NCBI GenBank assembly: GCA_016187225.1 | Contig: JACPKC010000007.1 | Span: 7,654 to 71,653 of the forward strand | Direction of reading: 5' to 3' | DNA from: Candidatus Berkelbacteria bacterium | Lineage (GTDB): Bacteria; Patescibacteriota; UBA1384; JACPKC01 | DNA length: 64,000 nt | Part shown: piece after piece, positions 1-64,000 of the stretch | How positions within the stretch are numbered: the stretch's first letter is position 1 | How the letters are laid out: the number at the start of each line of letters is the position of its first letter | Position numbers and translations under genes: made by a program | The notes under the pieces: model-generated | What the model saw: the letters and a program-made list of their open reading frames with translations, nothing else | What the model was told of the DNA's origin: nothing | Database searches by the model: none

Positions 1-792
1 TGGCGTTTGAAGAGCGAGAAAAAAAATCACCCAATCGATGATGGTGTTGAAGAGACCTACCAAAGCGAACTTAACAAACTCGCGCCAAGCGCGACGCTGA
101 CTTGCAAGCTTTAGGATGGTTCGCGCCGAGCGGCCGAGTTCGCCCGAAATTTTACTCTCGCCAACCCGTCGATCGACAAAAGTGATTGGAATCTCAACGA
201 GTCGAAAACCTTTTTCGTGCCCCTGTAAAAGCATCTCGACCTGAAAAGCATAACCGGTTGCAATCAGTGTCGTTAAATCGAGCGACTCCAAAAATCCCCG
301 CGGATAAAGTTTAAAACCGGCCGTGGAATCGCGCACCGGTAAACCAAGTAGAATTTTCGTCACGATGTTGGCGCCGTATGAATTAACATATCTTTGCCAA
401 TCCCAGCCGACAATTTTACCGCCCGGAATATAGCGCGAGCCAATGACAATCGTTTTCGCTTGAAACTTCTCTATAAGTTGCGGCACGTCAGCGGGATTGT
501 GTGAAAAATCGGCATCCAGCGTAATGATGCCGTCGGCATTAGATTCAAGCGCCCAGGCGAAACCGGCGGCATACGCCGCGCCAAGGCCGGCTTTTTGCTT
601 GCGATGAAGAACATGAAGACGCGCTTCTTTTTGACTCAGCATAGAGGCCAGCTGACCCGTGCCATCAGGAGAATTATCATCGACGATTAAAACTTCTAGC
701 TCTTGGACGGGAAGCGCCATGAGCGCATCGAGGAGTTTTGTTAAATTTTCTCTTTCATTGTAAGTTGGAACGATCACGAGAAATTTAGGCAT
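1..792 (-). CDS. Family-2 glycosyltransferase of the polyprenyl-phosphate sugar synthase type (DPM1/ArnC-like) with a C-terminal GtrA-like membrane segment. Partial: the 3' end runs off the window start.
   Basis: My own minus-strand translation from ATG at 792 gives MPKFLVIVPTYNERENL...DDNSPDGT...ITLDADFSHNP...GSRY, the GT2 DxD/ED signature architecture. The last ~60 aa (FVKFALVGLFNTIIDWVIFF) look like a GtrA-type membrane helix. The frame stays open to position 1. The ORF track omits it because it is truncated. Confidence 0.7.
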   Translation of the reverse strand, partial: MPKFLVIVPTYNERENLTKLLDALMALPVQELEVLIVDDNSPDGTGQLASMLSQKEARLHVLHRKQKAGLGAAYAAGFAWALESNADGIITLDADFSHNPADVPQLIEKFQAKTIVIGSRYIPGGKIVGWDWQRYVNSYGANIVTKILLGLPVRDSTAGFKLYPRGFLESLDLTTLIATGYAFQVEMLLQGHEKGFRLVEIPITFVDRRVGESKISGELGRSARTILKLASQRRAWREFVKFALVGLFNTIIDWVIFFLALQTP

Positions 793-1528
793 AAAGTCCT
801 TTTTGACGATTCCGACGAATGCGATTTAGCTCGCGCAAGGTTATCCAGGCATCGCGCCCGGCACGGAGCTTGGAACCGGCGGCATCATACCAAGAAACTG
901 GCACTTCCAGAATGCGATAGCCGTGAACGCTGGCAATCGTCAGAATTTCAATATCAAATCCCCACCGATCAATTGTAGCTCGCTTAAAAATATCATGGGC
1001 CGCCTGACGCTCAAAGAGTTTGAAGCCATTTTGAGTATCGCTCAACTTGAGCCCAGTGGCCGCCCGAATTAGTAAATTGCCGATGCGACTTAAAATCCGC
1101 CTCGGCCAAGGTTGTTTGCGCTTGATTCGTGAAGCCATGAGATAGCGCGAGCCCACGATGATTTCAGCAGTCTGACGGTGGGGCCATAAGCGGCCGAGTT
1201 CCTCAATTGGCGTGGCGTTATCAGCATCAGTCAGAAGCAAAAAATCTCCCTTGACCGCAAGTATCCCTCGGCGCACCGCCGCGCCCTTGCCCTGGTTATC
1301 GGATAGGGTTAAAAGTCGGAGTGGAAGCGGATAATCAGCAATAAGTTGCGCAACAATTTGCGGCGTCTCATCTTGACTGCCGTCTTCCACCACTAAAACT
1401 TCTGTTTGCCAAGATTGCTTGCCGATATAATCAGCAATTTTTTTAAGCGTGTCCGGGAGACGGAGCGCCTCGTTATACGCTGGAATAACAATCGAAAGCT
1501 CCGGTGTGGTTTTCATCGCCGCTCCCAA
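785..1528 (-). CDS. Family-2 glycosyltransferase
   Basis: 247-aa ORF. The N-terminus LSIVIPAYNEALRL...VVEDGSQDET...LTDADNATP matches the GT2 fold signatures (DGS, DAD). It overlaps its neighbours by a few codons, which is operon-style packing. Confidence 0.8.
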   Translation of the reverse strand: MGAAMKTTPELSIVIPAYNEALRLPDTLKKIADYIGKQSWQTEVLVVEDGSQDETPQIVAQLIADYPLPLRLLTLSDNQGKGAAVRRGILAVKGDFLLLTDADNATPIEELGRLWPHRQTAEIIVGSRYLMASRIKRKQPWPRRILSRIGNLLIRAATGLKLSDTQNGFKLFERQAAHDIFKRATIDRWGFDIEILTIASVHGYRILEVPVSWYDAAGSKLRAGRDAWITLRELNRIRRNRQKGLYA

Positions 1529-2994
1529 ACTTCGGCCAAAATTGCGCCTCGAACAGCAACAGTATAAATTGGCTGGTAACGATCCTGCTCTGGATATTCG
1601 GCGATCAATTCTTGGCGCGCCCGATTGATAACGATATAATCCCCATTCGCCGGCTCAATTCGTTTGAAATCCGTTCGGAGCAAGCGCGCCGAACGATCAG
1701 GAATCGCGGCAAAAGTCACGGTTCGATCGGCTAAACCATTCTTATTCAACCAAAGCACAGCTTCTTCTACGCCCTCATTCCACCAACCAATTTGAAAGAG
1801 TTTTTGGGCCGCCATCTGACCTGCGCCGCCCGTAAATTCGTTGTAATAATCAAGCTGATACGGCTGATACCACCCCGCTTGAAGCGCCAGATAACTGACA
1901 AAAATAGCAGGGAGAAGCCAAGCCAGCCGCTGATTTTTAAGCCCATCCATAAGTCTGCCGACTACGCTCGCGACCGCGATTGAGACGGCCGGAAAGAGTT
2001 GTAGGAGATAGCGAATCCCGCCCTGACGCAGGGCATAAAACGAAAAAAGAAAAACCGCCACAATCCAGACAAACAAGATCCAATCCGAGCGGCGACCGCG
2101 CAGTAGCGTTCGAGCGAAAAAATAAAGACTCAAAATAACAACCAAGGCGGGTAAGGTAACAAGATAATAAATCAGATAGTAACTTGCTCCAGGCAGTTGG
2201 CGAACGCCCAAAAAAATCGTCTCAACTGCCGACCAATGCCCAAAGGTGATATTCAAATGAGCGCGAAAATCTTCCCAAAGCCACGGCCAGCTTGCCCAGA
2301 CGATGAGCGGCGGGAATAAGATCAAAGGCGCCAACCACCCAAGCTCTGGGAGCCGCCGACCACGCTTCCAGTCTGACCTAAGCACGATGATCGCCAGCAT
2401 GGCTAGAAGCGGATAAAGTAAGAGATTGGAAAGGCGCGTGCCCAGCGCCAAACCAAGCGCAAGCGTAGCCGCCGCGTACCAACGGCTATTTTGTTGTGGA
2501 CGGAAAAGCGCTTCCAAAAAGCAATACACGGTCAACGTGAAGAAAAGAGTGGTGGGCGTATCAAGCCCAAGCACACGATTCAACGCGATAAAAAGCGGCG
2601 AACAAGCCAAAATAATACCCGCTAAAACACCAACTTTTGGACTGTAAAGACGCCAACCGATCAAGATCGTTAACAAAATCGTCGCGCTTCCCATTAAGGC
2701 CGAAAGTAAGCGCCCAGGCTTAAAATCAACCTCATTTGCTTGAAAAGACCGCAAAGACACGAGTCCATAGAGCCATTTGGCGACTGGCGGATGTTCACGG
2801 TTGGCGTTCCACGCATCGGCCTCCCAAATCCCGTTGACGACGTTCGCGGAGTAATGCTTGGCCGCGTCGTAATAGGCGATCTCGTCCCAAGTTTCACCAG
2901 CCGCATTCAGGCCCCACAAACGCAAAGCGAGCGCCAAGAGAGGCACAAGAATAAGCGCTAATCGCCACGGCTGGGTTCTTTTCATAGAACTCAT
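1513..2994 (-). CDS. Polytopic membrane glycosyltransferase of the ArnT/PMT (GT39/GT83-like) family
   Basis: 493 aa with about 11 predicted TM helices. The N-terminal loop has the WDEIAYYDAAKHY motif (DE/Y-rich first extracytoplasmic loop) typical of polyprenyl-phosphate-dependent GT-C enzymes. It sits between GT2 genes. Confidence 0.6.
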   Translation of the reverse strand: MSSMKRTQPWRLALILVPLLALALRLWGLNAAGETWDEIAYYDAAKHYSANVVNGIWEADAWNANREHPPVAKWLYGLVSLRSFQANEVDFKPGRLLSALMGSATILLTILIGWRLYSPKVGVLAGIILACSPLFIALNRVLGLDTPTTLFFTLTVYCFLEALFRPQQNSRWYAAATLALGLALGTRLSNLLLYPLLAMLAIIVLRSDWKRGRRLPELGWLAPLILFPPLIVWASWPWLWEDFRAHLNITFGHWSAVETIFLGVRQLPGASYYLIYYLVTLPALVVILSLYFFARTLLRGRRSDWILFVWIVAVFLFSFYALRQGGIRYLLQLFPAVSIAVASVVGRLMDGLKNQRLAWLLPAIFVSYLALQAGWYQPYQLDYYNEFTGGAGQMAAQKLFQIGWWNEGVEEAVLWLNKNGLADRTVTFAAIPDRSARLLRTDFKRIEPANGDYIVINRARQELIAEYPEQDRYQPIYTVAVRGAILAEVWERR

Positions 2995-3065
2995 TGTAAG
3001 CCTTGAAGGCTGAATACTGTATACTGGTTTCAGACATTCACCATAAAAAATTTAGGAGGAACTTT

Positions 3066-4121
3066 ATGCGCTGGTTTGCAATTATTCTTTTACTGATCGG
3101 GCTGGGTTTTGCCGCCTTTACCTGGACAAAAAATAGCTCAAACGCAAGTCTTTCAAAAAACATGAGTCCGGTTTGGGGAGTACTCGTTCGCCCCTTTGCG
3201 CTCGATGTCGTGGGTAAGCCGACAACATGGGAAGTTGGCATCCCCGCTCAACTTAACTATACCCAAGAACTCGGAGCAAAACTAATTCGAGCAAATATTG
3301 AATCGAATGATCCCGCGATGGAGCTGATGATCAATGGCGCCCGGAGCCGCGATCTTGATGTTCTGCTTGTTCTTGAAGTCGACGGCAAGAATCCGGTGCT
3401 CGATGCGAGCATCCCCACAGCTGCGCTTTACGATCAGGGCTATGCCTTTGCAACCCAGTACGCTTCTAAATATGCCGGTCGTGTTCAGTATTACCAGCTT
3501 GCCAATGAGGTTAGCGGCACTGCCGCTCATCAAGCCAGCGACACTGGCCCGACTCTGAAGAACAGTTACGACCTTACTTATGATAAAAACCGCTACGAGC
3601 GGGTGCGCGAATACACGCGCGGTCTGGCTGATGGCGTCAAGGCCGCCGATCCGGGCGCCAAACGCATGGTCACTGGCCACTGGGTTCTGGTCGACATTAT
3701 GAAGTATCTTATTGACGACAAAGTCGACTTTGAGATTATCGGCTGGGATTGGTATTCGGATATGGGCATCGATCCGGCTAAAAAGTTGATCGACAACTTC
3801 CCCGCGCTCGATCTTCCAGGCTTGGCCAACAAATGGGGCAAGGAATTTTGGTTGGCAGAAGTTAATCGCGAATCTGGCTCATTCGACAATCAAGATCAGG
3901 CTCAAGCTAGTTATCTTGCCGCGGTTGCCAAGGTTGTTCAAGCAGACAAACGCATCAAAGGCATGACGATTCACATGCTACCCGACATGGCCGCCGAACA
4001 GAGTAAAACCACTGGCGCCCTTGGTCTGGTAACAGTCAAAGAAAATTCCGACGGAACTTGGAAATTCGACGAAAGAAAACCCGCCTTCGCCACCCTCCGA
4101 TCGATCTTTTTGAGGCAATAA
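3066..4121 (+). CDS. Secreted hypothetical protein, possibly a TIM-barrel glycoside-hydrolase-like enzyme
   Basis: Start chosen at ATG 3066 (MRWFAIILLLIGLGFAAF, a signal/anchor helix) because it is preceded by TAGGAGGA. An internal YYQLANEVSG motif resembles the NE[PV] acid/base motif of clan GH-A hydrolases. This is weak evidence. Confidence 0.35.
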   Translation: MRWFAIILLLIGLGFAAFTWTKNSSNASLSKNMSPVWGVLVRPFALDVVGKPTTWEVGIPAQLNYTQELGAKLIRANIESNDPAMELMINGARSRDLDVLLVLEVDGKNPVLDASIPTAALYDQGYAFATQYASKYAGRVQYYQLANEVSGTAAHQASDTGPTLKNSYDLTYDKNRYERVREYTRGLADGVKAADPGAKRMVTGHWVLVDIMKYLIDDKVDFEIIGWDWYSDMGIDPAKKLIDNFPALDLPGLANKWGKEFWLAEVNRESGSFDNQDQAQASYLAAVAKVVQADKRIKGMTIHMLPDMAAEQSKTTGALGLVTVKENSDGTWKFDERKPAFATLRSIFLRQ

Positions 4122-4185
4122 TAGGAGAGTTGTTAATCCACAAGCGTTCTCAAAGCGTAGCCCTTTTAAGTGTATACTGTGACTG

Positions 4186-4566
4186 ATGATACAGGCTGAA
4201 ACAACTTCTGAAGATACTCGACTCCGACGCTTGCTTTTTGTGCTGGAACTGTGGCTGGTGCCAATGTTGCTCTTTTTGGGCGCGGCCATCCTGGGTTTTG
4301 TGCTAGCTGGCGGCAAGCTTCACGCCCTGGACGTAAAATTTTCCTTCTACGCCACAGCTGGAGCGATCGGCTGTTCAATGTTTGCGCTTTTCTGCTGGCT
4401 GATTCGTTTGCGAATCGCTTCGTGGCGATTGCATGTGATCGCGCTCTTTTTAGCGCTTCTCGCTATTCCAACTCTTTTCCCCTTAAACCTCTTTTTCATT
4501 CCGCCACTTGCGCTCGCGTTCAGCTTTTTCCGCCCTGTTTTGCTCCTGGGCGAGCATCAAATCTGA
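4186..4566 (+). CDS. Small integral membrane protein (hypothetical)
   Basis: 126 aa with about 4 hydrophobic helices. The ORF overlaps convergently with the 3' end of the next gene. Confidence 0.35.
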   Translation: MIQAETTSEDTRLRRLLFVLELWLVPMLLFLGAAILGFVLAGGKLHALDVKFSFYATAGAIGCSMFALFCWLIRLRIASWRLHVIALFLALLAIPTLFPLNLFFIPPLALAFSFFRPVLLLGEHQI

Positions 4567-5752
4567 TCATCAAAGAGCTGGCAATAATTAGCCAAAAAAC
4601 GATCAAATTATCGTTTTTCCAGATCGGCATATCAACGAGACCGATCGCCAAAAAGACGCTCCAGCTTCCAAGCAAACCAGCCGCTACAAGCCTGGTATCT
4701 GTGTGCCGAACGGCTCTAAATAAATTTCTAAGCGCCAAGACCAATGCCAGCAACAACGCCGCCAAGCCGAGTAAGCCGGTTTCGAGCCAAATCCCAACAA
4801 ATAAATTATGCGGTGTGCGAGCATGCGGAGCGATATATTCAAGATAGTTCACGCGCGCGCGGGTTAAGGCCGTAAAGTCAGCTTGAAAATCGCCCAGACC
4901 TAAACCTAAAATCGGCGCTTGCCTAACGAGTTCGCCGGTCGCGCTCCAGAGTTGCCAGCGAACGTTATTGCTGGATGTAACCCGGCCGCCTTCATCAGTC
5001 GAACGCGAGAATTCCGGACGCACCAGCCACCAACTTAAAATCAAACTCAAAGTTATTACTCCTACGAACGTGCGTTGAATAAAAAGCGATCGCCAAAACT
5101 GTTTTGAGCTCAAGACAACGCCAATCGCGAAACCGAGGAGAGCGCCAACAATTCCGGCGCGTGAGGCGCTGATGAAAAGTCCCATTAAAATAATTATGCC
5201 TATACCGATGCGAACGAGTGGTCGAATCTTTTTGAGAGTGAAGACAAGCGGGAGAGCTGGCGCCAGGGCGAAAGCAAGATAGTTTGCTGAAGCATTTGCA
5301 TCGAGCGCATAAGGCCCAAGAGCGCGATCTGCTTGATTCCAGAGAATCAAAGCTAGCAAAGCAACGCAAGTACTCGAGACTACCAGAGCCATGGCTAGGC
5401 GCTCGAGATCGTTCTTGTTTCTCAAGGTCAACAAAGCAATAAGATAAACAAGGATTGGACCAAAAATAAAACCCTTAAAAAGCCCAAGGGCACGCCGCAG
5501 ATCATCGCTTAAAATAAGGCCGACGAAGGCGCCTAGTAAGAATAAAATTGGCGGCGCTAACCAGGATCGGCGCGAGCGCCACAACTGTCGAATTGAATCA
5601 TCGCTGATCGAGCGCAAAATCACCCAAACGAAAACGCCCCAAATTACTAATTCCAGCAACGTCGTCGGAATTCCACCGAGCGTAAAACGAATAAGATAGG
5701 CTGGCGTCAAAAACGCCACGAACGTGAGAAGTGTAAGCTTAGTTGGTTGCAT
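4520..5752 (-). CDS. O-antigen ligase/polymerase-like (Wzy_C family) polytopic membrane protein
   Basis: Polytopic protein with a large loop region carrying an ...ISASRAGIVGALLGF... motif that resembles the Wzy_C signature. The likely start is the internal Met (MQPTKL) to avoid a 118-nt overlap with the upstream paralog. Confidence 0.5.
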   Translation of the reverse strand: MQPTKLTLLTFVAFLTPAYLIRFTLGGIPTTLLELVIWGVFVWVILRSISDDSIRQLWRSRRSWLAPPILFLLGAFVGLILSDDLRRALGLFKGFIFGPILVYLIALLTLRNKNDLERLAMALVVSSTCVALLALILWNQADRALGPYALDANASANYLAFALAPALPLVFTLKKIRPLVRIGIGIIILMGLFISASRAGIVGALLGFAIGVVLSSKQFWRSLFIQRTFVGVITLSLILSWWLVRPEFSRSTDEGGRVTSSNNVRWQLWSATGELVRQAPILGLGLGDFQADFTALTRARVNYLEYIAPHARTPHNLFVGIWLETGLLGLAALLLALVLALRNLFRAVRHTDTRLVAAGLLGSWSVFLAIGLVDMPIWKNDNLIVFWLIIASSLMIRFDARPGAKQGGKS

Positions 5753-7136
5753 GAGATTTGAGAATAAGATTTGAGATTGCGACCAGAAAACCGATAAAAA
5801 CCCAAACATGGATAATATATAAAGTTGAGAAAAAGTTATACTGAACCAAGAGGCCAACGACCGCAGCGGTGGCGCCCAGAAGCACTGCCTGCAATAACGG
5901 CTCTTTCACAGCGCGGTAGGCAACTATTGCTCGCGCAAGCAGAAGGAGAATGAAAGCAAGAAAAGCGCCCAGACCAATCAACCCGGTTTCGGCTAAGATC
6001 TCAAGATATTGGTTATTAACAATATCGAAACTCTCGAGAGAGCGCGGATCCGGATAACCTTTCACGTAGAAACCAAAATTGCCGAGACCGATCCCAAGCC
6101 AGGGATGCTCTTCCCAGGCTTGCTTTGCCTGAATAAACGCGACTAGCCGACCCTGGGTTGATTCGCCGACCGCAAAATCCTGAATTTGAACATGTTCTGC
6201 GAATTGCTCGAGCGCATCTTCTCGCCCCTGACCAAGAAAAAAATAGACGCCCAATGTAGTAAGTATGAACAAGCCTAAACCAGCTAATAAGAATCGAGGC
6301 GCCAAAACAAAGCGTGGCAGAGTTAAGAAAATAACGCCTGCGGCGGCAAGGCCGCCAAGATAGGCGCCGCGCGAAACGGTCAACACAAAAACAATCAACA
6401 TCAAACTGAATAGAAGCCAATGCCAGAGTGTTTGGTAGCTCTTGACTCGGAGCAAAAGCAAACTTGCAAGAAGACTAATCGGAAGAAGGAGAAAGTTGCC
6501 CAAATACAAAGGCTCAATCGAAAAAGCCTGGATGCGCGGAAAACCAAGCACTTCTTTCGTATAGCCTTGATTGAGGCCTGTTAGCGAGCTGGGCAAGCCA
6601 ATTGCGTCACCCAAAAACTGGTAAAGACCAAAAGCAACGACCACGCCGGCGCTTATTAACAAGACTCTGATCACGCGCTTAAAATCTTCTTGTGAGCGGA
6701 TAAATTGGCTCACCAACCAACCAAAACTCGCGGTAAAAAGAATGAAGCCAAATACGAAAAGCGAGCGCGTGGACTCGCGCGCGCCGAAGACGCTTAATCC
6801 AGTCGCGATCAGAAAGATCAAGAGCGGCCAGCTTGGAATAAACGGCTGGGCGCGTCGGCGGCGAGTGAGTAATTGAAAGCCCAATGCCAGGAGTGTCAGA
6901 GCGCCGAGAAGAAAATTAATCCGTAAGGTCAGGCCGCCAACCTCTAAACTAGGAATGCGCTCAAAGGGCAGGAAAAAAATAATTGCGAGCCAGCCTTGCG
7001 TTGGGTTTTTGAAGATTGCGCGCGCGAGCCAAAGCGCGAAGCCAAGACCGAGGAGCAAGATCAACCCTTTAAAGTTTAAGATGAGCGCCATACCGATTGT
7101 CAAGATTGCGCCGAAGAGACTTGAAAACCAGATCAT
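5739..7136 (-). CDS. O-antigen ligase/polymerase-like (Wzy_C family) polytopic membrane protein, a paralog of the adjacent gene
   Basis: 465 aa and polytopic. A VSRGAYLGGLAAAGVIFL motif sits in the equivalent position to its neighbour. Together they form tandem paralogs in a glycan cluster. Confidence 0.55.
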   Translation of the reverse strand: MIWFSSLFGAILTIGMALILNFKGLILLLGLGFALWLARAIFKNPTQGWLAIIFFLPFERIPSLEVGGLTLRINFLLGALTLLALGFQLLTRRRRAQPFIPSWPLLIFLIATGLSVFGARESTRSLFVFGFILFTASFGWLVSQFIRSQEDFKRVIRVLLISAGVVVAFGLYQFLGDAIGLPSSLTGLNQGYTKEVLGFPRIQAFSIEPLYLGNFLLLPISLLASLLLLRVKSYQTLWHWLLFSLMLIVFVLTVSRGAYLGGLAAAGVIFLTLPRFVLAPRFLLAGLGLFILTTLGVYFFLGQGREDALEQFAEHVQIQDFAVGESTQGRLVAFIQAKQAWEEHPWLGIGLGNFGFYVKGYPDPRSLESFDIVNNQYLEILAETGLIGLGAFLAFILLLLARAIVAYRAVKEPLLQAVLLGATAAVVGLLVQYNFFSTLYIIHVWVFIGFLVAISNLILKSHATN

Positions 7137-8251
7137 TTAAGCCCCTCGTGATCGGCTTTTCTAAGCAATGACAAGACGTATTCTTCGTCACGTTCAACGT
7201 TTTTCTTGACCTCATATTCTTTAACAACGTGCCGACGTCCGCGCTGACCTGCAAGAACGCGGCGTTTCGCGTCCGCCAGAAATTGGCAAACAGCTCGCGT
7301 AATTGTCTCGGGAGCATGTTCCGGAACTAAAATTGCGCCGTGATTCTCGCCGACATATTCTGGAATAGCGCCTGAATTAGTCGTGACGACAGGAGTGGCG
7401 CAGGCTAAACTTTGCAAATTAATCATACCGACCTGCTCCTCCCAAGTCTTAGTCGTGACCGATGGCGCGACCGTCACCCACGCTTCTTGAAAGTATCGAG
7501 GCAGTTCGGCATTCTTGATCGGCCCTAAAAAGGTAGTGGCCGGACTATCTTTAATTTGAGCATTGAGCGGACTCTGGGGATCAATCGGACCGCCGATAAC
7601 GAGTTTGGCTTTCGGATAGAGTTCCAAGATCTTCGGCCAGGCGCTAAGCAGATCGGGCACGCCCTTAGCTTCTGAAACGCGACCAACAAAAAAAACGAGC
7701 GGGTAAGTAGAACGGCGTTTCGGATCCGAATCAAATTCAGCCACATCAATGCCCCAAGTGCCCCAATTCAGACGAGTGATTTTGTGTTCGGGCACACCGG
7801 CGGCAATTAGGTTGGCACGCGCACCCAGATTAAGATTGATCACACCGGCGGCGGCGCGTCCGTAGACTCCGAGAATGGTCTGCATAAAAAGTCCAACTGG
7901 CCAACCAAATTTTTCTAAAACTGGCCTATTTTCGAAAACCGGGAAAAAATACGGGGTGCGAGTGCGCCGAGCGTATTGAGCGACTATCCAGGCATTCTTT
8001 AAGGCCAAACGCGAGGCATACGGCTCTGGGCCCTGGATTATATCGGGCTTCGCCTCTTCAAGTAATCGAGCAAGTTGCGCTGAATCCCGATATCGAATCG
8101 GTGTCGAGGCAAAATCTTCTTCACGCATATCGCCATACGAAGCATCGGTGTAAAAATGCAAAATTTTGAGCTTCTTAAAATACTTGAGCGGATCTTCCAA
8201 GTCGCGGCGTAAAGTTTGGCTGACGAGCGCCAAAGTTGCGAACTTTTTCAT
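7133..8251 (-). CDS. GT4 (GT-B fold) glycosyltransferase
   Basis: 372 aa. The C-terminal half has ...FFVGRVSEAKGVPDLL...LVIGGP..., the E-x7-E-type GT4 architecture. Confidence 0.7.
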   Translation of the reverse strand: MKKFATLALVSQTLRRDLEDPLKYFKKLKILHFYTDASYGDMREEDFASTPIRYRDSAQLARLLEEAKPDIIQGPEPYASRLALKNAWIVAQYARRTRTPYFFPVFENRPVLEKFGWPVGLFMQTILGVYGRAAAGVINLNLGARANLIAAGVPEHKITRLNWGTWGIDVAEFDSDPKRRSTYPLVFFVGRVSEAKGVPDLLSAWPKILELYPKAKLVIGGPIDPQSPLNAQIKDSPATTFLGPIKNAELPRYFQEAWVTVAPSVTTKTWEEQVGMINLQSLACATPVVTTNSGAIPEYVGENHGAILVPEHAPETITRAVCQFLADAKRRVLAGQRGRRHVVKEYEVKKNVERDEEYVLSLLRKADHEGLK

Positions 8252-9543
8252 CTTGTCTCCCTGCTCGCAAGTGCCTGCTCAACGACTTTGCGATCAGAAA
8301 ATGGAATATGACCGCTTTTGACTGCCATGACCTCTTCGTCGCCCTTGCCAGTAATTAAAACCACATCGTCTACTCGGGCAAGATTTAAAGCTTTACGAAT
8401 CGCTTCATCGCGCCGCAGAATGGTAAAAAAGTTCCGATCGTGCTCAAAATACTTGGCGCGGCCAGCGCCTTTTTGAACACCCGAAACAACGGCTTGAATA
8501 ATTGCGGCTGGATCCTCACTGCCCGGATCCTCGTCGGTCACAATTACGATATCGGCATATCTACCCGCCAAGGCGCCAAGCAATGGCCGTTTTTCTTTAT
8601 ATCGATCGCCTGTGGCGCCACCCACATGAATTAAGCGACCTTTTATATCCGACCGAACGGTCTCAAAAACTTTTTTCAATCCGTCAGGCGTGTGCGCATA
8701 ATCAAGTATAATCTGATAACTCTGGCCGTGATTAAGAAATTCCATCCGCCCGGGCGAGGTTTGCAAGCGTTCCAAACCCTGTTTGATCGTTTCGAGATCG
8801 ATATTGGCGCCGAGCGCGGCGGCGGCGGCGGCCAAAGCATTTTCAACGTTAAATCGACCGAGAAGATTCAAATTGATTGAGAGCGCTTCATTGCCAGCAT
8901 GTAGAACGAAATGAGTTTTCAGCTGGCGATCACGAATATCACTTGCCCAGACATCGGTTGAGTTCTTAAGGGAATAAGTTAAGCGTCGGACGGCTGGATA
9001 CTTCAGAAACTCTGCCGCCGCTGGATCATCGCCATTAACAACGCTGACCCGATGCGGCCGAGCGAAGAGACGCTCTTTGGCGCCGCGATAACTGGCTTTA
9101 GTTGGATGATAGTCTAGGTGATCGACTGTGAGATTGGTAAAAATAACGGTATCGAATGGAATTCCCCAAACTCGTTCTTGAACCAAACCATGCGAAGTGA
9201 CCTCAATAATTGCCTCCGTGGCGCCGCGACCGATCATCTTTCGAAGCAAGAATTGGAGTTTGAATGAATCCAGAGTTCCCATTTTAAGATCGTTGCGCCA
9301 CATCTTGATCCCATCAGAAAAACGAACGGTGCTCATGAGGCCAGTTTTTAGACGGCGTTCTGTGAGAATACTGTGTAAAAACAAAGCAGTGGTTGTTTTA
9401 CCGTTCGTGCCTGTCACGCCGAAGATTCTTAACTTCCGCCCCGGAAAACCTGCGAGACTAGCCGCCAACACCGCCCGGCAAAGGTGGTAAACATTGAGCA
9501 CGCTTTTTGGGATTATCGAGCGAATTAGCGATTTGAGTTGCAT
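8248..9543 (-). CDS. Mur ligase family protein, MurE-like, with a shortened N-terminal domain
   Basis: P-loop GVTGTNGKTTT at residue ~43, DYAHTPDGL (the MurE-type DYAHTPD motif) and a C-terminal VTDEDPGSEDPAAI that resembles the MurE DNPR region. It is only 431 aa, so the usual ~100-aa UDP-binding N-domain is largely missing. Confidence 0.6.
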   Translation of the reverse strand: MQLKSLIRSIIPKSVLNVYHLCRAVLAASLAGFPGRKLRIFGVTGTNGKTTTALFLHSILTERRLKTGLMSTVRFSDGIKMWRNDLKMGTLDSFKLQFLLRKMIGRGATEAIIEVTSHGLVQERVWGIPFDTVIFTNLTVDHLDYHPTKASYRGAKERLFARPHRVSVVNGDDPAAAEFLKYPAVRRLTYSLKNSTDVWASDIRDRQLKTHFVLHAGNEALSINLNLLGRFNVENALAAAAAALGANIDLETIKQGLERLQTSPGRMEFLNHGQSYQIILDYAHTPDGLKKVFETVRSDIKGRLIHVGGATGDRYKEKRPLLGALAGRYADIVIVTDEDPGSEDPAAIIQAVVSGVQKGAGRAKYFEHDRNFFTILRRDEAIRKALNLARVDDVVLITGKGDEEVMAVKSGHIPFSDRKVVEQALASRETR

Positions 9544-9563
9544 AGAGTGATCCTCGTCAGAAC

Positions 9564-10661
9564 TTATCTTACACTTGCGCGGCGAGAGCGTGCATACGTT
9601 GCTTCATAAATCCGGATTGTTTCTTTGGCAGTGCGCTCCCAACTAAACCGGCGCGCCTGTTTTCGCCCCTTGCCAGCCAACTCACGCCGCAGAGACGCGT
9701 CGGCAATCAAACTGGTTAAAGCGCGCGCCCACGCCGAGAGATTGGTCGGCGAAAGTAAGATCCCGCCTTCACCCACCATCTCGGGCAAGGAAGAAGTGTT
9801 TGAACTCACAACCGGTGTACCACAACTCATTGCCTCCAACGGCGGCAAGCCAGCGCCCTCATAGAGAGAGGGAAAGGCAAAAATCGAGGCCGCGTTGTAA
9901 AGCAGTGGCTTATCGTGATCGTTAATATAGCCGGTAAAAACCACTGCGGACTGCAAACCAAGTTTTTCAACTAATTTAAAGAGGCCTTCGTAGTACCAGC
10001 CTTTCTGACCGGTAATCACAAGTTTCCAGCGATGCCCGACTCGTTTGCGCACCTCGGCAAAAACTTTCACCAAAAATTCCAAATTTTTACGCGGGTTAAG
10101 AGTGCCAACGTGGAGAATGAACTTATCGCCTGTTTGGTATTTAGCGCGAATACTGGTGAGGCTTTCTCGATCGCGGATCGGTTGAAAAACGCTATCGGCC
10201 GCCTCATAAATAACTGTGATTTTTGCCTCATCCAAGCCAAGAAGCTTAATCGCATCTCGTTTAGTATGTTCAGAAATGGCAATAATATGATCTGCGTAAC
10301 GGTAGGAAAACGGCATCCATTTGCCGAAATAAAGCCGCGAGCCGAGCGGGATATCGGCGCCATAGTGAATCGCGATCAGATCATGGAGCGTGACGACGAT
10401 TGGCCCCGGAAAAAGAATCGGCGCGGAAAAAGCCGGCTGATGCAAAAGATCGATTTTGAACCGACGAGCAAGTTGCGGAATTCGAACTTGATCCCACCAC
10501 CAGCGTTCGAGCGAGCGATAGTCGGCGCGTGAAATTGGAATAAGCTTTTTATACTCATTGATGCGATCAATGCGCTCAAGATTATTGACCAAATTTTCAA
10601 CGTAAAAACCAAAACCCGTCTTCTGCCCAACCGTGGTCTGCATGTCAATACCAATTTTCAT
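9564..10661 (-). CDS. GT4 glycosyltransferase
   Basis: 365 aa. YEGAGLPPLEAMSCGTPVV is the canonical GT4 EX7E region. Confidence 0.8.
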   Translation of the reverse strand: MKIGIDMQTTVGQKTGFGFYVENLVNNLERIDRINEYKKLIPISRADYRSLERWWWDQVRIPQLARRFKIDLLHQPAFSAPILFPGPIVVTLHDLIAIHYGADIPLGSRLYFGKWMPFSYRYADHIIAISEHTKRDAIKLLGLDEAKITVIYEAADSVFQPIRDRESLTSIRAKYQTGDKFILHVGTLNPRKNLEFLVKVFAEVRKRVGHRWKLVITGQKGWYYEGLFKLVEKLGLQSAVVFTGYINDHDKPLLYNAASIFAFPSLYEGAGLPPLEAMSCGTPVVSSNTSSLPEMVGEGGILLSPTNLSAWARALTSLIADASLRRELAGKGRKQARRFSWERTAKETIRIYEATYARSRRASVR

Positions 10662-10662
10662 T

Positions 10663-12123
10663 TCACACTTCTTTCTTCTTCAGGATCAAAGAAAGCATAT
10701 TTTGCGGCAGGGCGCCAGTCAGAATGCTCAAATAACCGTAAGTAATGATCGAGGCGCTTAAATTCAGAGCGAGTGGCGCCTCGCGAAGCCACCATGTGAC
10801 AACCCCCATCCCCAAGGTAGAAAGGACGATCTTGCCGAGTGAGCAGAACGCCGGCCGGAGCTTGGCGGCGCGCCAAACGATCCAACCTAACAATAACGCC
10901 ACCGCTAATTCGGTCGCAACGGTAGTGAGCGAAGCGCCGATATAAGACAAAATCGGAATCATCCCAAAATTTAGCCCGACATTCAAAATCACAAAAATCA
11001 GATTCGGCAAGATCAGGCTTCGCTGGCGCCCCATCGCAATCAGCAGATAGTTAAAAAACTGGGAGAAAAACGAGATGCCAACGGCAATGATGAGAATTTG
11101 CAATGCCGTGGCACCAGTGGCTGGCAGGGAGAGCCAGGTAATGGTGCTCGTGGTAACGTATTCAGCGCCGGCAACAAATTCAAGAATCGGTTGAGCTAAA
11201 ATCACAGTGCCGAGAATAAGCGGGAAAGCAATTAAAGCGAGGACGTCAAAAGCCTGCTGATAAAGGCGTGGCAAACGTTCATCCTGCGAAGCAAGATATT
11301 GAGTCAAAGTTGGAAAAACATTGCCGAGAAACATCGCTGGAATCGTTAGAAGAACCTCTAAAATTTTATAGGGCGCGCCGTAGATGCCAACATCAACACT
11401 TGACTGCATTAAAGACAGCATGACTGTATCGATTTTGAAATATACAACATGAAGAATCAGCACAATCCCCATTGGCCAGGCTTCGCGGATAATCTGCGAC
11501 CAAAAAGCAAGATCGAATTTCGGCTGAACGCGAACAAAATTTCGCCCTAAAACGAGGCTGGCTAAAAAATTTAGACCGTTGCCGAAAACGTACATCCAGA
11601 GAATGTCGATTAAGTCACCTTGATTGGCGATCACCCACAAAACGCCGAGCAGAATCACAACGCGACCGAGCAAATCTGTTAAAACGGCTTGATCCATGCG
11701 CAGATGGCGTTGGAAAACCCCAACAAAGGTCGAGTTGAGCGCGAGCCAGAGCCAGGCGAAAGCGATAACGCCAATGCCGAGTTTGATCGTTTCAGTGTAT
11801 TGCGGAATCAAGAGAGCGATCAGGAAACCAATCAAAAAAACAAGGATGCCGAAGATGGTTCTTAAAGTAAGAACATTCGAGATAATTTTGGCCTCATTAG
11901 CTTTTTCTTTGCTAATCTCCCGCAACATAATCCAGAAGAAGCCAAAATCTGCCAAGACGCCAAAAAACGAGACATAGGCAAAAATCGTTGTGTAGTCGCC
12001 ATAAGCGCTAACACCCAGATAGCGAGTTAATGAGGCGACAACAACAAGAGCGGTAACTGTCGAAACCACTCGGCCGATAAATTGGATCAGGGTATTAGCC
12101 GCTACTCGTTGAGCAAGAGACAT
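10663..12123 (-). CDS. MOP-superfamily polysaccharide/lipid-linked oligosaccharide flippase (Wzx/MurJ-like)
   Basis: About 14 TM helices. The start is taken at the internal Met (MSLAQRVAANTLIQFIGR) typical of Wzx N-termini. It sits directly downstream of the GT genes. Confidence 0.65.
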   Translation of the reverse strand: MSLAQRVAANTLIQFIGRVVSTVTALVVVASLTRYLGVSAYGDYTTIFAYVSFFGVLADFGFFWIMLREISKEKANEAKIISNVLTLRTIFGILVFLIGFLIALLIPQYTETIKLGIGVIAFAWLWLALNSTFVGVFQRHLRMDQAVLTDLLGRVVILLGVLWVIANQGDLIDILWMYVFGNGLNFLASLVLGRNFVRVQPKFDLAFWSQIIREAWPMGIVLILHVVYFKIDTVMLSLMQSSVDVGIYGAPYKILEVLLTIPAMFLGNVFPTLTQYLASQDERLPRLYQQAFDVLALIAFPLILGTVILAQPILEFVAGAEYVTTSTITWLSLPATGATALQILIIAVGISFFSQFFNYLLIAMGRQRSLILPNLIFVILNVGLNFGMIPILSYIGASLTTVATELAVALLLGWIVWRAAKLRPAFCSLGKIVLSTLGMGVVTWWLREAPLALNLSASIITYGYLSILTGALPQNMLSLILKKKEV

Positions 12124-12513
12124 CTTGTAGTTAGTATACAGCGTTTCTGGCGTTCCCGGCGGGATTCGCCCTGTCGGATGACAGGGCGCCATATCGATAG
12201 TTCAAGCACATTTCGCCGCCTTCGGCGGCGCAGAACCTCCCAAAATCCCAAACCGAAATGGCGAACTTTGTCAATTTCAAGTTTTTCTTTGGCGGCAAAT
12301 TCTTAAAAAAAGAGATCCCATATACAAAGACGGGATTTCAGAAAGGCAAATTTCACTATGATACAACTAATCTTCTTTCCTAACCTTATTTTCCAGGTCC
12401 CGCATTTCTTTTTCAATTTCACGCATTCGGTCGGCGTTTTCAGATCTCTCCTCCGAACTTTGGTTAGGTGCCCAAGCACAACCGAGCCATTCGTTGCGCA
12501 ACTGAATCCATTG

Positions 12514-12723
12514 CTATTTATCTCCTTCATTAGCGACGGTTACATCATACCAATGGCGGTTTGATTCGAAGTCTTGAGGATCACGACCACTAAATTCTTC
12601 AGAAGAGAGAACTTCATCAACAGAAGTTTCAAGACCATGTTCCGCGACATGAAATGTGACCGGCTTACCCTCCCCCTCTTTACGCTCTTGTGACGGCGTA
12701 CCACCTTCAAATTTTCCTGGCAT
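12514..12723 (-). CDS. Small acidic hypothetical protein (69 aa)
   Basis: Preceded by a clear AGGAGA Shine-Dalgarno 6 nt upstream of the ATG. It lies in an AT-rich spacer region with no recognisable family. Confidence 0.35.
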   Translation of the reverse strand: MPGKFEGGTPSQERKEGEGKPVTFHVAEHGLETSVDEVLSSEEFSGRDPQDFESNRHWYDVTVANEGDK

Positions 12724-13098
12724 AATTTCTCCTTTAATTAATATTTATGAATAAACTTCGACCTTGAACTCATTTCGTAATTCTCCCGAGACACAGGATA
12801 ATACAGCCGAAAATGTTCAGGGCTACGAAGCTGGAGATGGTTCGTTCGTAGCGTCGAGCGAGTTTCCTCATGTCGTTCCAAGGAATACCACTCGTAGAGA
12901 ATTATCCGACAACGGAAGGATTCATGCAATGAGTTCCTTGTATGATTATAATTGATTTAATTCAGAAATGCAGACAGCAATTATGAAAAAATTTTCTTTC
13001 CCCACAGAAATCGCCAATTGATTTTTGAGCCTAAAATTCCTTACAATTTGGCCGCTGCTTGCGGCGGCTGTGCACAAAATGGCTTGCAATTTCTTCAC

Positions 13099-13174
13099 TG
13101 GTGTTCCCGGCGGGAGTCGAACCCACAGTCTTCGGCTTCGGAGGCCGACGCTTTATCCATTAAGCTACGGGAAC
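13099..13174 (-). tRNA. tRNA-Arg (anticodon CCG), CCA encoded
   Basis: Manual fold: acceptor GTTCCCG/CGGGAAC, D-arm GCTT-AATGGATA-AAGC, anticodon arm TCGGC-CTCCGAA-GCCGA, T-arm GTGGG-TTCGACT-CCCGC, discriminator A, then CCA. Confidence 0.8.
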
Positions 13175-13275
13175 AAAAGCCGCTTCGCGCCAATAATCAA
13201 TTCCCCAATATCAATGACCAATGAGATTGGAATTTGTGATTTGGTTTTTGAATGTTCCCTGCTATCGATAAGACT

Positions 13276-13351
13276 TGGCGCGCCCGACAGGACTTGAACC
13301 TGTGACCTCCAGCTCCGCAAGCTGGCGCTCTATCCACTGAGCTACGGGCGC
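13276..13351 (-). tRNA. tRNA-Arg with apparent anticodon GCG (loop TTGCGGA), CCA encoded
   Basis: Manual fold: acceptor GCGCCCG/CGGGCGC, D-arm GCTC-AGTGGATA-GAGC, anticodon arm CCAGC-TTGCGGA-GCTGG, T-arm ACAGG-TTCAAGT-CCTGT, discriminator G, then CCA. G37 after the anticodon is consistent with a CGN decoder. Confidence 0.65.
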
Positions 13352-13814
13352 AAATTTATCTTAATAATTGATCGGCAAGTTTTCGTAGTGCCAGTTTACT
13401 TTACTAGAATTGACCATAAAGCCCTTGCCCGCGGCCGGATTGATCGCGAATTAACAATTACTTTTGTATCAGGCGTCGATCATAATGATTTAGCACCCAG
13501 CGCGCCTCTTGGTCGCGGCCAAGATCCGCTACTCATTCAATAGTGTATTGGGCATGCTTTTGAGGGTCGACGGTTTTTGGATCGGTATCCCAAAACAACG
13601 TCGGCCGAAATTTCATACTTTCATTTTAACCTGATTAAGATCAATTTTCAACTTTAGCCACAATGTGTTCAAAAGAAATTGAATTTCGTTTTAATCATCG
13701 CCATGACAATTTATTGGCAACTTTATTATCAAAGATTTCTCTTTGGAGTCTTTTGAGATCTATCATAAGTTTTGAACAAGTTGGTTGAGTAAATAATTTC
13801 GCTGAATGTAAAAC

Positions 13815-14057
13815 TTGGCGGTGAGATTTTACACTTTGCGCGAACCTTTTTTGAACGAAACGGCAACTGATTCGCTCCGCCGCCGCTCGCTGACGCTCGC
13901 CAGCCAGCAAAAAAGTTTTCTCTGCTTTTCTTTTGCGCGCGCCGGATTTTTTCTTCCTAACAGAGCAGGCGGCGGGGCTCAAACGCTCGGGCGCGGCGGA
14001 ATTCCCCCACCCCCCCTTCCGCCGCGCCCTCGCTGAGGCGGCGAAAAATTTTTGCGA
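13815..14057. repeat. Left inverted-repeat arm. Block X is 13815-13869 (55 bp) and block Y is 13954-14057 (104 bp), separated by 84 bp of non-repeated sequence.
   Basis: The reverse complement of 15933-16131 matches both blocks base-for-base. Only the spacer between the blocks differs (84 bp here, 40 bp in the right arm). Block Y contains a 13-bp-stem hairpin, GGGCGCGGCGGAA-(15-nt C-rich loop)-TTCCGCCGCGCCC. Confidence 0.85.
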
Positions 14058-14063
14058 TAAATC

Positions 14064-15047
14064 TTAGGTAGAAAGATATTTCTTTTTAAGCGAAATGGAC
14101 ATATAGCCAACGCCAATCATGGCAAGTCCCGCTATAACAAGAGCGAGAGGCCAACCTAATCCGCTTGAGAAATATTCAGAAGTGATTTTGAGAATATAGG
14201 CCATAAGAAAGAGTGTACCAAATGTAAGAAAGGCCTTACTCTTAATTTGAACGCTAAGAAATAACGCACCAAAAACGAGGCCGGGATAAATTAACTCCCA
14301 AAATACATTTTGGTTCGGCTTCCAACTTCCGAGCGTAAAAGCCGCCCCCAAAAAGCCGAGAATACCAAAGCCATAGAGAAAACCGGAAAGTGAAACACGC
14401 TCGTTTTTTGAAAAGGCATACCCTAACAACATATAAGTAATACCAGCGACTAATACACGGTATTCGTAGAATTTCCAATTGTCAAAATACGCACCGCCGC
14501 CAATCATAAAACTTGTGAAGCTGAAGAAAAGCCATGTTCCAAATAAAATACTAAACAAGGTAAAAATGTTTTTTCGGAACACAAGAAGCGACAATAAATA
14601 AGTTCCCAACATTATTCCTGAAATTAAACTTTGCGTTCCATAACTGCTGGCGTCAAAACCAGCGTTATCAAACACAACCCAAAGACCCATCGGCGTTACG
14701 AGGGCAGAAATAAGATAGAAGGCAGAGCCAACAGTTTCAGTACCTTTATTTTTGCTAAATAGTAATCCGACAAAATAGGCCGCTATGCCAGAGCCGAGCG
14801 TAGCCAAAACTTTTGTTCCAAATCCAAGTGTATGCCAATTTTGCCAAAGTAAAATTGAAATACCTAAAAAAACAATCGCGCTACCAATGTAGTATAAAAT
14901 TTCAGCGACACCGAGCTTTTTTGTCAAAACAACATCTGTTTTGATTCCGCTACCTGAATCGTAAGCCAAGTCTAATTCTTCTTTCGAAATTACTTTTTGC
15001 TCGGCGAGCGACTTTATGTATTGTAAAACTTCTTCTTTGGTTGTCAT
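14064..15047 (-). CDS. Polytopic membrane protein (hypothetical) with a ~55-aa cytoplasmic N-terminal domain
   Basis: 327 aa with about 8 TM helices. It sits in an AT-rich cassette, and its stop codon lies inside repeat block Y. Confidence 0.5.
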   Translation of the reverse strand: MTTKEEVLQYIKSLAEQKVISKEELDLAYDSGSGIKTDVVLTKKLGVAEILYYIGSAIVFLGISILLWQNWHTLGFGTKVLATLGSGIAAYFVGLLFSKNKGTETVGSAFYLISALVTPMGLWVVFDNAGFDASSYGTQSLISGIMLGTYLLSLLVFRKNIFTLFSILFGTWLFFSFTSFMIGGGAYFDNWKFYEYRVLVAGITYMLLGYAFSKNERVSLSGFLYGFGILGFLGAAFTLGSWKPNQNVFWELIYPGLVFGALFLSVQIKSKAFLTFGTLFLMAYILKITSEYFSSGLGWPLALVIAGLAMIGVGYMSISLKKKYLST

Positions 15048-15053
15048 ATATTT

Positions 15054-15584
15054 TTATTTTATCCAGCCAATAAAACGGAAATTATTATAATACGAGCTTC
15101 CGTTTAGCTGGAGATTTAATTTTTTACTTACATTATGACCTGATAAATATCGGGCATTGTAATCTGTTCCTCCCCAGAAAAACGGAAAGAAGCCACTATC
15201 CCGACTTCCATAAACCACCTCAAAATCATCGGACGATTTTACACTCGAATCAAGATTCAAGTTTTGAGCCTCTGTGAAAGAAATTTCTTTAGCCTCATTT
15301 TTGGCAACATCATAAATATACAATTTTGATTCCACTCGTGGCGGGTTGTAATTTTGATTTTCTGGTTGCTTAATCTCATTTTTTACCAACTTATCATTTT
15401 GAACAGAATACTGATGACCGCTGTTGTAGTAATAGTAGGAATCATCACCACTTACATATAAAAAATTAAAATGTGGTTTTATAAAAAGTCCGGGCAGATA
15501 AATGCTACCAGCCACGAACAAAATCATCAATATTGGAATAGAGATACCTAAAATTAAAGTTATATTTTTTTTGATTATTTCCAT
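15054..15584 (-). CDS. N-terminally anchored hypothetical protein (Tyr/Asn-rich ectodomain)
   Basis: 176 aa with a single N-terminal TM helix (ITLILGISIPILMILFVAGSIYL). The gene is AT-rich and sits 6 nt downstream of the previous gene in an operon-like arrangement. Confidence 0.45.
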   Translation of the reverse strand: MEIIKKNITLILGISIPILMILFVAGSIYLPGLFIKPHFNFLYVSGDDSYYYYNSGHQYSVQNDKLVKNEIKQPENQNYNPPRVESKLYIYDVAKNEAKEISFTEAQNLNLDSSVKSSDDFEVVYGSRDSGFFPFFWGGTDYNARYLSGHNVSKKLNLQLNGSSYYNNFRFIGWIK

Positions 15585-15643
15585 ATGTTTATATTTTACA
15601 TTATTATTTATAAAATTAAAATGCCGACAATGATAGTATATCC

Positions 15644-15841
15644 CTATTTTAATAAATCCTCCATAGGAACACCTAATGACTTGGCGATTTTTTGAATTGT
15701 TTGAACACTTGGTTTTGTAACAACGCCACCCTCAATTTTCGTAAGGGTAGAATATTTGATGTCCGCTTTCTTCGCCAAGTCGTCTTGCGTCAATCCTTGT
15801 TTTGTTCGTATTCGTTTTATGTTTTGTGATATTGTTGCCAT
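15644..15841 (-). CDS. XRE-family helix-turn-helix transcriptional regulator
   Basis: MATISQNIKRIRTKQGLTQDDLAKKADIKYSTLTKIEGG...IQKIAKSLGVPMEDLL is a textbook HTH_XRE/Cro-C1 domain. The start is taken at the internal Met, because the longer ORF begins in low-complexity sequence. Confidence 0.8.
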   Translation of the reverse strand: MATISQNIKRIRTKQGLTQDDLAKKADIKYSTLTKIEGGVVTKPSVQTIQKIAKSLGVPMEDLLK

Positions 15842-15932
15842 AATATCCAAAGTTTGATAGTATAGAGTTATGAGGTTATTTGTCCTTTGCTCACAAACTA
15901 ATGATAGCAAACTTTGTGGATTTTTACCAGTA

Positions 15933-16131
15933 ATCGCAAAAATTTTTCGCCGCCTCAGCGAGGGCGCGGCGGAAGGGGGGGTGGGGGAATTCCGCCGCGC
16001 CCGAGCGTTTGAGCCCCGCCGCCTGCTCTGTTAGGAGCAGAAGCCAGCAAAAAAGTTTTCTTTTCCTTTTAGACAGTTGCCGTTTCGTTCAAAAAAGGTT
16101 CGCGCAAAGTGTAAAATCTCACCGCCAATAG
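15933..16131. repeat. Right inverted-repeat arm. Y' is 15933-16036 and X' is 16077-16131.
   Basis: Exact reverse-complement match to 13954-14057 and 13815-13869. The outer end terminates in CCGCCAA, which is the reverse complement of TTGGCGG. Confidence 0.85.
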
Positions 16132-16243
16132 AAACTTCGCGATTTGAAAGGGTTGCTCCGCGCGGCCGCGCTCCGCAAAATGGTTTGCCGCTTCGCGGCA
16201 AAAAGGCTCACTGGGCAAAAATCAAAGACGGCGGATTTGTTTG
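16125..16243. repeat. Inverted repeat Z flanking the 5' side of the recombinase gene
   Basis: CCGCCAATAGAAACTTCGCGATTTGAAAGGGTTGCTCCGCGCGGCCGCG...GACGGCGGATTTGTT. The reverse complement of 17655-17785 is identical except for an 11-bp insertion (AGGCGGCCGCG) in the right copy. It shares the 7-bp end CCGCCAA with X'. Confidence 0.85.
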
Positions 16244-16262
16244 TTTCGTATCTAAAAACAAT

Positions 16263-17834
16263 ATGAATATCAAACCAAAATATTTTCTCTACGCTCGTAA
16301 ATCAACGGAAGATGACGACCGCCAAGTAATGAGCATTGAGGCACAACTTTTTGAATTGCGAGAATATGCGCGTAGAGAAAATTTTGAAATTCTGGAAGAA
16401 TTTCAAGAGGCGAAAAGCGCAAAGACACCGGGTAGAGAAATTTTCGGCGAAATGATGGCGAAGGTAGAAAAATCTGACGGCGTAGGAATTTTGGCGTGGC
16501 ATCCTGACCGTTTGGCTCGCAATTCCATTGACGGCGGACGCATCATTTACGCCGTAGACACGCACAAAATTATTTCTTTGCGCTTTTCGACATTTTGGTT
16601 TGAACCAACCCCGCAAGGTCTCTTTATGTTGCAAGTGGCGTTCGGACAATCTAAATATTACTCGGACAATTTGGCTGAAAATATCAAGCGAGGAATCCGC
16701 CAAAAATTGCGTCGGAAAGAGTGGCTCGGTCTCGCGCTTTTCGGTTATCAAAACAATCCGCTAAAACGCAATATTGAGCCGCACCCGACCGAAGCGCGGA
16801 TTGTGAAGTTGGCATTTGAGGAATATGCGAAAGGTGGCCACTCTTTCGTTTCTCTTGCGCAATTTTTGGCGGATCTCGGCGTTGTTTCCAAAAACCGAAC
16901 GCCACTTGCCAAAGTTTCCATCAAACGACTTCTAACAAACAAAGCATATCTTGGTTTTCTGAAACACAAGGGCGAATGGTTGGATGGAAACTTTGAACCA
17001 ATTCTTTCTCCCGCATTGTTTGAAGCCGTGCAGAAAATTTTGAAAACGAAAGAGCGGCCGCGCCATCGCCGCGCAAAACACGATTTTCCATTCACCGGAT
17101 TATTTCGTTGCGCGGAGTGCGGCAGTATGATTTCAGCACAATGGGCGGTCAATCGCTGGGGCACTAAATATCGCTATTACAGATGTTCCAAAAAACGCGG
17201 CCGCTGTTCGCAACCATATATCCAAGAATCGGAGCTGGCGCGGCAAATCAAGGCACGGCTTCAAACAATCTCGCCTTGCGACAATCTCACTGATTGGATG
17301 TTGGATAAAGTGAAAGAATGGAAACGCGAGGAAACTTCCGCATCGCAAAGCGAGTTTCAAAATCTTTCCGAAAATATCAAAATGGCAGAAGCGAAAATGG
17401 AAAAATTAGTTTCCACATATTTAGATGGCGACATTCCCAAACAAACTTATCTCAAAAAGAAAGACGAGATTTTGCTCGCTTCTGCCGTTTTGGAACAAAG
17501 GAAGAAAGATTTTGAAAACGGGAGAAAAAATTGGGTCGAACCCCTGCGGGAATGGATTTTAGATACGAAACAAGCCGATTTTTTGAGCAAATCGGAAAAT
17601 TATCACGAAATCAAAACATTTGTTCAAAAAATCGGAACGAACCCTCGGGTTCGTAACAAATCCGCCGTCTTTGATTTTTGCCCAGTGAGCCTTTTTGCCG
17701 CGAAGCGGCAAACCATTTTGCGGAGCGCGGCCGCCTCGCGGCCGCGCGGAGCAACCCTTTCAAATCGCGAAGTTTCTATTGGCGGAGACGGGAGGATTCG
17801 AACCTCCGAGAGGATTGCTCCCCTAACGCATTAG
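16263..17834 (+). CDS. Large serine recombinase (resolvase/invertase catalytic domain, recombinase domain and zinc-ribbon)
   Basis: N-terminal YARKSTEDDDRQ (catalytic Ser within the Y-x-R-x-S-T motif). A C-terminal CAECGSMISAQ...YYRCS zinc ribbon is followed by a coiled-coil region, which is typical of large serine recombinases. The start is taken at MNIKPK; the ORF track's upstream start at 16077 lies inside repeat Z. The 3' 180 nt read through repeat Z' into the tRNA-Ser gene. Confidence 0.8.
   Translation: MNIKPKYFLYARKSTEDDDRQVMSIEAQLFELREYARRENFEILEEFQEAKSAKTPGREIFGEMMAKVEKSDGVGILAWHPDRLARNSIDGGRIIYAVDTHKIISLRFSTFWFEPTPQGLFMLQVAFGQSKYYSDNLAENIKRGIRQKLRRKEWLGLALFGYQNNPLKRNIEPHPTEARIVKLAFEEYAKGGHSFVSLAQFLADLGVVSKNRTPLAKVSIKRLLTNKAYLGFLKHKGEWLDGNFEPILSPALFEAVQKILKTKERPRHRRAKHDFPFTGLFRCAECGSMISAQWAVNRWGTKYRYYRCSKKRGRCSQPYIQESELARQIKARLQTISPCDNLTDWMLDKVKEWKREETSASQSEFQNLSENIKMAEAKMEKLVSTYLDGDIPKQTYLKKKDEILLASAVLEQRKKDFENGRKNWVEPLREWILDTKQADFLSKSENYHEIKTFVQKIGTNPRVRNKSAVFDFCPVSLFAAKRQTILRSAAASRPRGATLSNREVSIGGDGRIRTSERIAPLTH
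17655..17785. repeat. Inverted repeat Z' (right copy, 131 bp including an 11-bp insertion). Its outer end, TTGGCGG, overlaps the tRNA-Ser 3' end.
   Basis: See Z. The terminal ATTGGCGG spans 17778-17785 and the tRNA-Ser CCA is encoded at 17780-17782. Confidence 0.85.
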
Positions 17835-17869
17835 CAGTGCGTTGCCTTCAGCCACTCGGCCACGTCTCC
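17780..17869 (-). tRNA. tRNA-Ser (anticodon GCT), type II with a long variable arm, CCA encoded
   Basis: Manual fold: acceptor GGAGACG/CGTCTCC, D-arm GCC-GAGTGGCTGAA-GGC, anticodon arm ACGCA-CTGCTAA-TGCGT, variable arm of about 17 nt, T-arm GGAGG-TTCGAAT-CCTCC, discriminator G, then CCA. Confidence 0.85.
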
Positions 17870-18012
17870 TGATCCACAAGTACTATATTGTACGCACACA
17901 CTCTCGAGGCGGCAAGGTTAAACAAAAGCATTGAAGGCGACCCGGCGCAAGGCCGGAATAAAGTGAATGAAGAAAATGACCGACTCCTCTTCACTGCGCG
18001 GAGAGTTTAGAA

Positions 18013-20343
18013 TTATTGACCTGTCGCGAGTGGCGTTCGATTAAGTTGCCGCTCAACTGAAGCAACCAGTTCGCGGGTCTTCCAAATTACGTCGGGATTA
18101 ACGGAGATGCTATTGATCCCGCGACGAACTAAAAATTCGGTAAATTCCGGATAGTTGCTTGGGGCTTGGCCACAAATAGAAACCGTGACCTTCTTTTTCC
18201 GGCACGCCTGAATAACATGCTCGATCGAGCGCAAAACTGCCGGATCGCGCTCATTAAAAGTGGCCGCTAAAGTTTCATTATCCCGATCCACTCCAAGTGT
18301 GAGTTGCGTCAAATCGTTTGAGCCAATCGAGACACCCTGCAGACCGATATCGAGGAACTCTTCGATCATAATCACGTTGCTCGGCACCTCGCACATCATA
18401 TACAGACGAAAAGTACGATCATAGGTCAGGCCAGATTTATCGACCATCGCCTTAACCTGTTTCATCTCATCGACCGTTCGCACAAATGGAATCATCAGAT
18501 AAAGATTTTCATAACCGCCCCGACCGCGCACCTCCTGAAGCGCCTCGAGTTCAGCGGCAAAAAGATCTGGGTCGGCGACATAACGCGCCGCGCCGCGATA
18601 ACCAATCATCGGATTTTCTTCATGCGGCTCAAACTCCGCACCGCCCTTCAAGCTCCGATACTCGTTGGTTTTAAAATCGGAAGCGCGATAAATCACTGGA
18701 TGCGGGTGAAAGGCGCGCGCAAATGTTGTCATGCCGGCGGCGAGTTTTTGCACATATTCAGCCCGCCGTCCAGTTTGAACCATTGCTTTAGGATGTTCGC
18801 CTAAAGTCGCGATCATAAATTCCGCCCGCAAAAGTCCAACGCCATCGACTGGCTCTTTGGCAATTTCCGCCGCTTTTTCCGGTGTTGCCAGATTCACCAT
18901 CAGTTTAGTAGCGGTTTTTGGCGCTGTCCTGGGATCGCGCGGATGCTTTTTAGAATCAACTTTTGAAGCCTCCTCGTGAGTCAGCCCGATCGCACCTTGA
19001 TAAATCTTGCCGTTGGCGCCATCAACTGTGATTGTTTGGCCCTCATGCAAAATATGCGTGGCGGTGCCCGTGCCAACAATTGCCGGAATCCCAAGTTCGC
19101 GCGAGACGATCGCGGCATGACTTGTCCGGCCACCCGCATCAGTTACAATCGCCGTCGCTCGCCGCATTGCCGGCACATAATCCGGACTCGTCATTTCGGC
19201 TACTAAAATATCGCCTTCTTTGACACGATCGATTTCCTCGGAAGATTTCAACACTCTCACCGTTCCCACGGCGATTCCGATACTCGCTCCGGTGCCAGTT
19301 AAGAGCGGCGGAGTTTTAATCTCCGCAACCGGCAATGGTTCAACGCCGGAACGAACGGGAATTTTCTTTTTTATAGTTGTCACGGGCCGAGACTGGACAA
19401 AAAAGATTTGATTCTTGGCAATCGCCCACTCGGTGTCCTGCGGAAACTGATAGTGAGCCTCAATTTGCTTGCCCAATTCTGACAGGGCAAGAATCTGCGT
19501 ATCGGTCAATTTTTGTTGAGTTTGCGCCTCGGCCGGAACTGCAAAATGCGCATTTTCCCCCTTCCCCTCGGTCTTGCTGATTTTCCAAGTTTGAGTGGCC
19601 ACTTCGCGTTCGAGAATTTCGAGGGGTTCTTTTTGAACTGTGTAGCGATCAGGCGTGAGCGAACCCGACACAACGGCTTCACCTAATCCCCAAGCAGCAT
19701 CAATCGTAATAACCGACTTATCACTTGTGAGTGGGTCGAGTGTAAAAAGAATGCCGGCAACTTCGGATTGAACCATCGCTTGAATCGGCACCGCGATCGC
19801 GACCTTGAGATGATCATATTTTTGAACCGATCGATAGTAAATTGCTCGGGCGCCAAACAAACTCGCCCAGGCCGCCCGAACCGCTTGCGCCACATTCGCG
19901 CCGCCCGAAACATTTAAGAAAGTCGCCTGCTGACCGGCAAAGCTGGCATCTGGTAAATCTTCGGCCGTTGCCGAGGATCTGACTGCCACATAGGCTGATC
20001 CGCCCGGGCGCAAGCGAAGTTCAGTATAGCGCTCGGTAATGATTGATTCTAAATCGCGATCAAACGGCGTATTCAAAATTTTCGCTTGGATTTCTTGAGC
20101 TTTTGCCTGAAGGGTTTTCGAATCCTCTGGGTCGAGAGAAGTTAAAGCTTGCTGGATATAACGATCGAGCTTATTGACTTGAATAAACTTGCGATAGGCC
20201 TCGGCCGTCACGATAAATCCAGGCGGCACCGGAATACCGGCCTGAACGAGCTCGCCAAGATTAGCGCCTTTGCCGCCCACTAAATCAACGTCAGTTTTGT
20301 CAACTTCCTCGAACCAGACAACCTTGGGTACTGGATTTGCCAT
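18013..20343 (-). CDS. ppsA: Phosphoenolpyruvate synthase (pyruvate, water dikinase)
   Basis: 776 aa. The N-terminal VVWFEEVDKTDVDLVGGKGANLGEL, the phospho-His motif GGRTSHAAIVSRELGIPAIVGT and a C-terminal PEP-utilising TIM barrel are all present. Confidence 0.85.
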   Translation of the reverse strand: MANPVPKVVWFEEVDKTDVDLVGGKGANLGELVQAGIPVPPGFIVTAEAYRKFIQVNKLDRYIQQALTSLDPEDSKTLQAKAQEIQAKILNTPFDRDLESIITERYTELRLRPGGSAYVAVRSSATAEDLPDASFAGQQATFLNVSGGANVAQAVRAAWASLFGARAIYYRSVQKYDHLKVAIAVPIQAMVQSEVAGILFTLDPLTSDKSVITIDAAWGLGEAVVSGSLTPDRYTVQKEPLEILEREVATQTWKISKTEGKGENAHFAVPAEAQTQQKLTDTQILALSELGKQIEAHYQFPQDTEWAIAKNQIFFVQSRPVTTIKKKIPVRSGVEPLPVAEIKTPPLLTGTGASIGIAVGTVRVLKSSEEIDRVKEGDILVAEMTSPDYVPAMRRATAIVTDAGGRTSHAAIVSRELGIPAIVGTGTATHILHEGQTITVDGANGKIYQGAIGLTHEEASKVDSKKHPRDPRTAPKTATKLMVNLATPEKAAEIAKEPVDGVGLLRAEFMIATLGEHPKAMVQTGRRAEYVQKLAAGMTTFARAFHPHPVIYRASDFKTNEYRSLKGGAEFEPHEENPMIGYRGAARYVADPDLFAAELEALQEVRGRGGYENLYLMIPFVRTVDEMKQVKAMVDKSGLTYDRTFRLYMMCEVPSNVIMIEEFLDIGLQGVSIGSNDLTQLTLGVDRDNETLAATFNERDPAVLRSIEHVIQACRKKKVTVSICGQAPSNYPEFTEFLVRRGINSISVNPDVIWKTRELVASVERQLNRTPLATGQ

Positions 20344-20366
20344 ACCCCTCCTCGCACGAGCTATGC

Positions 20367-21434
20367 CTATTTTATCACAGAGTCAGTCTCTTCCTTGGGA
20401 GCAGCCGAAAGAGCTGATTGATTATGGACTTTTTCAATAATCAAGGCGCGCACCTTGGTCATGGCAGGCGGCTGATTTTCAAAGTAAGCGCGAGCGGCGT
20501 CTCGACCCTGGCCAAGCTTAATTTCACCCCACTGAAACCACGAGCCGGCTTTTTCCAAAATGCCATGTTCAACGCCAAGATCGAGAATATCGCCGGCGGC
20601 GCTGATGCCGCGCGGAAAAATTATCTCAAATTCGGCTTTAGTAAAGGGCGGGGCAACTTTATTTTTGACAACTTTGGCTCGCACGCGGTTGCCGATCACG
20701 CGATCGCCCTGCTTAAGCTGTTCCGTGCGACGAATTTCAATCCGAACCGATGAGTAAAACTTGAGCGCCATGCCGCCGGTTGTTGTTTCCGGATTGCCAA
20801 ACATCACACCGATTTTCATGCGGAGTTGATTGATAAATATAAGACAGGTTTTCGATTTTGAAACTGCCGCGGTGAGTTTGCGCAAAGCCTGACTCATTAA
20901 CCGTGCCTGAACACCCATCTGTGAATCACCCATCTCGCCTTCGATTTCTGAACGCGGCACCAAGGCCGCAACTGAATCAACGACAATCACGTCAATTGCA
21001 TTTGAGCGAATCAAGGTTTCGGCAATCTCAAGCGCTTGCTCGCCCGAATCAGGTTGGCTGACCAATAAATCTTCAAGTTTCAAACCAATGTTGCGCGCGT
21101 ATTCAGGGTTAAAGGCGTGCTCGGCATCGATAAAAGCCGCAAGTCCGCCCAGCTTTTGAGCTTCAGCCGTAATGTGCATCGCGAGTGTAGTTTTGCCCGA
21201 ACTCTCCGGCCCATAAATTTCGATAATGCGGCCCCGAGGCACGCCGCCAACGCCTAAAGCTAAATCCAGGCTTAGCGAACCAGTCGGGATAACCTGAACA
21301 TCGAGCTTGCGATTATCGCTTAAGGTTGTAATTGAACCCTTGCCAAACTGCTTTTCGATCGTTGCCAAAGCAACTTCAAGAGCTTGCCTCCGCGCTTGCG
21401 ATTCCGTTGCATCCGGAATCGAACTTTTGGTCAT
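20367..21434 (-). CDS. recA: Recombinase RecA
   Basis: Walker [18 protein letters not shown], the L1/L2 loop regions and 355 aa overall. Unambiguous. Confidence 0.95.
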
Positions 21435-21504
21435 CTAAACTCCTTTTCTCATTAGAATTAATCACTCGCAGATACTACCCAAATGAATCTATATATGAGC
21501 GTGG

Positions 21505-22353
21505 CTATTCCACAACGATTACCTTAATCCTCGCCTTCTCGCCCGGACTATGCAGGCCCAATCGATATTTCTTTATGTTATTAGGAATCTCGACTGTTCC
21601 CGACTCTAACCACTGTTCTTTATAATAACGTAGCTTTCCTATACTCTCTAGCAGTTCTTGCCCTGACTCAAGTACAGGTATTATTTTCCCTCCGAGTCTC
21701 AAGTATTGAAGATCCCTAATTGTCAACAGTACCAAAACAAGCATTGCCGATAACATGACAATAAGTAGCTGAAAGAACAACTGATTCGTGCTTATGTAAA
21801 AAAGGCAGAATAAAATAATAGCCACAAGACTTATAAGCACGATCCATTGACCATTTGTTAGTTTTTCTTTCGCAATCGTGGAATTTTTATTTCGTACTTC
21901 TTCAATCGATTGCAGTGTTGCAAACATGTTTGCATAAGTAGAACTCACGCTGTGTGCCTTAAGACCATAGATGACGTCATAGATATTATTGAATTGTAGC
22001 ATTGTACCTTTGTAGGCATAATCGTAGTTATTAAGATCTCCCTCGAAGGAAGCAATATAATAGTCATCAATTGCATCACTAATTTTATTAGCGAATGGTT
22101 CACCAAATACCTTGGCCATTTTAAACAACGAAAAAAAGTAAGCGTCCTCATCAGACACTAAACTTCGCATCGTACTATATCGATCATTAAGCCTAGAGAT
22201 GAAAAAGCCAGAGAAAATTGCGAATAGAAAAGAAGAGATCGTAAGAATAGTCTCAACAATCGATGTTGAACCCACCCCATGAATGTAGATTGCTAGGACA
22301 CCGAAAAACAATGCCGAAATGATACTGCCCGTGACCGCGTCTATGTATTTCAT
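21505..22353 (-). CDS. Hypothetical membrane protein (2 N-terminal + 2 C-proximal TM helices), AT-rich
   Basis: 282 aa with a composition markedly more AT-rich than the neighbouring recA. No family recognised. Confidence 0.45.
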   Translation of the reverse strand: MKYIDAVTGSIISALFFGVLAIYIHGVGSTSIVETILTISSFLFAIFSGFFISRLNDRYSTMRSLVSDEDAYFFSLFKMAKVFGEPFANKISDAIDDYYIASFEGDLNNYDYAYKGTMLQFNNIYDVIYGLKAHSVSSTYANMFATLQSIEEVRNKNSTIAKEKLTNGQWIVLISLVAIILFCLFYISTNQLFFQLLIVMLSAMLVLVLLTIRDLQYLRLGGKIIPVLESGQELLESIGKLRYYKEQWLESGTVEIPNNIKKYRLGLHSPGEKARIKVIVVE

Positions 22354-22508
22354 ACATAAAGTATATCATCAGAGACTACTGGAAAACACACTCCGTACTG
22401 GTTCTGCATAGCACCCTGTCACTGCTGGGTAACGGCCACCTGGTAGCGATATCTGTTTTGCTTTTTGGCCCGGACAGGTATTGCCCGAACCTTTTTTATA
22501 ACAAGAAA

Positions 22509-22532
22509 CTTTCCCACTTTCATCATTACGAG
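22509..22532. repeat. P1 intergenic repeat copy (CTTTCCCACTTTCATCATTACGAG)
   Basis: 23/24 identical to 33108-33131. It lies upstream of the GC-rich secreted-protein gene. Confidence 0.6.
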
Positions 22533-22568
22533 CCGAAGAAATTATCTCCCTCCGAGTCCGAGAATGCT

Positions 22569-23804
22569 AATATGGGAGGGATTGGAGGGAGAGTGTTGCT
22601 ATTTCTTCAGAATAGACCCGGGTTTGCCCGAATACTTTTCATCGGGGTGGTAAGTGTTGCTGTTGTACTCGGTCTCTTACTTATCACCGGACATGCCAAG
22701 GCAGCGGTGTTGATACAGAAGGGTGATACGCTGATGAACCAAGGTCAGTATCAGGCAGCTAAAGTTGCATACGAGGAAGCCGAGCGCTACTGGTCATTTC
22801 AGAAAGCCGAGCTCAGACCAAAAATTGAGCAGGTGAAGACGCTCATTGCCCAAGACGTCGCGTTTGCCGAGGGTGACGCCCAGCGGGCAACAGGCGAGTG
22901 GCAAGCGTGCGTGAATGCGTTTTCCCAGGTCACTGAAGCGCATGCCAACTACAACGCGGCTTCGGCCGCTGTAACCGAGTTCACCAGCAATCTCACTCCT
23001 GTCCCAGCCGCAAATACTAAATCAGCATCGAATACACCAGCCAAGAAAATGACGACGAAGACGACAACCGTACCAGCGGCGTCCGAATCAGCGCCGACAC
23101 CAGTGCCAGAGACTCCTTCCTCGACGGAGTCGTCGAATAACTCAACCCCGGAACAGACTGTCAGCGAGGCGTCTGAACCAGTAGAAGAGCAACAGCAATC
23201 ATCGACGCCGTCCTGTACTTCCAATACCAACCCAAGCTTTACCCACCACATTACTGATTTAGGCTTGGTTGCCAAGGTGGTCAGTCCGCCCACGAAGGCC
23301 GGAACAGATCTCAAACCCCATGGCTACGTCGATACACAGTTAACCAGTGCGCCGGTCTACGCGCCGATCGCGGCCACACTCGAGAGTGGCGCCTTCTATC
23401 AAGAGGGGAACCCCGACGGCGAATATCTCCTCGTCTTCAAGGCGAGTTGCGAGGTCACATTCCGGTTCGACCACATAACAAACCCAATCCAAGTCGTCAA
23501 AGACGCTTTTCCGACGAAGCAATCCCACACCCGGACAAATGCACCGGCGAGCGCCGTCTCGTTCATGGCCGGCGAACAGATCGGCACGACTACCGGCACC
23601 ATTGACGGCATCTGGGACTTTGGCGTCTACAATTCAAGTACGTCCAATCGCTACGCCGACGATCCAATCTACAACTGGAGCAGTAACGCAACGACAGCGG
23701 TCTGCCCATGGAGCTACTATTCGACAAGTATGTACGCCCAATACAGCGCACTCTTTGGGAGCCTCGGCGGCAACCCACCCGACGGTGAGCCGTTCTGTTC
23801 GTAA
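22569..23804 (+). CDS. Secreted/anchored hypothetical protein with a Ser/Thr/Pro-rich linker and a C-terminal globular domain
   Basis: Start taken at MGGIGGRVLLFLQ... with the hydrophobic anchor FIGVVSVAVVLGLLLI. A TPVPETPSSTESSNNSTPEQT linker follows. The gene is GC-rich relative to the flanks. Confidence 0.5.
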   Translation, partial: NMGGIGGRVLLFLQNRPGFARILFIGVVSVAVVLGLLLITGHAKAAVLIQKGDTLMNQGQYQAAKVAYEEAERYWSFQKAELRPKIEQVKTLIAQDVAFAEGDAQRATGEWQACVNAFSQVTEAHANYNAASAAVTEFTSNLTPVPAANTKSASNTPAKKMTTKTTTVPAASESAPTPVPETPSSTESSNNSTPEQTVSEASEPVEEQQQSSTPSCTSNTNPSFTHHITDLGLVAKVVSPPTKAGTDLKPHGYVDTQLTSAPVYAPIAATLESGAFYQEGNPDGEYLLVFKASCEVTFRFDHITNPIQVVKDAFPTKQSHTRTNAPASAVSFMAGEQIGTTTGTIDGIWDFGVYNSSTSNRYADDPIYNWSSNATTAVCPWSYYSTSMYAQYSALFGSLGGNPPDGEPFCS

Positions 23805-23856
23805 CGGCGCGACGAGCATGACAATGATCCTATTCGGGATCTAGAGTAATAAAAAA

Positions 23857-23878
23857 AGAGACCTAATTTTAGGTCTCT
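23857..23878 (-). terminator. Rho-independent terminator for the minus-strand gene 23891-24736, lying between convergent genes
   Basis: AGAGACCTAA-TT-TTAGGTCTCT forms a perfect ~9-bp stem. On the minus strand it is followed by TTTTTTT. Confidence 0.6.
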
Positions 23879-23890
23879 CTACGAGGGGCG

Positions 23891-24736
23891 CTAATGCCAA
23901 AAAATGACATCCTCGCCCCAAAAATTCTCGACGAAATCTTTTAAAATGGTCGGCTTTCCGACCTTGCCCTCGCGGAGCGCGCGCAGAGCCTTTGCCTCGA
24001 TCTGGCGCACGCGCTCTTTGCGAATTCCGAGCTCGGTCGCAACCTCGAGATAAGTTCTCGACTGGCTCCCCCGAAGCCCGCGGCTGGCTTGCCAGGGCTC
24101 AAGACCGACCCGCCAAGCAAGCACCTTGTACTCGCGCTCGGTCAAGAGCGCGCGCAGGGCGCTGACCATCGCCTCGCCCCGCCCCGCGACGATTGGAACG
24201 AGAAGTCGCCTATGCTGTTCGACGACGAACTCTCGCTTCTGTTCATGGAATTGGTGCACAGAGGCAGGCAATTCTCCGTCAGTCAACATTTGCTTGATCC
24301 AGGCAAGGTGGATCTGATGGTACTCACCACCATAGCTGGCGGCCGACACGATCCGATAGATCGCGCTAAGCGGATAAGGCAACGCCTTGACAAGCGCCTC
24401 CCACCATAGGTCCATATCCATGCACCAGGTGAAAATGACCACGTCGTGCCGGCATGAATCTAGATCGATATCGATCTCTTTGAAGAGCATATTGGCCAAC
24501 TTGTAATTCCTACTTTGCCCATACTCTGCCTGGAGCCAGGCGCCGAACATTCGTCGCCATCGGTCCTTTTCCGACACTTTGGGCAGTTCCGACACGCCCA
24601 GCTCCTGGCGCACGATCTTGGCGATGGTGACAGGGGACTTGGGCGCCTCAATGTTCCCCTCTTGCATGACGCTCGGTATCTGGGCAATCGGAATGCCCGC
24701 CGTGAAAAGATTCGCCATCATTTTGTGATTTTCCAT
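23891..24736 (-). CDS. Sigma-70 region-4-containing protein (C-terminal HTH only), hypothetical regulator
   Basis: The C-terminal LTEREYKVLAWRVGLE...RTYLEVATELGIRKERVRQIEAKALRALR is a strong sigma70 region-4 match. No recognisable region 2 is present in the N-terminal 200 aa. The gene is GC-rich. Confidence 0.5.
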   Translation of the reverse strand: MENHKMMANLFTAGIPIAQIPSVMQEGNIEAPKSPVTIAKIVRQELGVSELPKVSEKDRWRRMFGAWLQAEYGQSRNYKLANMLFKEIDIDLDSCRHDVVIFTWCMDMDLWWEALVKALPYPLSAIYRIVSAASYGGEYHQIHLAWIKQMLTDGELPASVHQFHEQKREFVVEQHRRLLVPIVAGRGEAMVSALRALLTEREYKVLAWRVGLEPWQASRGLRGSQSRTYLEVATELGIRKERVRQIEAKALRALREGKVGKPTILKDFVENFWGEDVIFWH

Positions 24737-24842
24737 TTTTTTAATTCCTCCTAATCAAATTATCCCTAGAATCTAGGGAACTAAAACTTCTACCACCAAA
24801 GAGGGTGGCCTGTCAAGCGCGTAGCTTCGGCCAAGCGCTTGT

Positions 24843-25559
24843 TTAGCGTGGAATATCCGCTAGAAGCTGAAGGGTTTTGATAGTTTCTTTTTCAGCCTTA
24901 TTTTTCGCCGCAATTTCAATTGTATTGACGCCGTCGATTAAACTTACAGCCTCGCGAAAGTGACCGTCTTGATTAACTGTAACGGGTTGATCGTTAATAC
25001 GTAACTCCGCGCCTGGATCGGTAATACCGGCAACTTCAACCTCTTGCACTGAAACTGAAAGGGCTGAACCAGGCGTGACGATCTCAAGCGGCGGGGCGGC
25101 AGCAAAACTGGCAACCTGAAACCACATATAACCCAAAACACCCAACACGAATAGACTCAAAGCGCTTCCCCAAATAATTTCGGGAGTGATATGCCATTGG
25201 CGACGCCGTTCGATCAACTCATCGGCGCTGTGTGGACGCAGAAGGGTTGCCTGCGTTTTAGCCGAAACGCGAACGCTTTGAGTTTGGACATAGCTTGCGA
25301 GCTCGACCTCGTAGGCAGTCAGCGCGCTCTCGGGTTTCAACCCAAGATAGACGGCGTAGCGCGTCAAAAAACCGCGCACATAAACGCGGGCTGGCAATTT
25401 ATGATAGTGCCCCAGTTCAAGCGCTTCCAAGTGACGCATTGGTACTTTTGTCTCGGTCTCGGCAGTGCGTAATTCAATATGCCTACGCTTCCGCGCCTTC
25501 AAAAGTTTGGCTCCCAAAGTTTGAGAGCTTGCAATCCGTTTTTTGCGAAAAGGAGTCAT
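24843..25559 (-). CDS. RodZ-like cytoskeleton-associated protein (N-terminal XRE-type HTH, single TM)
   Basis: LGAKLLKARKRRHIELRTAETETKVPMRHLEALELGHYHKLPARVYVRGFLTRYAVYLGL matches the RodZ N-domain consensus. A TM helix lies at about residues 135-155. Confidence 0.55.
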   Translation of the reverse strand: MTPFRKKRIASSQTLGAKLLKARKRRHIELRTAETETKVPMRHLEALELGHYHKLPARVYVRGFLTRYAVYLGLKPESALTAYEVELASYVQTQSVRVSAKTQATLLRPHSADELIERRRQWHITPEIIWGSALSLFVLGVLGYMWFQVASFAAAPPLEIVTPGSALSVSVQEVEVAGITDPGAELRINDQPVTVNQDGHFREAVSLIDGVNTIEIAAKNKAEKETIKTLQLLADIPR

Positions 25560-25658
25560 CTTCGGGTTTTTGAGCGTTAAAATAAATAGAGTTAAAAGCT
25601 AACTTCAGAATTATTGTAACGCAGATTGTTTAATCAATATCTGTTGATAAGTAAAAGT

Positions 25659-25967
25659 CTACCTTTGTTTTCGGGTATGTGAAACAAGACGGTCGTGAAT
25701 ATCGAGCATGCTCTGTTGAGCTTCTTGTCGTCGTTTAATTACAGACACATCATCTTGAAGATTGGAAACATCTTGCTTGAGATCGGAGACATCGGCTTTC
25801 AAGACAGAAACATCTTGCTTAACTGCTGACATATCTTCTTGAAGACAGATAAGTTTTTCTCCGTGCTCTACGAGTACCTCATTGATTGCGGCAAAGAACG
25901 GCTCAAGCGCCACGATGATTTGTTGAAGCTGTTCCTGGCTGAAGGCTGATTCATGTGGTTTTGGCAT
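25659..25967 (-). CDS. Small coiled-coil protein with tandem DVSxLKxDVS repeats (hypothetical)
   Basis: 102 aa. The central DVSVLKADVSDLKQDVSNLQDDVSVIK repeat is encoded by an imperfect nucleotide tandem repeat at about 25740-25830. Confidence 0.4.
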   Translation of the reverse strand: MPKPHESAFSQEQLQQIIVALEPFFAAINEVLVEHGEKLICLQEDMSAVKQDVSVLKADVSDLKQDVSNLQDDVSVIKRRQEAQQSMLDIHDRLVSHTRKQR

Positions 25968-25989
25968 AAAACTACTCTATCACTAATTT

Positions 25990-28110
25990 TCAAAAAGTAT
26001 CGGGTGGTGGAGTGCGAACTGGTGGTGATTGATGAGTGGTTGGGAAGTTGCCGCCGCCAAGCGTTTCTAGACCAATAAGAACATCACGTGGCTTGGCGCC
26101 ATCGGGCGGACCGATGGCGCCTTGTTGCTCGAGTAAATCCAAAAGGCGCGCCGCGCGGGCATAACCAATCCGTAAACGCCTCTGCAAGAGCGAGGCGCTC
26201 GCTTTGCCAGCTTGCACGACCACGGTTTTTGCCTCGCCAAATAAATCGTCGTCGATGGCGCTCTGGCCACCCGCGCCAGCGCCCACTGCCCGAGGCGCAA
26301 AATTTTCGATCTCTTCATCGTATTGAGGCGGCGCCAGTTGTTTAAGAAATTCCGTCACGCCGTCGATCTCTTTTTCAGTGACAAAACAACCCTGAACACG
26401 ACGCGGTTTGCCAACATATTCATTCGAGAGAAAAAGCATGTCTCCGTTGCCAAGGAGTTTTTCGGCGCCGGCAATATCAATAATGGTGCGCGAATCAATT
26501 TGACTTGCGACCGCAAAAGCCATGCGCGTGGTGATATTCGCCTTGATGAGACCAGTGATAACATCCACGCTTGGCCGTTGCGTTGCCACTACTAGATGAA
26601 TGCCGACCGCGCGCGCCATTTGCGCGAGGCGCACAATCGCACCCTCCACTTCCTTGGCAGACTGTTGCATGAGGTCGGCTAATTCATCGATGATAATAAC
26701 GATATACGGCAGAGGCGAGTCTTTGTGTTTGGCGTTGTAGCTTGCAATATCGCGACTGCCAACCTCTTGAAGCTGATGATAGCGCCGTTCCATCTCAACA
26801 ATTGACCATTTGAGCGTGTTGACAGTTTTATCCGGCTCGGTGACAACTGGAGCGAGAAGATGTGGCACGGCATTATATTGAGTGAACTCAACTCGCTTCG
26901 GATCAATCAGTAAGAGGCGCAAGTCGCGCGGCGTATTTTGATATAAAAGTGTTGTGATAATAGTGTTGATGGCAATGGACTTACCCGAACCAGTTGCGCC
27001 GGCAATTAAGAGATGAGGCATCCTTTTAAGATCAACCGCCACCGGCGCGCCAGCGGCGTCTCGCCCGAGCGCCAAGGTCAAATTCGATTTCACACTCTTA
27101 AAATGATCCGTTTCGAGCACCTCGCGCAAGGTGACGATCGCAGGCACTTTATTCGGCACTTCGATGCCAACCAGTGATTTACCAGAAATCGGCGCCTCGA
27201 TGCGAATCGAGGGCGCCGCGAGCGAAAGCGCCAAATCATTAGCCCGGGCCGTAATTTGATTGAGTTTAATTCCTTCGGTTGGCTTGAGTGTGTATTGCGT
27301 GACCGTTGGGCCGATATTGACATCGCCCATTGCTACCTCAATTCCAAAATCCTTGAGCGCTTTTTCAATGATCTCAACATTTTTGACCACATTCCCGGCA
27401 GTGGCTTTGCCGGTTGGCAAATTTAAAAGCTCAAAAGGCGGAAACTCCCAATCGCCAACCGGAGTCGCGATGACTGGCTTAGCAGTCGCGCTCGCTGAAT
27501 TCGGCATCTGTGAAACTTGCATGCTACCTCGCGCGCCGGCCAAGCGATCGCGCACTGCTTGAAAAACTGAAACGCGCGCATTGCCGGCGGCCGATGTATC
27601 GTGGATTTGCGGCTCCTCGCCTTTACTCGTAAAAACAAGTTCAAAGAGAGATTTCAACGAGGTGTTAAAAATAAGCAACAGACTCGCAAGCACGAGAAAT
27701 GCGAGCGCCAGCGCACCTGCGATTTCACCAAAAAATTGAGTGAACAACGCTGAAATTTCAGTCCCGATCAAACCGCCAAACGGACTCAAGAGCCCAGGTA
27801 AAAAAGTAAAGAGAAAGATCACGCCGAGCAATAAACCCCAGCGAATTGCAAAACGACTTGGGTTCCAAAGAACTAGACCGATTCCCAAAAAGACAACTGG
27901 GATTAAGTAGCTCACCGGCCCAAAAAGTTTACTGAAAAAACTTGTCAGATTAGCGCCAATTGCGCCGGCGCCGCCAAAAAGAGCCAGTAAACCGATCAAG
28001 CCAACAACTATAAAAAGCGTCGCCACGACCTCACGGAGTGTATCGGGATTCACCGACCAATCAAAGTAGGCAAAAACTGATTGTTTGCGCCGACGGCGAC
28101 GACGAGCCAT
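25990..28110 (-). CDS. ftsK: DNA translocase FtsK/SpoIIIE
   Basis: Walker A LLIAGATGSGKSIAINT, N-terminal TM helices, a C-terminal gamma-like winged helix, and 706 aa overall. Confidence 0.9.
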   Translation of the reverse strand: MARRRRRRKQSVFAYFDWSVNPDTLREVVATLFIVVGLIGLLALFGGAGAIGANLTSFFSKLFGPVSYLIPVVFLGIGLVLWNPSRFAIRWGLLLGVIFLFTFLPGLLSPFGGLIGTEISALFTQFFGEIAGALALAFLVLASLLLIFNTSLKSLFELVFTSKGEEPQIHDTSAAGNARVSVFQAVRDRLAGARGSMQVSQMPNSASATAKPVIATPVGDWEFPPFELLNLPTGKATAGNVVKNVEIIEKALKDFGIEVAMGDVNIGPTVTQYTLKPTEGIKLNQITARANDLALSLAAPSIRIEAPISGKSLVGIEVPNKVPAIVTLREVLETDHFKSVKSNLTLALGRDAAGAPVAVDLKRMPHLLIAGATGSGKSIAINTIITTLLYQNTPRDLRLLLIDPKRVEFTQYNAVPHLLAPVVTEPDKTVNTLKWSIVEMERRYHQLQEVGSRDIASYNAKHKDSPLPYIVIIIDELADLMQQSAKEVEGAIVRLAQMARAVGIHLVVATQRPSVDVITGLIKANITTRMAFAVASQIDSRTIIDIAGAEKLLGNGDMLFLSNEYVGKPRRVQGCFVTEKEIDGVTEFLKQLAPPQYDEEIENFAPRAVGAGAGGQSAIDDDLFGEAKTVVVQAGKASASLLQRRLRIGYARAARLLDLLEQQGAIGPPDGAKPRDVLIGLETLGGGNFPTTHQSPPVRTPPPDTF

Positions 28111-28161
28111 AACCCTCCAGGTTTATTTATCTTAAAGCGTAAAGTGGAAAGCGTAAAGTGA

Positions 28162-30054
28162 TCAAACTTCAATCACAACTGGAATAATCATCGGCTGACG
28201 TTGGGTGTATTCATATAAAAACTTGACAAGATCATCGCGGAGCGCGCGTTTGACGTACTCCCAATCCAACGGTGAGTTTTTACTATGCCGATCAAATAAT
28301 TGCTTGATTTCATGGCGCGCTTTAATGATTAAACCTTTGGCATCGCGCATATACACAAAGCCGCGCGAAATAATATCCGGGCTTGAGATAAGTGTGCCTT
28401 TGCGTTTATCAACCGTTAAAATAACCATAAAAATCCCTTCCTGCGCCATTGCCTGTCGATCGCGAAGCACGATGTTGCCCACATCTCCGATCCCCAGACC
28501 ATCAATCATGACATAGTTGGCCTGAATTTTTTCCGCCCAGCGCGCTTGGCCTTTTTCCACTTCGAACACCGAACCGTTCTCGCCAACAAAGATGTTCGCC
28601 CCCGGCACACCCATTTGAAGTGCAATCTTGGCGTGCGCCTTGAGCATTCGGTATTCGCCGTGAATCGGAATAAAATACTTCGGCTTGAGCATCGCGATCA
28701 TCATCTTAAGCTCTTCCTGCTTAGCATGCCCCGAAGTATGAATGTCCAGCTCGCCGCCATAAACAACCTCGGCGCCCTGGCGAAAAAGATTGTCGATCGT
28801 TTCGTGAATCGCATGCTCATTCCCAGGAATTCTTGAAGCCGAAATAATCACCGTGTCGCCCTTAGTCAACTTGACTTGTCGGTGCTCGCCCGAAGCCATT
28901 CGCACAAGCGCGGAATACTCTTCGCCCTGCGAACCAGTTGAAATAATAGTTAACTGGCTAGGCGGAATATTGGCGATACTCCGAATATCGACAAAGATAT
29001 CTTTAGGCGCATTTACATAGCCGAGTTTCAAACAAACATTGACGTTGCGCTCCATCGAGCGGCCGGAAACCGCGACCTTGCGGCCATATTTAGCTGAAAG
29101 ATTAATTGCAATTTGAATGCGATTGATATTCGAGGCAAACGAACTCATGATAATCCGTCCGGCCGCTTTTTCACGAAATATTTTCTCAATATCCATACTC
29201 ACTACACGTTCGGAGATTGTATAGCCGGGGATTTCGGCGTTGGTTGAGTCGTTCATGTGCAAAAGCACGCCCTGCTCACTCATCGAAATCAACTTGGCGT
29301 AATCTGAAGGCTCGCCCCAAATTGGCGTATGATCAAATTTCCAATCGGTCGTGTAGGCGATTAACCCCTCGGGCGTGTCGATCGCCAGTCCGACGTTGTC
29401 GGGAATGGTGTGGGTGAGCGTAAAGAGATCGATTTTAAAGACTCCAAATATGAGACGACTTCGCGCTTTCACAACGCTAACGCTGGCTTTGATATCGTGT
29501 TCCTTAAATTTCGCCTCAATGAGCGCCGCTGTCAGCGGCAAACCGTAAAGCGGAATGCCTTGCAGGCGAGGATAGATGTAGGGAATGGCCGAAACATGAT
29601 CCTCGTGGCCGTGCGTGAAGATAATCGCCCGGACTTTATGTCGATTTTCGAGAAGATAGGTAATGTCGGGAATAACAAGATCGATGCCTGGCATTTGATC
29701 GGACGGGAAGAGCCCGCCAGCATCAACAACAATAATATCGTTGCCATATTCAAAGGCCGTCATATTCATTCCCACTTCCGAGAGACCGCCGAGGGGGATC
29801 ACGCGGAGTTTAGTTTGCGGCGCCGCATACACGCGGCGCGCCAAGGCAGTTTGAGCACGCAGGGCAATGCCAGGCGTTTCCGGTTTTTGTTGCATGCGCT
29901 GTTTAGGCGGTCGGATCCTGATTTGACGCCCCGGTCGCCGTTCCGGCGCTGTTTTAGGTTGAGGCTTCGGACGCATCGGTCGGCCAGCGCTTAGCTGGCT
30001 TGCGCGCGGCGCGCGCGCTGGTTGTTTAGAAGCGTGATATGCAGTTAATGCCAT
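28162..30054 (-). CDS. rnj: Ribonuclease J (metallo-beta-lactamase/beta-CASP) with a ~70-aa Arg/Pro-rich N-terminal extension
   Basis: The HGHEDH motif, a beta-CASP domain and the C-terminal domain are present. The core starts at about LRVIPLGGLSEVGMN. The upstream 70 aa are basic and low-complexity. Confidence 0.85.
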   Translation of the reverse strand: MALTAYHASKQPARAPRASQLSAGRPMRPKPQPKTAPERRPGRQIRIRPPKQRMQQKPETPGIALRAQTALARRVYAAPQTKLRVIPLGGLSEVGMNMTAFEYGNDIIVVDAGGLFPSDQMPGIDLVIPDITYLLENRHKVRAIIFTHGHEDHVSAIPYIYPRLQGIPLYGLPLTAALIEAKFKEHDIKASVSVVKARSRLIFGVFKIDLFTLTHTIPDNVGLAIDTPEGLIAYTTDWKFDHTPIWGEPSDYAKLISMSEQGVLLHMNDSTNAEIPGYTISERVVSMDIEKIFREKAAGRIIMSSFASNINRIQIAINLSAKYGRKVAVSGRSMERNVNVCLKLGYVNAPKDIFVDIRSIANIPPSQLTIISTGSQGEEYSALVRMASGEHRQVKLTKGDTVIISASRIPGNEHAIHETIDNLFRQGAEVVYGGELDIHTSGHAKQEELKMMIAMLKPKYFIPIHGEYRMLKAHAKIALQMGVPGANIFVGENGSVFEVEKGQARWAEKIQANYVMIDGLGIGDVGNIVLRDRQAMAQEGIFMVILTVDKRKGTLISSPDIISRGFVYMRDAKGLIIKARHEIKQLFDRHSKNSPLDWEYVKRALRDDLVKFLYEYTQRQPMIIPVVIEV

Positions 30055-30090
30055 ATAATTTTAGTTTCCTTTCAATATTAGGATTCATCT

Positions 30091-30684
30091 TTATAAACTG
30101 GCCTGCGTGACAGCCAAAACTTTATAAATGACTTGAAAATCCTGTCGAATTTGTTCTTTTAATTCCTCTTTGTGTAAACCGGCGGCGGGATGAAAAAGCG
30201 CGACATACCATTGATGAGGCGCGTCAGTTGCCGGATTTGGACGATCAAAAGCTTGACCATGAACGATTGAAATTGGCCCGACGTCGGGTAAAAACTTACT
30301 TTTTGAGTGGCGACCCAAGGTAACAATGACCTTCGGCTGAAGAAGCTGAATTTGAGCGGCAAGATACGGCCAACACGCATCGAGTTCTTCTGGCAAGGGA
30401 TCCCGATTGCCTGGTGGCCGAGCGTGTACCATGTTGGTAATAAAGACATCTTTTCGTTCTAAATTAACCGAAGCAAGCATCTCTTCCAAAAATTCGCCAG
30501 CGGCGCCGACAAATGGTCGTCCAAGTTGATCCTCGTGAAAACCTGGCGCCTCACCGATAAACATAACCTTTGCTCGCGCATTCCCTTCTCCCGGGACAAC
30601 TCTAGTTTGGTCTGTGCATAAGCCGCACGATCGACACTGGCGCATCGCGGCCGCTACATCTTCGAGCGACTGATAAGCAATCAT
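30091..30684 (-). CDS. Uracil-DNA glycosylase, family 4 (Fe-S type)
   Basis: GEAPGFHEDQLGRPFVGAAG motif and the CRSCGLC cluster cysteines. 197 aa. Confidence 0.8.
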   Translation of the reverse strand: MIAYQSLEDVAAAMRQCRSCGLCTDQTRVVPGEGNARAKVMFIGEAPGFHEDQLGRPFVGAAGEFLEEMLASVNLERKDVFITNMVHARPPGNRDPLPEELDACWPYLAAQIQLLQPKVIVTLGRHSKSKFLPDVGPISIVHGQAFDRPNPATDAPHQWYVALFHPAAGLHKEELKEQIRQDFQVIYKVLAVTQASL

Positions 30685-30807
30685 TTAGAGAACTCTTCAA
30701 GAAGAAGGTAAGTTTAGCACCGATGACTGTAATTGTCAAATTTCTGTGGGTTCGTCATAGAAATTTTCCCGTTTTTTTAGATTGAAGTAATTAGAAGTCT
30801 TTTTACT

Positions 30808-30891
30808 TCATTTTGATAGAAATAATTCACCTTTATCATTAAAAATCATTGCTCCTACCGAAACCCCAATATAATTGAGCCCCTTTTTCAT
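30808..30891 (-). pseudogene. Remnant of a NUDIX hydrolase gene (first ~27 codons, then a stop)
   Basis: The minus strand encodes MKKGLNYIGVSVGAMIFNDKGELFLSK followed by a stop. This is the canonical start of a MutT/NUDIX domain, truncated before the Nudix box. Confidence 0.45.
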
Positions 30892-30932
30892 TGCTTCATT
30901 CCACAAAACCAATATTCCTTTCTCACAAGCGG

Positions 30933-32984
30933 CTAGTCTCCTGGGTGAAAAGTAGGATCGTTGTAGCGTTCTCGACCTCGAATGACATCTCGTCGATATC
31001 GATCTCCGATAGGAGTTACAGCAGAATGCAATTCTTGATCCAAAGCCATTAATTCGTGCGTCAGATTTCCCGACCATAAAATGCCGGGATCGAGGTTCGT
31101 CGTGGCTCGGTAGTGACGTGTTAGCTCGACAACTTGTTGAGTAATGCGCTGTGTCAATAATTGAGCGGCAGTTCGATTATCCTGATTGGCAAGTTGGTCA
31201 AGAAACGAATCAACCTCATTTTTGTCGTAGTGGTTAGGCGCCGCAGTTAATTCGTGAAATCGAATCAGCGCCTGGACCAGGGAATCACTTGGAAAATTCG
31301 CTTGTCGTTCATATGACATGTTCTGGAGCTGTTTGAAACCCTTATGGTCTAGCCAGCAGAGGAGCTGAACCAATGTAGGCGACATTCCAGTTGTGCCACT
31401 TTTATTCGCATAGGTCAATTTCGTATTCACATCCTCAATCAGATGGGCCAGCGCGCCATTGTTTGTTTTTGCATCACTGATGAGCCGATCGAACGCTTTG
31501 TCGCCAAATACTGGTGGTTCGTAGGGAGTCGGTTCGGTATTCTGCACGAGTCGTCGGAGCACATCGATGGCGGGTATTTTAGTAGTGGACGCAGAATCAT
31601 CGCTATTCCATTCATGAACATCTTGATCGACGAGAAGGTCATAGCTTGCTCGGTCAAGAAGTAAATCCTTCTTTTTATTATCGTATTCGGAACTATTCCC
31701 GCTAAAGTAGGAGGTTTTTGGAACGATCTCCTCTATCTTAGAACTGTCTCCACTCTCGTAGTAGTAAACCATGGCGGCCAGCATATCGTGGACGTATGGA
31801 CGTTGATCATGGATGAAATCTCGTAGAATACCGAAAAGCGGCATAATACTTAGAGCATCCAGTCGATTTTGCTCAAAGCGACTTTTGTCCAGCGTCGGAA
31901 TCGTTCGAGCAATGACCATGCGCTCATTCACATGGAGCGGATCGGCTTTTGTGACTTGCGTCTGCACTAAAAAGTCTCCAATCCCAAAATCGCCGCGACG
32001 CATACCCCATTGATTCCTCGCTTCCTGCAATAACGCAACATCTGGATGTCTCGCAATCATTTTGGGAAACAATTGCTCGCGGAATCCCTGAATAATCTCG
32101 GCGGTCATCGGGTGGTTCCTTGTATACATCCGAATTACGTCAAGCATGGATTTGCATAACTCTTCTTCGGTAGTGAGAGAAACGGCCTCGGCGGCAAGTT
32201 CTGTTACTGACTGTAATAGCGAGGCGTCGCCAATGCACCAAACTGTCTCGAGGAGATGTGGAGCGAAGTTCGTGAATGATTTACTTGCAAGTACCTCGGG
32301 TGGTTGCTCGTTAAGCTGTTCTTGCCATACAATCCCAGCTACCAGGAATTCAGAGAATCGTTGCGGAGAATATTGGGTTGAAATTTTGCTCGGAAGATTC
32401 AGTAAACCCAATGCCTGATTCAGGCGTTCTCTTCGAGTCTCCAAGTCTAAAGTCGCCGATAAGAAACGCTCGGCATACTGATCAACGAATTTGAGAATTG
32501 AGTGTTTTGTCTCCGGATTCTTTAATAGTCGGGTAGCGGCTTCGACGTCGAAAGAATTTGCAGGCGCATCACGCCAAGTTTCCTTTTTCCAATCATAACG
32601 AGGCGAACGAAGTTTCGACGTAACAGTCATCACGTCGATAAAATCTCCCTCGCTCATCCCAGTAGCTGCTTCTGCAATTTTCCGACGCTCATTCTCATCT
32701 GTCCCAACATTAGGAAACCGATCCTTCATGAGCTGTTCAAACGGAGAGAATAGTCGTGTTTCAATCTTTGGGATCTCGGTTTGAGCCTCGCCCCATGTGC
32801 TGAATTCGGAAAAATTAATAGCCTTTTCAGGGTGAGTTTGAACATAATCGAGCCCTACCCAGTCATCATCTTCATCCAAACGATCATTTTTAATCGTTTT
32901 AGGAGTATGTGAATCTTTTGCTTTATCTGAAAAATTAAATTCCTCATTTATCTGCATCATCTCACCTATTATAAGCATAAGCAC
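30933..32984 (-). CDS. Large hypothetical cytoplasmic protein (683 aa) with no recognised domain
   Basis: A long, clean ORF with no TM helices. Its upstream region carries the P1/P2 intergenic repeat. Confidence 0.5.
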   Translation of the reverse strand: MLMLIIGEMMQINEEFNFSDKAKDSHTPKTIKNDRLDEDDDWVGLDYVQTHPEKAINFSEFSTWGEAQTEIPKIETRLFSPFEQLMKDRFPNVGTDENERRKIAEAATGMSEGDFIDVMTVTSKLRSPRYDWKKETWRDAPANSFDVEAATRLLKNPETKHSILKFVDQYAERFLSATLDLETRRERLNQALGLLNLPSKISTQYSPQRFSEFLVAGIVWQEQLNEQPPEVLASKSFTNFAPHLLETVWCIGDASLLQSVTELAAEAVSLTTEEELCKSMLDVIRMYTRNHPMTAEIIQGFREQLFPKMIARHPDVALLQEARNQWGMRRGDFGIGDFLVQTQVTKADPLHVNERMVIARTIPTLDKSRFEQNRLDALSIMPLFGILRDFIHDQRPYVHDMLAAMVYYYESGDSSKIEEIVPKTSYFSGNSSEYDNKKKDLLLDRASYDLLVDQDVHEWNSDDSASTTKIPAIDVLRRLVQNTEPTPYEPPVFGDKAFDRLISDAKTNNGALAHLIEDVNTKLTYANKSGTTGMSPTLVQLLCWLDHKGFKQLQNMSYERQANFPSDSLVQALIRFHELTAAPNHYDKNEVDSFLDQLANQDNRTAAQLLTQRITQQVVELTRHYRATTNLDPGILWSGNLTHELMALDQELHSAVTPIGDRYRRDVIRGRERYNDPTFHPGD

Positions 32985-33107
32985 GGGGAAGTTTATGTTA
33001 CGTAGGATTCAAATTATTGCAATAATTTTAGCCGCTCCTTTGAGACTGCTAGAGGAAATCGGATTGTTGCGGTCAATCCAACACTAAATGTCGGCATTCT
33101 ACAAAGA

Positions 33108-33192
33108 CTTTCTCACTTTCATCATTACGAGGAACCAAGGGCGACGAAGCAATCTAGTAGAATAGGATCACCACGCTTCGCTCGCAATGACA
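33108..33192. repeat. Intergenic repeat family, composite copy. P1 is 33108-33131 (CTTTCTCACTTTCATCATTACGAG) and P2 is 33135-33192.
   Basis: P1 recurs at 22509-22532 (23/24 identical) and, with a 12-bp insertion, at 40768-40804. P2 recurs at 60086-60142 at about 85% identity (CCAAGGGYGAYGAAGCAATCTA...CCACGCTTCGCTCGCA-TGACA), preceded by a degenerate P1. Confidence 0.7.
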
Positions 33193-33235
33193 TCAAATTT
33201 TACTCGAGACCATTAAAAATCCTCTTTCAATGGTC

Positions 33236-35368
33236 TTATTCTGCTTGTTTGATCGACAAACCGATTCGGCCACGTTCGGAGTCAAGTTCGAGCACTTTGA
33301 CACGAACCTTATCGCCAACCTTCAATCGACTTGAGACGTCGGGAATCCGCTCGTTAGCCACTTCTGAAATATGTACCATCCCGACTTTGCCGGGCAAAAT
33401 TTCAACCAGAGCTCCAATCTCCTGACCGCTCATTCTGTTTTTTTGAATCGAGGTGACTGTGCCAGTGTATGTTTTACCAACTTCGGCCTCAACGACTTGC
33501 GCCTCAATGAGCTCAACAGCCTTGCGGCCAAATTCGGCGTTCGTCGAGGTTACCATGACCGTGCCATCTTCTTCAATATCAATTTGAGTAATAACTTTGC
33601 CGCCCGAAAGCTCGATAATTTTGTTGATATTTTTGCCGCCCGGACCAATGAGATCGCCAATTTTATCTTGAGGAATCTTAACTGTCAAAATACGCGGCGC
33701 ATATTCGGAAAGTTCAGAGCGCGGAGCGGGTAGGACCGAAAGCATGTGTTCGAGCACTTTGAGACGAGCGGTTTGGGCGCGCGCGAGCGCTTCTTGAATA
33801 ATCAGCAAGGTTAAACCCTTAACTTTCATATCAAGTTGAATGGCGGTGACGCCGTTCTTTGTGCCGGTTACCTTGAAATCCATATCGCCGCCAAAATCTT
33901 CGATACCTTGAATATCAGTCAGAAGCTGATAGCGCACAGAGGAATCTTCATTGAAACCTTCTTCGGTCACAAGACCGATCGCGATGCCTGCCACCGGCTC
34001 TTTAATCGGCACGCCGGCATCCATGAGCGCCAGAATCGTTCCGCAGGTGGCCGCCATCGACGATGAACCATTTGACGAGAGCACTTCCGAAACAACGCGA
34101 ATTGTATAAGGGAAACCTTCTCGATCAGGAATAATCGGCTCAACAGCGCGTTCAGCGAGCGCGCCATGACCAATTTCCCGTCGGCCAGCGCCGCGCATCG
34201 GCCGCACCTCGCCAACCGAATAGGGAGGGAAATTATAGTGGTGCATAAAACGCTTTTCGCCCTCAAGCTCCATCGTATCGATGAGCTGTTCGGCCCCTGG
34301 CCCAGCCAGCGTTGCAATCGAAAGCACTTGGGTGTCACCGCGAGTAAAAAGCGCCGAACCATGTGTGCGCGGCAAAAAATGCGGCTCCGAAGAAAGCGGC
34401 CTGATTTCGTCGAGCTGGCGGCCATCTGGGCGCACGCCGTCTGCCAAAATCACTTGGCGAAATTCTTTTTCAAGAAGTTGTGTGAAGGCGCCTTTAATAT
34501 CCATCTGTTTGTAATTGCCCTCAAAAGTTGAGAGCGCTTCAGTTTCGTATTCCTTCACCATCTGTTCTCGTTTCGCTCGATCAAGTTCGCGCACCGCTTG
34601 CGCCAAACGTTCGCCAAGATGACTCTTAAGCTCAACATGGATGTCAGTGCCTTCAAGCGTGACGTCAACACTCGCTGACTCTTCCTTGTGATAATCTTTT
34701 TTGATTTGAGCTTGAAGCGCAAAAAGCGGTTGCATTGCCTGGTGCGCGGCCGCAATCGCTTCCAGAATGCGTGTTTCAGGCACTTGGTCGGCGCCCGCTT
34801 CAAGCATCATAATCCGCTCTTCCTTGGCGCCCACAACTAAATCGAGCGGGCTTTGAGCCTGTTCCGGCATCGTCGGATTAAAAATGAACTGCCCTTCTTT
34901 TTCACCCACTCGAAAACCAACGATCGGACCCTGGAACGGTGCGCTACTCATCATGAGAGCGGTCGAGGCGCCGAACATGGCCAACATATCCGGATCCTGT
35001 TCGCCATCCATTGCAAGCACGGTCGCAATCACCTGCACATCGTTGCGATAACCCTTGGGAAAGAGCGGTCGAATTGTCCGATCGATCAAACGAGCATTCA
35101 AAACAGCGTTGTCGGTTGGTCGACCCTCGCGTTTAATAAAACGTGAGCCGCTGATCTTGCCAGCGGCGTACAGGCGTTCTTCGTAGTCAACGATCAAGGG
35201 GAAAAAGTCAACGCCTTCTCGGGGTTCATCGGCAACCACGACTGTCACCAAGACCGCGGTTCCGCCCAAACGCACCACCACGGCGGAATCAGCTCGTTCG
35301 GCAACGTGACTCGCGGTTAAAGAAATTTCTTTATCGCCAAAATCAGCGGTATATTCTTTGCGTTCCAT
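33236..35368 (-). CDS. pnp: Polynucleotide phosphorylase
   Basis: Two RNase PH domains followed by KH and S1 domains (GKTYTGTVTSIQ...). 710 aa, immediately downstream of rpsO. Confidence 0.9.
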   Translation of the reverse strand: MERKEYTADFGDKEISLTASHVAERADSAVVVRLGGTAVLVTVVVADEPREGVDFFPLIVDYEERLYAAGKISGSRFIKREGRPTDNAVLNARLIDRTIRPLFPKGYRNDVQVIATVLAMDGEQDPDMLAMFGASTALMMSSAPFQGPIVGFRVGEKEGQFIFNPTMPEQAQSPLDLVVGAKEERIMMLEAGADQVPETRILEAIAAAHQAMQPLFALQAQIKKDYHKEESASVDVTLEGTDIHVELKSHLGERLAQAVRELDRAKREQMVKEYETEALSTFEGNYKQMDIKGAFTQLLEKEFRQVILADGVRPDGRQLDEIRPLSSEPHFLPRTHGSALFTRGDTQVLSIATLAGPGAEQLIDTMELEGEKRFMHHYNFPPYSVGEVRPMRGAGRREIGHGALAERAVEPIIPDREGFPYTIRVVSEVLSSNGSSSMAATCGTILALMDAGVPIKEPVAGIAIGLVTEEGFNEDSSVRYQLLTDIQGIEDFGGDMDFKVTGTKNGVTAIQLDMKVKGLTLLIIQEALARAQTARLKVLEHMLSVLPAPRSELSEYAPRILTVKIPQDKIGDLIGPGGKNINKIIELSGGKVITQIDIEEDGTVMVTSTNAEFGRKAVELIEAQVVEAEVGKTYTGTVTSIQKNRMSGQEIGALVEILPGKVGMVHISEVANERIPDVSSRLKVGDKVRVKVLELDSERGRIGLSIKQAE

Positions 35369-35381
35369 AATATTTAGTCAG

Positions 35382-35479
35382 TGATCAATAATTAGTTGTC
35401 TGCCGCAATCAGTGAAAGTTATTTTCGCAATGATCAATAATTAGTTGTCTGCCGCAATCAGTGAAAGTTATTTTCGCAA
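35382..35479. repeat. Perfect tandem duplication (2 x 49 bp) in the rpsO-pnp intergenic/leader region
   Basis: TGATCAATAATTAGTTGTCTGCCGCAATCAGTGAAAGTTATTTTCGCAA is repeated head-to-tail with no mismatch. The second copy overlaps the rpsO stop codon region. Confidence 0.9.
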
Positions 35480-35833
35480 TTTTAGATCTACGATCATTTT
35501 TTTATAACCTGCTTCGTTAGTGCGCCCCAAATAGTTCAAGAGTCGGCGACGCTTGCCAAGCATAATTAAAAGACCGCGCCGCGAATCATTATCTTTCAGA
35601 TGTTTTTTGAGGTGCTTAGTAAGTTCGGTAATTTGCTGACTCACTCGAGCAATCTGAACTTCGGTTGAACCAGTATCATTTTCATGGCTCTGATATTTGG
35701 CGATGAGCTGATCGCTGGCGCTCACTCGAGGCGTAATTGCTTTGGCAGTTTTTGAGGTTTTAGCAAGCGCTTTTGAAGTCTTTTTAGTGGTTGTGAGCGC
35801 GGTCATTTTCTTCTCGATCTTTTGAATTGCCAT
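35468..35833 (-). CDS. rpsO: 30S ribosomal protein S15 with a ~35-aa Lys/Ala/Thr-rich N-terminal extension
   Basis: The C-terminal 85 aa (TGSTEVQIARVSQQITELTKHLKKHLKDNDSRRGLLIMLGKRRRLLNYL) align with S15. The gene lies upstream of pnp, a conserved operon arrangement. Confidence 0.85.
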   Translation of the reverse strand: MAIQKIEKKMTALTTTKKTSKALAKTSKTAKAITPRVSASDQLIAKYQSHENDTGSTEVQIARVSQQITELTKHLKKHLKDNDSRRGLLIMLGKRRRLLNYLGRTNEAGYKKMIVDLKLRK

Positions 35834-35920
35834 AATCTTTACTCCACATGTTTAAGTTTACGAGTGTAACATGTTTCGATCACTTACACAATCAGCCTTA
35901 TTGAAAGTATCCCTTCTTCT

Positions 35921-37309
35921 TTATTCGCCCACAAGGCTTGCTTGACGCGCTTTGAGGCTGGCGAGATCGGGAATTCTAGACTCGACCGCAACATCTTTAG
36001 GCAGGCTCGCCGCGCTCGAACCAGAGCGTTGAAAAGCTCGAATTTTCTCAATCACCTCTTCTTCATTATCAACGAGCGAACCGTTCTGAACCCGGAAAGC
36101 CGCCGCCATCTCATGTCCGCCGCCGCCAAAAAGCTCCGCAATTTTTGACACTGAAACTTCTTTATTGACACCGCGCAAACTCCCATTGAGGGCAAGCTGT
36201 TTTTCTGACAAGAGCAAGGCAAAATCGATATTCGGCACGGTTTTGAGAAGCTCGTCGATCACGCCCGCGGTTTCCGATTCAGTTGCTCCAAAGGCGCTAA
36301 AATCCGAGGCGCTGGCTGTTGACCAGATAAAGCGATGCTCGCGATCCTCGCGAATGTTGGCAAGAATTTTACCCCAGAGTTTCAAAGTTGAGAGCGGTTT
36401 GGTTTTGTAGATGTGCTGAACGATCTCTTGCTGGCGGGCGCCCGCCGCCACCAATTGAGCCGCGACTGTAAAGGATTTGGGTGTTGTGTTGGTGTTCTGA
36501 AAAGAGCCGGTGTCAGTTGTAATGCCAGTTAAGAGCAAGGTCGCGATATCGGCATCGAGCAAGGAGCCACTCTTAGCGCTCGCGCTTTCTTTAAGCATTG
36601 AGGTCAACGCCTCCAAGAGTGAAACTAAAATTTCAGCGGTGCTGGTGGCGGCAAGATCAACCCAATTTACTTTTCCGAAATAATCATTGCCCGGATGGTG
36701 ATCGATATTAATGATTGGTGTTTCATAAAACAAATTCGCATGATTTTGGTAAACTGGCCCGAGTCGCTCAACATCGTTGGTGTCGAGCACGATAATTAGA
36801 TCAGCCGTTGAGCTCCCGCCACTGAATGAGAAAAGTTCAGGCGTAATCTGGCCGCGCGAAGGCTTGATAACAATATTGAGTTTTTTGGCCTCGGGGTAAT
36901 TTTTATAGCCGAGTTTATCGACGTCAACGGTGGTTGTATTGAGCGTAATTGTAAACTCATTGCCGCCATCGCTCACCTGATTGGTGATCTCCAAAACATT
37001 GGGCAAAAAGTTCATAATTGACGGCGCTTTGTCAGAGCAAATCGGTTGAACTGTTTTGCCGAGTTTGCGCAGAGCAAGTGTGAGGGCAAGCATCGAGCCA
37101 ATTCCATCGCCATCCGGATTCTGGTGCGTAAAAATGACAATTTTGTTCGCGCGGCGGATCAAGTCGATGGCAAGTTGTTTCGGAGTTGGTTCCATAAAAA
37201 TGAATAATCGCCCCTCCGCTCCAACTGATATAAGCCGCTCATCGTAGAGAACTTGTCCGAAACTGTCAACGGCGACTAACATGCCAGCTCTTGCTAAAAA
37301 TGCAATCAT
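35921..37309 (-). CDS. DHH/DHHA1-family phosphoesterase (NrnA-like oligoribonuclease/pAp phosphatase)
   Basis: IFTHQNPDGDGIGS (DHH motifs I-II) and the DHHA1 GGGH motif are present. The true start may be the internal Met at about 37195 (MEPTPKQL). Confidence 0.65.
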   Translation of the reverse strand: MIAFLARAGMLVAVDSFGQVLYDERLISVGAEGRLFIFMEPTPKQLAIDLIRRANKIVIFTHQNPDGDGIGSMLALTLALRKLGKTVQPICSDKAPSIMNFLPNVLEITNQVSDGGNEFTITLNTTTVDVDKLGYKNYPEAKKLNIVIKPSRGQITPELFSFSGGSSTADLIIVLDTNDVERLGPVYQNHANLFYETPIINIDHHPGNDYFGKVNWVDLAATSTAEILVSLLEALTSMLKESASAKSGSLLDADIATLLLTGITTDTGSFQNTNTTPKSFTVAAQLVAAGARQQEIVQHIYKTKPLSTLKLWGKILANIREDREHRFIWSTASASDFSAFGATESETAGVIDELLKTVPNIDFALLLSEKQLALNGSLRGVNKEVSVSKIAELFGGGGHEMAAAFRVQNGSLVDNEEEVIEKIRAFQRSGSSAASLPKDVAVESRIPDLASLKARQASLVGE

Positions 37310-37320
37310 AAGATAAGGTT

Positions 37321-37608
37321 TTGAGCATTATGCCGAATACAGCATCAGCTAAAAAAGCCTTGGGTCAAGATCGACGGCGGGCGATTCAAAATCTAACGGC
37401 CCGCACGCAACTTAAACGCGCCCTCAAAAGCGTAAACTCCGAAAGTCTATCGCAAACAGTTTCATTCCTCGATAAAGCAGTCAAACGCAACTTGATTCAC
37501 AAAAACCGAGTGGCGCGAATCAAAGCGCGACTTTCAAAAACACTTGGCATTGCTAAGAGCAAACGCGCCGGCGCCGCTAGTAAAAAACGCCTGCGCGCAA
37601 AAGCTTGA
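37321..37608 (+). CDS. rpsT: 30S ribosomal protein S20
   Basis: MPNTASAKKALGQDRRRAIQN...RVARIKARLSKTL. A short, basic, all-helical protein that matches the S20 pattern. Confidence 0.8.
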   Translation: MSIMPNTASAKKALGQDRRRAIQNLTARTQLKRALKSVNSESLSQTVSFLDKAVKRNLIHKNRVARIKARLSKTLGIAKSKRAGAASKKRLRAKA

Positions 37609-38251
37609 TTGCTATAATGAACGCGTGCACTCTCCAAACGCGTTTCCCAATCTAAATTCTCAAGCACCAGTCGCTCTGCCGGAAACAAATTTAGGCGAGC
37701 GTATTTTAGGTTCGGAAAAACTTTACAAGCGTCTAAGTTATGGCTTTGAGCTTTTGCGAGGGGTTTTAATTCTCGTCATCCTCACAACACTCGTGCATCT
37801 CTTTGTGGCTACGGTTTTTCGCATCAGCGGCGAGAGCATGTTACCCAATTTCCAAGATGGGCAATTCATTTTAATCGATCGAATCAGCTATAATCTGCAT
37901 CCGCCAACCCGAGGCGACGTGATTGTTTTGCGCTTTCCTGGCGACGCGAACCGGCGCAAATTCATCAAGCGGATTGTCGGGATGCCCGGCGAGAAGATTG
38001 AGATCAAACAGGGCAAAGTTTTCGCCAACGATGTGCCGCTGGTGGAATATTATCTGCCCGCCGATTTCATGAGCTACCCCGATTTAGTCAAAGTTTTGCG
38101 CTCGGATGAGGTCTTTGTCATGGGCGACAATCGCCCAAATTCAAACGATTCTCGCTTCTTTGGCCCGCTCCCGATGGATCGAATCATCGGCAAATCACAG
38201 GCAATTCTTTCCGGCAAGGCCTTCGGCTGGATTGCCCAACCGGCGTTTTAG
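37544..38251 (+). CDS. lepB: Signal peptidase I
   Basis: Catalytic box B SGESMLPNF, box D GDNRPNSNDSRFFG, and an N-terminal TM anchor. The annotated ATG overlaps rpsT by 65 nt. An in-frame GTG at 37625 is an alternative start. Confidence 0.8.
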   Translation: MALLRANAPAPLVKNACAQKLDCYNERVHSPNAFPNLNSQAPVALPETNLGERILGSEKLYKRLSYGFELLRGVLILVILTTLVHLFVATVFRISGESMLPNFQDGQFILIDRISYNLHPPTRGDVIVLRFPGDANRRKFIKRIVGMPGEKIEIKQGKVFANDVPLVEYYLPADFMSYPDLVKVLRSDEVFVMGDNRPNSNDSRFFGPLPMDRIIGKSQAILSGKAFGWIAQPAF

Positions 38252-38266
38252 AGAATCCTACATTTG

Positions 38267-39760
38267 CTACACAGCGTAGGGTTCGCGGGCCTTGGCAAGA
38301 TCGGTTGCCACCGAACCGATAATCGGAAAAAGATTGTTGGCAAAATCCTCTATTAAATGAATGTCGCCGGTACTGGCATACCAATCAGGTGGATTAAATT
38401 TGAACTGCGCAAAGCGTTCAGTCCACTCGACTTCGACACCCAGAATCACGGCGTAGGGCAAGTATTCTTCATAGAGGTTTGGATTTTTAGCAATCTCGAT
38501 CGGCTGCGAGCCCACCAAAAAATTGCGAAACTTAATCCATTCTTGATATTCTTTATCGCCCTGCTTAGTGCGCCGTGGCAGAAAAGGTGTCACCTGTTGC
38601 ATCACGATCCCAACAAAGAAGAGACCCGCCCAGCCAAGTAAGTAGAAGTACGGTTCAGGTCCGAAGAAAAGACTTGTGAGAAACCCAATGAGAGCGATAC
38701 TCACTACTAGTAAAGCAAGCATCCGATAACGGCGATACATTGCTTCAGGGTTGCGCACAAACCAACCCAGCTCAACCGCTTCGTCGTACATAGCAAGGTA
38801 GGTTTCGGCAACTTTTTGCGAAAAGATATGCCGGCCGAGACGCATCTGAATGTCTTCGTTTGTGCTCGATCGCACGTCGGCTAGAAAAATTTTGTCGAGC
38901 AAGGTGCGTTCGAATGGTTTCAGATCGGTTGGGGAAGAAAGAAGTGGCGCGCCTACGTGATCGATCGAGCGGCGTTTGCCAAAGGAAAAACCATCCTTGC
39001 GATGAATAACCTGAATGTAACCACGCTGGGCTAAATCCAGGAGAGTGGCGGCAAGGGAGCGTGGCGAAACCTTGCCCTGGACTAAAATGCCAACGATCGA
39101 AGGCGAAACTTTGGCTGGCAAATCGTTGCGTTCCTCGACAATTTTAGGACCGCGCCAACCTCTAACGGCTTTGCGAAGCATTGCTGAAAACAAAATCAGC
39201 GCCAAAATTGGCAAGCCGAGCGCCAAACTCAGCCAAACGCTTGGATCAAGCGTTCGCAAACTATCAACGCTCTGCCGCCAAAAATTCGGCTTCACAACCC
39301 CTTTAGGCAAAACGAGATCGAGGCGATATTGAGATTTTGGCGTAAGATTTTGCGCTTTATAGATGACGCGATTGTCGTTCACAATCGGATCGCTCAAACT
39401 GACGCCTTCGGTTGCAAAATGGCGAGCAATCACGAGTTCCGCCGACACTGGCCTGGGTAAAGTAATAGTTGTTGTCAACTCGTCGATAAAACTTTGATCG
39501 GCCTCGTAAGCCTGATAATTAAAAATATCCCGCTCTCGATTAAAGACGATTAAACCAGGTAATTTTTCGCCATTCACAGTCGTCGTGCCGCCATCTTCAA
39601 GACGAATGTCTAGGCTGGCAACTGAAGTGCTTACCAAAGCAATTCGGCGAGTGGCCGCTTCGCTCGTCTGCGAACGCACATACCCCACACCCGCGCCAGC
39701 TAAGACGCCGATCAGCAAGAAAAAAACTAAGTGCCGACTATAGAGCCCAATCGAAACCAT
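38267..39760 (-). CDS. Membrane protein with a large N-terminal ectodomain (DUF2207-like topology), hypothetical
   Basis: Signal/anchor helix, a ~160-aa ectodomain, one TM helix, a cytoplasmic region, then two C-terminal TM helices. 497 aa. The family assignment is tentative. Confidence 0.45.
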   Translation of the reverse strand: MVSIGLYSRHLVFFLLIGVLAGAGVGYVRSQTSEAATRRIALVSTSVASLDIRLEDGGTTTVNGEKLPGLIVFNRERDIFNYQAYEADQSFIDELTTTITLPRPVSAELVIARHFATEGVSLSDPIVNDNRVIYKAQNLTPKSQYRLDLVLPKGVVKPNFWRQSVDSLRTLDPSVWLSLALGLPILALILFSAMLRKAVRGWRGPKIVEERNDLPAKVSPSIVGILVQGKVSPRSLAATLLDLAQRGYIQVIHRKDGFSFGKRRSIDHVGAPLLSSPTDLKPFERTLLDKIFLADVRSSTNEDIQMRLGRHIFSQKVAETYLAMYDEAVELGWFVRNPEAMYRRYRMLALLVVSIALIGFLTSLFFGPEPYFYLLGWAGLFFVGIVMQQVTPFLPRRTKQGDKEYQEWIKFRNFLVGSQPIEIAKNPNLYEEYLPYAVILGVEVEWTERFAQFKFNPPDWYASTGDIHLIEDFANNLFPIIGSVATDLAKAREPYAV

Positions 39761-39791
39761 TCTCCTCCTAGTAAACGTGTTCCTCGATAAT

Positions 39792-40760
39792 TTATGCTTG
39801 GCAAAACCGCTGAACTACAAAAAGTTCCAGACCGGTATCTGCATCCATCATACCACGCTTAACTTTGAGATCGAGATTTGAGAGCGCTTGAAAAAATTGC
39901 GCTACGGTTTTCGAAGTGAGTTTTTTGGCGGACGCAAGATGCTTGCTAATCACGAATGGTTTCAAATTTGTGTGAGCCGCGATCGCCGTCGATGATGTCA
40001 AGCCTCGATCGAGCGCATCGCGAATCAAGGCGAGGGTGCGGATCGAGCTTGCGAGCAGGGCAATGAGGTATTGTGAATTCTCCCCCTGCTCTAGGAGGAG
40101 ACTAAGTTGCTTGAAGGTTGATGCTTGATTGCCAGAAACAAGAGCGTCGGTAAGCTGAAAAACATTGATCATCGGAGCTGATCGCACCAAGAGTTCGACG
40201 TGATCAGGGGTAATCTCGCGCTCTTCCACTGGTTCGTCGGCGAGATAAGTGGCGAGCTTCTCAAGTTCGGTCGCCAAGCGCCAACTATTGCCACCGAGTC
40301 GAATAATCAGTTCCTGCCGGGCTACCGGGCCGATCTTGACCGTGCGCAAAGTCAGAAACTCCTCGATCCAACGCTCAAGCAATAAACCCGCCAGCGGAGC
40401 AAATTCTTGAGACTTCGCCTGCTTGACTAGCGTTTTAAAAATTTGAGTCCGTCGATCTGGCAAGCCCGATTCATAGACAAGAGCGACCGTGCTTTCGGGA
40501 ATCTTTGGCATGAGATCAAGAAATTTTTCCTGAAGCGGTTTAGCGCCTTTGGAAAGTAGATTTTCAATAATCACCAGGCGCGTTTTAGCCAGAAATGGGA
40601 AAGCCAGTAAAGAATTTGCCAAGACATCGGGCTCAAGTTCGGCCGCGAGATGATGACTTAAGTTCGTATCGCCCAAACTCGCGTCAATATACCTCGTCTT
40701 GAGTTCGTGAAGTTTCTGGAAACTCCGATACCCATCCTCACCATAGAAGAAAATAATCAT
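39792..40760 (-). CDS. holA: DNA polymerase III delta subunit
   Basis: The N-terminal MIIFFYGEDGYRSF..., 322 aa length and a three-domain clamp-loader delta architecture are present. Confidence 0.7.
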   Translation of the reverse strand: MIIFFYGEDGYRSFQKLHELKTRYIDASLGDTNLSHHLAAELEPDVLANSLLAFPFLAKTRLVIIENLLSKGAKPLQEKFLDLMPKIPESTVALVYESGLPDRRTQIFKTLVKQAKSQEFAPLAGLLLERWIEEFLTLRTVKIGPVARQELIIRLGGNSWRLATELEKLATYLADEPVEEREITPDHVELLVRSAPMINVFQLTDALVSGNQASTFKQLSLLLEQGENSQYLIALLASSIRTLALIRDALDRGLTSSTAIAAHTNLKPFVISKHLASAKKLTSKTVAQFFQALSNLDLKVKRGMMDADTGLELFVVQRFCQA

Positions 40761-40767
40761 AATAGAA

Positions 40768-40804
40768 CTTTCTCACTTTTCTCTTTAGATGTCATTGCGA
40801 GGAG
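40768..40804. repeat. P1 intergenic repeat copy with a 12-bp insertion (CTTTCTCACTTT-tctctttagatg-TCATTGCGAGGA)
   Basis: It lies in the holA/antitoxin divergent intergenic region, immediately upstream of the holA start. Confidence 0.5.
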
Positions 40805-40884
40805 GATACTGTCTTCGAGGATAAGTTTCGGGAATTTGCCACCCCCGCTTGCGTCAAAGATAAAGTTACAGTTATCATTATGTT

Positions 40885-41163
40885 ATGAAGCTTAAGCAAC
40901 CAATTACAATCCATCTTTCAGGGCGGCAGGTTAAAGAGATCAATCGCAGTTATAGGCGTCTTGGTTATCGCTCCCGTTCCTCATATCTGCGCGACATTTT
41001 AGATTTAACCGAAGCGACTCAAATCCACCAAAAACGTCCTTTGAACGAGATCAAGACAGAACTGGCCGCCACTTACCCCAATAACCCTAAATTAGTTAAT
41101 GAGATTGTTAGCGGTTTAAGCAAATCTTCACTCTATGCCAAGCGTCGCGCACCTGCGTCCTGA
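40885..41163 (+). CDS. Ribbon-helix-helix (CopG/ParD-like) antitoxin
   Basis: ITIHLSGRQVKEINRSYRRLGYRSRSSYLRDIL is a classic RHH beta-strand plus helix. It overlaps the downstream toxin ORF. Confidence 0.6.
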   Translation: MKLKQPITIHLSGRQVKEINRSYRRLGYRSRSSYLRDILDLTEATQIHQKRPLNEIKTELAATYPNNPKLVNEIVSGLSKSSLYAKRRAPAS

Positions 41164-41389
41164 TCTTGTAAAGACACTGCGGCGTTATCAGCTCGAGAAA
41201 AAATTTGCCAAACAGCTAGCGCTCTTTATTAACAATCCTCGTCACCCATCACTTAATACCGAATTACTTGAACCGAAAAAGCGGGGGCTTTATTCATTAC
41301 GAATCGATCGAAAATTTCGGGCAATCTATATTTTTCTTAGCCGCGATTTAGCGGAAATTATCAGCATCACGCATCACTATAATGATTAA
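41135..41389 (+). CDS. RelE/ParE-superfamily toxin
   Basis: ...KKFAKQLALFINNPRHPSLNTELLEPKKRGLYSLRIDRKFRAIYIF...DLAEIISITHHY matches the RelE fold pattern (Kxx-kQl..l, yelRi..kyRiiY, hHY). The gene is 84 aa and overlaps the antitoxin by 29 nt. Confidence 0.55.
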   Translation: MPSVAHLRPDLVKTLRRYQLEKKFAKQLALFINNPRHPSLNTELLEPKKRGLYSLRIDRKFRAIYIFLSRDLAEIISITHHYND

Positions 41390-42609
41390 TCTCCTCGAAT
41401 GTTTTCCATCTCTGCCCAATTCTTGCCGCATTTAGCCTCGGTCACGATTGGCACGGCTAAATCAATCACCCCTTCCATAATCTTTTGGATCCGACTAATT
41501 ACCGACGACTGGACGTTAATTGATTGCGGCGCCTCGAAAACAAGTTCGTCATGCACCTGAAGAAGCAGGGCCGCATCTTTTTCTTCAATCTTTTGATTGA
41601 TCTCGATCATTGCCAGAGCCATAATTTCAGCTTCAGCGCCCTGAATCGGATGGTTGATCGCAACGCGTTCGGCAAATGAACGCAAGGTTGAATTTGAGCT
41701 GTTGATTTCTGCCAGATAGCGACGACGACCGAGGAGAGTTTCGGCATAGCCGCGCTCCCTCGCCTCGGCCTGCGCAATTTCAACCCATTCGCCAAGTTTA
41801 GGGTAAGTCGCAAAATACTGGTCGATAAACGCCTGGGCTTCCTCGTGACTGATATGCAACGCCTCTGAAAGCCCGTAGGCGCCTTGGCCAAAAAGCACCC
41901 CAAAGTTAATTGCCTTGGCGACCCTTCGATCAACACTCATCTTGGCGGCGGTGGCAGTATGAATATCTTCGCCCTTGAGAAAGGCTTGCTTCAAGTTTTC
42001 ATCACCTGAAAGATGGGCGGCAATGCGCAGTTCAATTTGAGAATAATCGATTGAAAATAGTTTTTTGCCTCGAGGCGCGCTAAAAGCGGCCCGAATCTTA
42101 CGGCCGTCTTCGCTCCGAACGGGAATGTTCTGTAAGTTCGGGTTCCGGCTCGAAAGACGCCCGGCGGCGGTGTCAATTGAGTAGTGCGTATGCAAACGCC
42201 CTTCGGCATCGACGAGTTTTGGAAGCGGTTCTATATACGTAGAGAGAAGTTTTTTCTTTTCGCGATATTCTAGCACAAGCGGAACGATTGGATGCAGGTT
42301 GAAAAGTTTATTCAGTTGAGCGGCGGCTGTCGAGCGACCGGTTTTGGTTTTACGAATATGAATCTCGTCGCCAGAATCAAGATGCAGTTCGGCATAGAGA
42401 ATGCCCGCGAGTTGGCGTGGCGAATCAAGCGTAAACTCGTGGCCAGCCTCACGATAGATTTTTGCTCTCAACACATCCAGCTCGACCGCGTAACTTCTGG
42501 CGAGTTTGTCCAGATAGCGAGTGTCAAGCAAGATGCCGCGAGTCTCCATCGAACGGAGAATCGGCTCAAGCCGAGCCTCTAATTCTTTGATCGATAGTAG
42601 ATTTCTCAA
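41386..42609 (-). CDS. polA: DNA polymerase I, polymerase domain only (family A; no 3'-5' exonuclease domain)
   Basis: Motif A LFSIDYSQIELRIAAHL, motif B RRVAKAINFGVLFGQGAYG and motif C LQVHDELVFEAP are present. The ORF begins at the thumb subdomain with a TTG start that overlaps the stop of the upstream 5'-nuclease ORF (TTGA). Confidence 0.85.
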   Translation of the reverse strand: MRNLLSIKELEARLEPILRSMETRGILLDTRYLDKLARSYAVELDVLRAKIYREAGHEFTLDSPRQLAGILYAELHLDSGDEIHIRKTKTGRSTAAAQLNKLFNLHPIVPLVLEYREKKKLLSTYIEPLPKLVDAEGRLHTHYSIDTAAGRLSSRNPNLQNIPVRSEDGRKIRAAFSAPRGKKLFSIDYSQIELRIAAHLSGDENLKQAFLKGEDIHTATAAKMSVDRRVAKAINFGVLFGQGAYGLSEALHISHEEAQAFIDQYFATYPKLGEWVEIAQAEARERGYAETLLGRRRYLAEINSSNSTLRSFAERVAINHPIQGAEAEIMALAMIEINQKIEEKDAALLLQVHDELVFEAPQSINVQSSVISRIQKIMEGVIDLAVPIVTEAKCGKNWAEMENIRGD

Positions 42610-43529
42610 AACAATGTCTCCTGTTTGGTTGCGCTCTGGCTTTTGGGTAAACGAGTAATTAACGATCTAAAACCCAGTTCGGCAAACATTTTTTTCGCCC
42701 GGTCTTCAGCGTAATGTTTCACGCGACAAGCCGATAGATCAAGTTCAATCGGCACATCGATTCGAATTGTGGCAAGTTTTTTAGAGATAAAAGCGCTATC
42801 GGCAAACTTGCACAGCTTCTCGCGAAGTTTTGCCGACACTTGAGGTATTTCAACTGATTCAAGGTCGCACTGCAAAGACGCATAGAGTTTTTCGATCGAA
42901 CCAAAAGCGTGAATAAGCTGTTTGGCAGTTTTTTCACCCACTCCGGGCACACCCGGGATATTGTCAGACGCATCGCCCCGAAGCGCTTTGTAGTCTACAA
43001 CCGATTCAGGCCCAAAGCCATAATGTTCACGCACTTTCCCGGAATCAATAAGTTCGGCTACTCTGGCGCCACGACTCACGTTGAACACCTTGATCTTTCG
43101 ACTAACAAGTTGATAGGCGTCGTGGTCGCCGGTGACGATGAGCGTCTCGACTTGTCGATTTTCTGCTTGCCGAGCAAGCGTGCCAATCACGTCATCGGCT
43201 TCATATCCAGGCACGCTGAAACCGGGCAGATCAAAGGCCGCCACGACCTCGCGCACGATTGGAAATTGAGTCTTAAGCGCCTCGGGCGCTTCGGGGCGAT
43301 GCGCTTTATAGGCGGCAAAATCTTCGTGGCGAAAAGTTGGCCCGGGCTCATCAAAGGCAACTGCCAAGTAGAAGGGATTGAGAGTTTCGATCACATGCAG
43401 GAGGGTTGAGGCAAATCCATAGACGGCATTCAACGGTTGACCGCGGTGTGTGAGCGGCGGAATTGCATGAAAGCTCCGATGAACCAACGCGTGCGCGTCA
43501 ATCAAAACAAGCTGACGCTTATCTTGGCT
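42606..43529 (-). CDS. 5'-3' exonuclease (FEN-like N-terminal domain of Pol I) as a separate ORF
   Basis: MSQDKRQLVLIDAHALVHRSFHA..., acidic-cluster and HhH motifs. The start is taken at Met74 of the tracked ORF to avoid overlap with valS. Confidence 0.8.
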   Translation of the reverse strand, partial: SQDKRQLVLIDAHALVHRSFHAIPPLTHRGQPLNAVYGFASTLLHVIETLNPFYLAVAFDEPGPTFRHEDFAAYKAHRPEAPEALKTQFPIVREVVAAFDLPGFSVPGYEADDVIGTLARQAENRQVETLIVTGDHDAYQLVSRKIKVFNVSRGARVAELIDSGKVREHYGFGPESVVDYKALRGDASDNIPGVPGVGEKTAKQLIHAFGSIEKLYASLQCDLESVEIPQVSAKLREKLCKFADSAFISKKLATIRIDVPIELDLSACRVKHYAEDRAKKMFAELGFRSLITRLPKSQSATKQETLF

Positions 43530-45738
43530 CATAAATCTCTGGCCAGGATGCAATCGCAAGCAAATCTGAATCACGCTGGTGCGCAGGCAATCTCTGCCAA
43601 ATCGTTTCGGTGATAAAGGGCATAAACGGATGGAGAAGTTTAAGGGAAGTCGCGAGAACGGCGTAAAGAATTTGAGCGGTTGAGTTTCGAGTTGACTCAT
43701 CATCAAGTTGTGCCTTGCTCGCCTCAAGATACACATCGGCAAACTCATGCCAAATGAAATGGTAGATTCGCTCGGCGGCTAAGTGGAGCTGGAAAGTTTC
43801 CATGTCTTGAGTGATTTGATCGACGGCTTGGTTGAGCGCCGCTAGGATGACCCGGTCGGCCTCGGTTTTGGGACGAATGGCATTCTTCTGGCGGCTACTG
43901 TTAACGGCTAGTTGTCCACCATCCGAACTCATCAAAACAAACCGAGCGATGTTCCAAACTTTGTTGGCGAAGTGTTTGTAGGCTTTTACTTTCTCGAGAT
44001 CAAACTTGACGTCGCTACCTGGCGCCACACCGACGATTAGGCTCATTCGAAGCGCGTCTGTGCCGTACTCGTCAATCACTTCAAGCGGGTCAATGCCGTT
44101 GTCAAGTGATTTGCTAAATTTCCGCCCGTCCTTAGCGCGTACGACCCCATGGATGAGAACCGTCCGGAATGGAATCTCACCCAGGAGATAGCCGGACATC
44201 ATAATCATTCTCGACACCCACAAAGTCAGAATTTCATAACCGGGGTTAATCACGCTCGTCGGGTGAAATGTTTTGATATCTTCAGCAGTAGCCGGCCACC
44301 CGAGTGTTGAAAATGTCCAAAGCGCTGAACTAAACCAGGTATCGAGTGTGTCCGGGTCCTGTTCCCAACCCTCGCCGTCAGGCACCTCGACTCCGACGTA
44401 GAGTTCGTCGCCTCGATACCAGACCGGGATACGGTGGCCATAGAGAATTTGACGGCTAACGCACCAATCGCGAAGGTTATCAACCCAGTGAGCATAGATC
44501 TTGCGAAAATGCTCCGGAACAATTTCGATCTCGCCGCTCTGAACAACAGTTTGCATAATCTCTTGTAAGGTTGCCTCACTCCCGCTTTTGAGACCCTGCA
44601 GTTTTGAGTTTGCAAGATGGAACGGCTTGTCAACATCGACGAACCACTGAAGTTTCGGCAAAGGTTCAATTACCCCGCCGGTTCTTTCAGATTTGGCAAG
44701 GCTATGAAGAATCGATGTTTCTTTCTCAATTAGGCCTTCGGCTCGAAGTTTGGCCACTATAAGCTCTCGCGCCTCGATAATTTTCCGACCATTAAATTCA
44801 GGCGAGACGTTCTCGATTTTGGCGGACTCGTTAATCACAGCCTTGAGTGACAAATGATGACGCTCGGCCATCTCCCAGTCGATCATCGAGTGAGCCGGGG
44901 TAACGCCGACGGCGCCAGTGCCAAATTCAGGATCGACGGCTTGATCGGCAATAATCTTGATCTCAAGAGGCAAACCCACAAATCGCACTTTGTGGGTTTG
45001 CCCGACATATTCTTTGTACCGCGCATCGTCAGGATGGACGGCAACGGCAACGTCGCCCAACTTTGTTTCCGGCCGAGTTGTGGCAATGGGAATCGGAAAC
45101 TCTTTTGCATACCGAAAAATGTAAAAAGTGGTCGAGACTTCTTCATAGACAATCTCGTCGTCGGAAAGAGTCGTTTGCCCCTTCGGATCCCAATTAACAA
45201 CGCGGTTGCCGCGATAGATCAGTCCATCGTCATACATCCGCTTGAAAGCAGTCCGAACGGCCCGCTCTCGCTCCTCATCAAGCGTAAAAGCCAAACGCGA
45301 CCAATCGACCGAATCGCCCAGTCGCTTCATCTGTCCGAGAATTTGGCTCTGATTTTCAAGCGCGAATGCCTGAACTCGCTCAAAAAACTCTTCCCGAGAA
45401 AAATCATGCCGCGTTTTCTTTTCTTTTTTATAGAGGTCTTTCTCGTATCGAGCCGTGGTGGCGATCGCGGCGTGATCGGTGCCAGGCGCCCAAAGAGTGC
45501 GATCGCCGCGCAAGCGATGATAACGAACTAACGCATCTTGAAGGCTATGTTCAAAAGCATGACCAATATGGAGCGTGCCAGTCACGTTCGGCGGTGGCAG
45601 AGCAATTGAAAACGTCTTGCCCGTTCGGGATGCTTGCGGCGCAAAAACGCCCCACTCTTCCCAGAGTTTATAGATCTCGCGTTCGTGATTCTCCGCAGTG
45701 TAACGCGGAGGCAGGTGTTCTGTATCGTTCATTGCCAT
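43519..45738 (-). CDS. valS: Valyl-tRNA synthetase (short form lacking the C-terminal coiled-coil)
   Basis: PPPNVTGTLHIGHA (the ValRS-specific HIGH region) and KFSKS (the KMSKS motif). 739 aa. Confidence 0.85.
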   Translation of the reverse strand: MAMNDTEHLPPRYTAENHEREIYKLWEEWGVFAPQASRTGKTFSIALPPPNVTGTLHIGHAFEHSLQDALVRYHRLRGDRTLWAPGTDHAAIATTARYEKDLYKKEKKTRHDFSREEFFERVQAFALENQSQILGQMKRLGDSVDWSRLAFTLDEERERAVRTAFKRMYDDGLIYRGNRVVNWDPKGQTTLSDDEIVYEEVSTTFYIFRYAKEFPIPIATTRPETKLGDVAVAVHPDDARYKEYVGQTHKVRFVGLPLEIKIIADQAVDPEFGTGAVGVTPAHSMIDWEMAERHHLSLKAVINESAKIENVSPEFNGRKIIEARELIVAKLRAEGLIEKETSILHSLAKSERTGGVIEPLPKLQWFVDVDKPFHLANSKLQGLKSGSEATLQEIMQTVVQSGEIEIVPEHFRKIYAHWVDNLRDWCVSRQILYGHRIPVWYRGDELYVGVEVPDGEGWEQDPDTLDTWFSSALWTFSTLGWPATAEDIKTFHPTSVINPGYEILTLWVSRMIMMSGYLLGEIPFRTVLIHGVVRAKDGRKFSKSLDNGIDPLEVIDEYGTDALRMSLIVGVAPGSDVKFDLEKVKAYKHFANKVWNIARFVLMSSDGGQLAVNSSRQKNAIRPKTEADRVILAALNQAVDQITQDMETFQLHLAAERIYHFIWHEFADVYLEASKAQLDDESTRNSTAQILYAVLATSLKLLHPFMPFITETIWQRLPAHQRDSDLLAIASWPEIYEPR

Positions 45739-45772
45739 TCCAATATACGCTTCGCATTAACAGGAGTAAATA

Positions 45773-46330
45773 CTACTCAAACGCTTTCACTTTCCGCGCC
45801 GCTTCAGCGGCCAGCTCGGTCTTGCCAAGATTCTTATAGCCAACCTCCAAGAGTTCATAGGTATAGCCATGAATCGGATCGGCTTTTTGAGCAATTTCAA
45901 GATACCTCACCGCCTCGCGGGTGTGATCGAGCGCCAAAGTATTATCTAAATTCCAAAGCTGATCCGCCCGTTTTAATTCGGCAAAACCGGCATAAACAGC
46001 CGCGTCTCGATAGTTTGGATCCTTCAAACTCATTGCCCGCAAATAAATCGAACCCAGCCGATATTCTTCTTTAGAAACTAGTTCGACTCCGCGCTTGACC
46101 AGGAGAATCGGGTCGATATTCTGGCGCGAGAGCGTTTCGAGAAGCGCGGTTTCGGCGCGAAAACCTACCGCCTCATTTTGAGCCGACTCCGCGCTGACGC
46201 TCGCCGCCTGGCTAGTGCCCCAAATAAGCAAAGAACCAGCAACAATCAGAGCGCTCCCATAAAGAAGAACGCGCCTCTGCCACGGGGCAAATTGAGAATC
46301 AAATTCCCTCATCTTCAGTATAGTAATCAT
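45773..46330 (-). CDS. Secreted helical-repeat (TPR-like) hypothetical protein
   Basis: Signal peptide (LLYGSALIVAGSLLIWGTSQA) followed by helical repeats. 185 aa. Confidence 0.4.
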   Translation of the reverse strand: MITILKMREFDSQFAPWQRRVLLYGSALIVAGSLLIWGTSQAASVSAESAQNEAVGFRAETALLETLSRQNIDPILLVKRGVELVSKEEYRLGSIYLRAMSLKDPNYRDAAVYAGFAELKRADQLWNLDNTLALDHTREAVRYLEIAQKADPIHGYTYELLEVGYKNLGKTELAAEAARKVKAFE

Positions 46331-46351
46331 TCATGCGGAATGAGTGAAGAG

Positions 46352-47440
46352 CTAGGTCAAGCGCATCGAGGCGTCGGCGACTAAAGGCTTCGACAAATAA
46401 CGGCGCGGCGTTTCAAAGTAACGCACCAAGCCGGCGGCGCCGATCATCGCGGCATTGTCGGTTGTATATTCCAGTTCGGGCAAAAAAAGCGGCGTCGAAA
46501 GTTTTACGAGTCCATCACCCAAACGTCGACGGAGTTCGTAATTGGCGGCAACACCGCCCACAAGCGCGACGCTGGTCGGTCGATGTTCTTGAGCCGCGCG
46601 ACACGTTTTGGCAATCAGCACATCAAGAATTGCGTCTTCAATCGCGGCCGCGGCGGCATCGGTGTCGCGCGGCAAAACGATATCGCCACGATTGAGCGCG
46701 TAACGAACCGCTGTTTTTAAGCCTGAAAAACTAAAGTTGAAATCTTTACTCGCGAGCATTGGCCGCGGCAAAACGATTTTCAAGTTCGCGCCATTCTCGC
46801 GAGCGCGCGCGGCGGCTTGGGCAATTTCCGGCCCGCCTGGATACCTCAACTCGAGCAAGCGCGCCGTTTTATCGAAAGCCTCGCCAGCGGCATCGTCAAC
46901 GGTTTTGCCAAGAATCTCGTAATCGAAATGTTCGCGCATGAGAACGAGACTTGTGTGGCCGCCCGAAACTGTGAGAATCAACAGGGGAAAACGCGGCAAG
47001 GTCTGCGCGGGTTGCAGAAAAGTTGAATAGATATGCCCTTCCCAGTGATTGACCGGAATCGTTGGCTTGCCCATGATGGCGGCCAACTGACTGCCGGTGG
47101 TTGCACCGATCAAAAGCGGACCGATCAAGCCTGGCCCGACCGTGACCGCAATGGCGTCAAGCGTTTTGAGAGCGCGATAAATTTGAGAGCCGGCTTGAGT
47201 TGGCCTCTTAATCAAACCTGCCTCTTTGAGAGCGAGGGCGATGACTGGAATGATGCGGCGAGTATGTTCGCGCGCCGCGAGATCGGGAAAGACGCCGCCA
47301 TATTCGGCATGAAGCGCCGCCTGACTGGCCACGACATTCGACAAAACAGTAAAAGGCGCGTCGAGATTCCCCTCGATAATTGAAGCGGCTGTCTCATCGC
47401 AACTCGTTTCGATCGCCAGAATTCTGGGTAGCGACTGCAT
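46352..47440 (-). CDS. tsaD: tRNA N6-adenosine threonylcarbamoyltransferase TsaD (Kae1/YgjD family)
   Basis: ILAIETSCDETAASIIEG and HxxxHxxGG-type metal-binding motifs. The start is taken at MQSLPRIL. Confidence 0.85.
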   Translation of the reverse strand: MQSLPRILAIETSCDETAASIIEGNLDAPFTVLSNVVASQAALHAEYGGVFPDLAAREHTRRIIPVIALALKEAGLIKRPTQAGSQIYRALKTLDAIAVTVGPGLIGPLLIGATTGSQLAAIMGKPTIPVNHWEGHIYSTFLQPAQTLPRFPLLILTVSGGHTSLVLMREHFDYEILGKTVDDAAGEAFDKTARLLELRYPGGPEIAQAAARARENGANLKIVLPRPMLASKDFNFSFSGLKTAVRYALNRGDIVLPRDTDAAAAAIEDAILDVLIAKTCRAAQEHRPTSVALVGGVAANYELRRRLGDGLVKLSTPLFLPELEYTTDNAAMIGAAGLVRYFETPRRYLSKPLVADASMRLT

Positions 47441-47543
47441 ATTTTGGAGTATGCTCCAACTCCCCACTTATTCAACCTCATTGCAGACCTCGACTCACCC
47501 TTGACGATTTACTCTTCGCGCATTACCCACTACTCTTATATAT

Positions 47544-48587
47544 ATGCGCGAACCAAGCTTTCTCCAATCGAGTGAGTGGGAAGAATTTCAGCGCCGCCTC
47601 GGTGTCGCGACGCAACGCATCGGGGGGGCGCTGATTGTAGAACGCGCAACGCCTCTCGGGCGTTATTGGTATCTCGCGCGCGCCCGCCTGACCGCCGAAC
47701 TCTTAACAGAAATCCATGCCCAAGCTAAAAAAAACGGCGGCCTTTTTATTCGCATCGACCCGCAGGAAAAATTATCAATCAGTAATTATCAAATCTCGAC
47801 GACTCTCCCGACCCAACCCCAAGATACTCTCGTCCTCGACCTTACGCCAAGCGTCAACGAGCTCTTCAAAAATTTTCACGAAAAAACTCGTTACAATATT
47901 CGCTTGGCCGAACGCAAAGGAATCACTGTCACCCGGGCTTCCACATCAAACTCGAAGGAGCTCTCTGCTTTTTTAGCGCTCTCAAATAAAACGAGTCAAC
48001 GCCAGAACTTTCACTATCATTCAACTCATTACTATCAGATCTTGCTCCGCGTTCTCGGATCAAACGAAACGCCTCTCAACGCGTGTCTGTCGGCTGGCAA
48101 GGCGAGGTTGACGGTTAACGCCTGGACTGCCTGGCGCTACGATCAGCCGGTTGCCGCCATCCTTACTCTTGCCGACGCTCAAACTAAACAGAGCTATTAT
48201 CTTCACGGCGCCTCTGATCACACCGCGCGCACCCTGATGGCGCCCCACTTGCTTCAGTGGGTTGCAATCCAGAAAGCCAAAGAACTCGGTTGCGCCACTT
48301 ACGATTTTTGGGGCATCGCGCCTCCGAAAAGCGTTGCCGTCATTGCGAAGAATCGAGAGCGACGAATTTCATGTCATTGCGAAGAATCGAGAGCGACGCA
48401 ACAATCTGATTCATGCGCATTTGACCCAGCTCACCCGTGGGCGGGAATCACCCGCTTCAAACTCGGCTTTGGCGGCGAAGTTGTACACTACCCAGATTCA
48501 GTCGACCTCGTGCTTTCGCCCGCGCCCTATACACTTTATAAGCTTCTGCGTCCCATCGGCCGAGCGTTAAGATACATGCTATACTAA
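47544..48587 (+). CDS. FemAB/FemX-family peptidyltransferase (peptidoglycan interpeptide bridge formation)
   Basis: The N-terminal FLQSSEWEEFQ and the size and composition are typical of Fem-family GNAT-fold enzymes. The gene contains an internal 26-bp direct duplication. Confidence 0.6.
   Translation: MREPSFLQSSEWEEFQRRLGVATQRIGGALIVERATPLGRYWYLARARLTAELLTEIHAQAKKNGGLFIRIDPQEKLSISNYQISTTLPTQPQDTLVLDLTPSVNELFKNFHEKTRYNIRLAERKGITVTRASTSNSKELSAFLALSNKTSQRQNFHYHSTHYYQILLRVLGSNETPLNACLSAGKARLTVNAWTAWRYDQPVAAILTLADAQTKQSYYLHGASDHTARTLMAPHLLQWVAIQKAKELGCATYDFWGIAPPKSVAVIAKNRERRISCHCEESRATQQSDSCAFDPAHPWAGITRFKLGFGGEVVHYPDSVDLVLSPAPYTLYKLLRPIGRALRYMLY
48339..48398 (+). repeat. 26-bp direct duplication (GTCATTGCGAAGAATCGAGAGCGACG x2, 8-bp spacer) inside the Fem-family gene
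   Basis: Copies lie at 48339-48364 and 48373-48398. They encode VIAKNRERRISCHCEESRATQ, which is probably an insertion relative to Fem homologues. Confidence 0.85.
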
Positions 48588-48626
48588 AAGGACTTTTTCA
48601 CTAATTTTAATCTCTACCGGAGGGGT

Positions 48627-49973
48627 ATGTTTAGGTTATTGATTGATCTGCGCTCAATTTGGAGAAACTTGTCCAAAAGCTTTGTCAGAACTATCCAGGC
48701 TTTTGGGTTATTTTTGCTTATGTCCGGCATTTTCTTAAGCCAAATAGCTTTACCGACCCAATTAGTTCAGGCCGAAACTGCTATCAGCGCCGGCAGTATC
48801 GAAGAGGCTCAACGCCTTGCGACACCTCAAGGGTCTGTAGAATTTTCGAAAACGGTCGATGAAAACAAAAAAACGGTTAAAATTACAGTTAATTTTCGAA
48901 AACCCCAAGCGGGCGACGACATTTCAAAAACGCTTGATGTGACATATAACAATATCGTTGTTGCCGCTTATCATTTTTCAAGTTACAAACTCCTCCTGCA
49001 GGAAAAAAGTGGTAATAATCCTCAATTTCTGCGAGAAGGCGGGCTGGGCGAAGGTCAAATAAATGATCAGACAGCAAATGAAAGAAGTATCTCCAGTATT
49101 CATGATCTTAAATTGCCTTCATCTGGTTCGGAGACATATCGCTATAAGGTGAGCGCTACCTATGTGACTACGTCCAAGATAACTCAAGCTGCGCTTAATC
49201 AGATTACTGACCCATTCATCAGAACCGCCATCAACACGCTTCTGGGTAAAATTCCAGAAAAAATTTTCGGGGAATCGAGTGTTTCTGAAGTCACGCTCTA
49301 TTCAGATGGAACAACGAGCTTGAATGACGCAGAAGGCGACACAAAACCAGTTTTGACTGGCACTGCCAGCTTCGAAAATAACAAAAATCGATACGCCGTC
49401 ACGCTTAATTGGACAGTCGACAAACAACCAGATGACTCACCTCCCTACACTCTTTATCGACGCGTTAAAGAATCGACAGACACTGATTTCAGGAATTGGG
49501 CGTCAGTTTCTTCCCCAAGCGAAACCACCGAAACAGATACCGTTAAAGTCAATCCCGACACTTCTAAAACTGTCGAGTATTCAGTCATGGCTAACTATAC
49601 AGATTCAAGTATTCAATCGAGTCAAAAAACCAGTAATAGCGTCTCTTTTGAACTTAGCGCCGATAAAGACGGCAAACCGGTCGATAAGAACGGCAAGTCG
49701 ATAAAAGGACGGATTCCTGGGGCCAAGGGCGAAACGCCAGACATTACCAAACTCGGCAACCAAGCAAATACCACTGGCGAAAAATCGAGCGGTGTCGGTG
49801 GCGACTGCGATAAGGTGATTGAAAAGATTCAATTTGAAGGTATCAGCGGGCAATTTGCGGAATTTCTTGCTAAACCAATGGCGCAGTTTGCATGTTTACT
49901 TGCCGATCAAGTTTATCAAATGATGCTTAAAATGCCTCTCAAGATTGACGCCTGGATACGCACCACAACATGA
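48627..49973 (+). CDS. Secreted/N-anchored hypothetical surface protein (448 aa)
   Basis: Good RBS (GGAGGGG) and an N-terminal anchor helix. A Thr/Ser-rich ectodomain precedes a C-terminal amphipathic segment. The stop overlaps the next start (ATGA). Confidence 0.55.
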   Translation: MFRLLIDLRSIWRNLSKSFVRTIQAFGLFLLMSGIFLSQIALPTQLVQAETAISAGSIEEAQRLATPQGSVEFSKTVDENKKTVKITVNFRKPQAGDDISKTLDVTYNNIVVAAYHFSSYKLLLQEKSGNNPQFLREGGLGEGQINDQTANERSISSIHDLKLPSSGSETYRYKVSATYVTTSKITQAALNQITDPFIRTAINTLLGKIPEKIFGESSVSEVTLYSDGTTSLNDAEGDTKPVLTGTASFENNKNRYAVTLNWTVDKQPDDSPPYTLYRRVKESTDTDFRNWASVSSPSETTETDTVKVNPDTSKTVEYSVMANYTDSSIQSSQKTSNSVSFELSADKDGKPVDKNGKSIKGRIPGAKGETPDITKLGNQANTTGEKSSGVGGDCDKVIEKIQFEGISGQFAEFLAKPMAQFACLLADQVYQMMLKMPLKIDAWIRTTT

Positions 49974-52216
49974 AAAAATTGATCCTCCTCATTTTGGCAA
50001 TCACCGTCCTGACTATTTTAGAACCAAGTCCTGTCTATGCGCTTAATAGTCTTCAAGATCTTATCCGAAAAGAAGATGGCGGCTTGCGTCAGCTCTGGGA
50101 ATTTTCTCGGTCTTTGATCAATTATCTGATGGTGGCGTTCTTAATGATGGTTGCCTTCGCCAACACGCTCCGCATCAACATCGATACCTATGGCGTTAAA
50201 AAGGTTCTGCCTAATCTGATTATCGCCTTTTTGCTGGCTAATTTTAGTTTGTTTTTAGCTCAAATCGTGCTCGATCTCGCTGATTCCTTAACTTGTTCGT
50301 CATATATGATCGCTAGCAAAGAAGCTTGTGGCACGCAAAGCATGAGCCCAGCCGCTTCAGTGATGGTTGATTTTGCCAGAGGAATGGGCGGGGGCTCAAA
50401 AACAGCGGCTGGGATCATTCTTGGCGTTGGTGGGGTAGGAGGACTCGCGGCAGGCGGTCTGGCCGGGGCCTTAATTAGTTTGATTCCGGGAGTGAATTTT
50501 GCCGCCGGCGCCGCCGCTTTGATAGGCGTGGCTCTCGCTTGCGTAATCATATTCTTACTCGCCCTCGTTCCAACTATTTTGATGCTAGTTCTCTGGGCAA
50601 TGTTTATTATCCGTTTTTACTTTCTTCAATTTTTAATTGCCGCCGCGCCCGCCGCCTTTATCCTAATGGCTTTCCCATTCGGAAAAAATATTTTTAATAA
50701 GTGGCTTAATCAATTTCTAACCTGGGCATTTATGAAGCCGATCGCGTTTCTCCTGATGGCGCTCGGGAGTATTATCATCCAGAATCCGCTCGGCGATGCA
50801 ATGGGCTGGGTGGTGAGTTTTTTTGTGGCGGGCGGAGCGATCATCGCCGCAGTGACCGTGCCCTGGAAACTTGGATCAGCGGTCAATAGCATGATAAGCG
50901 GTTTATTGCGTCGGGCTGGCGCCTTTGGCTGGAATAGTACTCGTTTAGGCTTAGCCGGCGTAGGAAGTAAGCTAAAAGATCGCAAAGATTGGGCGGGTAG
51001 GCTTGGTCGAGGTATGAGTGCGACCGCGGGTGTAATGTCGGCTCCAATAGCAATCAAAGAGGTGCTTGACAAAAATCGCCACGATGCCGAACTCGAAGCC
51101 CGAGCCGAAGGCGCGAGCATGATTGGCAACAAAACTTTGCGGCGGCAAGTTGATGACACGCGCATTGCCGAAAAAGCTAAAGAAATTGAAGATAAATCTG
51201 CGCCCGAGCTGGGCGAAATGCTTGGCGAAGCCGCTAAAAGACACGATAAACATCTGGTCCAAGCAATTCTGCAAAAACTCTACAAAGATGGCAATGCAGA
51301 ATTTACTCTCTATGACATGGTTCAGAATAAGATGCTCGATGAAGAAGGCGCCCTGACCGATCTTGCCAAAGAGATTGGTTTGAGCACAGAAGAAATTACG
51401 GATCTTAAAAAGAAGGGCCCAACCGGCAAAGGTTTGAGCAAGCTCACGATGAGCATGCTTGGCGCTCAATTTGAGGATGTTGAGGTAACAGAATATAAGT
51501 TGGACAAGGATGGCAAGTCAACACAAGAAGAAGTTACAAAGACAAAGATTAAGGACAGCGGTGATTTTGTGGCTCGAATGCGTGAACGCCTTGAAGGGAT
51601 TGCGCTTGGCCAAAACCGCACGCATGAATTTGGAACGATTGAACGTGATCCCAAAAAACCCGGCGATCAATTTCTTAGAAGCGATGCCGAGATTGCTAAA
51701 ATAGGCGCAACTATCGGCAAAGATGACCCTCAAGTCATGCTCGCTAAGGCCGAGGGCGACGCGTGGTTGAAACATCGCGGCGAGGAAAAAGGTCTGCAGG
51801 ATACTGTCCTCCAGCGGATCGAGGACGGCAGTATCAACCTTGGCACTTTTGAGCATATCGATCGATTATCTGGCAAGGTGCGCGGTTTGATTAATAGTGA
51901 TCCCAAAGTAGCGGCCGGGGTTCAGAGAGATTTGACTAAAAAATCACAAGAGATGTTGGCGAAATACAATTCTGCTATGAAGACTGGAGACTTTGGAAAA
52001 GCAAAACAACATTATCTGGCTTATGCGACCGCGGAAGTCGCCAAATTAGGCCTGAAATCAGACTACTCGCGCGAAGAAGTGAACGTGGCCCGAAAAAAAT
52101 TTATCGAGAGATCAGATAAAAGATTTGGTTCTTTACTTAAAGAGACGCCTCAATCTCAAGAACCTCCTATACCACTCGGGGGACCCGCAGATCCCAATAA
52201 TATGCCTAACCCATGA
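49970..52216 (+). CDS. Polytopic membrane protein with a Gly-rich loop region and a long charged C-terminal domain; VirB6/TrbL-like (tentative)
   Basis: Signal peptide, at least 6 TM helices with GxxxG-rich segments, and a 400-aa hydrophilic tail. It sits in an operon that ends in PrgI/VirB4-like genes. The family assignment is inferred from topology and context only. Confidence 0.4.
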   Translation: MKKLILLILAITVLTILEPSPVYALNSLQDLIRKEDGGLRQLWEFSRSLINYLMVAFLMMVAFANTLRINIDTYGVKKVLPNLIIAFLLANFSLFLAQIVLDLADSLTCSSYMIASKEACGTQSMSPAASVMVDFARGMGGGSKTAAGIILGVGGVGGLAAGGLAGALISLIPGVNFAAGAAALIGVALACVIIFLLALVPTILMLVLWAMFIIRFYFLQFLIAAAPAAFILMAFPFGKNIFNKWLNQFLTWAFMKPIAFLLMALGSIIIQNPLGDAMGWVVSFFVAGGAIIAAVTVPWKLGSAVNSMISGLLRRAGAFGWNSTRLGLAGVGSKLKDRKDWAGRLGRGMSATAGVMSAPIAIKEVLDKNRHDAELEARAEGASMIGNKTLRRQVDDTRIAEKAKEIEDKSAPELGEMLGEAAKRHDKHLVQAILQKLYKDGNAEFTLYDMVQNKMLDEEGALTDLAKEIGLSTEEITDLKKKGPTGKGLSKLTMSMLGAQFEDVEVTEYKLDKDGKSTQEEVTKTKIKDSGDFVARMRERLEGIALGQNRTHEFGTIERDPKKPGDQFLRSDAEIAKIGATIGKDDPQVMLAKAEGDAWLKHRGEEKGLQDTVLQRIEDGSINLGTFEHIDRLSGKVRGLINSDPKVAAGVQRDLTKKSQEMLAKYNSAMKTGDFGKAKQHYLAYATAEVAKLGLKSDYSREEVNVARKKFIERSDKRFGSLLKETPQSQEPPIPLGGPADPNNMPNP

Positions 52217-53313
52217 CGACCGAACCTCAACCCCAAATCACTATCGCGAATTATCAAAAAACGCTTACCCAAGCAGTCGGGCAACTTCGCGAGTTTTTGA
52301 TTCCGCTCAAACGCGGGGAAATAACCTCGATTCCGCTTGATCCTCTCATCGAGCGAGTCACTAAATTTCACAAACGTTTCCAGGCGCGGCTGACAGCCGA
52401 CACAGCTCTGGGCTTGCCAAAAACAGAGATCGCCGAGCATCTCGTGCAAGAAACGGTCTCGCAAATTCATAATTTAACCGCGGTTCTGGATGAGATCCAG
52501 GCGACTCAACCCAAAACAACATCCGCAATCGACCTCCCGCGCGCGGCGCTTCGTTACAACCAACGCGCGGCCGTGTTAACTCAACTCTTAACTTCGAATC
52601 TCCAGTTGCAAAATACAACCGTTCTCAAAGAAGAACATGCCCGAATCGCCGAAGTCAATGCGGTCAGCGCCGAACATGAAACCTGGGTGCCACTGCAAGC
52701 CTTGAGCCAAAAAGGGAGCGAAGACCTTTTGCGTATTATTACTCGCGCGATCCCGGTTGATCCTTTGATCGACGAGGACATCAGCTCGCTTTTGGGAGTG
52801 TTTCTGCGAGGCGCGCATACGGAAACAGCTATCCAACGCCTCGAGACCGGGCAACAATCACTCCGAGGTGATTCTGTCGCGCTTCGCGCCCTGGCGGACT
52901 CGCAACAATTTCGCGATGTTGTGGCCGCCACTTTCGTGCCTTTGTTTTCACGCCTTTTGAAGCAAGAAAAAATCGAAGCCTATGAGGATGAGTTTCGAAA
53001 CGTCTACTTTACGGTGGTTAAGGAAGTTCAGAAGTATTACCAGTATAAGAAGCAAGCACAACCGCCGGCGCCAACTCTGCAAGTGCAGGCCGATGACCAG
53101 CCCAAGCCGACACCAGCGCCAATACCAAGTCAGACAAAGCTCGTGCCCCCGCAGTCTGCACCGCCGGCGCCGCCGAGTCTTCCAAAAACGCCTCAATCTC
53201 CACCATTCTCAATCGAACCCACGACCGCCGAGGTGGTTGGAATCAAGGTCAACCGCAAGGGCCAAGGCAATACGCCAGGCAAACGACCGATCACACCCAT
53301 CCCAACAGAATAA
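52213..53313 (+). CDS. Hypothetical soluble protein with a Pro-rich C-terminus (366 aa)
   Basis: Translationally coupled to the upstream gene (ATGA overlap). No recognisable domain. Confidence 0.5.
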   Translation: MTTEPQPQITIANYQKTLTQAVGQLREFLIPLKRGEITSIPLDPLIERVTKFHKRFQARLTADTALGLPKTEIAEHLVQETVSQIHNLTAVLDEIQATQPKTTSAIDLPRAALRYNQRAAVLTQLLTSNLQLQNTTVLKEEHARIAEVNAVSAEHETWVPLQALSQKGSEDLLRIITRAIPVDPLIDEDISSLLGVFLRGAHTETAIQRLETGQQSLRGDSVALRALADSQQFRDVVAATFVPLFSRLLKQEKIEAYEDEFRNVYFTVVKEVQKYYQYKKQAQPPAPTLQVQADDQPKPTPAPIPSQTKLVPPQSAPPAPPSLPKTPQSPPFSIEPTTAEVVGIKVNRKGQGNTPGKRPITPIPTE

Positions 53314-53470
53314 CTGCCATACACCTACGAGGTGAAAGGAACGAGGTGTCATTTGGATAGTGATTGCGACCGTTGACAAATCCCTCCTGTTTATGGTATG
53401 AAGTCTCGTTTCGCTTGCGATAAACGGGCGGAACAATTTTTGCCCCAAATGGGGCCGGAGGGATTTAACA

Positions 53471-54982
53471 ATGAGGTTTTTTGTTCTGGTGATTTTGGTT
53501 GCTTTTTTTTCTTTTTTGACGGCGGGCGCGGGCTTTGCCCAGGATCCGATGATCCTCTACCCAAACGCCGGGGCGCGTTTTCAGGTCGATCCTGAAAAGC
53601 CCCTAAAGATGTACTTCATGGGCACCGCGCCGGCTGGCGCCGAGTGGGTACGGGTGAAATGGGACGGGCAAAACTTGCCCGGGCTCGTCGACGTGAAGCC
53701 CGATGGAACCTGGCGAGGTTTCGTCTCGCTCGGCTCGCTTGAAAGGCAAAACGGCGCGTATCTTTCGCGCGACAAGGAATTTGTCGCGCAAGCGCTCGAT
53801 GAAAGTCGAACGCGCCAGATCGGCGATCAACGAACCGTCACGGTTGCGGTTGTGCCGGCGCCGGCGCGCATCGAGGTTGATGACCTCGAACGAGAGATGC
53901 GGATGCGCGCCGAGCGCCAACAAGTACCGGCGTGGATCTGGTGGGGTTTGGGCGCCGTGATGATTGTAATTCTCTGGTACCGCTTTTGGCCGCGGTGCCT
54001 CGTTTACGAGGATCCGACACCGCGGTACGCGGCCGGCCACGAGATTAAACTCAACCGGCCGAGCCATAAGGGGCTGTGTTGGGGAGGTTTCGCGGTTGAT
54101 GAGCGAACTCCATTACCGCCTGGCCTCTCCTTTGTGGATGGCCAACTCGGCAACGCCCCGCCCCGAACCTCGGCGTCCGGCATCCTGGCCGGAACGCCAG
54201 GAGCGCCAGCTCCGCCTGCACCAGGAGCGCCAGCAATGGCGGCCGGCACCTACGACGTGCGCATCATCGGCGGGCTTTTTGCCACCACCGGCCCCTGGAG
54301 CTATCTCGGATGGTGCCGAACAACCGTGACTATCACGGTTGAGGCTCAAACGCGGCGCGTCGTGAAATACAACGACGACATCGCCGTGGTTTGGGAGGCC
54401 GGCAAATGGGCAAGTGTCAAGCCCAAGACCGAGCCCAAGGACATGGAATGGCAGTTCGCCATTGTGACCGTTGTGCCACGGGCGCCCTGGCTCGCCGTTA
54501 ATCCAACGACGGGCGAATTGAGCGGCAGGCCACCCGCCCCACCGGTTCCACCCGTGGCAGGAGCGGCGCCCCCGCCAGACACCTGGCAAGTGGTAGTCTG
54601 GGCCACGAACGTGCGGACTCCGATCGGAGTCGTGCCGATCACGGTCACGATCCACGCCCAAGCGCCGGAGGCCCAGACGCGCCAACCGAGCCTCACCTAC
54701 GAAGTGGTGAGAATGGCTTGTCGGCCTGGCCAACTGGTCTCGCCGAACGCGCCGCGACTCGACCCGCCCGGCACGCTGGCAAATGGATACACCATTCTGC
54801 CAGACCTGCCAGGCGGCATGGTCTGCCGGCCAAGTGATGGGATCATTGCCGGCACACCAGGGGCGGAGCGAGACGGCCAGACCTACACGATCCAGGCGTG
54901 GAACGGCCCGGCCTTCGTCGCCCAGGCCGCCGTTTGGATCGAGGTCAAGGCGCCTGGAGCGCCAGCGGGCGGTGGCAAATGA
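53471..54982 (+). CDS. Secreted protein with a TM anchor and three putative-Ig (He_PIG/dystroglycan-cadherin-like) repeats; GC-rich
   Basis: Signal peptide MRFFVLVILVAFFSFLTAGAGFA. The repeats LPPGLSFVDGQL...GTYDVRIIGG, NPTTGELSGRPPA... and YTILPDLPGGMVCRPSDGIIAGTP...QTYTIQAWNG match the L-P-x-G-L-x(n)-G-x-[LI]-x-G-T-P...G-T-Y pattern of putative Ig domains. Confidence 0.6.
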   Translation: MRFFVLVILVAFFSFLTAGAGFAQDPMILYPNAGARFQVDPEKPLKMYFMGTAPAGAEWVRVKWDGQNLPGLVDVKPDGTWRGFVSLGSLERQNGAYLSRDKEFVAQALDESRTRQIGDQRTVTVAVVPAPARIEVDDLEREMRMRAERQQVPAWIWWGLGAVMIVILWYRFWPRCLVYEDPTPRYAAGHEIKLNRPSHKGLCWGGFAVDERTPLPPGLSFVDGQLGNAPPRTSASGILAGTPGAPAPPAPGAPAMAAGTYDVRIIGGLFATTGPWSYLGWCRTTVTITVEAQTRRVVKYNDDIAVVWEAGKWASVKPKTEPKDMEWQFAIVTVVPRAPWLAVNPTTGELSGRPPAPPVPPVAGAAPPPDTWQVVVWATNVRTPIGVVPITVTIHAQAPEAQTRQPSLTYEVVRMACRPGQLVSPNAPRLDPPGTLANGYTILPDLPGGMVCRPSDGIIAGTPGAERDGQTYTIQAWNGPAFVAQAAVWIEVKAPGAPAGGGK

Positions 54983-55129
54983 GGTAATCGGTCTCCCGGC
55001 GGCGCCGGCGATGGGCCTTAAATACGACGAGTAATGCCCTGGGGTTTGATCCCCAGGGCATTTTTTATCTCAAAGAACTTTCTCACTTACTCGAAAAAAA
55101 TACTTTTTCAACGGTCTCCTCATAGAGAC

Positions 55130-55159
55130 TTGACAAAACAGCCTGACTTGTGATTTAAT
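55130..55159 (+). promoter_or_regulatory. Sigma70-like promoter (TTGACA, 18 bp spacer, TGaTTTAAT extended -10) with a ~200-nt leader
   Basis: -35 TTGACA at 55130-55135, a TG at 55151-55152 and TTTAAT at 55154-55159. The gene start is at 55359. Confidence 0.4.
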
Positions 55160-55358
55160 CTCACGTTTTAACAATTCGGAATCGATGACGACGTAGCCAT
55201 TGTTGGTGAAACGTGAATAGTGAAGCGTTTGATGCTTAATCGCTGACTCTTAACGACTCGCGCTTTACCACCGGATGGGTGCGTCGTCGTCGACAAGAAA
55301 TCCCGGCCGGGTTCGGTCGGCGGCGCGCTCCCAAAAAACCAGAAAGGAGGTGGCTCGC

Positions 55359-56111
55359 ATGTTGCGAACCACCGCATTGATCATCACTATTTTTTTCTTT
55401 TTCTCCTCTGCCTTTCCCGTCTGGGCGGAGACCGAGGTCGAGGCTCTGCAGAGCCTCCTCGGAACCGCCACCGCAACCTGGACGAAGGACCAGGGGTGGC
55501 GGGTTACCTTCCCGAAAGGGAAGCAATACCCGGCGGAGGCGGCTCACGCCGTCGAGGCGCTGTTGAATCGGGGAGAGGGACGGGTTGAGAAAGGAAAAAT
55601 CCGCCTCAACCCGAAGGCCGATATCGGCCAGCTCAAGCTGGCGGACGCCCGGCTGGCGTTCGTCCTGCAGGGGGTCGCTCGCGACCTCCGGCAACAAAAC
55701 CTGGAGATGGCGGGGCGGATGGCGGGCGTGGAGACCCGCGCCGACAACCTCGAGGAGTGGCAGAAAAATGTGGCGCCACTCCTCAAGGGAATCGGCCAGC
55801 CGAGCTGGGTGGCGTGGACCGCGCTCGCGGTTGCCATTCTGGCACTGATCGCGGCGCTTTGGAAGCGCCGCTCAACGGTCGAGCCGGCCGAGGAGCAAGA
55901 GGAGCCGGCTCGATCGCCGACTCGGCAACAACCGGCTCCGCCGGCGCGGCCGACTCCGCCGTCCCAGGGGGGACCCAAGCCAACGCTTCCGGCTCGGCCA
56001 GGACCGGCGCCAGCCATCCCCTCCCCAACGCCCGCCGCGCCCCCGGCTCGGCCGGCGCCTCTGCCGGTTCCTAACACGGAGCCGGAGGAGGAAAACGATT
56101 CGGCCGCTTAA
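55359..56111 (+). CDS. Secreted single-pass membrane protein with a Pro-rich cytoplasmic tail (hypothetical), GC-rich
   Basis: MLRTTALIITIFFFFSSAFPVWA signal peptide, a TM helix WVAWTALAVAILALIAALW, and a C-terminal P/A-rich tail. Confidence 0.55.
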   Translation: MLRTTALIITIFFFFSSAFPVWAETEVEALQSLLGTATATWTKDQGWRVTFPKGKQYPAEAAHAVEALLNRGEGRVEKGKIRLNPKADIGQLKLADARLAFVLQGVARDLRQQNLEMAGRMAGVETRADNLEEWQKNVAPLLKGIGQPSWVAWTALAVAILALIAALWKRRSTVEPAEEQEEPARSPTRQQPAPPARPTPPSQGGPKPTLPARPGPAPAIPSPTPAAPPARPAPLPVPNTEPEEENDSAA

Positions 56112-56130
56112 AAACGGCCGGGGTACCGAA

Positions 56131-56164
56131 GAGAGGTCGTCTCACGACGCCTCTCTTTTTCTTT
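56131..56164 (+). terminator. Rho-independent terminator after the GC-rich gene pair
   Basis: GAGAGGTCGTC-TCAC-GACGCCTCTC followed by TTTTTCTTT. An additional CGGCCG palindrome hairpin spans the stop codon (56101-56120). Confidence 0.55.
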
Positions 56165-56171
56165 GCCCCTT

Positions 56172-56180
56172 TGTTATAAT
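56172..56180 (+). promoter_or_regulatory. Extended -10 promoter (TGtTATAAT) for the downstream operon
   Basis: TGTTATAAT at 56172-56180, RBS AAGGAGGG at 56191-56198 and ATG at 56202. Confidence 0.5.
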
Positions 56181-56201
56181 ATGAACAATAAAGGAGGGAA
56201 G

Positions 56202-56567
56202 ATGGCAGATCACTTCACCACAAATCCACTTGATCCGGCGGCGTTATTTGAAGAGAATATTTTTGTTCTGCTTGGCTTAAACGATCTACCTGAAGAAAAA
56301 AAGGCGGCTCTGCGCGAACAGATGTTAAGTTCAGTTCGCGACCGCGCTTTGGTTCGCATCTACGATCTCTTGCCCAAAGAAGAACAACAAAAATTCAATG
56401 AGGCACTTGAAAAAGAAGACCAAGAAACCATTCAACAACTTTTGAGTCGCAATAAACTTGACCTGTCTAAATTAATGGTCGAGGAAGCAATTCTTTATAA
56501 ATTGCGCCTAACGCAAGCAAGCGAACAACTTGAGGATGCCGCCCATGCTGAAAAATCAGCCACCTAA
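56202..56567 (+). CDS. Small acidic hypothetical protein (first gene of the operon)
   Basis: ATG with a strong SD. 121 aa, helical and acidic. Confidence 0.55.
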   Translation: MADHFTTNPLDPAALFEENIFVLLGLNDLPEEKKAALREQMLSSVRDRALVRIYDLLPKEEQQKFNEALEKEDQETIQQLLSRNKLDLSKLMVEEAILYKLRLTQASEQLEDAAHAEKSAT

Positions 56568-59500
56568 TAGCGTCAACTCACCGGATTCAGACGAAGAAGG
56601 TTCAAACGAATCTCCTGAAAATGATTCGCGCGACTCGGCTGATGAAGTTATCGAAGAAATCTCGCAAGAGCTTAATAAACGTGAAAAGGAAATTAGTGAT
56701 CTTGTCAAAGAATTTTGTCGATTAGATCGCGAACGCCGGCAAGCGCGTTTTGGCGGCGGCGACCAAGCGGTCGGCAAGTTGTGGAATCCAAAAGAAATCG
56801 CTCGCCGCTGGGGCAACCTGCGCGATTCACTCCACCGCGTGGGCGCGCGCGTTTTTAATGAGAAATCAGGCACATTCGCTTTTGACAAAAACAAGTATGA
56901 GAAACGAGTTTTAGCCGCCCTTGGAGAATCAGCGGCTGGCTTTATAGGCGCTGGCGCAATTTTATTCTCCGGTTTTGGAAGTTATGTGGCGCCCACTCTG
57001 TTTGGGCACTTCTTAAAAGAGGGCATCGACGGCCTGGCAAAAAGCACTCAATTTATACTGGGCAAAAAACAGTGGAACGCCGAGATGGTGACTCAAGTTG
57101 CGTTCGACCTAAAAATCAAAAAATTTCTTGAAAGTGGCAAGGAATATGATGAGGGGCAATTTACTCAAGCCAAAGTCGAACTTATCGATATGGATGCCGA
57201 AATTGCCAGCCTTCAAGCCAAACACCATGCCTCGGATAAAAAATGGACCTTTTGGCGCAAGCTGACTTCAGGCTTTGCAACTGGCGGGGTCGCGTATGGC
57301 GTCACGGGTGTTCCGCTTGGCGTCCACAATTTCGATCCAGGCATTGGTGATGGTTTTACCAATGTAGTCGACAATACGTCGCAACATGGAATAATTGGAT
57401 CCTTGCGCAAATTCCATCGCGTCCTCTGGGGAGCGCAAGGTGGAGAATTTGCGTATGGGCCTGGAGAGTACGAAAGTATAAAAAAAATCGTTGACGATCA
57501 TGGCGGAGTACTCGAAAAAGTAACACACTTTCTAGGAGAGACCCGCCATACACTTGGCCACGGCTTGCCGTCGGGCCTGAAAAACTCGCTTTGGATCGCC
57601 GCTGGATATTTGGGGATTCAAAGTATCTGGGATGGCGCGCAAGGCAGAAATGCGGGCACGCAAACTCGCAAAAGGATTGAAAAAATGATCCACGATGATT
57701 ACGTGTCGTCGGCGCCACCAACTGAAGCGGGGCAAGCGCCAACGCCCGAGCCTCCATTGTCTCTAGGAACGCCAGGCGACGAATCACCGCCTTCGCCTGA
57801 ACCCAAACTACCCTCTGTTCCATCTCCTCAACCACCCGAGGACGCGGTGCAACGAACAAGTAAAGAGGAGAAAAAGATTAAAGACTTTCAATTGGCTTTT
57901 AGTCAACCGTGGATTCTGCGAAAAGATGGTCTACCTCTGGATATTGTAGGCAAAAAAATTAAGGTGATTTTCGGGCGAGGAAATGTCAAGAATGTCAAGA
58001 GTGATATTTCAGCCTTCACGACAGTCCACGACCAAGACACTCGTCGCGGCCGCGTAGTAGTCTATTTGTCTAACGAGATAAAAGAGAAGCTAACAGTCCA
58101 TCTGGATAAACGCGGTGTTAGTGGAGTATTCAATGATGAAACTCGAGTTGCAGACATAGAGCTTTTCGTCGCTGGCATTCGCGAGGATCAAGGGCAGGCG
58201 CAGTTGGAAGTTAGCTTTCAACGTCCCTCAACACCATCAACCCCAACCCAATCGGAACCTCAAGTTTCTATGCCAGCGCCAATCCAGGAACAGGAAACGG
58301 AGATAAGGGAAGGGATTGAGGGGTTGGAGTGGCGAGAGAGGCTGACTTTTGAACAATTTAAGCAAATTCTTGACAACGCGACGGCGCTTTATCGGCACGA
58401 AATTGAAAACGGAAAACCGATTTTTGAGGGCGTAGAAAAGATTGACCAATTGCAACCGGTTGCAGAAATTACCCGCGACGACGCGTTGATTGTTTTCCCT
58501 AAAGATGTGCAAGTCTTCACTCTTGGCGACCTGCACGGCGATACACGCGTCCTGCATTCTTTTCTGAAAAAAACAGACCTTGTCGCAAAAATGCAACGCG
58601 GGGAAAAGGTGGCGCTTCTCGTTCTCGGCGACATGCTGGATCGCGGCGCTCAAAGTTCAGAACTCTTGGCGACCTTGCTCTCGCTCAAGCTTGCATTCCC
58701 AAAACAAGTAGTTCTCCTGCGCGGCGATCACGAGGATGTTGCAATAAATTGTGATTTTGTACAAAATGCTCGGAATTCCTACCACACAAAGACATTTGGT
58801 GCGCATGAGATACTAGGTAACACCGAGACTGAGTGGGAAAAAAAGTTTGGTGCAAAGAATACAGAGATAATTAAAAACACTCACACGCTTCTCTACGGAG
58901 GCCTCCCCTATGCCGCGGTGCTACCAAACGGATTTGTGGCAACCCATGCCGGTGTGCCTTATGAACTGAATAGATTAGAGGCATGGACGACACCCAACGA
59001 AAAACGGCAGACACAATTCATGTGGGGCGATTATACTGATAGAGAATTACTATCGGGTCTTGGTGATGCTGATAACGCTTCAGTATTGACCCGAGAAAAT
59101 CCCGGCCGCGTCTACATGTTTGGCAATCAATTAATCCGGCATTTGAAAGAAAAATTCGGCATTCAGGGTCTGGTCCGCGGCCACGAGCATGACCGACAAC
59201 CATTTCGGAATCAAGATAGCACTGTCTTTACCCTCGTCTCTTCAGGAGAGGTGGTGAGCGACACTAATAGACTCCGCTATGGCTTATTGCAAAGCGATGG
59301 TACGTTCTCCGCATACCCCTTGGAGTTTAAGCCCGAATACCCCAAGGGCGTGTTCCTTGCCGCGACTCAATCTCGGGAGCAAGGTCAGTCAAAACTTATT
59401 GATCGCTACTACGAGCTTGTCAGCACTTTGAAGAATGACTATCTCAATAAAATTGTAACGGTTGAGGTGCGCCGATCAAGGCTTGACGGGTATCTTAATT

Positions 59501-60027
59501 ACCGAATTCCTCAAATTCAAGACTCGCTAAACGATGAAAATATTGTTCTCGAGATGCCTCAAAAAGAACGCAATCGAATGCGCGCGGAGCTTGACCAGAA
59601 AAACAAAAGCGAAGCCCAACTTAAAATTTCTGAAATAAAATTTGTTCTCGGTAAAGATTCCAAGCCAAAGATTAAGATTGAACTCCAAATCCCCGAACAT
59701 GAGCCCGAACCAAGTCCTGAACAACAAAAACCTTTGCTTTCAAATTTCTCTGCTCAAGAGAATGAGATTCTCGATCAGTTGGTCGACCGAGCCAGCGATC
59801 CAGACTCGTACATATTAGTTTTAAGCGAGGCAGAGCTTGAACTTTGCAGAAAACTCGTTCTTCAAATCCCTTGGCAAGTAATCCGCAAGGGCAAGCGAAG
59901 AACTTCCAAAGAGAATGAGGCTTGCGACAAGCTTCAGGTAGCTCTTGAGTCGCCGGAGGGATGTATCCAAAACTCTCAAGAATTTGCCGAGAATATTACT
60001 TGTATGAGGTTGTTCATTGAGGATTAG
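56530..60027 (+). CDS. Giant membrane-associated protein with a C-terminal PPP-family (calcineurin-like) Ser/Thr phosphatase / metallophosphoesterase domain
   Basis: Motifs in order: GDLHGD (GDxHG), GDMLDRG (GDxxDRG), RGDHE (a GNHE variant with N to D), HAG, and RGHEH. Two hydrophobic helices lie in the N-terminal third, with acidic low-complexity regions. 1165 aa. Confidence 0.7.
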   Translation: MRMPPMLKNQPPNSVNSPDSDEEGSNESPENDSRDSADEVIEEISQELNKREKEISDLVKEFCRLDRERRQARFGGGDQAVGKLWNPKEIARRWGNLRDSLHRVGARVFNEKSGTFAFDKNKYEKRVLAALGESAAGFIGAGAILFSGFGSYVAPTLFGHFLKEGIDGLAKSTQFILGKKQWNAEMVTQVAFDLKIKKFLESGKEYDEGQFTQAKVELIDMDAEIASLQAKHHASDKKWTFWRKLTSGFATGGVAYGVTGVPLGVHNFDPGIGDGFTNVVDNTSQHGIIGSLRKFHRVLWGAQGGEFAYGPGEYESIKKIVDDHGGVLEKVTHFLGETRHTLGHGLPSGLKNSLWIAAGYLGIQSIWDGAQGRNAGTQTRKRIEKMIHDDYVSSAPPTEAGQAPTPEPPLSLGTPGDESPPSPEPKLPSVPSPQPPEDAVQRTSKEEKKIKDFQLAFSQPWILRKDGLPLDIVGKKIKVIFGRGNVKNVKSDISAFTTVHDQDTRRGRVVVYLSNEIKEKLTVHLDKRGVSGVFNDETRVADIELFVAGIREDQGQAQLEVSFQRPSTPSTPTQSEPQVSMPAPIQEQETEIREGIEGLEWRERLTFEQFKQILDNATALYRHEIENGKPIFEGVEKIDQLQPVAEITRDDALIVFPKDVQVFTLGDLHGDTRVLHSFLKKTDLVAKMQRGEKVALLVLGDMLDRGAQSSELLATLLSLKLAFPKQVVLLRGDHEDVAINCDFVQNARNSYHTKTFGAHEILGNTETEWEKKFGAKNTEIIKNTHTLLYGGLPYAAVLPNGFVATHAGVPYELNRLEAWTTPNEKRQTQFMWGDYTDRELLSGLGDADNASVLTRENPGRVYMFGNQLIRHLKEKFGIQGLVRGHEHDRQPFRNQDSTVFTLVSSGEVVSDTNRLRYGLLQSDGTFSAYPLEFKPEYPKGVFLAATQSREQGQSKLIDRYYELVSTLKNDYLNKIVTVEVRRSRLDGYLNYRIPQIQDSLNDENIVLEMPQKERNRMRAELDQKNKSEAQLKISEIKFVLGKDSKPKIKIELQIPEHEPEPSPEQQKPLLSNFSAQENEILDQLVDRASDPDSYILVLSEAELELCRKLVLQIPWQVIRKGKRRTSKENEACDKLQVALESPEGCIQNSQEFAENITCMRLFIED

Positions 60028-60085
60028 TCATTGACCCTAGAACCAGTTCCGTAAATCCTGCGTAATCTTTTGCCATTGCGAGGTG

Positions 60086-60142
60086 CCAAGGGTGATGAAG
60101 CAATCTAATAGGATAGGGTCGCCACGCTTCGCTCGCATGACA
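60086..60142. repeat. P2 intergenic repeat, second copy (with a degenerate P1 at 60068-60083)
   Basis: See 33135-33192. Confidence 0.65.
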
Positions 60143-60225
60143 AAGTCTGTTTGCGATGACGTCTAAAGAGAAAGGTGAGAAAGTCATAAACATTTTTGTT
60201 ATAGTAAAAATATCTAGGAGGGAGA

Positions 60226-62844
60226 GTGGAACAGCAGGGGTCGCGCAAAGAGACGCTGGCTGAATTGGTTGGTCTGGAAATCCAGTCGCTCAATCAAGCA
60301 CCAACCAAGCCATCCGCCGTAAAGCGGGTTGGGTTAGAGCAGGGTGAGATTGTTTCGCCTCGCTTGAGCGAGACTCGCAATGACAAGAGCGACAAAATTT
60401 TTCGCAATAATAGAGAAAGCGGTGTGCCTCTTTCCGTTGAACACGCCGAGCGATTGGAGCAGGTTCGAGAACAAATTCAAGACCTGAAAACGATCGCCGA
60501 ATGCGCGCGCCAACTGACCGTCCGCTTAAGCGAACTCGCGGCTCAACAAAAGCCCGACTTGCCAGCCGAGGTCGCAAAAATATGGGCAAATGCCAGCAGT
60601 CAAATCGCCAGGTATTTGAATCAGCCGGTCCAGATCGGCGCTGGCGCAACGCCGCACTCGCTCGAGGAAGCGCAAGAACAGTTTGAACACTGGATCAGCT
60701 TGTTTTGCGAAAATGCCGCTGGTCCCGACGGAACTGGCCTTCAAGATGATCCCGACCGTCTCCGAAGCTTCCAGGGAAAACTCGAAAATATCGAACCGCT
60801 TGCAAGCACACTCGCCAAAAACGGGCGCGCGCTCGTGGCGCAGAAAGAACTTACTTTAGAGTATCTCCAAGCAAGCGCCCAGGAAACTTATGCCAAGGCG
60901 CATAAAAATACCGAGCGACTCAAGGCGATCGATCAAGCGGCGCGGCCTCTTCAGGCGCATTGGCTTGAGGCTCTTCAGCAGGAAAAACGCGAACTCGAAC
61001 AGTTGAAGGCTGATCTCAAAAAAATCAGCGGGGAACACCAGCTTTCAGCAACGCTCTTGGCAAAGACAGATGAAGGCATTCAAATTCTCAACCATCTTTC
61101 CACCGAACCGCTCGAACAAGCGCAGATTTCAATTGCCGAATGGGTGGGCAAATTTCGCGAGGCTGAAGATTTTACCGCTGAAAAAGTCCGCGAGCGGATT
61201 CAAACCGACCTCAAAACTCCATTTCAAAAACTTGCCGGACGCATTGAGGAATTGAGGCGCGCGTATGATCCCGACCGCTTAAAAAAAATTTATGAGGCCG
61301 AGCTAAAAAAAGAGCGCGGGGTAGTGATTGAGGAGGCGCAGAATCTTTTAGGCGCGCTTAAAGCCCGAACGAGCGTGCTCACCAACTTGCGGCGCGAAAA
61401 ACTCGGCTCAAAGCCAGACGTGCGGTTCTTTGGCGAAATTGCCAAACAAGTCAACACCGCGATTACCGCTTTGAGCGAGGCCGAGATGAGCTTGCTCGAA
61501 GCGATCAGCGCGCTCAAAGATGCTCCGCTCGTCTCCAAAAACGCCGCGAGTTTTACCGAAAGCCAGGCGAAGGCTAAAAAATTACTCATCCAAACTCAAA
61601 ATTTTGCCGCTCGCAACAAAATTGAGGAACTTTTGGCCACGAGCTGGAAAACCAGCCTGACGCCGCTCAAGGAAGTTCTTGAAACCGCCCGCAAGCGGGA
61701 GATAAGCGCCAAAGCGCTGGCGGATAAGTACAGCCGACATCCTGGCTTCGATACCGCGCTTGCCGCTGACCTGAAAATTAAAACTCAAGCGTTAACCACT
61801 GCTTGCGCCCGAGCAACGGAATTTATCACCGATCACGAAAAGCAGTCAGGCGGGGCCAAGGAGCTGACTGCCCAGCGCGAGCGGCTTATGCAAACAATTC
61901 AAGCGGCGGCGCAAGCGCTTGAACCCTACACCGATGAGACGCGCCTGATGGCCAAGCTTGAAGCCAACAAAGAGCGAACTGAAGAACGACGAGTTGAAGA
62001 GGAACGGCAGGCGCGCGAAGAAGAGGCAAGGCGACGCTCAACACTCTTGCCGCGTCTCGTTACTCTCACGCATGAGGCAAGCCATCTAGCGAGTCAATTT
62101 CGCCGGGCGCTCGGTTATGCCACCCAACTCGAGCAGTACGACAGCTCGCGCGCGCTTGAGTTATACCAAAAGCTCACTGCGCTCGCTGAAACGAATTTCA
62201 ACTCTCAAGTCAGCGCCCTTCCACCGCTTGGCGAGATCATCTCGCAAGGCAAATTTCTCACGGAGCTAAAAACGCGTTTTGAATCTGCTGAACATTCAAC
62301 GAATGAAATTGAAATCGAGATTAGCCAGATCGAAGTCGCCTTGGGTGAAAACGGCCGCGCGAGCGAGCTTTTCCGCGAATTTAATGATTTGGAAAATAGA
62401 TATCCACTGACCGCCTATCGAACGCGCGGTCAATTAAGTCATCTGCTAACCGTCCGAGTTGATCAGTTTGAGCAAAAACTTTTTCGTAGGCGGACGCCAG
62501 AACTCGACATCTTTCGCGAAGAGGTTGTGTGGTTGCGTGAAGAGATAGAGCGTTTTCAAAACGAACCACCGCAAAAAGCGACAGAGCGAGGCGCCAAATT
62601 AGAGGCGCGCCTGAAAGCGCTTGGCGAACGCTTGGCGTCACTCGAAGAACGAACTGAAAATGAGTTTGTTGAGCGCGAGGCTGTCTCAACTCAAGAAAAC
62701 CGCGCTTTGCGGATGAAGCTTCAGGCGCTTTTGCGCGATCAATCGGACTATCAAAGTTATCCAATCAAAATCGACCAGGAAGCGAATCATCCTCAACCCC
62801 AAGTATCTCAAGACGCGAGTGAGACAATTCGGATTCATCGCTAA
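60226..62844 (+). CDS. Giant coiled-coil hypothetical protein (872 aa), GTG start
   Basis: GTG at 60226 preceded by TAGGAGGGAGA. The sequence is almost entirely heptad-like, with E/K/R/Q/L-rich helices and no TM segment. Confidence 0.6.
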   Translation: MEQQGSRKETLAELVGLEIQSLNQAPTKPSAVKRVGLEQGEIVSPRLSETRNDKSDKIFRNNRESGVPLSVEHAERLEQVREQIQDLKTIAECARQLTVRLSELAAQQKPDLPAEVAKIWANASSQIARYLNQPVQIGAGATPHSLEEAQEQFEHWISLFCENAAGPDGTGLQDDPDRLRSFQGKLENIEPLASTLAKNGRALVAQKELTLEYLQASAQETYAKAHKNTERLKAIDQAARPLQAHWLEALQQEKRELEQLKADLKKISGEHQLSATLLAKTDEGIQILNHLSTEPLEQAQISIAEWVGKFREAEDFTAEKVRERIQTDLKTPFQKLAGRIEELRRAYDPDRLKKIYEAELKKERGVVIEEAQNLLGALKARTSVLTNLRREKLGSKPDVRFFGEIAKQVNTAITALSEAEMSLLEAISALKDAPLVSKNAASFTESQAKAKKLLIQTQNFAARNKIEELLATSWKTSLTPLKEVLETARKREISAKALADKYSRHPGFDTALAADLKIKTQALTTACARATEFITDHEKQSGGAKELTAQRERLMQTIQAAAQALEPYTDETRLMAKLEANKERTEERRVEEERQAREEEARRRSTLLPRLVTLTHEASHLASQFRRALGYATQLEQYDSSRALELYQKLTALAETNFNSQVSALPPLGEIISQGKFLTELKTRFESAEHSTNEIEIEISQIEVALGENGRASELFREFNDLENRYPLTAYRTRGQLSHLLTVRVDQFEQKLFRRRTPELDIFREEVVWLREEIERFQNEPPQKATERGAKLEARLKALGERLASLEERTENEFVEREAVSTQENRALRMKLQALLRDQSDYQSYPIKIDQEANHPQPQVSQDASETIRIHR

Positions 62845-62884
62845 CTGCTCATGTTATACTAGGTAGGAATACCCAGGAGGGCTG

Positions 62885-63364
62885 ATGCGGTATCGCGTTC
62901 CGCAGAATATTGATATGGAGGATCGGATTATTGGGCCGCTGACAATGGCTCAATTTGTCTATCTCATGCTCGGCGGCATGATTATTTATGTTTCCTATCT
63001 GCTTTTCATCCCACCGGTCTTTTTCGCAATCGCTTTTGGAGTCGGCATCTTAACCCTCTCAATGACTTTTCTTAAAATCCAGGACCAGCCTTTCCCAAAA
63101 TTCATCGCGGCGACCCTTTTGTATTTGGTCAAACCCAAACAACGGACTTGGCAAAAAGACCCAACGCTCCAGCACATGAAGGTGATTGAAAAAACCGCAA
63201 CCACGCCTGAACAAAAATCTGTCCCGGGGCAAACCGTGACTAAAATCGAGCTCAATGATCTATCGCAACTTTTAGATACCGGAGGCAGAATAGAGCCGCA
63301 AAAACTTCAAACCCAGCCTGCTCTGGAGGAAAAATCCAAAAAAATCGACACGAGTTGGAAATAA
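62885..63364 (+). CDS. PrgI/VirB3-like small membrane protein of Gram-positive-type type IV secretion systems
   Basis: MRYRVPQNIDMEDRIIGPLTMAQFVYLMLGG followed by two TM helices matches the PrgI-family N-terminal signature. It sits immediately upstream of a VirB4-like ORF, as in prgI-prgJ. Confidence 0.5.
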   Translation: MRYRVPQNIDMEDRIIGPLTMAQFVYLMLGGMIIYVSYLLFIPPVFFAIAFGVGILTLSMTFLKIQDQPFPKFIAATLLYLVKPKQRTWQKDPTLQHMKVIEKTATTPEQKSVPGQTVTKIELNDLSQLLDTGGRIEPQKLQTQPALEEKSKKIDTSWK

Positions 63365-63369
63365 TCATT

Positions 63370-64000
63370 ATGTTCCGCACTCGCGCCAAACGCACCCAAA
63401 AAAGCACCCAAGCCTATTTAGATATCGCCGCGATTAAAGATGGGGTTGTGGTTTTGCAAAATGGCGGCTTGCGCGCCGTGTTGGCGGTGACGTCAGTTAA
63501 CTTCGCCTTAAAATCGCCCGAGGAGCAAGAGGATATCGTCTTGCGCTATCAAGGTTTTTTGAACTCTCTCCACTATCCTTTGCAAATTATGATGCAATCG
63601 CGCAAGTTAGATCTGGCCGACTACCTAACGCGCCTGCGCCAGCGAGGCGAAACAGAAGGCAACGAACAGATCAAAAATCAGATCGCGGCCTACACTGATT
63701 TTATGGAAAAACTTCTCGCGGTCGCCAACATTATGGATAAACGCTTTTATGTGGTGGTCAGTTACGATCCGGAGTCGCTCAAATCCAAGAGCTTTCTCGA
63801 CAAACTTCTCCATCCGTCCAAGCAAATTACAATTAGCATGACGGAGCAGGAATTTCAGCGTTACACAACTCAACTCAATGAACGAGTCAACTTGATTGGT
63901 TCAGGACTCGCTTCAATCGGACTCAAGGCCGCAATGCTCACCACTAAACAACTGATCGAGCTTTACTACTCAACATATAATCCCGAAGAAGCGGTTAAAG
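63370..64000 (+). CDS. VirB4/PrgJ/TraE-like type IV secretion ATPase, N-terminal 210 aa (partial; continues beyond the window end)
   Basis: My own translation from ATG 63370 gives MFRTRAKRTQKSTQAYLDIAAIKDGVVVLQNGGLRAVLAVTSVNFALKSPEEQEDIVLRYQGFLNSLHYPLQIMMQSRKLDLADYL... This is the characteristic N-domain pattern of Gram-positive VirB4 homologues. The frame is open to the last base of the window. Confidence 0.55.
   Translation, partial: MFRTRAKRTQKSTQAYLDIAAIKDGVVVLQNGGLRAVLAVTSVNFALKSPEEQEDIVLRYQGFLNSLHYPLQIMMQSRKLDLADYLTRLRQRGETEGNEQIKNQIAAYTDFMEKLLAVANIMDKRFYVVVSYDPESLKSKSFLDKLLHPSKQITISMTEQEFQRYTTQLNERVNLIGSGLASIGLKAAMLTTKQLIELYYSTYNPEEAVK

Follow-up and report, generated by a model that had tools for sequence, protein, structure and literature searches.

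Positions 13815–17785 of the 64-kb stretch of DNA analysed here (the window) are probably one integrated element of 3,971 bp, driven by a large serine recombinase and inserting at the acceptor ends of tRNA and tmRNA genes, in which outer attL and attR junctions are accompanied by a second, inverted attP built into the interior.

Two mirrored blocks at a tRNA-Ser gene

The locus consists of a three-gene cargo (13815–16128) and a large serine recombinase gene (16122–17785), each bracketed by perfect inverted repeats; the two blocks have the core TTGGCGG in common and abut the 3′ end of a tRNA-Ser(GCU) gene. Around the cargo, repeats X (13815–13869 and 16074–16128; 55 nt) and Y (13955–14058 and 15933–16036; 104 nt) are both 100% complementary. 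Repeat Z, around the recombinase gene, aligns in two pieces (16119–16170 with 17737–17788, 52 nt at 98%; 16162–16241 with 17655–17734, 80 nt at 100%), its copies coming to ∼120 and 131 nt in total with a single 11-nt indel within a GC palindrome. X, Y and Z each occur at their two places only in the 64-kb window (0 expected). The bare 7-mer TTGGCGG is found 31 times in the window against 13.8 expected, so that the core alone means little; the weight rests on its position, at the outer edge of all repeat arms.

Junction comparison placed the core at 13815–13821 (plus strand), at 16122–16128 in inverted orientation (minus strand) and at 17779–17785 (plus strand). We read the left junction, A-core-B, as attL and the right junction, C-core-D, in which D is the tRNA, as attR; the middle core forms with its flanks an intact C-core-B, which would be the second attP. 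All three sequences are exactly as the initial annotation had written them. The attR core overlaps acceptor positions 71–72, the discriminator base and the CCA of the target gene, tRNA-Ser(GCU), which tRNA gene prediction in the window placed at 17780–17869 on the minus strand; TTGGCGGAGA is thus its 3′ end, CCA included, in reverse complement. Since the element brings the same terminal bases, the tRNA gene is left intact. A gene for RecA is present at a distance of 2.5 kb.

The inverted-repeat search delimited a left B arm (13815–14058, plus strand; profile match at 13819–13941) made up of X, a variable spacer (13870–13954) and Y, the last holding a 12-bp GC hairpin. Its inverted copy, the right B arm (15933–16128, minus strand; inverted repeats and profile search), runs from Y′ through a short spacer (16037–16073) to X′. 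The cargo genes between them are all on the minus strand. The first (14064–15047) encodes a 327-aa multi-pass membrane protein that is weakly DUF2157-like (PF09925, E = 9.6e-7, below the curated cut-off), and the second (15054–15584, a translated ORF) a protein of 176 aa, anchored in the membrane at its N-terminus, for which the domain and homology comparison gave no family match. The third (15644–15841) is a small XRE/Cro-type HTH gene of 65 aa (PF01381, E = 7.6e-17), whose transcription is directed away from the recombinase gene.

The recombinase ORF (16263–17834, plus strand; ORF list and domain matches) has 523 codons as read here. Its product carries Resolvase, Recombinase and Zn_ribbon_recom domains and is homologous to SPbeta SprA/YokA, the A118 integrase, CcrB and XisF. 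Both C arms were delimited by inverted repeats and profile search. The upstream one, Z (16122–16241, minus strand), repeats the gene's 3′ end in inverted orientation, with an 11-nt deletion, and probably forms the 5′ leader of the recombinase mRNA; the downstream one, Z′ (17655–17785, plus strand), encodes the C-terminal tail and ends in the core. Directly 5′ of the start codon, a small inverted repeat (16241–16262, plus strand) has its partner within the gene (17552–17573), and such pairs of 16–25 nt, mostly 100% complementary, recur in ∼29 loci. The gene had initially been annotated as contained in its segment, but the ORF has no stop codon of its own and runs through Z′, over the core and 49 nt into the tRNA gene antisense. 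The frame is open across the core in 64 of 68 loci and indels in the arms are multiples of three. The protein's last residues are thus set by whatever the site at the gene's 3′ end is joined to.

We rejected 13795–13814, the outer half of the left junction, as native flank, because these 20 nt are identical to the arm tip (the terminal 20 nt of the C2 arm) of a second recombinase family. In the family-2 elements at tRNA-Ser(cga) in L081–L084 an identical stretch, AATTTCGCTGAATGTAAAAC and then TTGGCGG, forms the recombinase-proximal junction; beyond it to the left, homology ceases. This 20-nt scar points to an earlier element once resident at the tRNA-Ser gene. No empty target site was found for the window locus, and a single metagenome scan for the predicted attB returned, in its place, junctions of another element family.

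The same junctions at other tRNA genes

The layout B> cargo B< C< rec> C> tRNA< is present in ∼70 relatives. At 22 further independent loci, the full two-block architecture follows the same three-junction logic (left, A-core-B; middle, C-core-B inverted; right, C-core-tRNA) with other cores, which measure 3–14 nt and lie at the acceptor end every time. The inverted-repeat blocks beside tRNA-Ser are real and recur in 22 other genomes, and their junctions, anchored at the 3′ end of a tRNA gene, had been correctly recognized as those of site-specific recombination by a large serine recombinase. The downstream arm was complete in 70 cases; it terminates at the 3′ end of a convergent tRNA gene (Ser, Glu, Arg, Ala, Val, Lys, Gly or Leu) in 58 of them and at a tmRNA gene in three. 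Cargo across the family comprises membrane proteins, restriction-modification genes and enzymes.

Some contigs around these elements are palindromic artefacts (L083, a perfect palindrome of 14 kb) and many contigs break at the arms, as would be seen if the repeats came from a chimeric contig, a collapsed repeat or a fold-back. However, ∼70 independent assemblies from various assemblers share the architecture, among them the complete chromosomes OY970382.1 and CP060229.1 and an 831-kb contig, and the arm sequences vary between loci while matching within each locus. The probability that the repeats are an assembly artefact, which the initial annotation had named as a possible refutation, is therefore minute.

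A near-perfect inverted repeat of 115–140 nt flanks the recombinase gene in almost every locus, and an intact C-core-B stands upstream of that gene in 50 of 57 loci by profile search and in four more by eye. The earlier proposal that the chimeric middle junction arose by inversion between the ends is thus unneeded. We take this junction to be a complete inverted attP fixed in the design of the family. Since each outer arm, B or C, then has its mirror image inside, cargo and recombinase gene each look as if bracketed by inverted repeats. It counts against this reading that an attP left intact in the chromosome is a hazard under the accepted rules for large serine integrases, because it could recombine with other tRNA genes.

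The inner attP would sit between the divergent HTH and cargo genes and the recombinase gene, and its purpose may lie in this position. Its B half contains a promoter-like site recognized by sequence pattern (TTCAAA-18 nt-TAAAAT; 16088–16117, plus strand) that ends 4 nt ahead of the core and is aimed across it into the recombinase gene; the corresponding site in the left B arm (13855–13826) faces outward to the left. The layout keeps a fixed register across the family, with TA..AT in 32 of 54 loci and.A...T in 41 of 54. We infer from this pattern that the site acts as a promoter, in which case transcripts would start at the core, cross the C arm and enter the recombinase gene. The conserved motif could also be a recombinase binding site, instead of or besides a promoter. 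The distance between the core and a CGAACC motif is 19 nt in the B arm and 13 nt in the tRNA, a difference that may recall the model of Rutherford and Van Duyne, in which the spacing of the zinc-ribbon-domain motif reportedly differs between attP and attB half-sites.

Orientation of the blocks

The inverted repeats of each block stop exactly at oppositely oriented cores, which is the geometry that inversion needs. A shufflon-like double inversion switch, in which the recombinase flips both blocks in place between the three cores and the locus is a phase-variation device and not a mobile element, is nevertheless unlikely. Flipped copies exist, of the recombinase block in three lineages only (L005 and L043 in the genome set and L094 in the P0120 lineage) and of the cargo in L015 and L001. 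The cargo orientations of L092 and L093 are also opposite, but this difference spans a 372-nt repeat at k = 141 and may be an arbitrary assembler path. Against these stand 58 loci in which the recombinase converges on the tRNA, and at least 26 in which the HTH gene, a near-constant core gene of the family, adjoins the middle junction on the same strand, with two exceptions. So strong a bias means that the blocks are not freely flipping switches, contrary to the initial annotation, which had held both segments to be invertible; the few flipped copies indicate that inversion, or use of the other attP copy, occurs but rarely. The cargo, moreover, has no alternative gene halves for inversion to swap, and in the established model of large serine integrases, to our knowledge, attP-type sites do not pair with attP, attL or attR; attP × attP recombination is not expected of such an enzyme.

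For an integrated element, integration would normally proceed through the attP copy at the recombinase gene's 3′ end, which is used ∼20 times more often than the inner copy. Two attP copies identical over 190–450 bp ought to be used equally often, and the bias runs against that expectation. The only explanations that we can offer for it, selection or cis-action, are conjectural.

Mobility and arm identity

The elements are clearly mobile, which also argues against a switch working in place. Recombinases 91–94% identical to that of the window are found at Ser(gct), Ser(tga) and Ser(cga), the MAGs in question carrying the labels Staskawiczbacteria, Woesebacteria and Parcubacteria. Others, which share ∼75% identity with the query and whose elements have nearly identical arm ends, occupy tRNA-Ser(cga), Ser(gga), Ser(gct) and Arg(acg). 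Elements also accrete in tandem arrays (L004, L018, L022, L045 and L096) in which the newest one adjoins the tRNA. In one lineage, with DNA 100% identical over 1.9 kb, the recombinase gene is preceded by B-core-C in two samples and by tRNA-core-C in a third. In each of three contigs (L086, L092 and L093) a single recombinase gene and a single cargo are accompanied by both attP copies, intact and without flanks; L086 has 3,923 nt and a 399-nt inverted repeat at 100%. These contigs of ∼4 kb suggest a circular free form with two inverted repeats, although tandem copies fit L086 and L092/L093 equally. In such a circle, two inverted attP-bearing repeats would part the recombinase gene from the cargo.

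Arm copies have a median identity of 100% within an element and of 68–73% to the nearest other element, which is concerted evolution and bears out the recent or ongoing recombination or gene conversion initially proposed. A conservative serine-recombinase crossover is unable to homogenize arms by itself, and we propose that gene conversion or copying would hold them identical. The mirrored arms might instead serve a single-stranded, copy-based transfer step, for example after DNA uptake, in which a folded strand rebuilds or templates a double-stranded attP, the inner B-core-C pairing with the outer B and C arms and both arm pairs being recopied exactly at each transfer, in the manner of the folded attP of phage CTX and of LTR identity at retroelement insertion. 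Consistent with this, the inner site is the exact complement of the joined outer ends, and arms that are ∼30% divergent between elements range by locus from 100% down to 77% identity within them, as if decaying after insertion; orientation is also not randomized, which argues against frequent reciprocal homologous exchange. Serine recombinases, however, cut both strands, and if a folded stem recombined with the chromosome, the breaks left would be capped by hairpins. Genes for replication or nicking are absent from the element, and with the RecA gene so close ordinary gene conversion is on hand. We therefore regard a single-stranded step as quite improbable and retain the integrated element as the better account.

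Comparison with known systems

Among the closest known systems are integrative elements that large serine recombinases insert at tRNA-like 3′ ends, in particular the ssrA genomic islands of Dehalococcoides, in which a CcrB-like integrase, DsiB, is associated with 20-bp direct repeats and tandem pile-up downstream of the target, inverted repeats being unmentioned (PMC3146451). The elements described here likewise have a large serine recombinase gene at the edge beside the target, insert at the 3′ end of a tRNA-like gene (tmRNA itself in three relatives), pile up in tandem and carry variable cargo without replication or transfer machinery. They differ in having a core of 3–14 nt in place of the 20-bp direct repeats, in lacking the second small recombinase (DsiA/CcrA) and in having an inverted internal attP with homogenized inverted arms of 115–450 bp on both blocks.

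The integrases of phiC31, Bxb1, A118 and SPbeta (SprA) are homologous and have the same domain architecture, and in their attL and attR, too, a short identical core joins one half of attP to one half of attB. Phage-type systems, in contrast, have a single attP of ∼50 bp, integrase genes with their own stop codons and no long perfect inverted arms, and targeting of tRNA ends is unusual among them; we know of none that keeps an intact attP inside the integrated element. The yeast 2-micron plasmid resembles the proposed free form, and contigs L086, L092 and L093 fit its layout: a small circle with two unique regions, one of them holding the recombinase gene, parted by long identical inverted repeats that each contain the target of the plasmid's own recombinase. 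Flp, however, is a tyrosine recombinase acting on FRT in a plasmid that replicates autonomously, whereas the element here is integrated, without a replication gene, and its two isomers are not equally frequent.

Hin, Gin and Cin are serine recombinases that act on a segment between oppositely oriented sites, and Salmonella hin lies within the segment that Hin inverts, so that a recombinase inside its own invertible segment, part of what the initial annotation did not recognize from any described family, is not without precedent. These enzymes, which have a C-terminal HTH and depend on an enhancer and Fis, measure ∼190 aa, against more than 500 aa for the integrase-type protein here; the orientation bias and mobility of the element also argue against a switch of their kind. 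In Tn4451 the promoter of the large serine recombinase gene tnpX reads across the joined element ends and exists only in the circle, whereas the permanent joined copy here would retain it in the integrated state. Int of myxophage Mx8 is a tyrosine recombinase whose gene (intP) contains attP, so that integration alters the 3′ end of the gene and the C-terminus of the protein. Neither has mirrored attP copies.

Literature searches found no published description of the architecture, which the initial annotation had likewise not recognized from any described family. Homologs of the recombinase number more than 6,000 at E ≤ 1e-20, those that are named belonging nearly all to Patescibacteria, and a relative is encoded in 568 genome stretches. 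The element of the window belongs to a very large and seemingly undescribed family of the ultra-small CPR/Patescibacteria, in which the promoter across joined ends of Tn4451 and the attP within the gene of Mx8 seem to be combined.

Results

Architecture of the element

Direct reading of positions 13500-18300 together with a repeat scan confirmed the observation of the initial annotation, namely two blocks bracketed by inverted repeats that share a TTGGCGG core and abut a tRNA 3′ end, and this observation could be generalised to a family. The cargo block is enclosed by two copies of the B arm, built from repeats X (13815-13869 and 16074-16128; inverted, 55 nt, 100% complementary) and Y (13955-14058 and 15933-16036; inverted, 104 nt, 100%). 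The recombinase gene is enclosed by two copies of the C arm, Z and Z′, detected as a first block (16119-16170 and 17737-17788; inverted, 52 nt, 98%) and a second block (16162-16241 and 17655-17734; inverted, 80 nt, 100%). Searching for further copies of X, Y and Z anywhere within the window returned none. Z and Z′ total ∼120 and 131 nt, respectively, their sole difference (16162-16180 versus 17718-17750) being a single 11-nt indel between GCGGCCGC repeats within a GC palindrome; the deletion is in the upstream, non-coding copy, Z, where relatives such as locus L001 have the full version. The X–Y spacers of the two B arms are also unequal (13870-13954 and 16037-16073; 85 versus 37 nt). Both contain AGCCAGCAAAAAAGTTTTCT in direct orientation (13902-13929 and 16042-16069), and in L001 the two halves occur jointly in this arm region, as a short internal palindrome; after deletions, the two B arms in the window seem to have been left with different halves.

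ARAGORN and Rfam both place a tRNA-Ser(gct) gene at 17780-17869 on the minus strand, and TTGGCGGAGA is thus the reverse complement of its acceptor-stem end, discriminator base and CCA. The bare 7-mer TTGGCGG is frequent (31 copies in the window); what carries the signal is therefore its placement at the arm ends and not its mere presence. Rfam matches to 'plastid UTR' families (13101-13351 and 17783-17834, plus strand) score below the gathering score and were rejected as real features, since they are antisense to the three tRNA genes.

A conserved layout with an internal attP

More than 6,000 recombinase homologues were found at E ≤ 1e-20, the best of them 60–94% identical and nearly all of the named ones from Patescibacteria. 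A collection of viral contigs contained no relatives and hence gave no sign of phage origin. A genome scan yielded 568 stretches encoding a relative, of which the best 80 were compared in detail (compared loci and contigs carry L numbers). In nearly every locus with both flanks, a near-perfect inverted repeat of 115–140 nt surrounds the recombinase gene. Of the 70 downstream arms that are complete, 58 stop at a convergent tRNA 3′ end (Ser with all anticodons, Glu, Arg, Ala, Val, Lys, Gly or Leu) and three at the 3′ end of a tmRNA gene (L063, L065 and L067). A second block of 1.3–7 kb, bracketed by inverted repeats of 150–320 nt, adjoins the first in 22 loci, with an overlap of 3–14 nt.

If A denotes the left outer half-site, B and C the element arms and D the tRNA side, then all 23 such loci (window included) have A-core-B on the left, C-core-B on the other strand in the middle and C-core-D on the right. 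The initial annotation was right to see junctions of site-specific recombination on a tRNA end. In the window and the other 22 loci, the outer junctions reciprocally combine half of an element site with half of a target site, around a short identical core in direct orientation. Profiles of the arms, built and then searched against all loci, returned a single layout, 'B> cargo B< C< rec> C> tRNA<'. The profile search found the B arm and the upstream C arm directly adjoining in 50 of 57 loci, and inspection by eye added four more. The middle junction is therefore an intact C-core-B and a constant part of the element. Since the left junction is A|B and the right C|D, C|B is an attP of the serine-integrase type and the outer junctions are attL and attR. 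The initial annotation had read the middle junction as an exact chimera of the outer sites, as expected of recombination products, for example after an inversion between ends; no inversion is needed, because a second attP in mirror orientation accounts for it. Successive insertion of two independent modules was ruled out as well: it would leave the middle core in direct orientation, and this core is inverted in all 23 loci.

The core corresponds to tRNA positions 71–73 plus a few trailer bases, the shortest being TGA (L070). A palindromic crossover dinucleotide, which would entail loss of polarity, was ruled out because this minimal core contains none. Half-site A is not conserved, and the T-arm is always supplied by the tRNA side. 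The distance between the motif CGAACC and the core is 13 nt in the tRNA and 19 nt in the B arm. In structural models of large serine integrases the spacing of zinc-ribbon-domain motifs differs between attB and attP half-sites, a difference of which the CGAACC spacing is reminiscent.

Assembly error had been raised as a possible source of the repeats, but it is excluded by the presence of the same architecture in the complete chromosomes OY970382.1 and CP060229.1 and in an 831-kb contig. Many short-read contigs do break within the arms, as expected for repeats near the k-mer length. The 14,266-nt contig L083 (Ga0210031_1001458) is a perfect palindrome around its midpoint, an assembly artefact that arose at a repeat-bearing element. 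Locus L057 has almost no cargo, its two B arms lying 43 nt apart as a near-palindrome of ∼260 nt (7508-7805); the sequence to the left of this is repeated beside a tRNA-Glu gene 1.3 kb downstream of the recombinase gene.

Block inversion

The geometry of the blocks permits inversion, and rare flipped examples exist, of the recombinase block in L005, L043 and L094 and of the cargo in L015 and L001. Orientation is nevertheless ∼95% uniform across genomes, which argues against a free switch, against frequent reciprocal homologous exchange and against random use of two equivalent attP copies; of these, the one at the 3′ end of the recombinase gene is preferred. The suggested inversion switch is at best a minor part of the element's behaviour. 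Contigs L092 and L093 differ in cargo orientation but were rejected as proof of inversion, since their 372-nt repeat exceeds the assembler k-mer of 141 and the path taken through it is possibly arbitrary.

Mobility, empty sites and a candidate free form

Recombinases ∼75% identical to that of the window, with near-identical arm ends, occur at Ser(cga), Ser(gga), Ser(gct) and Arg(acg) tRNA genes (L010, L012, L013, L016, L019 and L030), and others 91–94% identical at Ser(gct), Ser(tga) and Ser(cga) in metagenome-assembled genomes labelled Staskawiczbacteria, Woesebacteria and Parcubacteria. Elements also form tandem arrays, in which the C-core-B of the next element replaces the tRNA junction (L001, L004, L018, L022, L045 and L096). 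L096 was considered as a circle and rejected; it is a tandem array, the neighbouring B arm being different. The arrays include a second, likewise built recombinase family that is 30–61% identical in segments (seen in L018, L022 and L079).

For the window, the predicted empty site, A-core-D, reads ...TGTAAAAC TTGGCGG AGACGGG..., unless the native flank differs. A metagenome scan did not find this site; the four loci returned are second-family junctions at tRNA-Ser(cga). Homologous tRNA genes without an element occur elsewhere, L070 with Ser(cga) and L010 with Glu(ttc) being examples, in genomes that are not closely related pairs. The 20 nt immediately before the left core (13795-13814) recur exactly as the second family's arm tip in metagenome contigs L081–L084; to judge from this match, an older element evidently once occupied this tRNA gene and was mostly lost, 13795-13814 being its scar. 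Further left, ∼440 nt of AT-rich sequence with no convincing gene (13352-13794) separate tRNA-Arg(gcg) (13276-13351) from the element and may derive from earlier insertions that have decayed. To the left of the element, no trace of an older recombinase gene was detectable.

The lineage P0120 comprises 1.9 kb of 100% identical DNA in which the junction upstream of the recombinase gene is B-core-C in two samples and tRNA-core-C in a third, that is, attP-type in L092 and L093 versus tRNA-joined in the otherwise identical L094. Such alternation is what would be expected of integration and excision, in this lineage via the upstream attP copy. L092, L093 and the 3,923-nt contig L086, which has a 399-nt inverted repeat of 100% identity, each contain one recombinase gene, one cargo and both attP copies intact, C-core-B being present at the 3′ end of the recombinase gene and in an inner copy; they have no flanks, and their ends lie inside the repeat. 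These contigs match the assembly that a 4-kb circle with two inverted repeats would be predicted to give, the alternative being tandem identical copies. Looking up the flanking gene for a PEP-utilising enzyme gave two Logan contigs, 100% identical, that stop exactly at the tRNA CCA. We rejected these contig ends as a sign of heterogeneity, since k is 31 and other tRNA genes share the 3′ 30-mer.

The recombinase and its open frame

The recombinase frame starts with an ATG at 16263 and has no stop until 17834. Its product matches PF00239 (Resolvase), PF07508 (Recombinase) and PF13408 (Zn_ribbon_recom), each above the Pfam cut-off, with an N-terminal catalytic domain followed by the recombinase and zinc-ribbon domains. 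Alignment with SPbeta SprA spans query residues 10–421 and that with the A118 integrase residues 220–403; the protein is also homologous to CcrB and XisF. A YxRxS-type motif with the putative catalytic serine (YARKSTEDDDRQ, residues 10–21) aligns with YLRRSRQDMER of SprA. By its domain composition and this N-terminal motif, the predicted enzyme is an integrase-type large serine recombinase, a class whose zinc-ribbon domain has an embedded coiled coil. An exact look-up of the protein gave no record.

In the window the frame crosses Z′, the core and then the antisense strand of the tRNA gene. In 64 of 68 loci, no stop interrupts this frame in the C arm or at the core, and since ∼0.03 stops per codon are expected at this base composition by our own estimate, this is not due to chance. 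The position of the stop itself is arbitrary, in the tRNA antisense strand or in the flank. C-arm indels are multiples of three, and the protein tail ends in a conserved ...LSxxEVS[IF]CG. A 22-nt inverted repeat pairs the 22 nt before the start codon (16241-16262) with the codons for WILDTKQ (17552-17573); in the family this repeat measures 16–25 nt and is kept in ∼29 relatives. Pairing of this repeat and of the 131-nt arm could close the full-length mRNA on itself as a panhandle, with the start site concealed.

Cargo

The window's cargo consists of genes for a membrane protein of 327 amino acids (14064-15047), a protein of 176 amino acids (15054-15584) and an XRE-type HTH protein of 65 amino acids (15644-15841), all on the minus strand. 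Cargo is highly diverse in the family and includes restriction-modification genes, methylases, ATPases, enzymes and membrane proteins; at least 26 loci have a small HTH gene beside the middle junction, opposite in strand to the recombinase gene. Near-identical arms enclose unrelated cargo in L008 versus L009 and in L063 versus L065, which suggests that cargo is swapped between arms.

Identity of the arms and a promoter-like B arm

Within an element the median identity between arm copies is 100% for both arms, in contrast to 68% (B arm) and 73% (C arm) with the nearest other element; some loci have decayed arms (77–92%). Because the crossover is conservative, with a 2-bp overlap, it cannot homogenise the flanks, and the element's biology must include conversion or copying. 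With a RecA gene at 20367-21434, 2.5 kb from the element, the host is equipped for gene conversion between arms; neighbouring genes encode the PEP-utilising enzyme, sigma-70, FtsK and RNase J (annotation from Logan contig L090).

In the direction of the core, the B arm shows a constant arrangement: TTCAAA or TCGAAA, 17 or 18 nt, and then TAnnAT, which ends ∼5 nt before the core. From this arrangement we infer a promoter, which would read from the middle junction into the recombinase gene and from the left junction out into the flank. An RNAalifold consensus structure of the C arms contained only four pairs. Within the C arms (alignment A1, approximately columns 49–61 and 89–114) there are GC-rich hairpins such as GYCGC-GAAG-GCGRC, whose changes between loci are apparently compensatory by eye.

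Discussion

The locus is best read as an integrase island at a tRNA gene, in itself an ordinary kind of element, of an unusual and seemingly undescribed build; its enzyme is a large serine recombinase. Serine invertases of the Hin/Gin type are ∼190 amino acids long with a C-terminal HTH, whereas the window's frame has 523 codons and encodes integrase-type domains. IS607-type transposases are small serine recombinases with an N-terminal MerR-like HTH, a description that the window enzyme does not fit; only its catalytic domain matches them, weakly (E = 1.3e-4, 21.6 bits versus a cut-off of 110). Transposons and insertion sequences with terminal inverted repeats end in these repeats and are flanked by a target-site duplication. 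In the element, by contrast, the two ends (B on the left, C on the right) are not inverted copies of one another, each being mirrored instead by an internal arm, and the core is a crossover sequence shared with a specific tRNA position rather than a duplicate of an arbitrary target.

Plasmids of the 2-micron type encode a tyrosine recombinase (Flp), replicate autonomously and have two equally abundant isomers. Their repeat geometry is all that the element has in common with them; the element has a serine recombinase, no replication gene and a biased orientation, and it works as an integrative, non-replicating island. Partial likenesses exist in Tn4451, where a promoter reads across the joint as the B-arm motif might, in Mx8, where attP lies inside the integrase gene, and in phage CTX, where mirrored sites act together. 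None of these four systems, the 2-micron plasmid included, is known to combine these traits. The closest described case that we found is that of the ssrA islands of Dehalococcoides, which have a CcrB-like integrase, insert at the 3′ end of tmRNA, accrete in tandem and carry 20-bp direct repeats; unlike in the present family, inverted repeats are not mentioned there (PMC3146451). A full-text literature search did not find the architecture or the family described, which is not proof of absence.

Taken jointly, these features would allow a new way of running a serine-recombinase element, based on a mirrored internal attP and self-homogenising arms, although as a whole we consider this reading tentative and rather unlikely. 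The free form would be a small circle with two equivalent attP copies as inverted repeats, the life cycle would include regeneration or conversion of the arms, with break-induced conversion at the cores and fold-back copying as two conceivable routes, and the recombinase would sense integration through a promoter and a reading frame that cross the crossover site. The family poses the questions of why an intact attP is kept in the chromosome, how arms of 115–450 bp stay identical without scrambling orientation and whether a stop-less frame serves as a sensor of the integration state. Target recognition by these enzymes appears to involve the tRNA T-arm, which is universally conserved, together with a short core that varies with lineage; this is of interest for the design of integrases with predictable targets. 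If the joint reading is true, there would be thousands of T-arm-guided integrases with a swappable core, following rules undescribed for any serine integrase.

CPR bacteria (Patescibacteria), a poorly understood part of the bacterial tree, have tiny genomes and few recognised mobile elements. This family is very abundant in them: its recombinase has >6,000 relatives, and genomes carry several copies, with tandem arrays among them. With restriction-modification systems, membrane proteins and metabolic genes in its cargo, the family may constitute a major path of gene exchange for CPR bacteria and, if the joint reading holds, would be the main vehicle of their gene flow.

Follow-up and report, generated by a model that had tools for sequence, protein, structure and literature searches.

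The T4SS loci published for Patescibacteria are chromosomal, encode TrsD and VirB4 together with PrgI, VirB6, and VirB1, and contain no relaxase; the system is essential in Southlakia epibionticum (Saccharibacteria) (PMC12102498, PMC10633639, PMC12857230). In a published survey of 3,035 Patescibacteria genomes, only 103 contained a relaxase, which was seldom located near virB4, and a coupling protein encoded far from the T4SS locus is common in this group (PMC12102498). Uptake has been named in reviews as a candidate role of the Patescibacteria T4SS, since the cells cannot make nucleotides (PMC11665869).

We analyzed a window of 64,000 nucleotides (the whole stretch of DNA studied), for which the NCBI source label is Candidatus Berkelbacteria, an ultrasmall bacterium of the candidate phyla radiation (Patescibacteria/CPR). 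Its block at positions 48627-64000 matches the published layout, with TrsD beside VirB4, PrgI, VirB6, VirB1, no relaxase, and a chromosomal location. Very probably, the block is a chromosomal T4SS locus of Patescibacteria, of the class derived from the monoderm MPF-FATA conjugation machinery, a judgment that covers jointly the T4SS identity, the accessory genes as part of the locus, and the inferred host-interaction mechanism. The T4SS class itself is not new. However, the locus carries extra genes that are kept in a small lineage, including a protein-phosphatase-like giant, and their products are candidates for accessory components or secreted cargo.

The block comprises ten genes, all on the plus strand. 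A preliminary description had the common strand right but counted nine, apparently overlooking the small DUF5663 gene. A public contig (L001) overlaps the window with full identity across 11,116 nucleotides and adds 9.4 kb downstream; the last four features below lie off the window on this contig and are given in window-equivalent positions.

48627..49973, + strand: ORF for a 448-residue Sec-exported protein (p448); ATGA overlap, translationally coupled to virB6
49970..52216, + strand: VirB6-like polytopic membrane protein, 748 residues (p748), assigned from hydrophobic segments and a family link
52213..53313, + strand: 366-residue helical protein (p366); ATGA overlap, translationally coupled to virB6; Pro-rich tail
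53471..54982, + strand: 503-residue exported protein (p503), first gene of a GC3-rich cassette; signal peptide, TM segment at about residues 152-172
55033..55062, + strand: intrinsic-terminator-like hairpin closing the p503 unit; 12-bp stem with 8 G-C pairs, then TTTTAT
55359..56111, + strand: 250-residue type-I membrane protein (p250), second gene of the GC3-rich cassette
56202..56567, + strand: 121-residue DUF5663 protein (PF18908); 23-nt overlap with the beginning of the p1160 gene
56545..60027, + strand: multi-domain PPP-phosphatase protein, 1160 residues (p1160); Metallophos
60226..62844, + strand: 872-residue all-α rod protein (cc872) without signal peptide, directly upstream of prgI
62885..63364, + strand: PrgI/VirB3-like small membrane protein, 159 residues; PF12666, two TM segments
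63370..64000, + strand, ending ∼86 nt past the window: TrsD-like VirB4 N-terminal-domain protein, 238 residues; NCBIfam TrsD
64079-66115: VirB4 ATPase, 678 residues; 8-nt overlap with the trsD-like gene
66125-67318: SLT (VirB1-like) hydrolase with a second C-terminal domain; SLT 82 bits
67308-68354: β-propeller gene
from ∼72380: giant protein of 1850 residues

Core translocon genes

The PrgI(VirB3)-like gene proposed in the preliminary description is confirmed by a PF12666 score of 34.6 bits, above the Pfam gathering score of 27. Orthologues of PrgI are encoded upstream of trsD-virB4 in 21 of 23 related loci, the two exceptions being truncated contigs. The ORF at 63370 had been taken for a VirB4-like ATPase whose N terminus runs off the window. 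Instead, it encodes a TrsD-like N-domain protein (NCBIfam TrsD, E 6.7e-9) that also aligns to the CD1110-type VirB4 model (positions 10-127) and for which PF26593 (TraC-like) is listed on L001, and it is the C terminus that runs off. The preliminary description had made its view of the locus depend on this ORF being an ATPase; literally it is not, but in substance the point stands, because the adjacent gene on L001 encodes the ATPase. This VirB4 scores 369.8 bits against the CD1110-family model NF045971 (cut-off 325) and carries the Walker A motif GAGKS, and the SLT hydrolase follows it, so that extension of the contig revealed both the Walker motif and the VirB1-like gene that had been sought there. 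Relatives of VirB4 among GTDB species genomes all come from Patescibacteria, Saccharibacteria, or unclassified MAGs (23 of 23). On the sole basis of identity to Patescibacteria sequences, VirB4 would be placed within the published Patescibacteria clade.

The VirB6-like p748 features a signal peptide, ∼8 TM segments (about nine hydrophobic segments), a ∼400-residue hydrophilic C-terminal domain, and a Pro-rich tail (“extended VirB6”). No Pfam match, TrbL included, was obtained for p748 itself, but among 15 members of its family, 7 match Pfam TrbL/VirB6 (best E 8.6e-8) and further ones TrbL_3 and TrbL_4. A jackhmmer search linked p748 to the polytopic gene in T4SS loci of 13 Saccharimonadia relatives, where this gene mostly lies directly upstream of prgI. 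The best PDB match of the family profile is TrwI, the VirB6 of R388 (E 0.0033), and full-length homologues are present in the related loci L029 (29%) and L031 (31%). By transitive homology, p748 is thus probably a member of the VirB6 family, in line with the VirB6/TrbL-like polytopic protein proposed before.

With PrgI and the VirB6 family protein in the window and the VirB4 ATPase and SLT hydrolase on the extension, the earlier description of a Gram-positive-type (monoderm) T4SS-like locus holds. No VirB8-like component was recognized. Pilin arrays are typical of Saccharimonadia T4SS loci, whereas neither a VirB2-like pilin nor a pilin array was found in the 73 kb here.

Interleaved and accessory genes

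In ordinary Saccharimonadia loci, virB6 is located directly before prgI, whereas here ∼10.7 kb (seven genes) lie between the two. Six of these seven are also present in T4SS loci of the few close relatives, as seen in a presence/absence matrix and in individual tests, even where the prgI-trsD-virB4 operon is inverted. The conservation of most interleaved genes in the locus of a narrow lineage argues for a functional link. The interleaved proteins may be cargo or effectors, but a structural or regulatory role is just as plausible.

The protein next to prgI, cc872, had been described as a coiled-coil protein. It is helical; however, it is predicted to form a rod made up of short antiparallel helical bundles and not a long two-stranded coiled coil, with ends that are disordered and a basic C-terminal motif that is conserved. 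Its family counts 16 representatives among 1.84 billion proteins and is confined to this lineage. In all six related loci that reach far enough, including L031 with its inverted core operon, cc872 is encoded beside prgI-trsD-virB4, and it is a lineage-specific hallmark of this T4SS variant.

At the other end of the block, the two ATGA overlaps first reported, at 49970 and at 52213, proved exact. No Pfam or PDB relative was found for p366. Directly after virB6, L029 encodes a homologue of p366 with 34% identity (E 2e-37) and L031 one with 31.5% (E 3e-44), so that the order virB6-p366 holds in each of the three loci with a visible virB6; judged from sequence, p366 appears to be a partner of VirB6 that this lineage has conserved. 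The sole gene of the block without a clear homologue is p448, which comprises an N-terminal signal or anchor, a β-rich middle, and an amphipathic helical C terminus. It has no match in Pfam, NCBIfam, or PHROG, and its AF2 model, calculated without alignment, is unusable (pLDDT 40). The corresponding position is occupied in L029 by a secreted protein of 482 residues (pairwise E 1.6e-4 over 113 residues) and in L006 by a secreted protein of 463 residues with no detectable similarity to p448.

Ig-like repeats in p503, proposed earlier, are supported by a weak He_PIG match (E 4.7e-4, below the cut-off) and by three G-x-[LI]-x-G-x-P hallmarks at residues 237, 348, and 457. The L029 counterpart (478 residues, pairwise E 0.001) shares its position, its TM layout (1, 156), and a weak He_PIG match. 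Like p503, the neighboring p250 is a single-pass surface protein. It starts with a signal peptide, followed by an ectodomain and a single TM segment; its Pro-rich tail lies beyond the TM segment and is presumably cytoplasmic. AGGAGG precedes its ATG at 55359, and the L001 gene caller likewise gives 250 residues; from an alternative ATG further upstream, at 55275, the product would have 278. Homologues of p250 occur in the T4SS loci L031 (288 residues, E 2.6e-8) and L026 (220 residues, E 8e-9, ectodomain plus TM). The DUF5663 protein matches PF18908 just under the cut-off (E 2.9e-4), and DUF5663 is listed for the gene on L001; in L023, L026, and L031, all T4SS loci, the gene directly after a DUF5663 gene encodes a large protein. 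In the translations, signal peptides are clear for p748, p503, and p250 and absent from p366, the DUF5663 protein, p1160, and cc872, and the Pro-rich tails noted previously are visible.

The PPP-phosphatase domain read earlier in the membrane giant p1160 is borne out by a Metallophos match (E 1.8e-14). The protein is organized into an N-terminal domain (residues 1-420) with Gly-rich hydrophobic segments, a Pro-rich linker, a middle region, the PPP domain, and a C-terminal domain. The PPP domain spans approximately residues 660-890 in the 1165-residue numbering from an upstream TTG at 56530, which adds five residues. Its best PDB matches are the eukaryote-type PP1, calcineurin, and BSU1, and a PHROG match points to a NinI-like phosphatase. 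The PPP motifs (GDLHGD, GDMLDRG, RGDHE, and RGHEH) are intact save for an Asn to Asp change in GNHE. Among 5.8 billion proteins, p1160 is nearly an orphan. Its N-domain also exists as an independent gene next to T4SS genes: in L026, where it immediately precedes prgI, in L005, and in L027. L026 and L005 additionally have free-standing Metallophos genes in the vicinity. As L029 and L033 lack the PPP and N-domain module, it is not obligatory.

The block is not one transcription unit. A single operon is ruled out by promoter-like boxes of p503 and p250 and by the terminator at 55033-55062; the box ahead of p503 reads TTGACA-17-TATGGT at 53373. GC content rises to 63-67% at 53.8-55.0 kb and 55.4-56.2 kb, compared with 41-58% in the remaining 400-nt bins of the block, and GC3 is 0.70 for p503 and 0.76 for p250 (0.39-0.59 for the other measured genes), which substantiates the GC-rich island around the Ig-like repeat protein.

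Proposed function and alternatives

In the mechanism that we propose, VirB6, PrgI, TrsD, and VirB4 would form an ATP-driven channel in a single membrane, and the SLT enzyme with its second C-terminal domain would open the cell wall. The Sec-exported p448, the Ig-repeat p503, the bitopic p250, the β-propeller, and the 1850-residue giant would provide the cell-surface and host-contact part, whereas p366, the DUF5663 protein, the PPP-phosphatase giant, and the cc872 rod may act as adaptors or scaffolds at the cytoplasmic face or may be substrates themselves. The apparatus would serve interaction with a bacterial host (export of proteins, or uptake of material from the host) rather than plasmid conjugation.

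The locus is chromosomal, with tsaD, leuS, and polA as flanking genes, and the adjacency to tsaD is also seen in L029 and L031. No relaxase or coupling protein is encoded by any ORF of the window, as stated before, or of the 9.4-kb extension. Their absence and the chromosomal setting with a conserved tsaD neighbor argue that this is not a textbook conjugation module, which upholds the earlier assessment. The only FtsK-like gene shows the complete architecture of a chromosomal FtsK. It is very improbable that the locus is an integrative conjugative element, active or remnant, with relaxase, coupling protein, and integrase beyond the examined sequence. The downstream view spans 9.4 kb only, VirB4 belongs to the CD1110 conjugative family, and a serine recombinase and tRNA-Ser lie 31 kb upstream; however, genes for RecA, FtsK, RNase J, PNPase, PolA, and LeuRS separate this recombinase from the block, the locus abuts housekeeping genes of similar GC, its tsaD neighborhood is kept in two relatives with 74-82% VirB4 identity, and both the ∼73 kb without relaxase or T4CP and the published rarity of relaxases near virB4 speak against such an element. 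It also seems unlikely that the T4SS core (virB6; prgI-trsD-virB4-SLT) is merely split by unrelated, fast-evolving surface and orphan genes. With several transcription units and the foreign-looking GC3 of p503 and p250, co-location need not mean co-function, and the lack of a clear p448 homologue, the near-orphan PPP protein, and the varying gene content between virB6 and prgI in relatives fit such passengers. Against this stand the lineage-confined cc872 adjoining the core genes in six relatives, the coupling of p366 to virB6 here and its constant position, and the recurrence of DUF5663 with a large protein, the p1160 N-domain, and p250 homologues in loci as divergent as L026.

The PPP protein may, tentatively, be a membrane-anchored regulator that switches assembly of the apparatus (like PppA in type VI secretion) and not a secreted effector. 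Its hydrophobic N-terminal domain, encoded separately beside prgI in L026, its detachable phosphatase domain, and its lack of a signal peptide are consistent with this role. However, searches of the block and the window revealed neither a Ser/Thr kinase nor an FHA-domain partner, the change in GNHE leaves activity uncertain, and PPP-fold phosphatases are established Legionella T4SS effectors (WipA and WipB; PMC5454105, PMC5572681). A ComB/Ced-like import machine for host DNA, RNA, or nucleotides, in which a PPP/ApaH-like enzyme would process nucleotides and not phosphoproteins, is improbable. Besides the uptake role raised in reviews (PMC11665869), the weak similarity of VirB4 to the archaeal import ATPases CedB (E 7e-12) and CedD (E 2e-6) and a weak score of the phosphatase domain against ApaH, an Ap4A hydrolase (E 1.8e-4), point in this direction. 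However, profile searches of the Pfam/NCBIfam type detected no DNA-binding or nuclease domain in the block, the similarity to CedB is far below that to conjugative VirB4 (E 2.8e-110), and the best relatives of the catalytic domain are the protein phosphatases PP1, calcineurin, BSU1, and lambda NinI-like enzymes.

Organization of the locus and its T4SS core

The plus-strand genes of the block run unbroken from position 48627 to the end of the window and form several transcription units. The preliminary description had counted nine genes on the same strand; the run itself holds, and the number is ten, a 121-aa DUF5663 gene having gone uncounted. Both ATGA start/stop overlaps that it had reported are exact in the sequence. 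Upstream lie housekeeping genes (FemAB, TsaD, LeuRS, split PolA, Pol III delta subunit, PNPase, RNase J, FtsK, and RecA) and, beyond these, an envelope-glycan cluster.

Genes of the block (p, protein named by its length in amino acids; basis of the call in brackets)
48627–49973, +, p448 (ORF)
49970–52216, +, p748, VirB6-like (ORF)
52213–53313, +, p366 (ORF)
53471–54982, +, p503, Ig-repeat protein (ORF)
55359 or 55275 to 56111, +, p250/278 (ORF)
56202–56567, +, DUF5663 gene, 121 aa (ORF)
56545–60027, +, p1160, N-domain plus PPP phosphatase domain (ORF)
60226–62844, +, cc872, helical-rod protein, 872 aa (ORF)
62885–63364, +, PrgI/VirB3, 159 aa (ORF, Pfam)
63370 onward, +, TrsD-like ORF that leaves the window (ORF; 238 aa when complete on L001)

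An exact look-up of the 159-aa protein returned two public contigs, one of which, L001, is identical to the window across the entire 11,116-nt overlap and runs 9.4 kb beyond it. On L001, the ORF that starts at 63370 encodes a 238-aa protein resembling TrsD and the first 120 residues of CD1110-type VirB4 (PF26593 is listed for the gene; NCBIfam TrsD gives E 8.4e-9, under the model cut-off of 200 bits). Just off the window, the gene of a 678-aa VirB4 ATPase overlaps it by 8 nt. On the CD1110 VirB4 model the 238-aa protein covers positions 10–127 and the ATPase positions 182–734, so that a separate TrsD-like protein corresponds to the VirB4 N terminus. The ATPase scores 369.8 bits with NF045971 (CD1110 conjugative VirB4; curated cut-off 325), also matches P-loop_TraG and AAA_10, and carries the Walker A (ASGAGKS) and Walker B (VVVDEAW) motifs common to the VirB4 ATPases of T4SSs of any class. 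A VirB4-like ATPase had been assigned to the ORF at 63370; the locus does encode one, as the next gene, whereas the ORF itself is TrsD-like.

On L001, virB4 is followed by the gene of a VirB1-like peptidoglycan hydrolase. This lytic transglycosylase has 397 aa, matches SLT at 82 bits (cut-off 21.3), and carries a second domain at its C terminus. Walker motifs and a VirB1-like gene, both looked for by extending the contig as proposed earlier, are thus present. A 348-aa β-propeller-like exported protein follows, and then four more genes, the last of which encodes a giant of 1850 aa. Residues 284–373 of the SLT protein are 44% identical to the C-terminal part of a protein from the related locus L003 (7192–8430), whose own homologue in L001 is a separate protein of 401 aa with two TM segments, encoded further downstream; the SLT gene occupies 13241–14434 of L001 and that of the 401-aa protein 17064–18269. 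Another homologue of the 401-aa protein, in locus L031, is annotated as Peptidase_C39_2. If the shared C-terminal domain is indeed a Peptidase_C39_2 domain, two Cys-peptidase-like modules would flank the core. Pro-rich tails end the VirB6-like protein, p366, p250, and the off-window VirB4 ATPase (window 52100–52216, 53080–53313, and 55900–56111; L001 13100–13231); such a tail is unusual on VirB4.

The PrgI/VirB3 protein, which has two TM segments, exceeds the Pfam cut-off (PF12666, 34.6 bits against 27), as the earlier assignment had it, and its gene lies directly upstream of trsD–virB4; a small membrane protein of this kind beside virB4 is a mark of Patescibacteria/MPF-FATA-type systems. p748 is without a direct family match. 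Searches with jackhmmer, however, place it in one family with the polytopic gene that 13 relatives carry in their T4SS loci, mostly directly upstream of prgI. Seven of the 15 family members match TrbL/VirB6 in Pfam (best E 8.6e-8), and the best PDB match of the family profile is TrwI, the VirB6 of plasmid R388 (E 0.0033). The VirB6/TrbL-like assignment of the preliminary description is thereby borne out, and p748 is a VirB6/PrgH-like polytopic protein transitively only. PrgI above threshold, a VirB4 ATPase, and the VirB6 family link together establish a genuine T4SS core.

Pfam detected no relaxase and no VirD4/TcpA-type domain among the window ORFs of at least 198 aa and the extension genes (∼73 kb), in agreement with the earlier view that the window contains neither; the FtsK at 25990–28110 shows the domain architecture of chromosomal FtsK (4TM, alpha, and gamma). 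The relaxase and type IV coupling protein that would accompany the T4SS of a conjugative element were thus not found in this stretch. No VirB8-like bitopic protein (PrgL/TcpC) was found with Pfam or NCBIfam in the block and its extension; p250 and p503 are VirB8 candidates by topology only, and the family is rarely recognisable in Patescibacteria (PMC12102498). An HMM of 45 pilin-array proteins from related loci found no VirB2-like pilin in six frames of the window and L001 (73 kb, best E 0.73), and the VirB2-like array that stands beside virB6 in Saccharimonadia is missing here. A weak tblastn match of a pilin to the N-domain of p1160 (E 0.007) was not reproduced by the pilin HMM and was treated as compositional. 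As the locus shows, a Patescibacteria T4SS need not have a VirB2-like pilin array next to it. In a related locus whose VirB4 is 78% identical (L033), a 410-aa protein encoded at 158–1390 beside the cc872 homologue starts with 140 residues of the Saccharimonadia VirB2-like pilin-array family, and continues into a long C-terminal extension rich in Ser and Thr; nothing like it is encoded within 73 kb in the window genome. A phage origin of the block was rejected, as nothing but the phosphatase domain has a PHROG match.

The class of system is already published. In a 2025 survey (Quinonero-Coronel et al. 2025, PMC12102498), VirB4 was found in 2,417 of 3,035 Patescibacteria genomes, most of these falling into a single clade inside the monoderm MPF-FATA class; TrsD is the commonest virB4 neighbour, PrgI, VirB6, and VirB1 homologues and VirB2-like pilin arrays occur, the locus is chromosomal, and almost no genome has a relaxase. 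p748 is entered in NCBI as a hypothetical protein of Candidatus Berkelbacteria bacterium, a CPR/Patescibacteria lineage, and the 23 VirB4 relatives among contigs of one genome per GTDB species (50–84% identity) all come from Patescibacteria, Saccharibacteria, or unclassified MAGs. Like the Patescibacteria T4SSs (PMC12102498, PMC10633639), the present one is chromosomal and monoderm-type, with a separate TrsD-like gene and PrgI/VirB3 before virB4, a VirB6-like polytopic protein, a peptidoglycan hydrolase encoded after virB4, neither relaxase nor nearby coupling protein, and VirB4 relatives from Patescibacteria. It differs from them in lacking a pilin array within 73 kb and in lying next to tsaD, not near dnaA. 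With the MPF-FATA systems (pCF10 Prg/Pcf, CTn2 CD1110-type, pGO1 Trs) it shares the PrgI family, a CD1110-type VirB4 above cut-off, a TrsD-like protein, a PrgH/VirB6-like polytopic protein, and an SLT VirB1-like hydrolase with an additional C-terminal domain. In contrast to these, it has no relaxase, T4CP, oriT-processing genes, PrgB-type adhesin, or recognisable PrgL/TcpC, it does not sit on a mobile element, and its VirB4 is split. The reading as a Gram-positive-type T4SS, for which the PrgI and VirB4 scores and the SLT hydrolase speak, was therefore right, though the kind of system is not new. The observations of the preliminary description are confirmed with the corrections given above, and its interpretation is partly supported; the cargo that it proposed remains a candidate role only.

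Accessory genes between virB6 and prgI

The gene order in 14 of the Saccharimonadia loci runs from a pilin array through an extended virB6 to prgI, trsD, and virB4, and virB6 touches prgI. Here, in contrast to this adjacency in Patescibacteria T4SSs, seven genes (∼10.7 kb) part the two. Homologues of cc872 adjoin prgI–trsD–virB4 in six loci (L004, L005, L023, L029, L031, and L033); in L031 the core operon is inverted and the homologue is still adjacent. Two further contigs with a homologue (L027 and L028) end before any prgI. p366 follows virB6 in L029, L031, and here, and the DUF5663 gene comes before that of a large protein in L023, L026, and L031. The N-terminal 420 residues of p1160 are a separate gene in L005, L027, and L026, in the last directly upstream of prgI, and both L026 and L005 have stand-alone Metallophos genes close by. 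p250 has homologues in L031 and L026, and the p503 counterpart in L029 is alike in position, TM layout, and a weak He_PIG match. p448, encoded upstream of virB6 and outside the seven, has positional analogues and one marginal pairwise match only; its structure prediction, made without an alignment, was set aside (pLDDT 40).

A presence/absence matrix places the accessory families in loci whose VirB4 is 71–84% identical, and in L026; they are absent from the Saccharimonadia loci at 50–58%. The accessory families are a clade-specific expansion of the T4SS locus; the novelty is an enlarged variant specific to this lineage, with a few new gene families of very narrow distribution. DUF5663 returned no paper in a full-text search. 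Term searches found neither cc872, p366, DUF5663 with the N-domain (with or without PPP), nor p250 in the searchable text of two Patescibacteria T4SS papers (PMC12102498, PMC10633639), and the accessible supplement text of the 2025 survey names neither DUF5663 nor Metallophos (PMC12102498).

The cc872 family has 16 members. When 1.84 billion representative proteins were scanned exhaustively with HMMER, all 16 came up at E ≤ 1e-35 and nothing else better than E 2e-6; a metagenome scan with the cc872 alignment added two more loci only. A word-indexed homologue search gave four matches for p748 and two for p1160, and with the cc872 profile found only the query itself. The family motifs are ENAAGPDGxGLxDDPxRL and LRRxKLGxxPDxRFFG. 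In addition, a short basic motif of the type [VI]-x-I-R-[RH] follows a disordered linker at the C terminus in ∼12 of 16 members, and an N-terminal GPP occurs in ∼11 of 16, the window copy not among them. These short conserved motifs in disordered termini look like docking or secretion-signal peptides. AlphaFold2, run on the 16-sequence alignment, predicts a chain of helical bundles with disordered ends (pLDDT 78.7), for which no specific structural relative was found; EzrA and spectrin-like three-helix-bundle rods were among the known systems taken for comparison.

The catalytic domain of p1160 is of the eukaryote-type PPP family, with PP1, calcineurin, and BSU1 as best PDB matches (E down to 1e-10) and the lambda NinI-like family as the best phage match. 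The PPP motifs are recognisable as GDLHGD, GDMLDRG, RGDHE, THAG, and RGHEH; all metal-binding motifs are present except for the Asn → Asp exchange in GNHE, and the stand-alone Metallophos homologue of L026 has the canonical GNH. Across 5.8 billion clustered proteins, full-length p1160 has almost no counterpart. PPP-fold phosphatases are known as T4SS effectors in WipA and WipB of the Legionella Dot/Icm system (PMC5454105, PMC5572681), which by analogy offer a precedent for p1160 as an effector, not evidence. Like these, p1160 has a eukaryote-type PPP domain inside a larger protein genetically tied to a T4SS. However, WipA and WipB belong to a type IVB system of a diderm with eukaryotic targets, whereas the presumed host here is a bacterium. 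Past the PPP fold no sequence relationship is detectable, the N terminus of p1160 looks membrane-associated, and the translocation of p1160 is hypothetical.

Inheritance and possible role of the locus

The GC3 of p503 (0.70) and p250 (0.76) exceeds that of the other genes measured (0.39–0.59), so the GC anomaly is not merely a matter of Pro, Ala, and Gly codons. Both genes have promoter-like boxes of their own, and the p503 gene is closed by a strong terminator hairpin (12-bp stem, 55033–55062). Relatives with the same locus have genomes of 55–60% GC. Because counterparts of p503 and p250 exist in these GC-richer relatives, replacement of resident surface genes is the simplest reading, which suggests that the two are alleles acquired from such a relative (53471–56111). 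Insertion of unrelated foreign genes was dropped as an explanation in view of the positional and weak sequence counterparts in the relatives' T4SS loci. Surface-protein genes of the locus thus appear to be exchanged between relatives.

p748, p503, and p250 carry Sec signal peptides, and p448 has a signal or anchor at its N terminus; p366, DUF5663, p1160, and cc872 have no signal peptide. We propose that VirB6, PrgI, TrsD, and VirB4 would form an ATP-driven channel and that the exported proteins (Ig-repeat, bitopic, propeller, and giant) would make up its surface and host-contact part. The signal-less proteins would be adaptors at the cytoplasmic face or themselves substrates, and the system would serve to interact with a host bacterium, not to conjugate. 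Indirect hints toward translocation may be seen in the missing signals of p366, p1160, and cc872 and in the disordered termini and conserved basic C-terminal motif of cc872. The locus is very unlikely to be part of an ICE, although its VirB4 is of the CD1110 conjugative family. It abuts tsaD here, in L029, and in L031, and this shared adjacency argues for vertical inheritance; together with the missing relaxase and coupling-protein domains, the tsaD neighbourhood agrees with the earlier judgement that this is not a textbook conjugation module. That the interleaved genes are passengers is unlikely; their families are narrowly distributed, and their synteny is conserved.

Reviews call the role of Patescibacteria T4SSs "completely unknown" (PMC11665869) and mention effector delivery or uptake of host material (PMC11665869, PMC12857230). 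That the machine imports nucleic acid or nucleotides is considered unlikely here. No substrate is named in the cited literature on the system. The phosphatase, for its part, may regulate the apparatus instead of being cargo; its N terminus looks membrane-associated, and the Legionella precedent concerns cargo. The T4SS is widespread in Patescibacteria, and by Tn-seq its cluster is essential for epibiotic growth of Southlakia epibionticum, the one species tested (Wang et al. 2023, PMC10633639). The seven genes form a lineage-restricted, syntenically conserved short list, several without export signals and one with a protein-phosphatase domain. As concrete leads for adaptors or cargo, they offer a reasonable starting point in the search for adaptors or substrates of a CPR T4SS. 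Going further, the clade may have added to its T4SS a cytoplasmic module (cc872, p366, DUF5663, and a membrane-docking domain able to carry PPP) that recruits or constitutes the first identifiable CPR T4SS substrates, the phosphatase being injected into the host bacterium to rewire Ser/Thr/Tyr phosphorylation in the manner of WipA/WipB; we consider this extended scenario rather unlikely.

Other features of the window

Rfam recognised only tRNAs in the window. DNA polymerase I is split (41386–43748) into a 5′–3′ exonuclease (42606–43748) and a polymerase domain (41386–42609), whose ORFs overlap by 4 nt; no 3′–5′ exonuclease domain was detected in it. Amid the housekeeping genes, the ORFs at 22458–23804 (448 aa, +) and 30933–32984 (683 aa, −) have no Pfam match at E ≤ 1e-4.

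The envelope-glycan cluster on the minus strand (785–12192) encodes a GT2 enzyme, a PMT_2-type mannosyltransferase, a Wzy_C/O-antigen-ligase-like protein, two GT1 enzymes, a Mur ligase, and a flippase, and is followed by two tRNA-Arg genes (13099–13351). The gene of a large serine recombinase with Resolvase, Recombinase, and Zn_ribbon_recom domains lies at 16077–17834 (+), and its 3′ end is overlapped on the opposite strand by tRNA-Ser(GCT) (17780–17869). In the nearby segment from 14 to 16 kb, which encodes a DUF2157-like membrane protein, GC falls to 38%. The region 14000–17870 may represent an element that has integrated at a tRNA gene.

Follow-up and report, generated by a model that had tools for sequence, protein, structure and literature searches.

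The window analysed here, a 64,000-nucleotide stretch of DNA from an ultrasmall bacterium (Candidatus Berkelbacteria), contains two adjacent genes of strikingly GC-rich composition within a T4SS-like gene cluster (Table 1). The region 53400-56150 is 62.3% GC, and the two coding sequences in it, of 503 and 250 codons, reach 63.5% and 66.9%, respectively, against 49% for the whole window, which bears out the original prediction of a high-GC island on a background of about 50%. The 1-kb windows from 53 to 56 kb have GC contents of 0.565, 0.659 and 0.599, with the other windows at 0.35-0.55, and the richest 600-bp window stands at 0.692, compared to a mean of 0.4915 (sd 0.048). At 200-bp resolution, the GC content is up to 0.60-0.75 within both coding sequences and drops to 0.44-0.52 between them (55000-55300).

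Table 1. Genes, protein segments and putative signals at and around the GC-rich pair (nucleotide positions are those of the window)
Feature	Position	Strand	Details
VirB6-like polytopic membrane protein (TrbL_3)	49970..52216	+	748 aa; left neighbour of the GC-rich pair
g366, orphan	52213..53313	+	366 aa; start overlaps TrbL_3 stop; Pro-rich C-terminus; ordinary codon use
Putative promoter-like site	53373..53402	+	TTGACA (53373-53378), N15, TGgTATGAA (53394-53402)
Shine-Dalgarno GGAGGG	53457..53462	+	8 nt upstream of ATG 53471
GC-rich gene 1	53471..54982	+	503 aa; GC 0.635, GC3 0.70
Protein 1 N-terminus	residues 1-23		signal-peptide-like
Protein 1 beta-rich domain	residues 24-135		followed by charged helix
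Protein 1 TM helix	residues ~154-175		
Protein 1 He_PIG-like Ig domains	residues 176-296, 297-400, 401-499		Pro/Ala-rich loop insertions
Intrinsic terminator after gene 1	55033..55068	+	12-bp stem, T-run; terminator scan
Putative promoter-like site	55130..55159	+	TTGACA (55130-55135), N15, TGaTTTAAT (55151-55159)
Shine-Dalgarno AAGGAGG	55344..55350	+	8 nt upstream of ATG 55359
GC-rich gene 2	55359..56111	+	250 aa; GC 0.67, GC3 0.77
Protein 2 N-terminus	residues 1-23		signal-peptide-like
Protein 2 small alpha/beta domain and long helices	residues 24-148		AF2 model, pLDDT 55
Protein 2 TM segment	residues ~150-171		KRR directly after
Protein 2 tail	residues 175-250		Pro-rich, acidic end
Intrinsic terminator after gene 2	56128..56164	+	hairpin GAAGAGAGG...CCUCUCUUU and T-run; partly detected by scan
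Extended -10 TGtTATAAT	56172..56180	+	upstream of DUF5663 gene; read from sequence
DUF5663 protein	56202-56567	+	
Metallophos protein	56530-60027	+	1165 aa; PHROG NinI-like phosphatase match
Orphan	60226-62844	+	872 aa
PrgI/VirB3-like protein	62885-63364	+	Pfam PrgI 34.6 bits; right context

The He_PIG-type Ig-like repeats that the original prediction attributed to protein 1 are indeed present. Pfam He_PIG (PF05345) scores 21.0 bits over the entire protein and 23.5 bits for repeat 3 alone (gathering score 24), and phmmer retrieved 1041 matches at E<=1e-3 (287 at E<=1e-10), all via residues ~175-500, to multi-repeat Ig proteins, those with a name being 'putative Ig domain-containing protein' or 'Ig domain-containing protein'. 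A profile built from 1750 homologous segments matches all three domains, strongly only the third. Residues 147-502 align colinearly with the tandem repeats of giant Ig-repeat proteins at 25-29% identity (35% for the top matches), and the hallmark motif LPxGL...tGxIsGtP is carried by three tandem units of ~100 aa. While sharing this motif and the colinear units with He_PIG tandem-repeat surface proteins, protein 1 differs from them in that it has only three repeats, two of them degenerate, with Pro/Ala-rich loop insertions, in that the array is placed after a TM helix and a separate signal-peptide-bearing N-terminal domain, and in that it is much richer in Gly/Ala/Arg/Pro, with a Pfam score just under the cut-off. 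Gene 1 is taken to start at ATG 53471; the PGAP start M47 (53609) lacks a Shine-Dalgarno site; an exact-sequence look-up gave a contig match for the 503-aa form and none for the PGAP form. The helices of a single-sequence AF2 model fit the signal peptide and the TM helix, at a pLDDT of only 39. The topology is ambiguous: a cleaved signal peptide followed by one TM helix would leave the He_PIG repeats on the cytoplasmic side, an uncommon location for this domain. A full HMMER scan of 1.84 billion cluster representatives (~15 billion proteins) returned domain-level matches to protein 1 and no full-length homologue, the best single-domain matches being at ~36 bits and from mixed phyla; a word-indexed search found only the protein itself, and a scan of the JGI metagenome collection yielded no match.

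The most likely start codon of gene 2 is the ATG at 55359, behind AAGGAGG, rather than one at 55275, and the Logan assembly gene call is exactly the resulting 250-aa protein. Its description as a Pro-rich single-pass protein holds: the N-terminus resembles a signal peptide, a single other membrane segment follows, and the tail is rich in Pro. No homologue of protein 2 was found by the word-indexed search, nor among PDB sequences or PHROGs, and a Foldseek comparison of its model with the PDB was meaningless (best E 0.93). Apart from He_PIG, neither protein has a Pfam or NCBIfam match. The two proteins show no mutual similarity, and the idea that they are paralogues was dropped. Both are as rich in Pro, Ala, Gly, Arg and Trp as had been claimed, these residues making up 0.43-0.44 of their sequences as compared to a typical share of 0.28.

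The surroundings of the pair combine VirB4, PrgI/VirB3-like, VirB6-like and TraC-like genes and thus constitute a patescibacterial MPF-FATA-type T4SS-like cluster, in keeping with the MPF-FATA-like character of the patescibacterial T4SS (PMC12102498). The TraC-like and VirB4-like genes lie just beyond PrgI, the latter being of the P-loop_TraG/AAA_10 type (locus L001); for the VirB6-like protein, PF19590 (TrbL_3) was found in all three homologues retrieved (3/3), and tblastn gave matches in 8 related T4SS loci. Related VirB4 loci were detected in a number of 575; the comparison set of 83 consisted of 80 VirB4-anchored loci and three found via TrbL_3 homologues, and in it PrgI is present in 75/83 and the TraC-like gene in 80/83. 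The relatives' gene order is VirB6-like (TrbL_3), one small gene, PrgI, TraC-like, VirB4. Here, six lineage-specific genes split this otherwise conserved order; they form a block of 9.6-10.7 kb, only 2.7 kb of which is GC-rich, and four of the six have ordinary composition. Homologues of the six genes occur in 0/83 related loci, and no GC excursion comparable to the +0.20 seen here occurs in any of them (maximum +0.123). He_PIG-like domains, too, are confined to protein 1 across the window and the 83 loci.

The claim that the island is inserted in the middle of the T4SS-like operon stands in part: the pair does lie where the VirB6-like gene of relatives almost adjoins PrgI, but it occupies a junction of transcription units rather than one continuous operon, and the insertion is the larger six-gene block. 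Distant relatives (VirB4 45-65% identical) are without the entire block, but no close relative for an empty-site comparison turned up in the collections searched. The orphan g366 sits where relatives have a gene of 257-290 aa after TrbL_3; it shows no similarity to that small protein (loci L006 and L010) and was rejected as its orthologue, and its GC3 is 0.545 against 0.487 expected. A genome collection scanned with the VirB6-like protein gave no match, the source MAG itself included, and neither did the JGI metagenome collection scanned with the 1165-aa neighbour. Since the flanking genes of ordinary GC content are as orphan as the GC-rich pair, orphan status is uninformative as to the origin of the latter.

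Each of the two genes appears to be a transcription unit of its own. The sequence TTGACAAA was confirmed to occur at the promoter-like site upstream of gene 1; this site and the one upstream of gene 2 both combine a perfect TTGACA with a TGn extended -10, but their -10 hexamers are imperfect and neither was called by a consensus promoter scan; the predicted promoters (at 55130 and possibly 53373) are retained as one promoter-like site per gene. Instead of the single strong terminator foreseen at 56131, there are two: a hairpin after gene 1 (55033-55062; -26.6 kcal/mol, z -5.6) and another after gene 2 (56128-56158; -28.5 kcal/mol, z -4.3). These terminators, like the Shine-Dalgarno sites of the pair, are well formed. 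The TGtTATAAT at 56172 would restart transcription of the downstream genes of the T4SS cluster. Rfam has no match within or near the pair.

An assembly or binning artefact, in which a high-GC fragment of another organism is joined into a CPR contig, could be suspected from the abruptness of the GC changes in what is a metagenome-assembled genome. The junctions of the island are the same in the NCBI MAG and in the Logan assemblies SRR12113424 and SRR12113420, with 100% identical proteins, and one 54-kb Logan contig covers both sides. The agreement of these three independent assemblies, which represent two or more sequencing runs, shows that the island is not a chimera. Furthermore, the GC shifts line up with the boundaries of the coding sequences, and the native-like spacers bear Shine-Dalgarno sites and terminators, which leaves an artefact hardly credible.

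The GC excess has two components. Amino-acid content and native codon use together predict GC contents of 0.58 and 0.586 for the two genes (background 0.489+-0.029); about 60% of the excess stems from Gly/Ala/Arg/Pro-rich amino-acid content and about 40% from synonymous GC3 excess. The GC1/GC2/GC3 values are 0.66/0.54/0.70 for the 503-aa ORF and 0.69/0.56/0.76 for the 278-aa ORF originally taken as gene 2, compared to a background of ~0.57/0.40/0.50. Given the amino-acid sequences and native codon use, GC3 is expected at 0.54 and 0.53; the observed 0.70 and 0.77 exceed this with a binomial z of 7.7 in each gene, so that the bias is not an amino-acid effect only. The commonest codons are GCG (45), CCG (41), GCC (34), GAG (32) and GGC (31), which makes the reported dominance of GCC, CCG, CGC and GGC roughly right, except that among arginine codons CGG (40%) outnumbers CGC (28%). 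Along the genes, GC3 excess peaks in the structured parts, at +0.26 to +0.38 for residues 21-160 of protein 2 and +0.2 to +0.27 for the Ig cores of protein 1, with GC3 locally at 0.85-0.90 in part of gene 2, and is lowest, at +0.04 to +0.14, in the linkers and the tail. Expansion of GC-rich Pro/Ala repeats was therefore rejected as the source of the GC-richness. The Gly/Ala/Arg/Pro share of the folded segments is 0.34-0.45 as compared to 0.266+-0.055 in native 100-codon windows, and 0.39-0.43 when set against 0.289+-0.047 in 149 homologous Ig-repeat proteins. The three spacers around the genes have GC contents of 0.48-0.50, which is near the top of the range for native intergenic DNA (mean 0.43).

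Thus, the GC and GC3 anomaly is real, but the GC-normalised tetranucleotide signature does not look foreign. The TETRA correlation of the GC-rich region, 0.468, equals the native median (~53rd percentile of native fragments; leave-out native fragments give 0.440+-0.099); this value is reached by 1.9% of 463 fragments of other CPR genomes (0.257+-0.111) and by 0/190 fragments of high-GC non-CPR genomes (0.212+-0.108), yielding a likelihood ratio of ~6.5 to 17 in favour of a native signature. Gene 2 alone is too short for this test (likelihood ratio 1.7). The dinucleotide distance is 96, with native fragments at 57.5+-23 and foreign ones at 159-179. Within each third-position class (G/C-ending or A/T-ending), codons are chosen much as in native genes (z -0.4 and -1.2), and C/(C+G) resembles native use in six of the eight four-fold boxes, the exceptions being Arg and Ser. 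Elsewhere in the window, two stretches, 15-17 kb and 21505-22353, came out as foreign in the same tests. In the TPR and sigma-factor genes (22458-24736), GC3 residuals of +0.11 to +0.18 go together with a TETRA value at the 95th percentile of native fragments; hence, high GC3 alone is no proof of foreign ancestry.

Neither homology nor signature reveals a donor, no homologue of either protein pointing to any. Proteins 1 and 2 had no tblastn match in 7.3 Gb of plasmids, and a PADLOC search gave no useful match. Correlations with actinobacterial references (Streptomyces, Streptosporangium, Arthrobacter) are 0.20-0.29 (z +0.5 to +1.0 relative to native fragments). Several proteobacterial high-GC references resemble the island more than they resemble native fragments (z +1.7 to +4.2). 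A proteobacterial donor, for which the TETRA correlation of 0.452 with one Ralstonia locus could speak, was not adopted: a second Ralstonia locus had no more than z +1.7, the number of references tried was 13, and, compared with the fragments of each reference itself, the island always falls in the low tail. Avoidance of GGCC was considered as a restriction-related mark of a host and discarded, the observed/expected ratio by base composition being ~1.0-1.2; the Markov deficit of GGCC arises from codon juxtaposition, as is common in CPR loci.

Considering these data, we tentatively favour the view that the pair consists of two lineage-specific genes which are transcribed separately, encode envelope proteins anchored in the membrane, and are long resident, having most likely entered long ago from a higher-GC genome, with subsequent domestication in the Berkelbacteria chromosome. 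The folded-domain parts would retain high GC3 and an amino-acid composition shifted to Gly/Ala/Arg/Pro. The parts with fast turnover, namely the Pro/Ala linkers, the spacers and the promoters, Shine-Dalgarno sites and terminators, would have turned native, as would the oligonucleotide and codon dialect. The genes lie in the accessory block that interrupts the order of VirB6-like, small protein, PrgI, TraC-like and VirB4. As in ameliorated horizontally acquired islands of the Lawrence-Ochman model, atypical GC and GC3 are seen in a few adjacent genes at a lineage-specific location, and the codon-position pattern is consistent with a higher-GC past; unlike such islands, the pair comes without mobility genes, tRNA, flanking repeats or an identifiable donor, and its signature and spacers are already native. 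A signature at the native median next to GC3 values that reach 0.8-0.9 in parts of gene 2 makes an awkward fit to simple neutral amelioration, which would be expected to erode both together. An endogenous origin, somewhat unlikely in our view, would have the genes arise or diverge within the lineage under selection for Pro/Ala/Gly/Arg/Trp-rich envelope proteins, together with the unexplained local GC3 heterogeneity that other native genes also show, for which GC-biased repair linked to recombination, or codon selection on individual genes, might be responsible. The native signature and codon dialect, the spacers, the TPR and sigma-factor precedent, the absence of mobility scars and donor homologues, and the neighbouring orphans, which indicate very fast evolution of the cluster, all suit such an origin. 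However, a GC3 excess that is lowest in fast-evolving low-complexity parts and highest in domain cores runs contrary to the pattern that GC-rich repeats expanding in situ would produce; the folded domains are 1.4-3.3 sd richer in Gly/Ala/Arg/Pro than native proteins, and neither a comparable GC excursion nor a He_PIG domain is found elsewhere in these CPR loci. The proximity to several proteobacterial references also counts against it.

The original interpretation, that the genes were acquired recently and that their high-GC donor was plausibly the actinobacterial host of an epibiont, is weakened by these tests and appears improbable. It would account for the joint rise of GC, GC1, GC2 and GC3, the extreme GC3 in part of gene 2, and the absence of the genes from all related loci at a variable spot of the T4SS cluster, but not for the native TETRA value, the native-like codon choice, spacers and regulatory signals, or the lack of homologues: neither a full-length relative of protein 1 in the 1.84 billion cluster representatives, beyond single-domain matches from mixed phyla, nor, by word-indexed search, any relative of protein 2 was recovered. 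No integrase, transposase or recombinase gene was found among the neighbouring genes, no tRNA near the island borders, and no meaningful direct or inverted flanking repeat. The actinobacterial references correlate with the island no better than with ordinary native fragments. The actinobacterial-host idea is taken over from Saccharibacteria, and Berkelbacteria have no known host.

By its sequence signature, the pair looks like a long-term resident and not a recent import from a host, in itself a modest curiosity. Its main value is methodological: a jump of 15-18 GC points with raised GC3 mimics fresh foreign DNA, and, since about 60% of the jump is driven by amino acids and the GC-normalised signatures are native, GC alone misleads on both the story and the donor.

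As to function, proteins 1 and 2 probably work together as accessory proteins of the secretion machine, in the envelope or in contact, a role that can be likened to that of the surface adhesins whose genes lie in conjugation operons of Gram-positive bacteria. Protein 1, with its beta-rich N-domain and its three Ig-like domains of the He_PIG type, would be inserted into the membrane via its N-terminal signal sequence and one TM helix. Protein 2 would combine a small ectodomain with coiled helices, a single TM helix and the Pro-rich tail. No adhesin is known for the CPR T4SS-like apparatus, and a survey detected no PrgB-type adhesin in the Patescibacteria phylum (PMC12102498). It is a long shot, but conceivable, that the He_PIG protein and its Pro-rich partner are the missing contact/adhesin module of this machine, taken up in the distant past from a higher-GC bacterium outside the CPR, possibly of the host lineage, and kept under native control for host attachment; if so, the pair would be a concrete candidate for partner recognition by an uncultured Berkelbacteria cell. 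The adhesins PrgB and PrgC of pCF10 (Gram-positive, MPF-FATA) are likewise envelope proteins encoded inside a PrgI/VirB4-type cluster, with a proposed role in cell-cell contact that, for the pair described here, we purely infer. Proteins 1 and 2 share no sequence similarity with PrgB/PrgC, and the LPXTG sorting signal is absent from both sequences. PrgC has a Pro-rich region, as does protein 2.

The amino-acid share of the GC content was separated out by re-encoding each protein of the island, i.e. of the GC-rich gene pair at 53471-54982 (gene 1) and 55359-56111 (gene 2), with synonymous codon frequencies taken from the window. The two coding sequences have a GC content of 0.635 and 0.669, respectively, as compared to 0.49 for the window; the 376-bp spacer between them is at 0.50, and the GC steps of the island fall at the CDS boundaries. 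Re-encoding predicts a GC content of 0.580 for protein 1 and 0.586 for protein 2, against 0.489±0.029 for the other genes; therefore, about 60% of the GC excess is due to the Gly/Ala/Arg/Pro/Trp-rich protein sequences, and the rest is synonymous. The GC3 values expected from the same re-encoding are 0.54 and 0.53, respectively, whereas the observed values are 0.70 and 0.77 (background about 0.50), an excess with a binomial z of 7.7 that corresponds to 2.6-3.8 between-gene standard deviations. Thus, the compositional anomaly described in the original prediction is real and reaches silent sites, so that the refuting condition named there, third positions not raised in GC, does not hold. The GC3 excess peaks in the structured parts, namely, residues 21-160 of protein 2 (+0.26 to +0.38) and the Ig cores of protein 1 (+0.2 to +0.27), and is lowest in the Pro/Ala linkers and tail (+0.04 to +0.14). 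In the folded segments, the Gly/Ala/Arg/Pro content is 0.34-0.45 versus 0.266±0.055 in native 100-codon windows, and it also exceeds that of 149 homologous Ig-repeat proteins. Measured over 600 bp, the island rises 0.20 above the mean GC of the window, and none of the 83 related T4SS loci from CPR bacteria (80 anchored on VirB4 and 3 found via TrbL_3 homologues) has an excursion above +0.123 relative to its own mean.

The oligonucleotide signature of the island, expressed here as TETRA z-score correlation unless another measure is named, is native-like. Against the remainder of the window, the island scores 0.468, at about the 53rd percentile of native 2.6-kb fragments compared in a leave-out manner (0.440±0.099). 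Among 463 fragments of other CPR from the 83 loci (0.257±0.111), this value is reached by 1.9%, and the maximum among 190 fragments of five high-GC genomes (Streptomyces, Streptosporangium, Arthrobacter, Ralstonia and Rhizorhabdus; 0.212±0.108) is 0.442. The native-versus-foreign likelihood ratios are about 6.5 and 17 for the whole island, 4.3 for gene 1, and 1.7 for gene 2, which is too short. The dinucleotide distance of the island is 96, as compared to 57.5±23 for native and 159-179 for foreign sequence; once the S/W class of the third base is conditioned on, codon choice falls within the native range (z -0.38 and -1.24), and C/(C+G) is near native in six of the eight four-fold boxes, Arg and Ser being the deviating ones. 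Since the same tests flag as foreign two other places, at 15-17 kb (0.13-0.19) and at 21505-22353 (z -3.6), they do have power in this window.

These data bear on the origin of the island as follows. A recent import from a high-GC donor, as originally proposed, would account for the elevated GC3 but is contradicted by the tetranucleotide comparison, and we consider it improbable. An actinobacterial donor, suggested along with it, finds no support: among 13 high-GC references, the island correlates with Actinobacteria at 0.20-0.29 (z ≤ +1), no closer than native fragments do. It is somewhat closer to several Proteobacteria and Deinococcus (0.36-0.45, z +1.7 to +4.2); the proteobacterial likeness differs between two Ralstonia loci, and the island always lies in the low tail of each such reference's own fragments, so that this excess hints only weakly at a mixed signature and identifies no donor. 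Least probable is an assembly artefact. The window comes from the chromosome of the Candidatus Berkelbacteria metagenome-assembled genome (NCBI proteins MBI2589848-51; locus tags HYW32_024xx) and contains housekeeping genes, namely those for RecA, FtsK, RNase J, PNPase, family A DNA polymerase, PPDK, TsaD and signal peptidase I, as well as cell-envelope glycosyltransferases. A 54-kb Logan contig of SRR12113424 covers both island flanks and a 3.6-kb contig of SRR12113420 covers the left junction, in both cases with 100% identical proteins; therefore, the island is no assembly chimera.

A purely endogenous origin, with which the native signature would agree, ranks second and seems possible, though less probable than not. 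GC3 is 0.61 in a TPR gene and 0.70 in a sigma-70 region-4 gene (22458-24736), with residuals of +0.11 and +0.18, and their tetranucleotide signature is strongly native (0.547, 95th percentile); therefore, this combination is not unique to the island, and high GC3 and a native signature can coexist in this genome. The reading that we tentatively favor, ahead of the others, is that of an old acquisition from a higher-GC genome that has since been domesticated. The island borders carry no gene for a tRNA, integrase or transposase, nor any direct or inverted repeats of note.

Putative signals for expression of the island genes and of the downstream DUF5663 gene
Feature	Position	Motif or score
Shine-Dalgarno site, gene 1	8 nt ahead of ATG 53471	GGAGGG (sequence)
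Shine-Dalgarno site, gene 2	8 nt ahead of ATG 55359	AAGGAGG (sequence)
Promoter-like site before gene 1	53373-53402	TTGACA-N15-TGn-hexamer
Promoter-like site before gene 2	55130-55159	TTGACA-N15-TGn-hexamer
Strong intrinsic terminator after gene 1	55033-55062	-26.6 kcal/mol, z -5.6
Strong intrinsic terminator after gene 2	56128-56158	-28.5 kcal/mol, z -4.3
Extended -10, 22 nt ahead of DUF5663 gene start	56172-56180	TGtTATAAT

The putative island promoters are no more than plausible, as their -10 hexamers are imperfect and a consensus promoter scan called neither site; the TGn shared with the DUF5663 -10 suggests a common native promoter type. With promoter-like sites and terminators of its own and the -10 element of DUF5663 behind it, the pair therefore makes up two small transcription units between an upstream unit ending in TrbL_3 and g366 (a 366-aa orphan gene) and a downstream one running from DUF5663 to VirB4. 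The leader of gene 1 (53365-53480) folds at -42.7 kcal/mol (z -3.4), and the predicted fold includes base pairs between AAAUCCCUCC (53378-53387) and the Shine-Dalgarno region at 53457-53466. Such masking would occur only on transcripts reading through from g366, as those started from the site at 53373 would be devoid of the anti-Shine-Dalgarno arm. The starts in the deposited annotation appear to be wrong: HYW32_02410 (PGAP) begins at M47 (53609), with no Shine-Dalgarno site and the signal peptide cut off, and HYW32_02415 is called as 130 aa (start 55722), whereas the Shine-Dalgarno-supported ORFs encode 503 aa (53471) and 250 aa (55359).

Protein 1 consists of a signal-peptide-like N-terminus, a beta-rich domain for which no homologues were found, a TM helix (about 154-175) and three He_PIG-like units, which score 21.0-23.5 bits against Pfam He_PIG (cut-off 24). 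When 1.84 billion cluster representatives were scanned in full with HMMER, the only full-length match was the protein itself. The 1041 hits are all to multi-repeat proteins at the domain level, with 28-40% (mostly 30-36%) identity and a top single-domain score of about 36 bits; those with names are 'putative Ig domain-containing' proteins of Chitinispirillaceae, Peristeroidobacter and Aurantimicrobium. A profile built from 1750 homologous segments picks up all three units and no further one in the remainder of the window or in any of the 83 loci. Protein 2, for which the searches made found no homologue, begins like a signal peptide, continues through a small alpha/beta domain with long helices to a TM helix with KRR after it, and ends in a Pro-rich tail. 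Neither protein is related to the other, and the confidence of both AF2 models is low. With a signal peptide and a single TM helix, the C-terminal regions of both proteins would lie in the cytoplasm, an unusual location for He_PIG domains. Judging solely from domain content and location, the pair may play an accessory role in the envelope or in contact at the T4SS-like machine.

The island is preceded by TrbL_3 (VirB6-like) and followed by PrgI (VirB3-like), a TraC-like protein and a VirB4-like ATPase. In the closest available relatives, whose VirB4 is 57-65% identical and which include Berkelbacteria RIFCSPLOWO2_01_FULL_50_28, the order is TrbL_3, one protein of 257-290 aa, PrgI and TraC-like/VirB4; in one more distant locus, PrgI directly follows TrbL_3. 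Six genes intervene in the window, none with a homologue in the 83 loci; hence, the claim of an insertion in the T4SS operon is right in outline, but the block comprises 9.6-10.7 kb, of which only 2.7 kb are GC-rich. The T4SS of patescibacteria is MPF-FATA-like and mostly has no relaxase, and a PrgB-type adhesin was not detected in it (PMC12102498). Within the cluster, the gene at 56530-60027 encodes a 1165-aa protein with Pro-rich segments and a calcineurin-like domain (Metallophos, NinI-like Ser/Thr phosphatase; residues about 655-890), for which no homologue was found in the 83 related loci or in a JGI metagenome scan. In the loci of the closest relatives (L006, 9113-11734; L010, 9152-11758), TraC-like and VirB4 appear as a single ORF of 868-873 aa, whereas in the assembled locus of the window genome (L001) they are two ORFs (19900-20616 and 20609 onward) with an 8-nt overlap; this difference could stem from gene fusion or splitting, or from a frameshift.

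The clearest foreign stretch in the window is 13099-17869 (TETRA only 0.13-0.19 against the rest), which is probably an integrated element. It contains two tRNA-Arg genes, low-GC genes at 14064-15584 (GC 0.33-0.39) and a gene for a large serine recombinase (16077-17834; Resolvase, Recombinase and Zn_ribbon_recom domains), the 3' end of which overlaps tRNA-Ser (17780-17869). The gene at 21505-22353, which encodes a bestrophin-like membrane protein, is low in GC (0.38), and its codon dialect is foreign even when third-base class is conditioned on (z -3.6).
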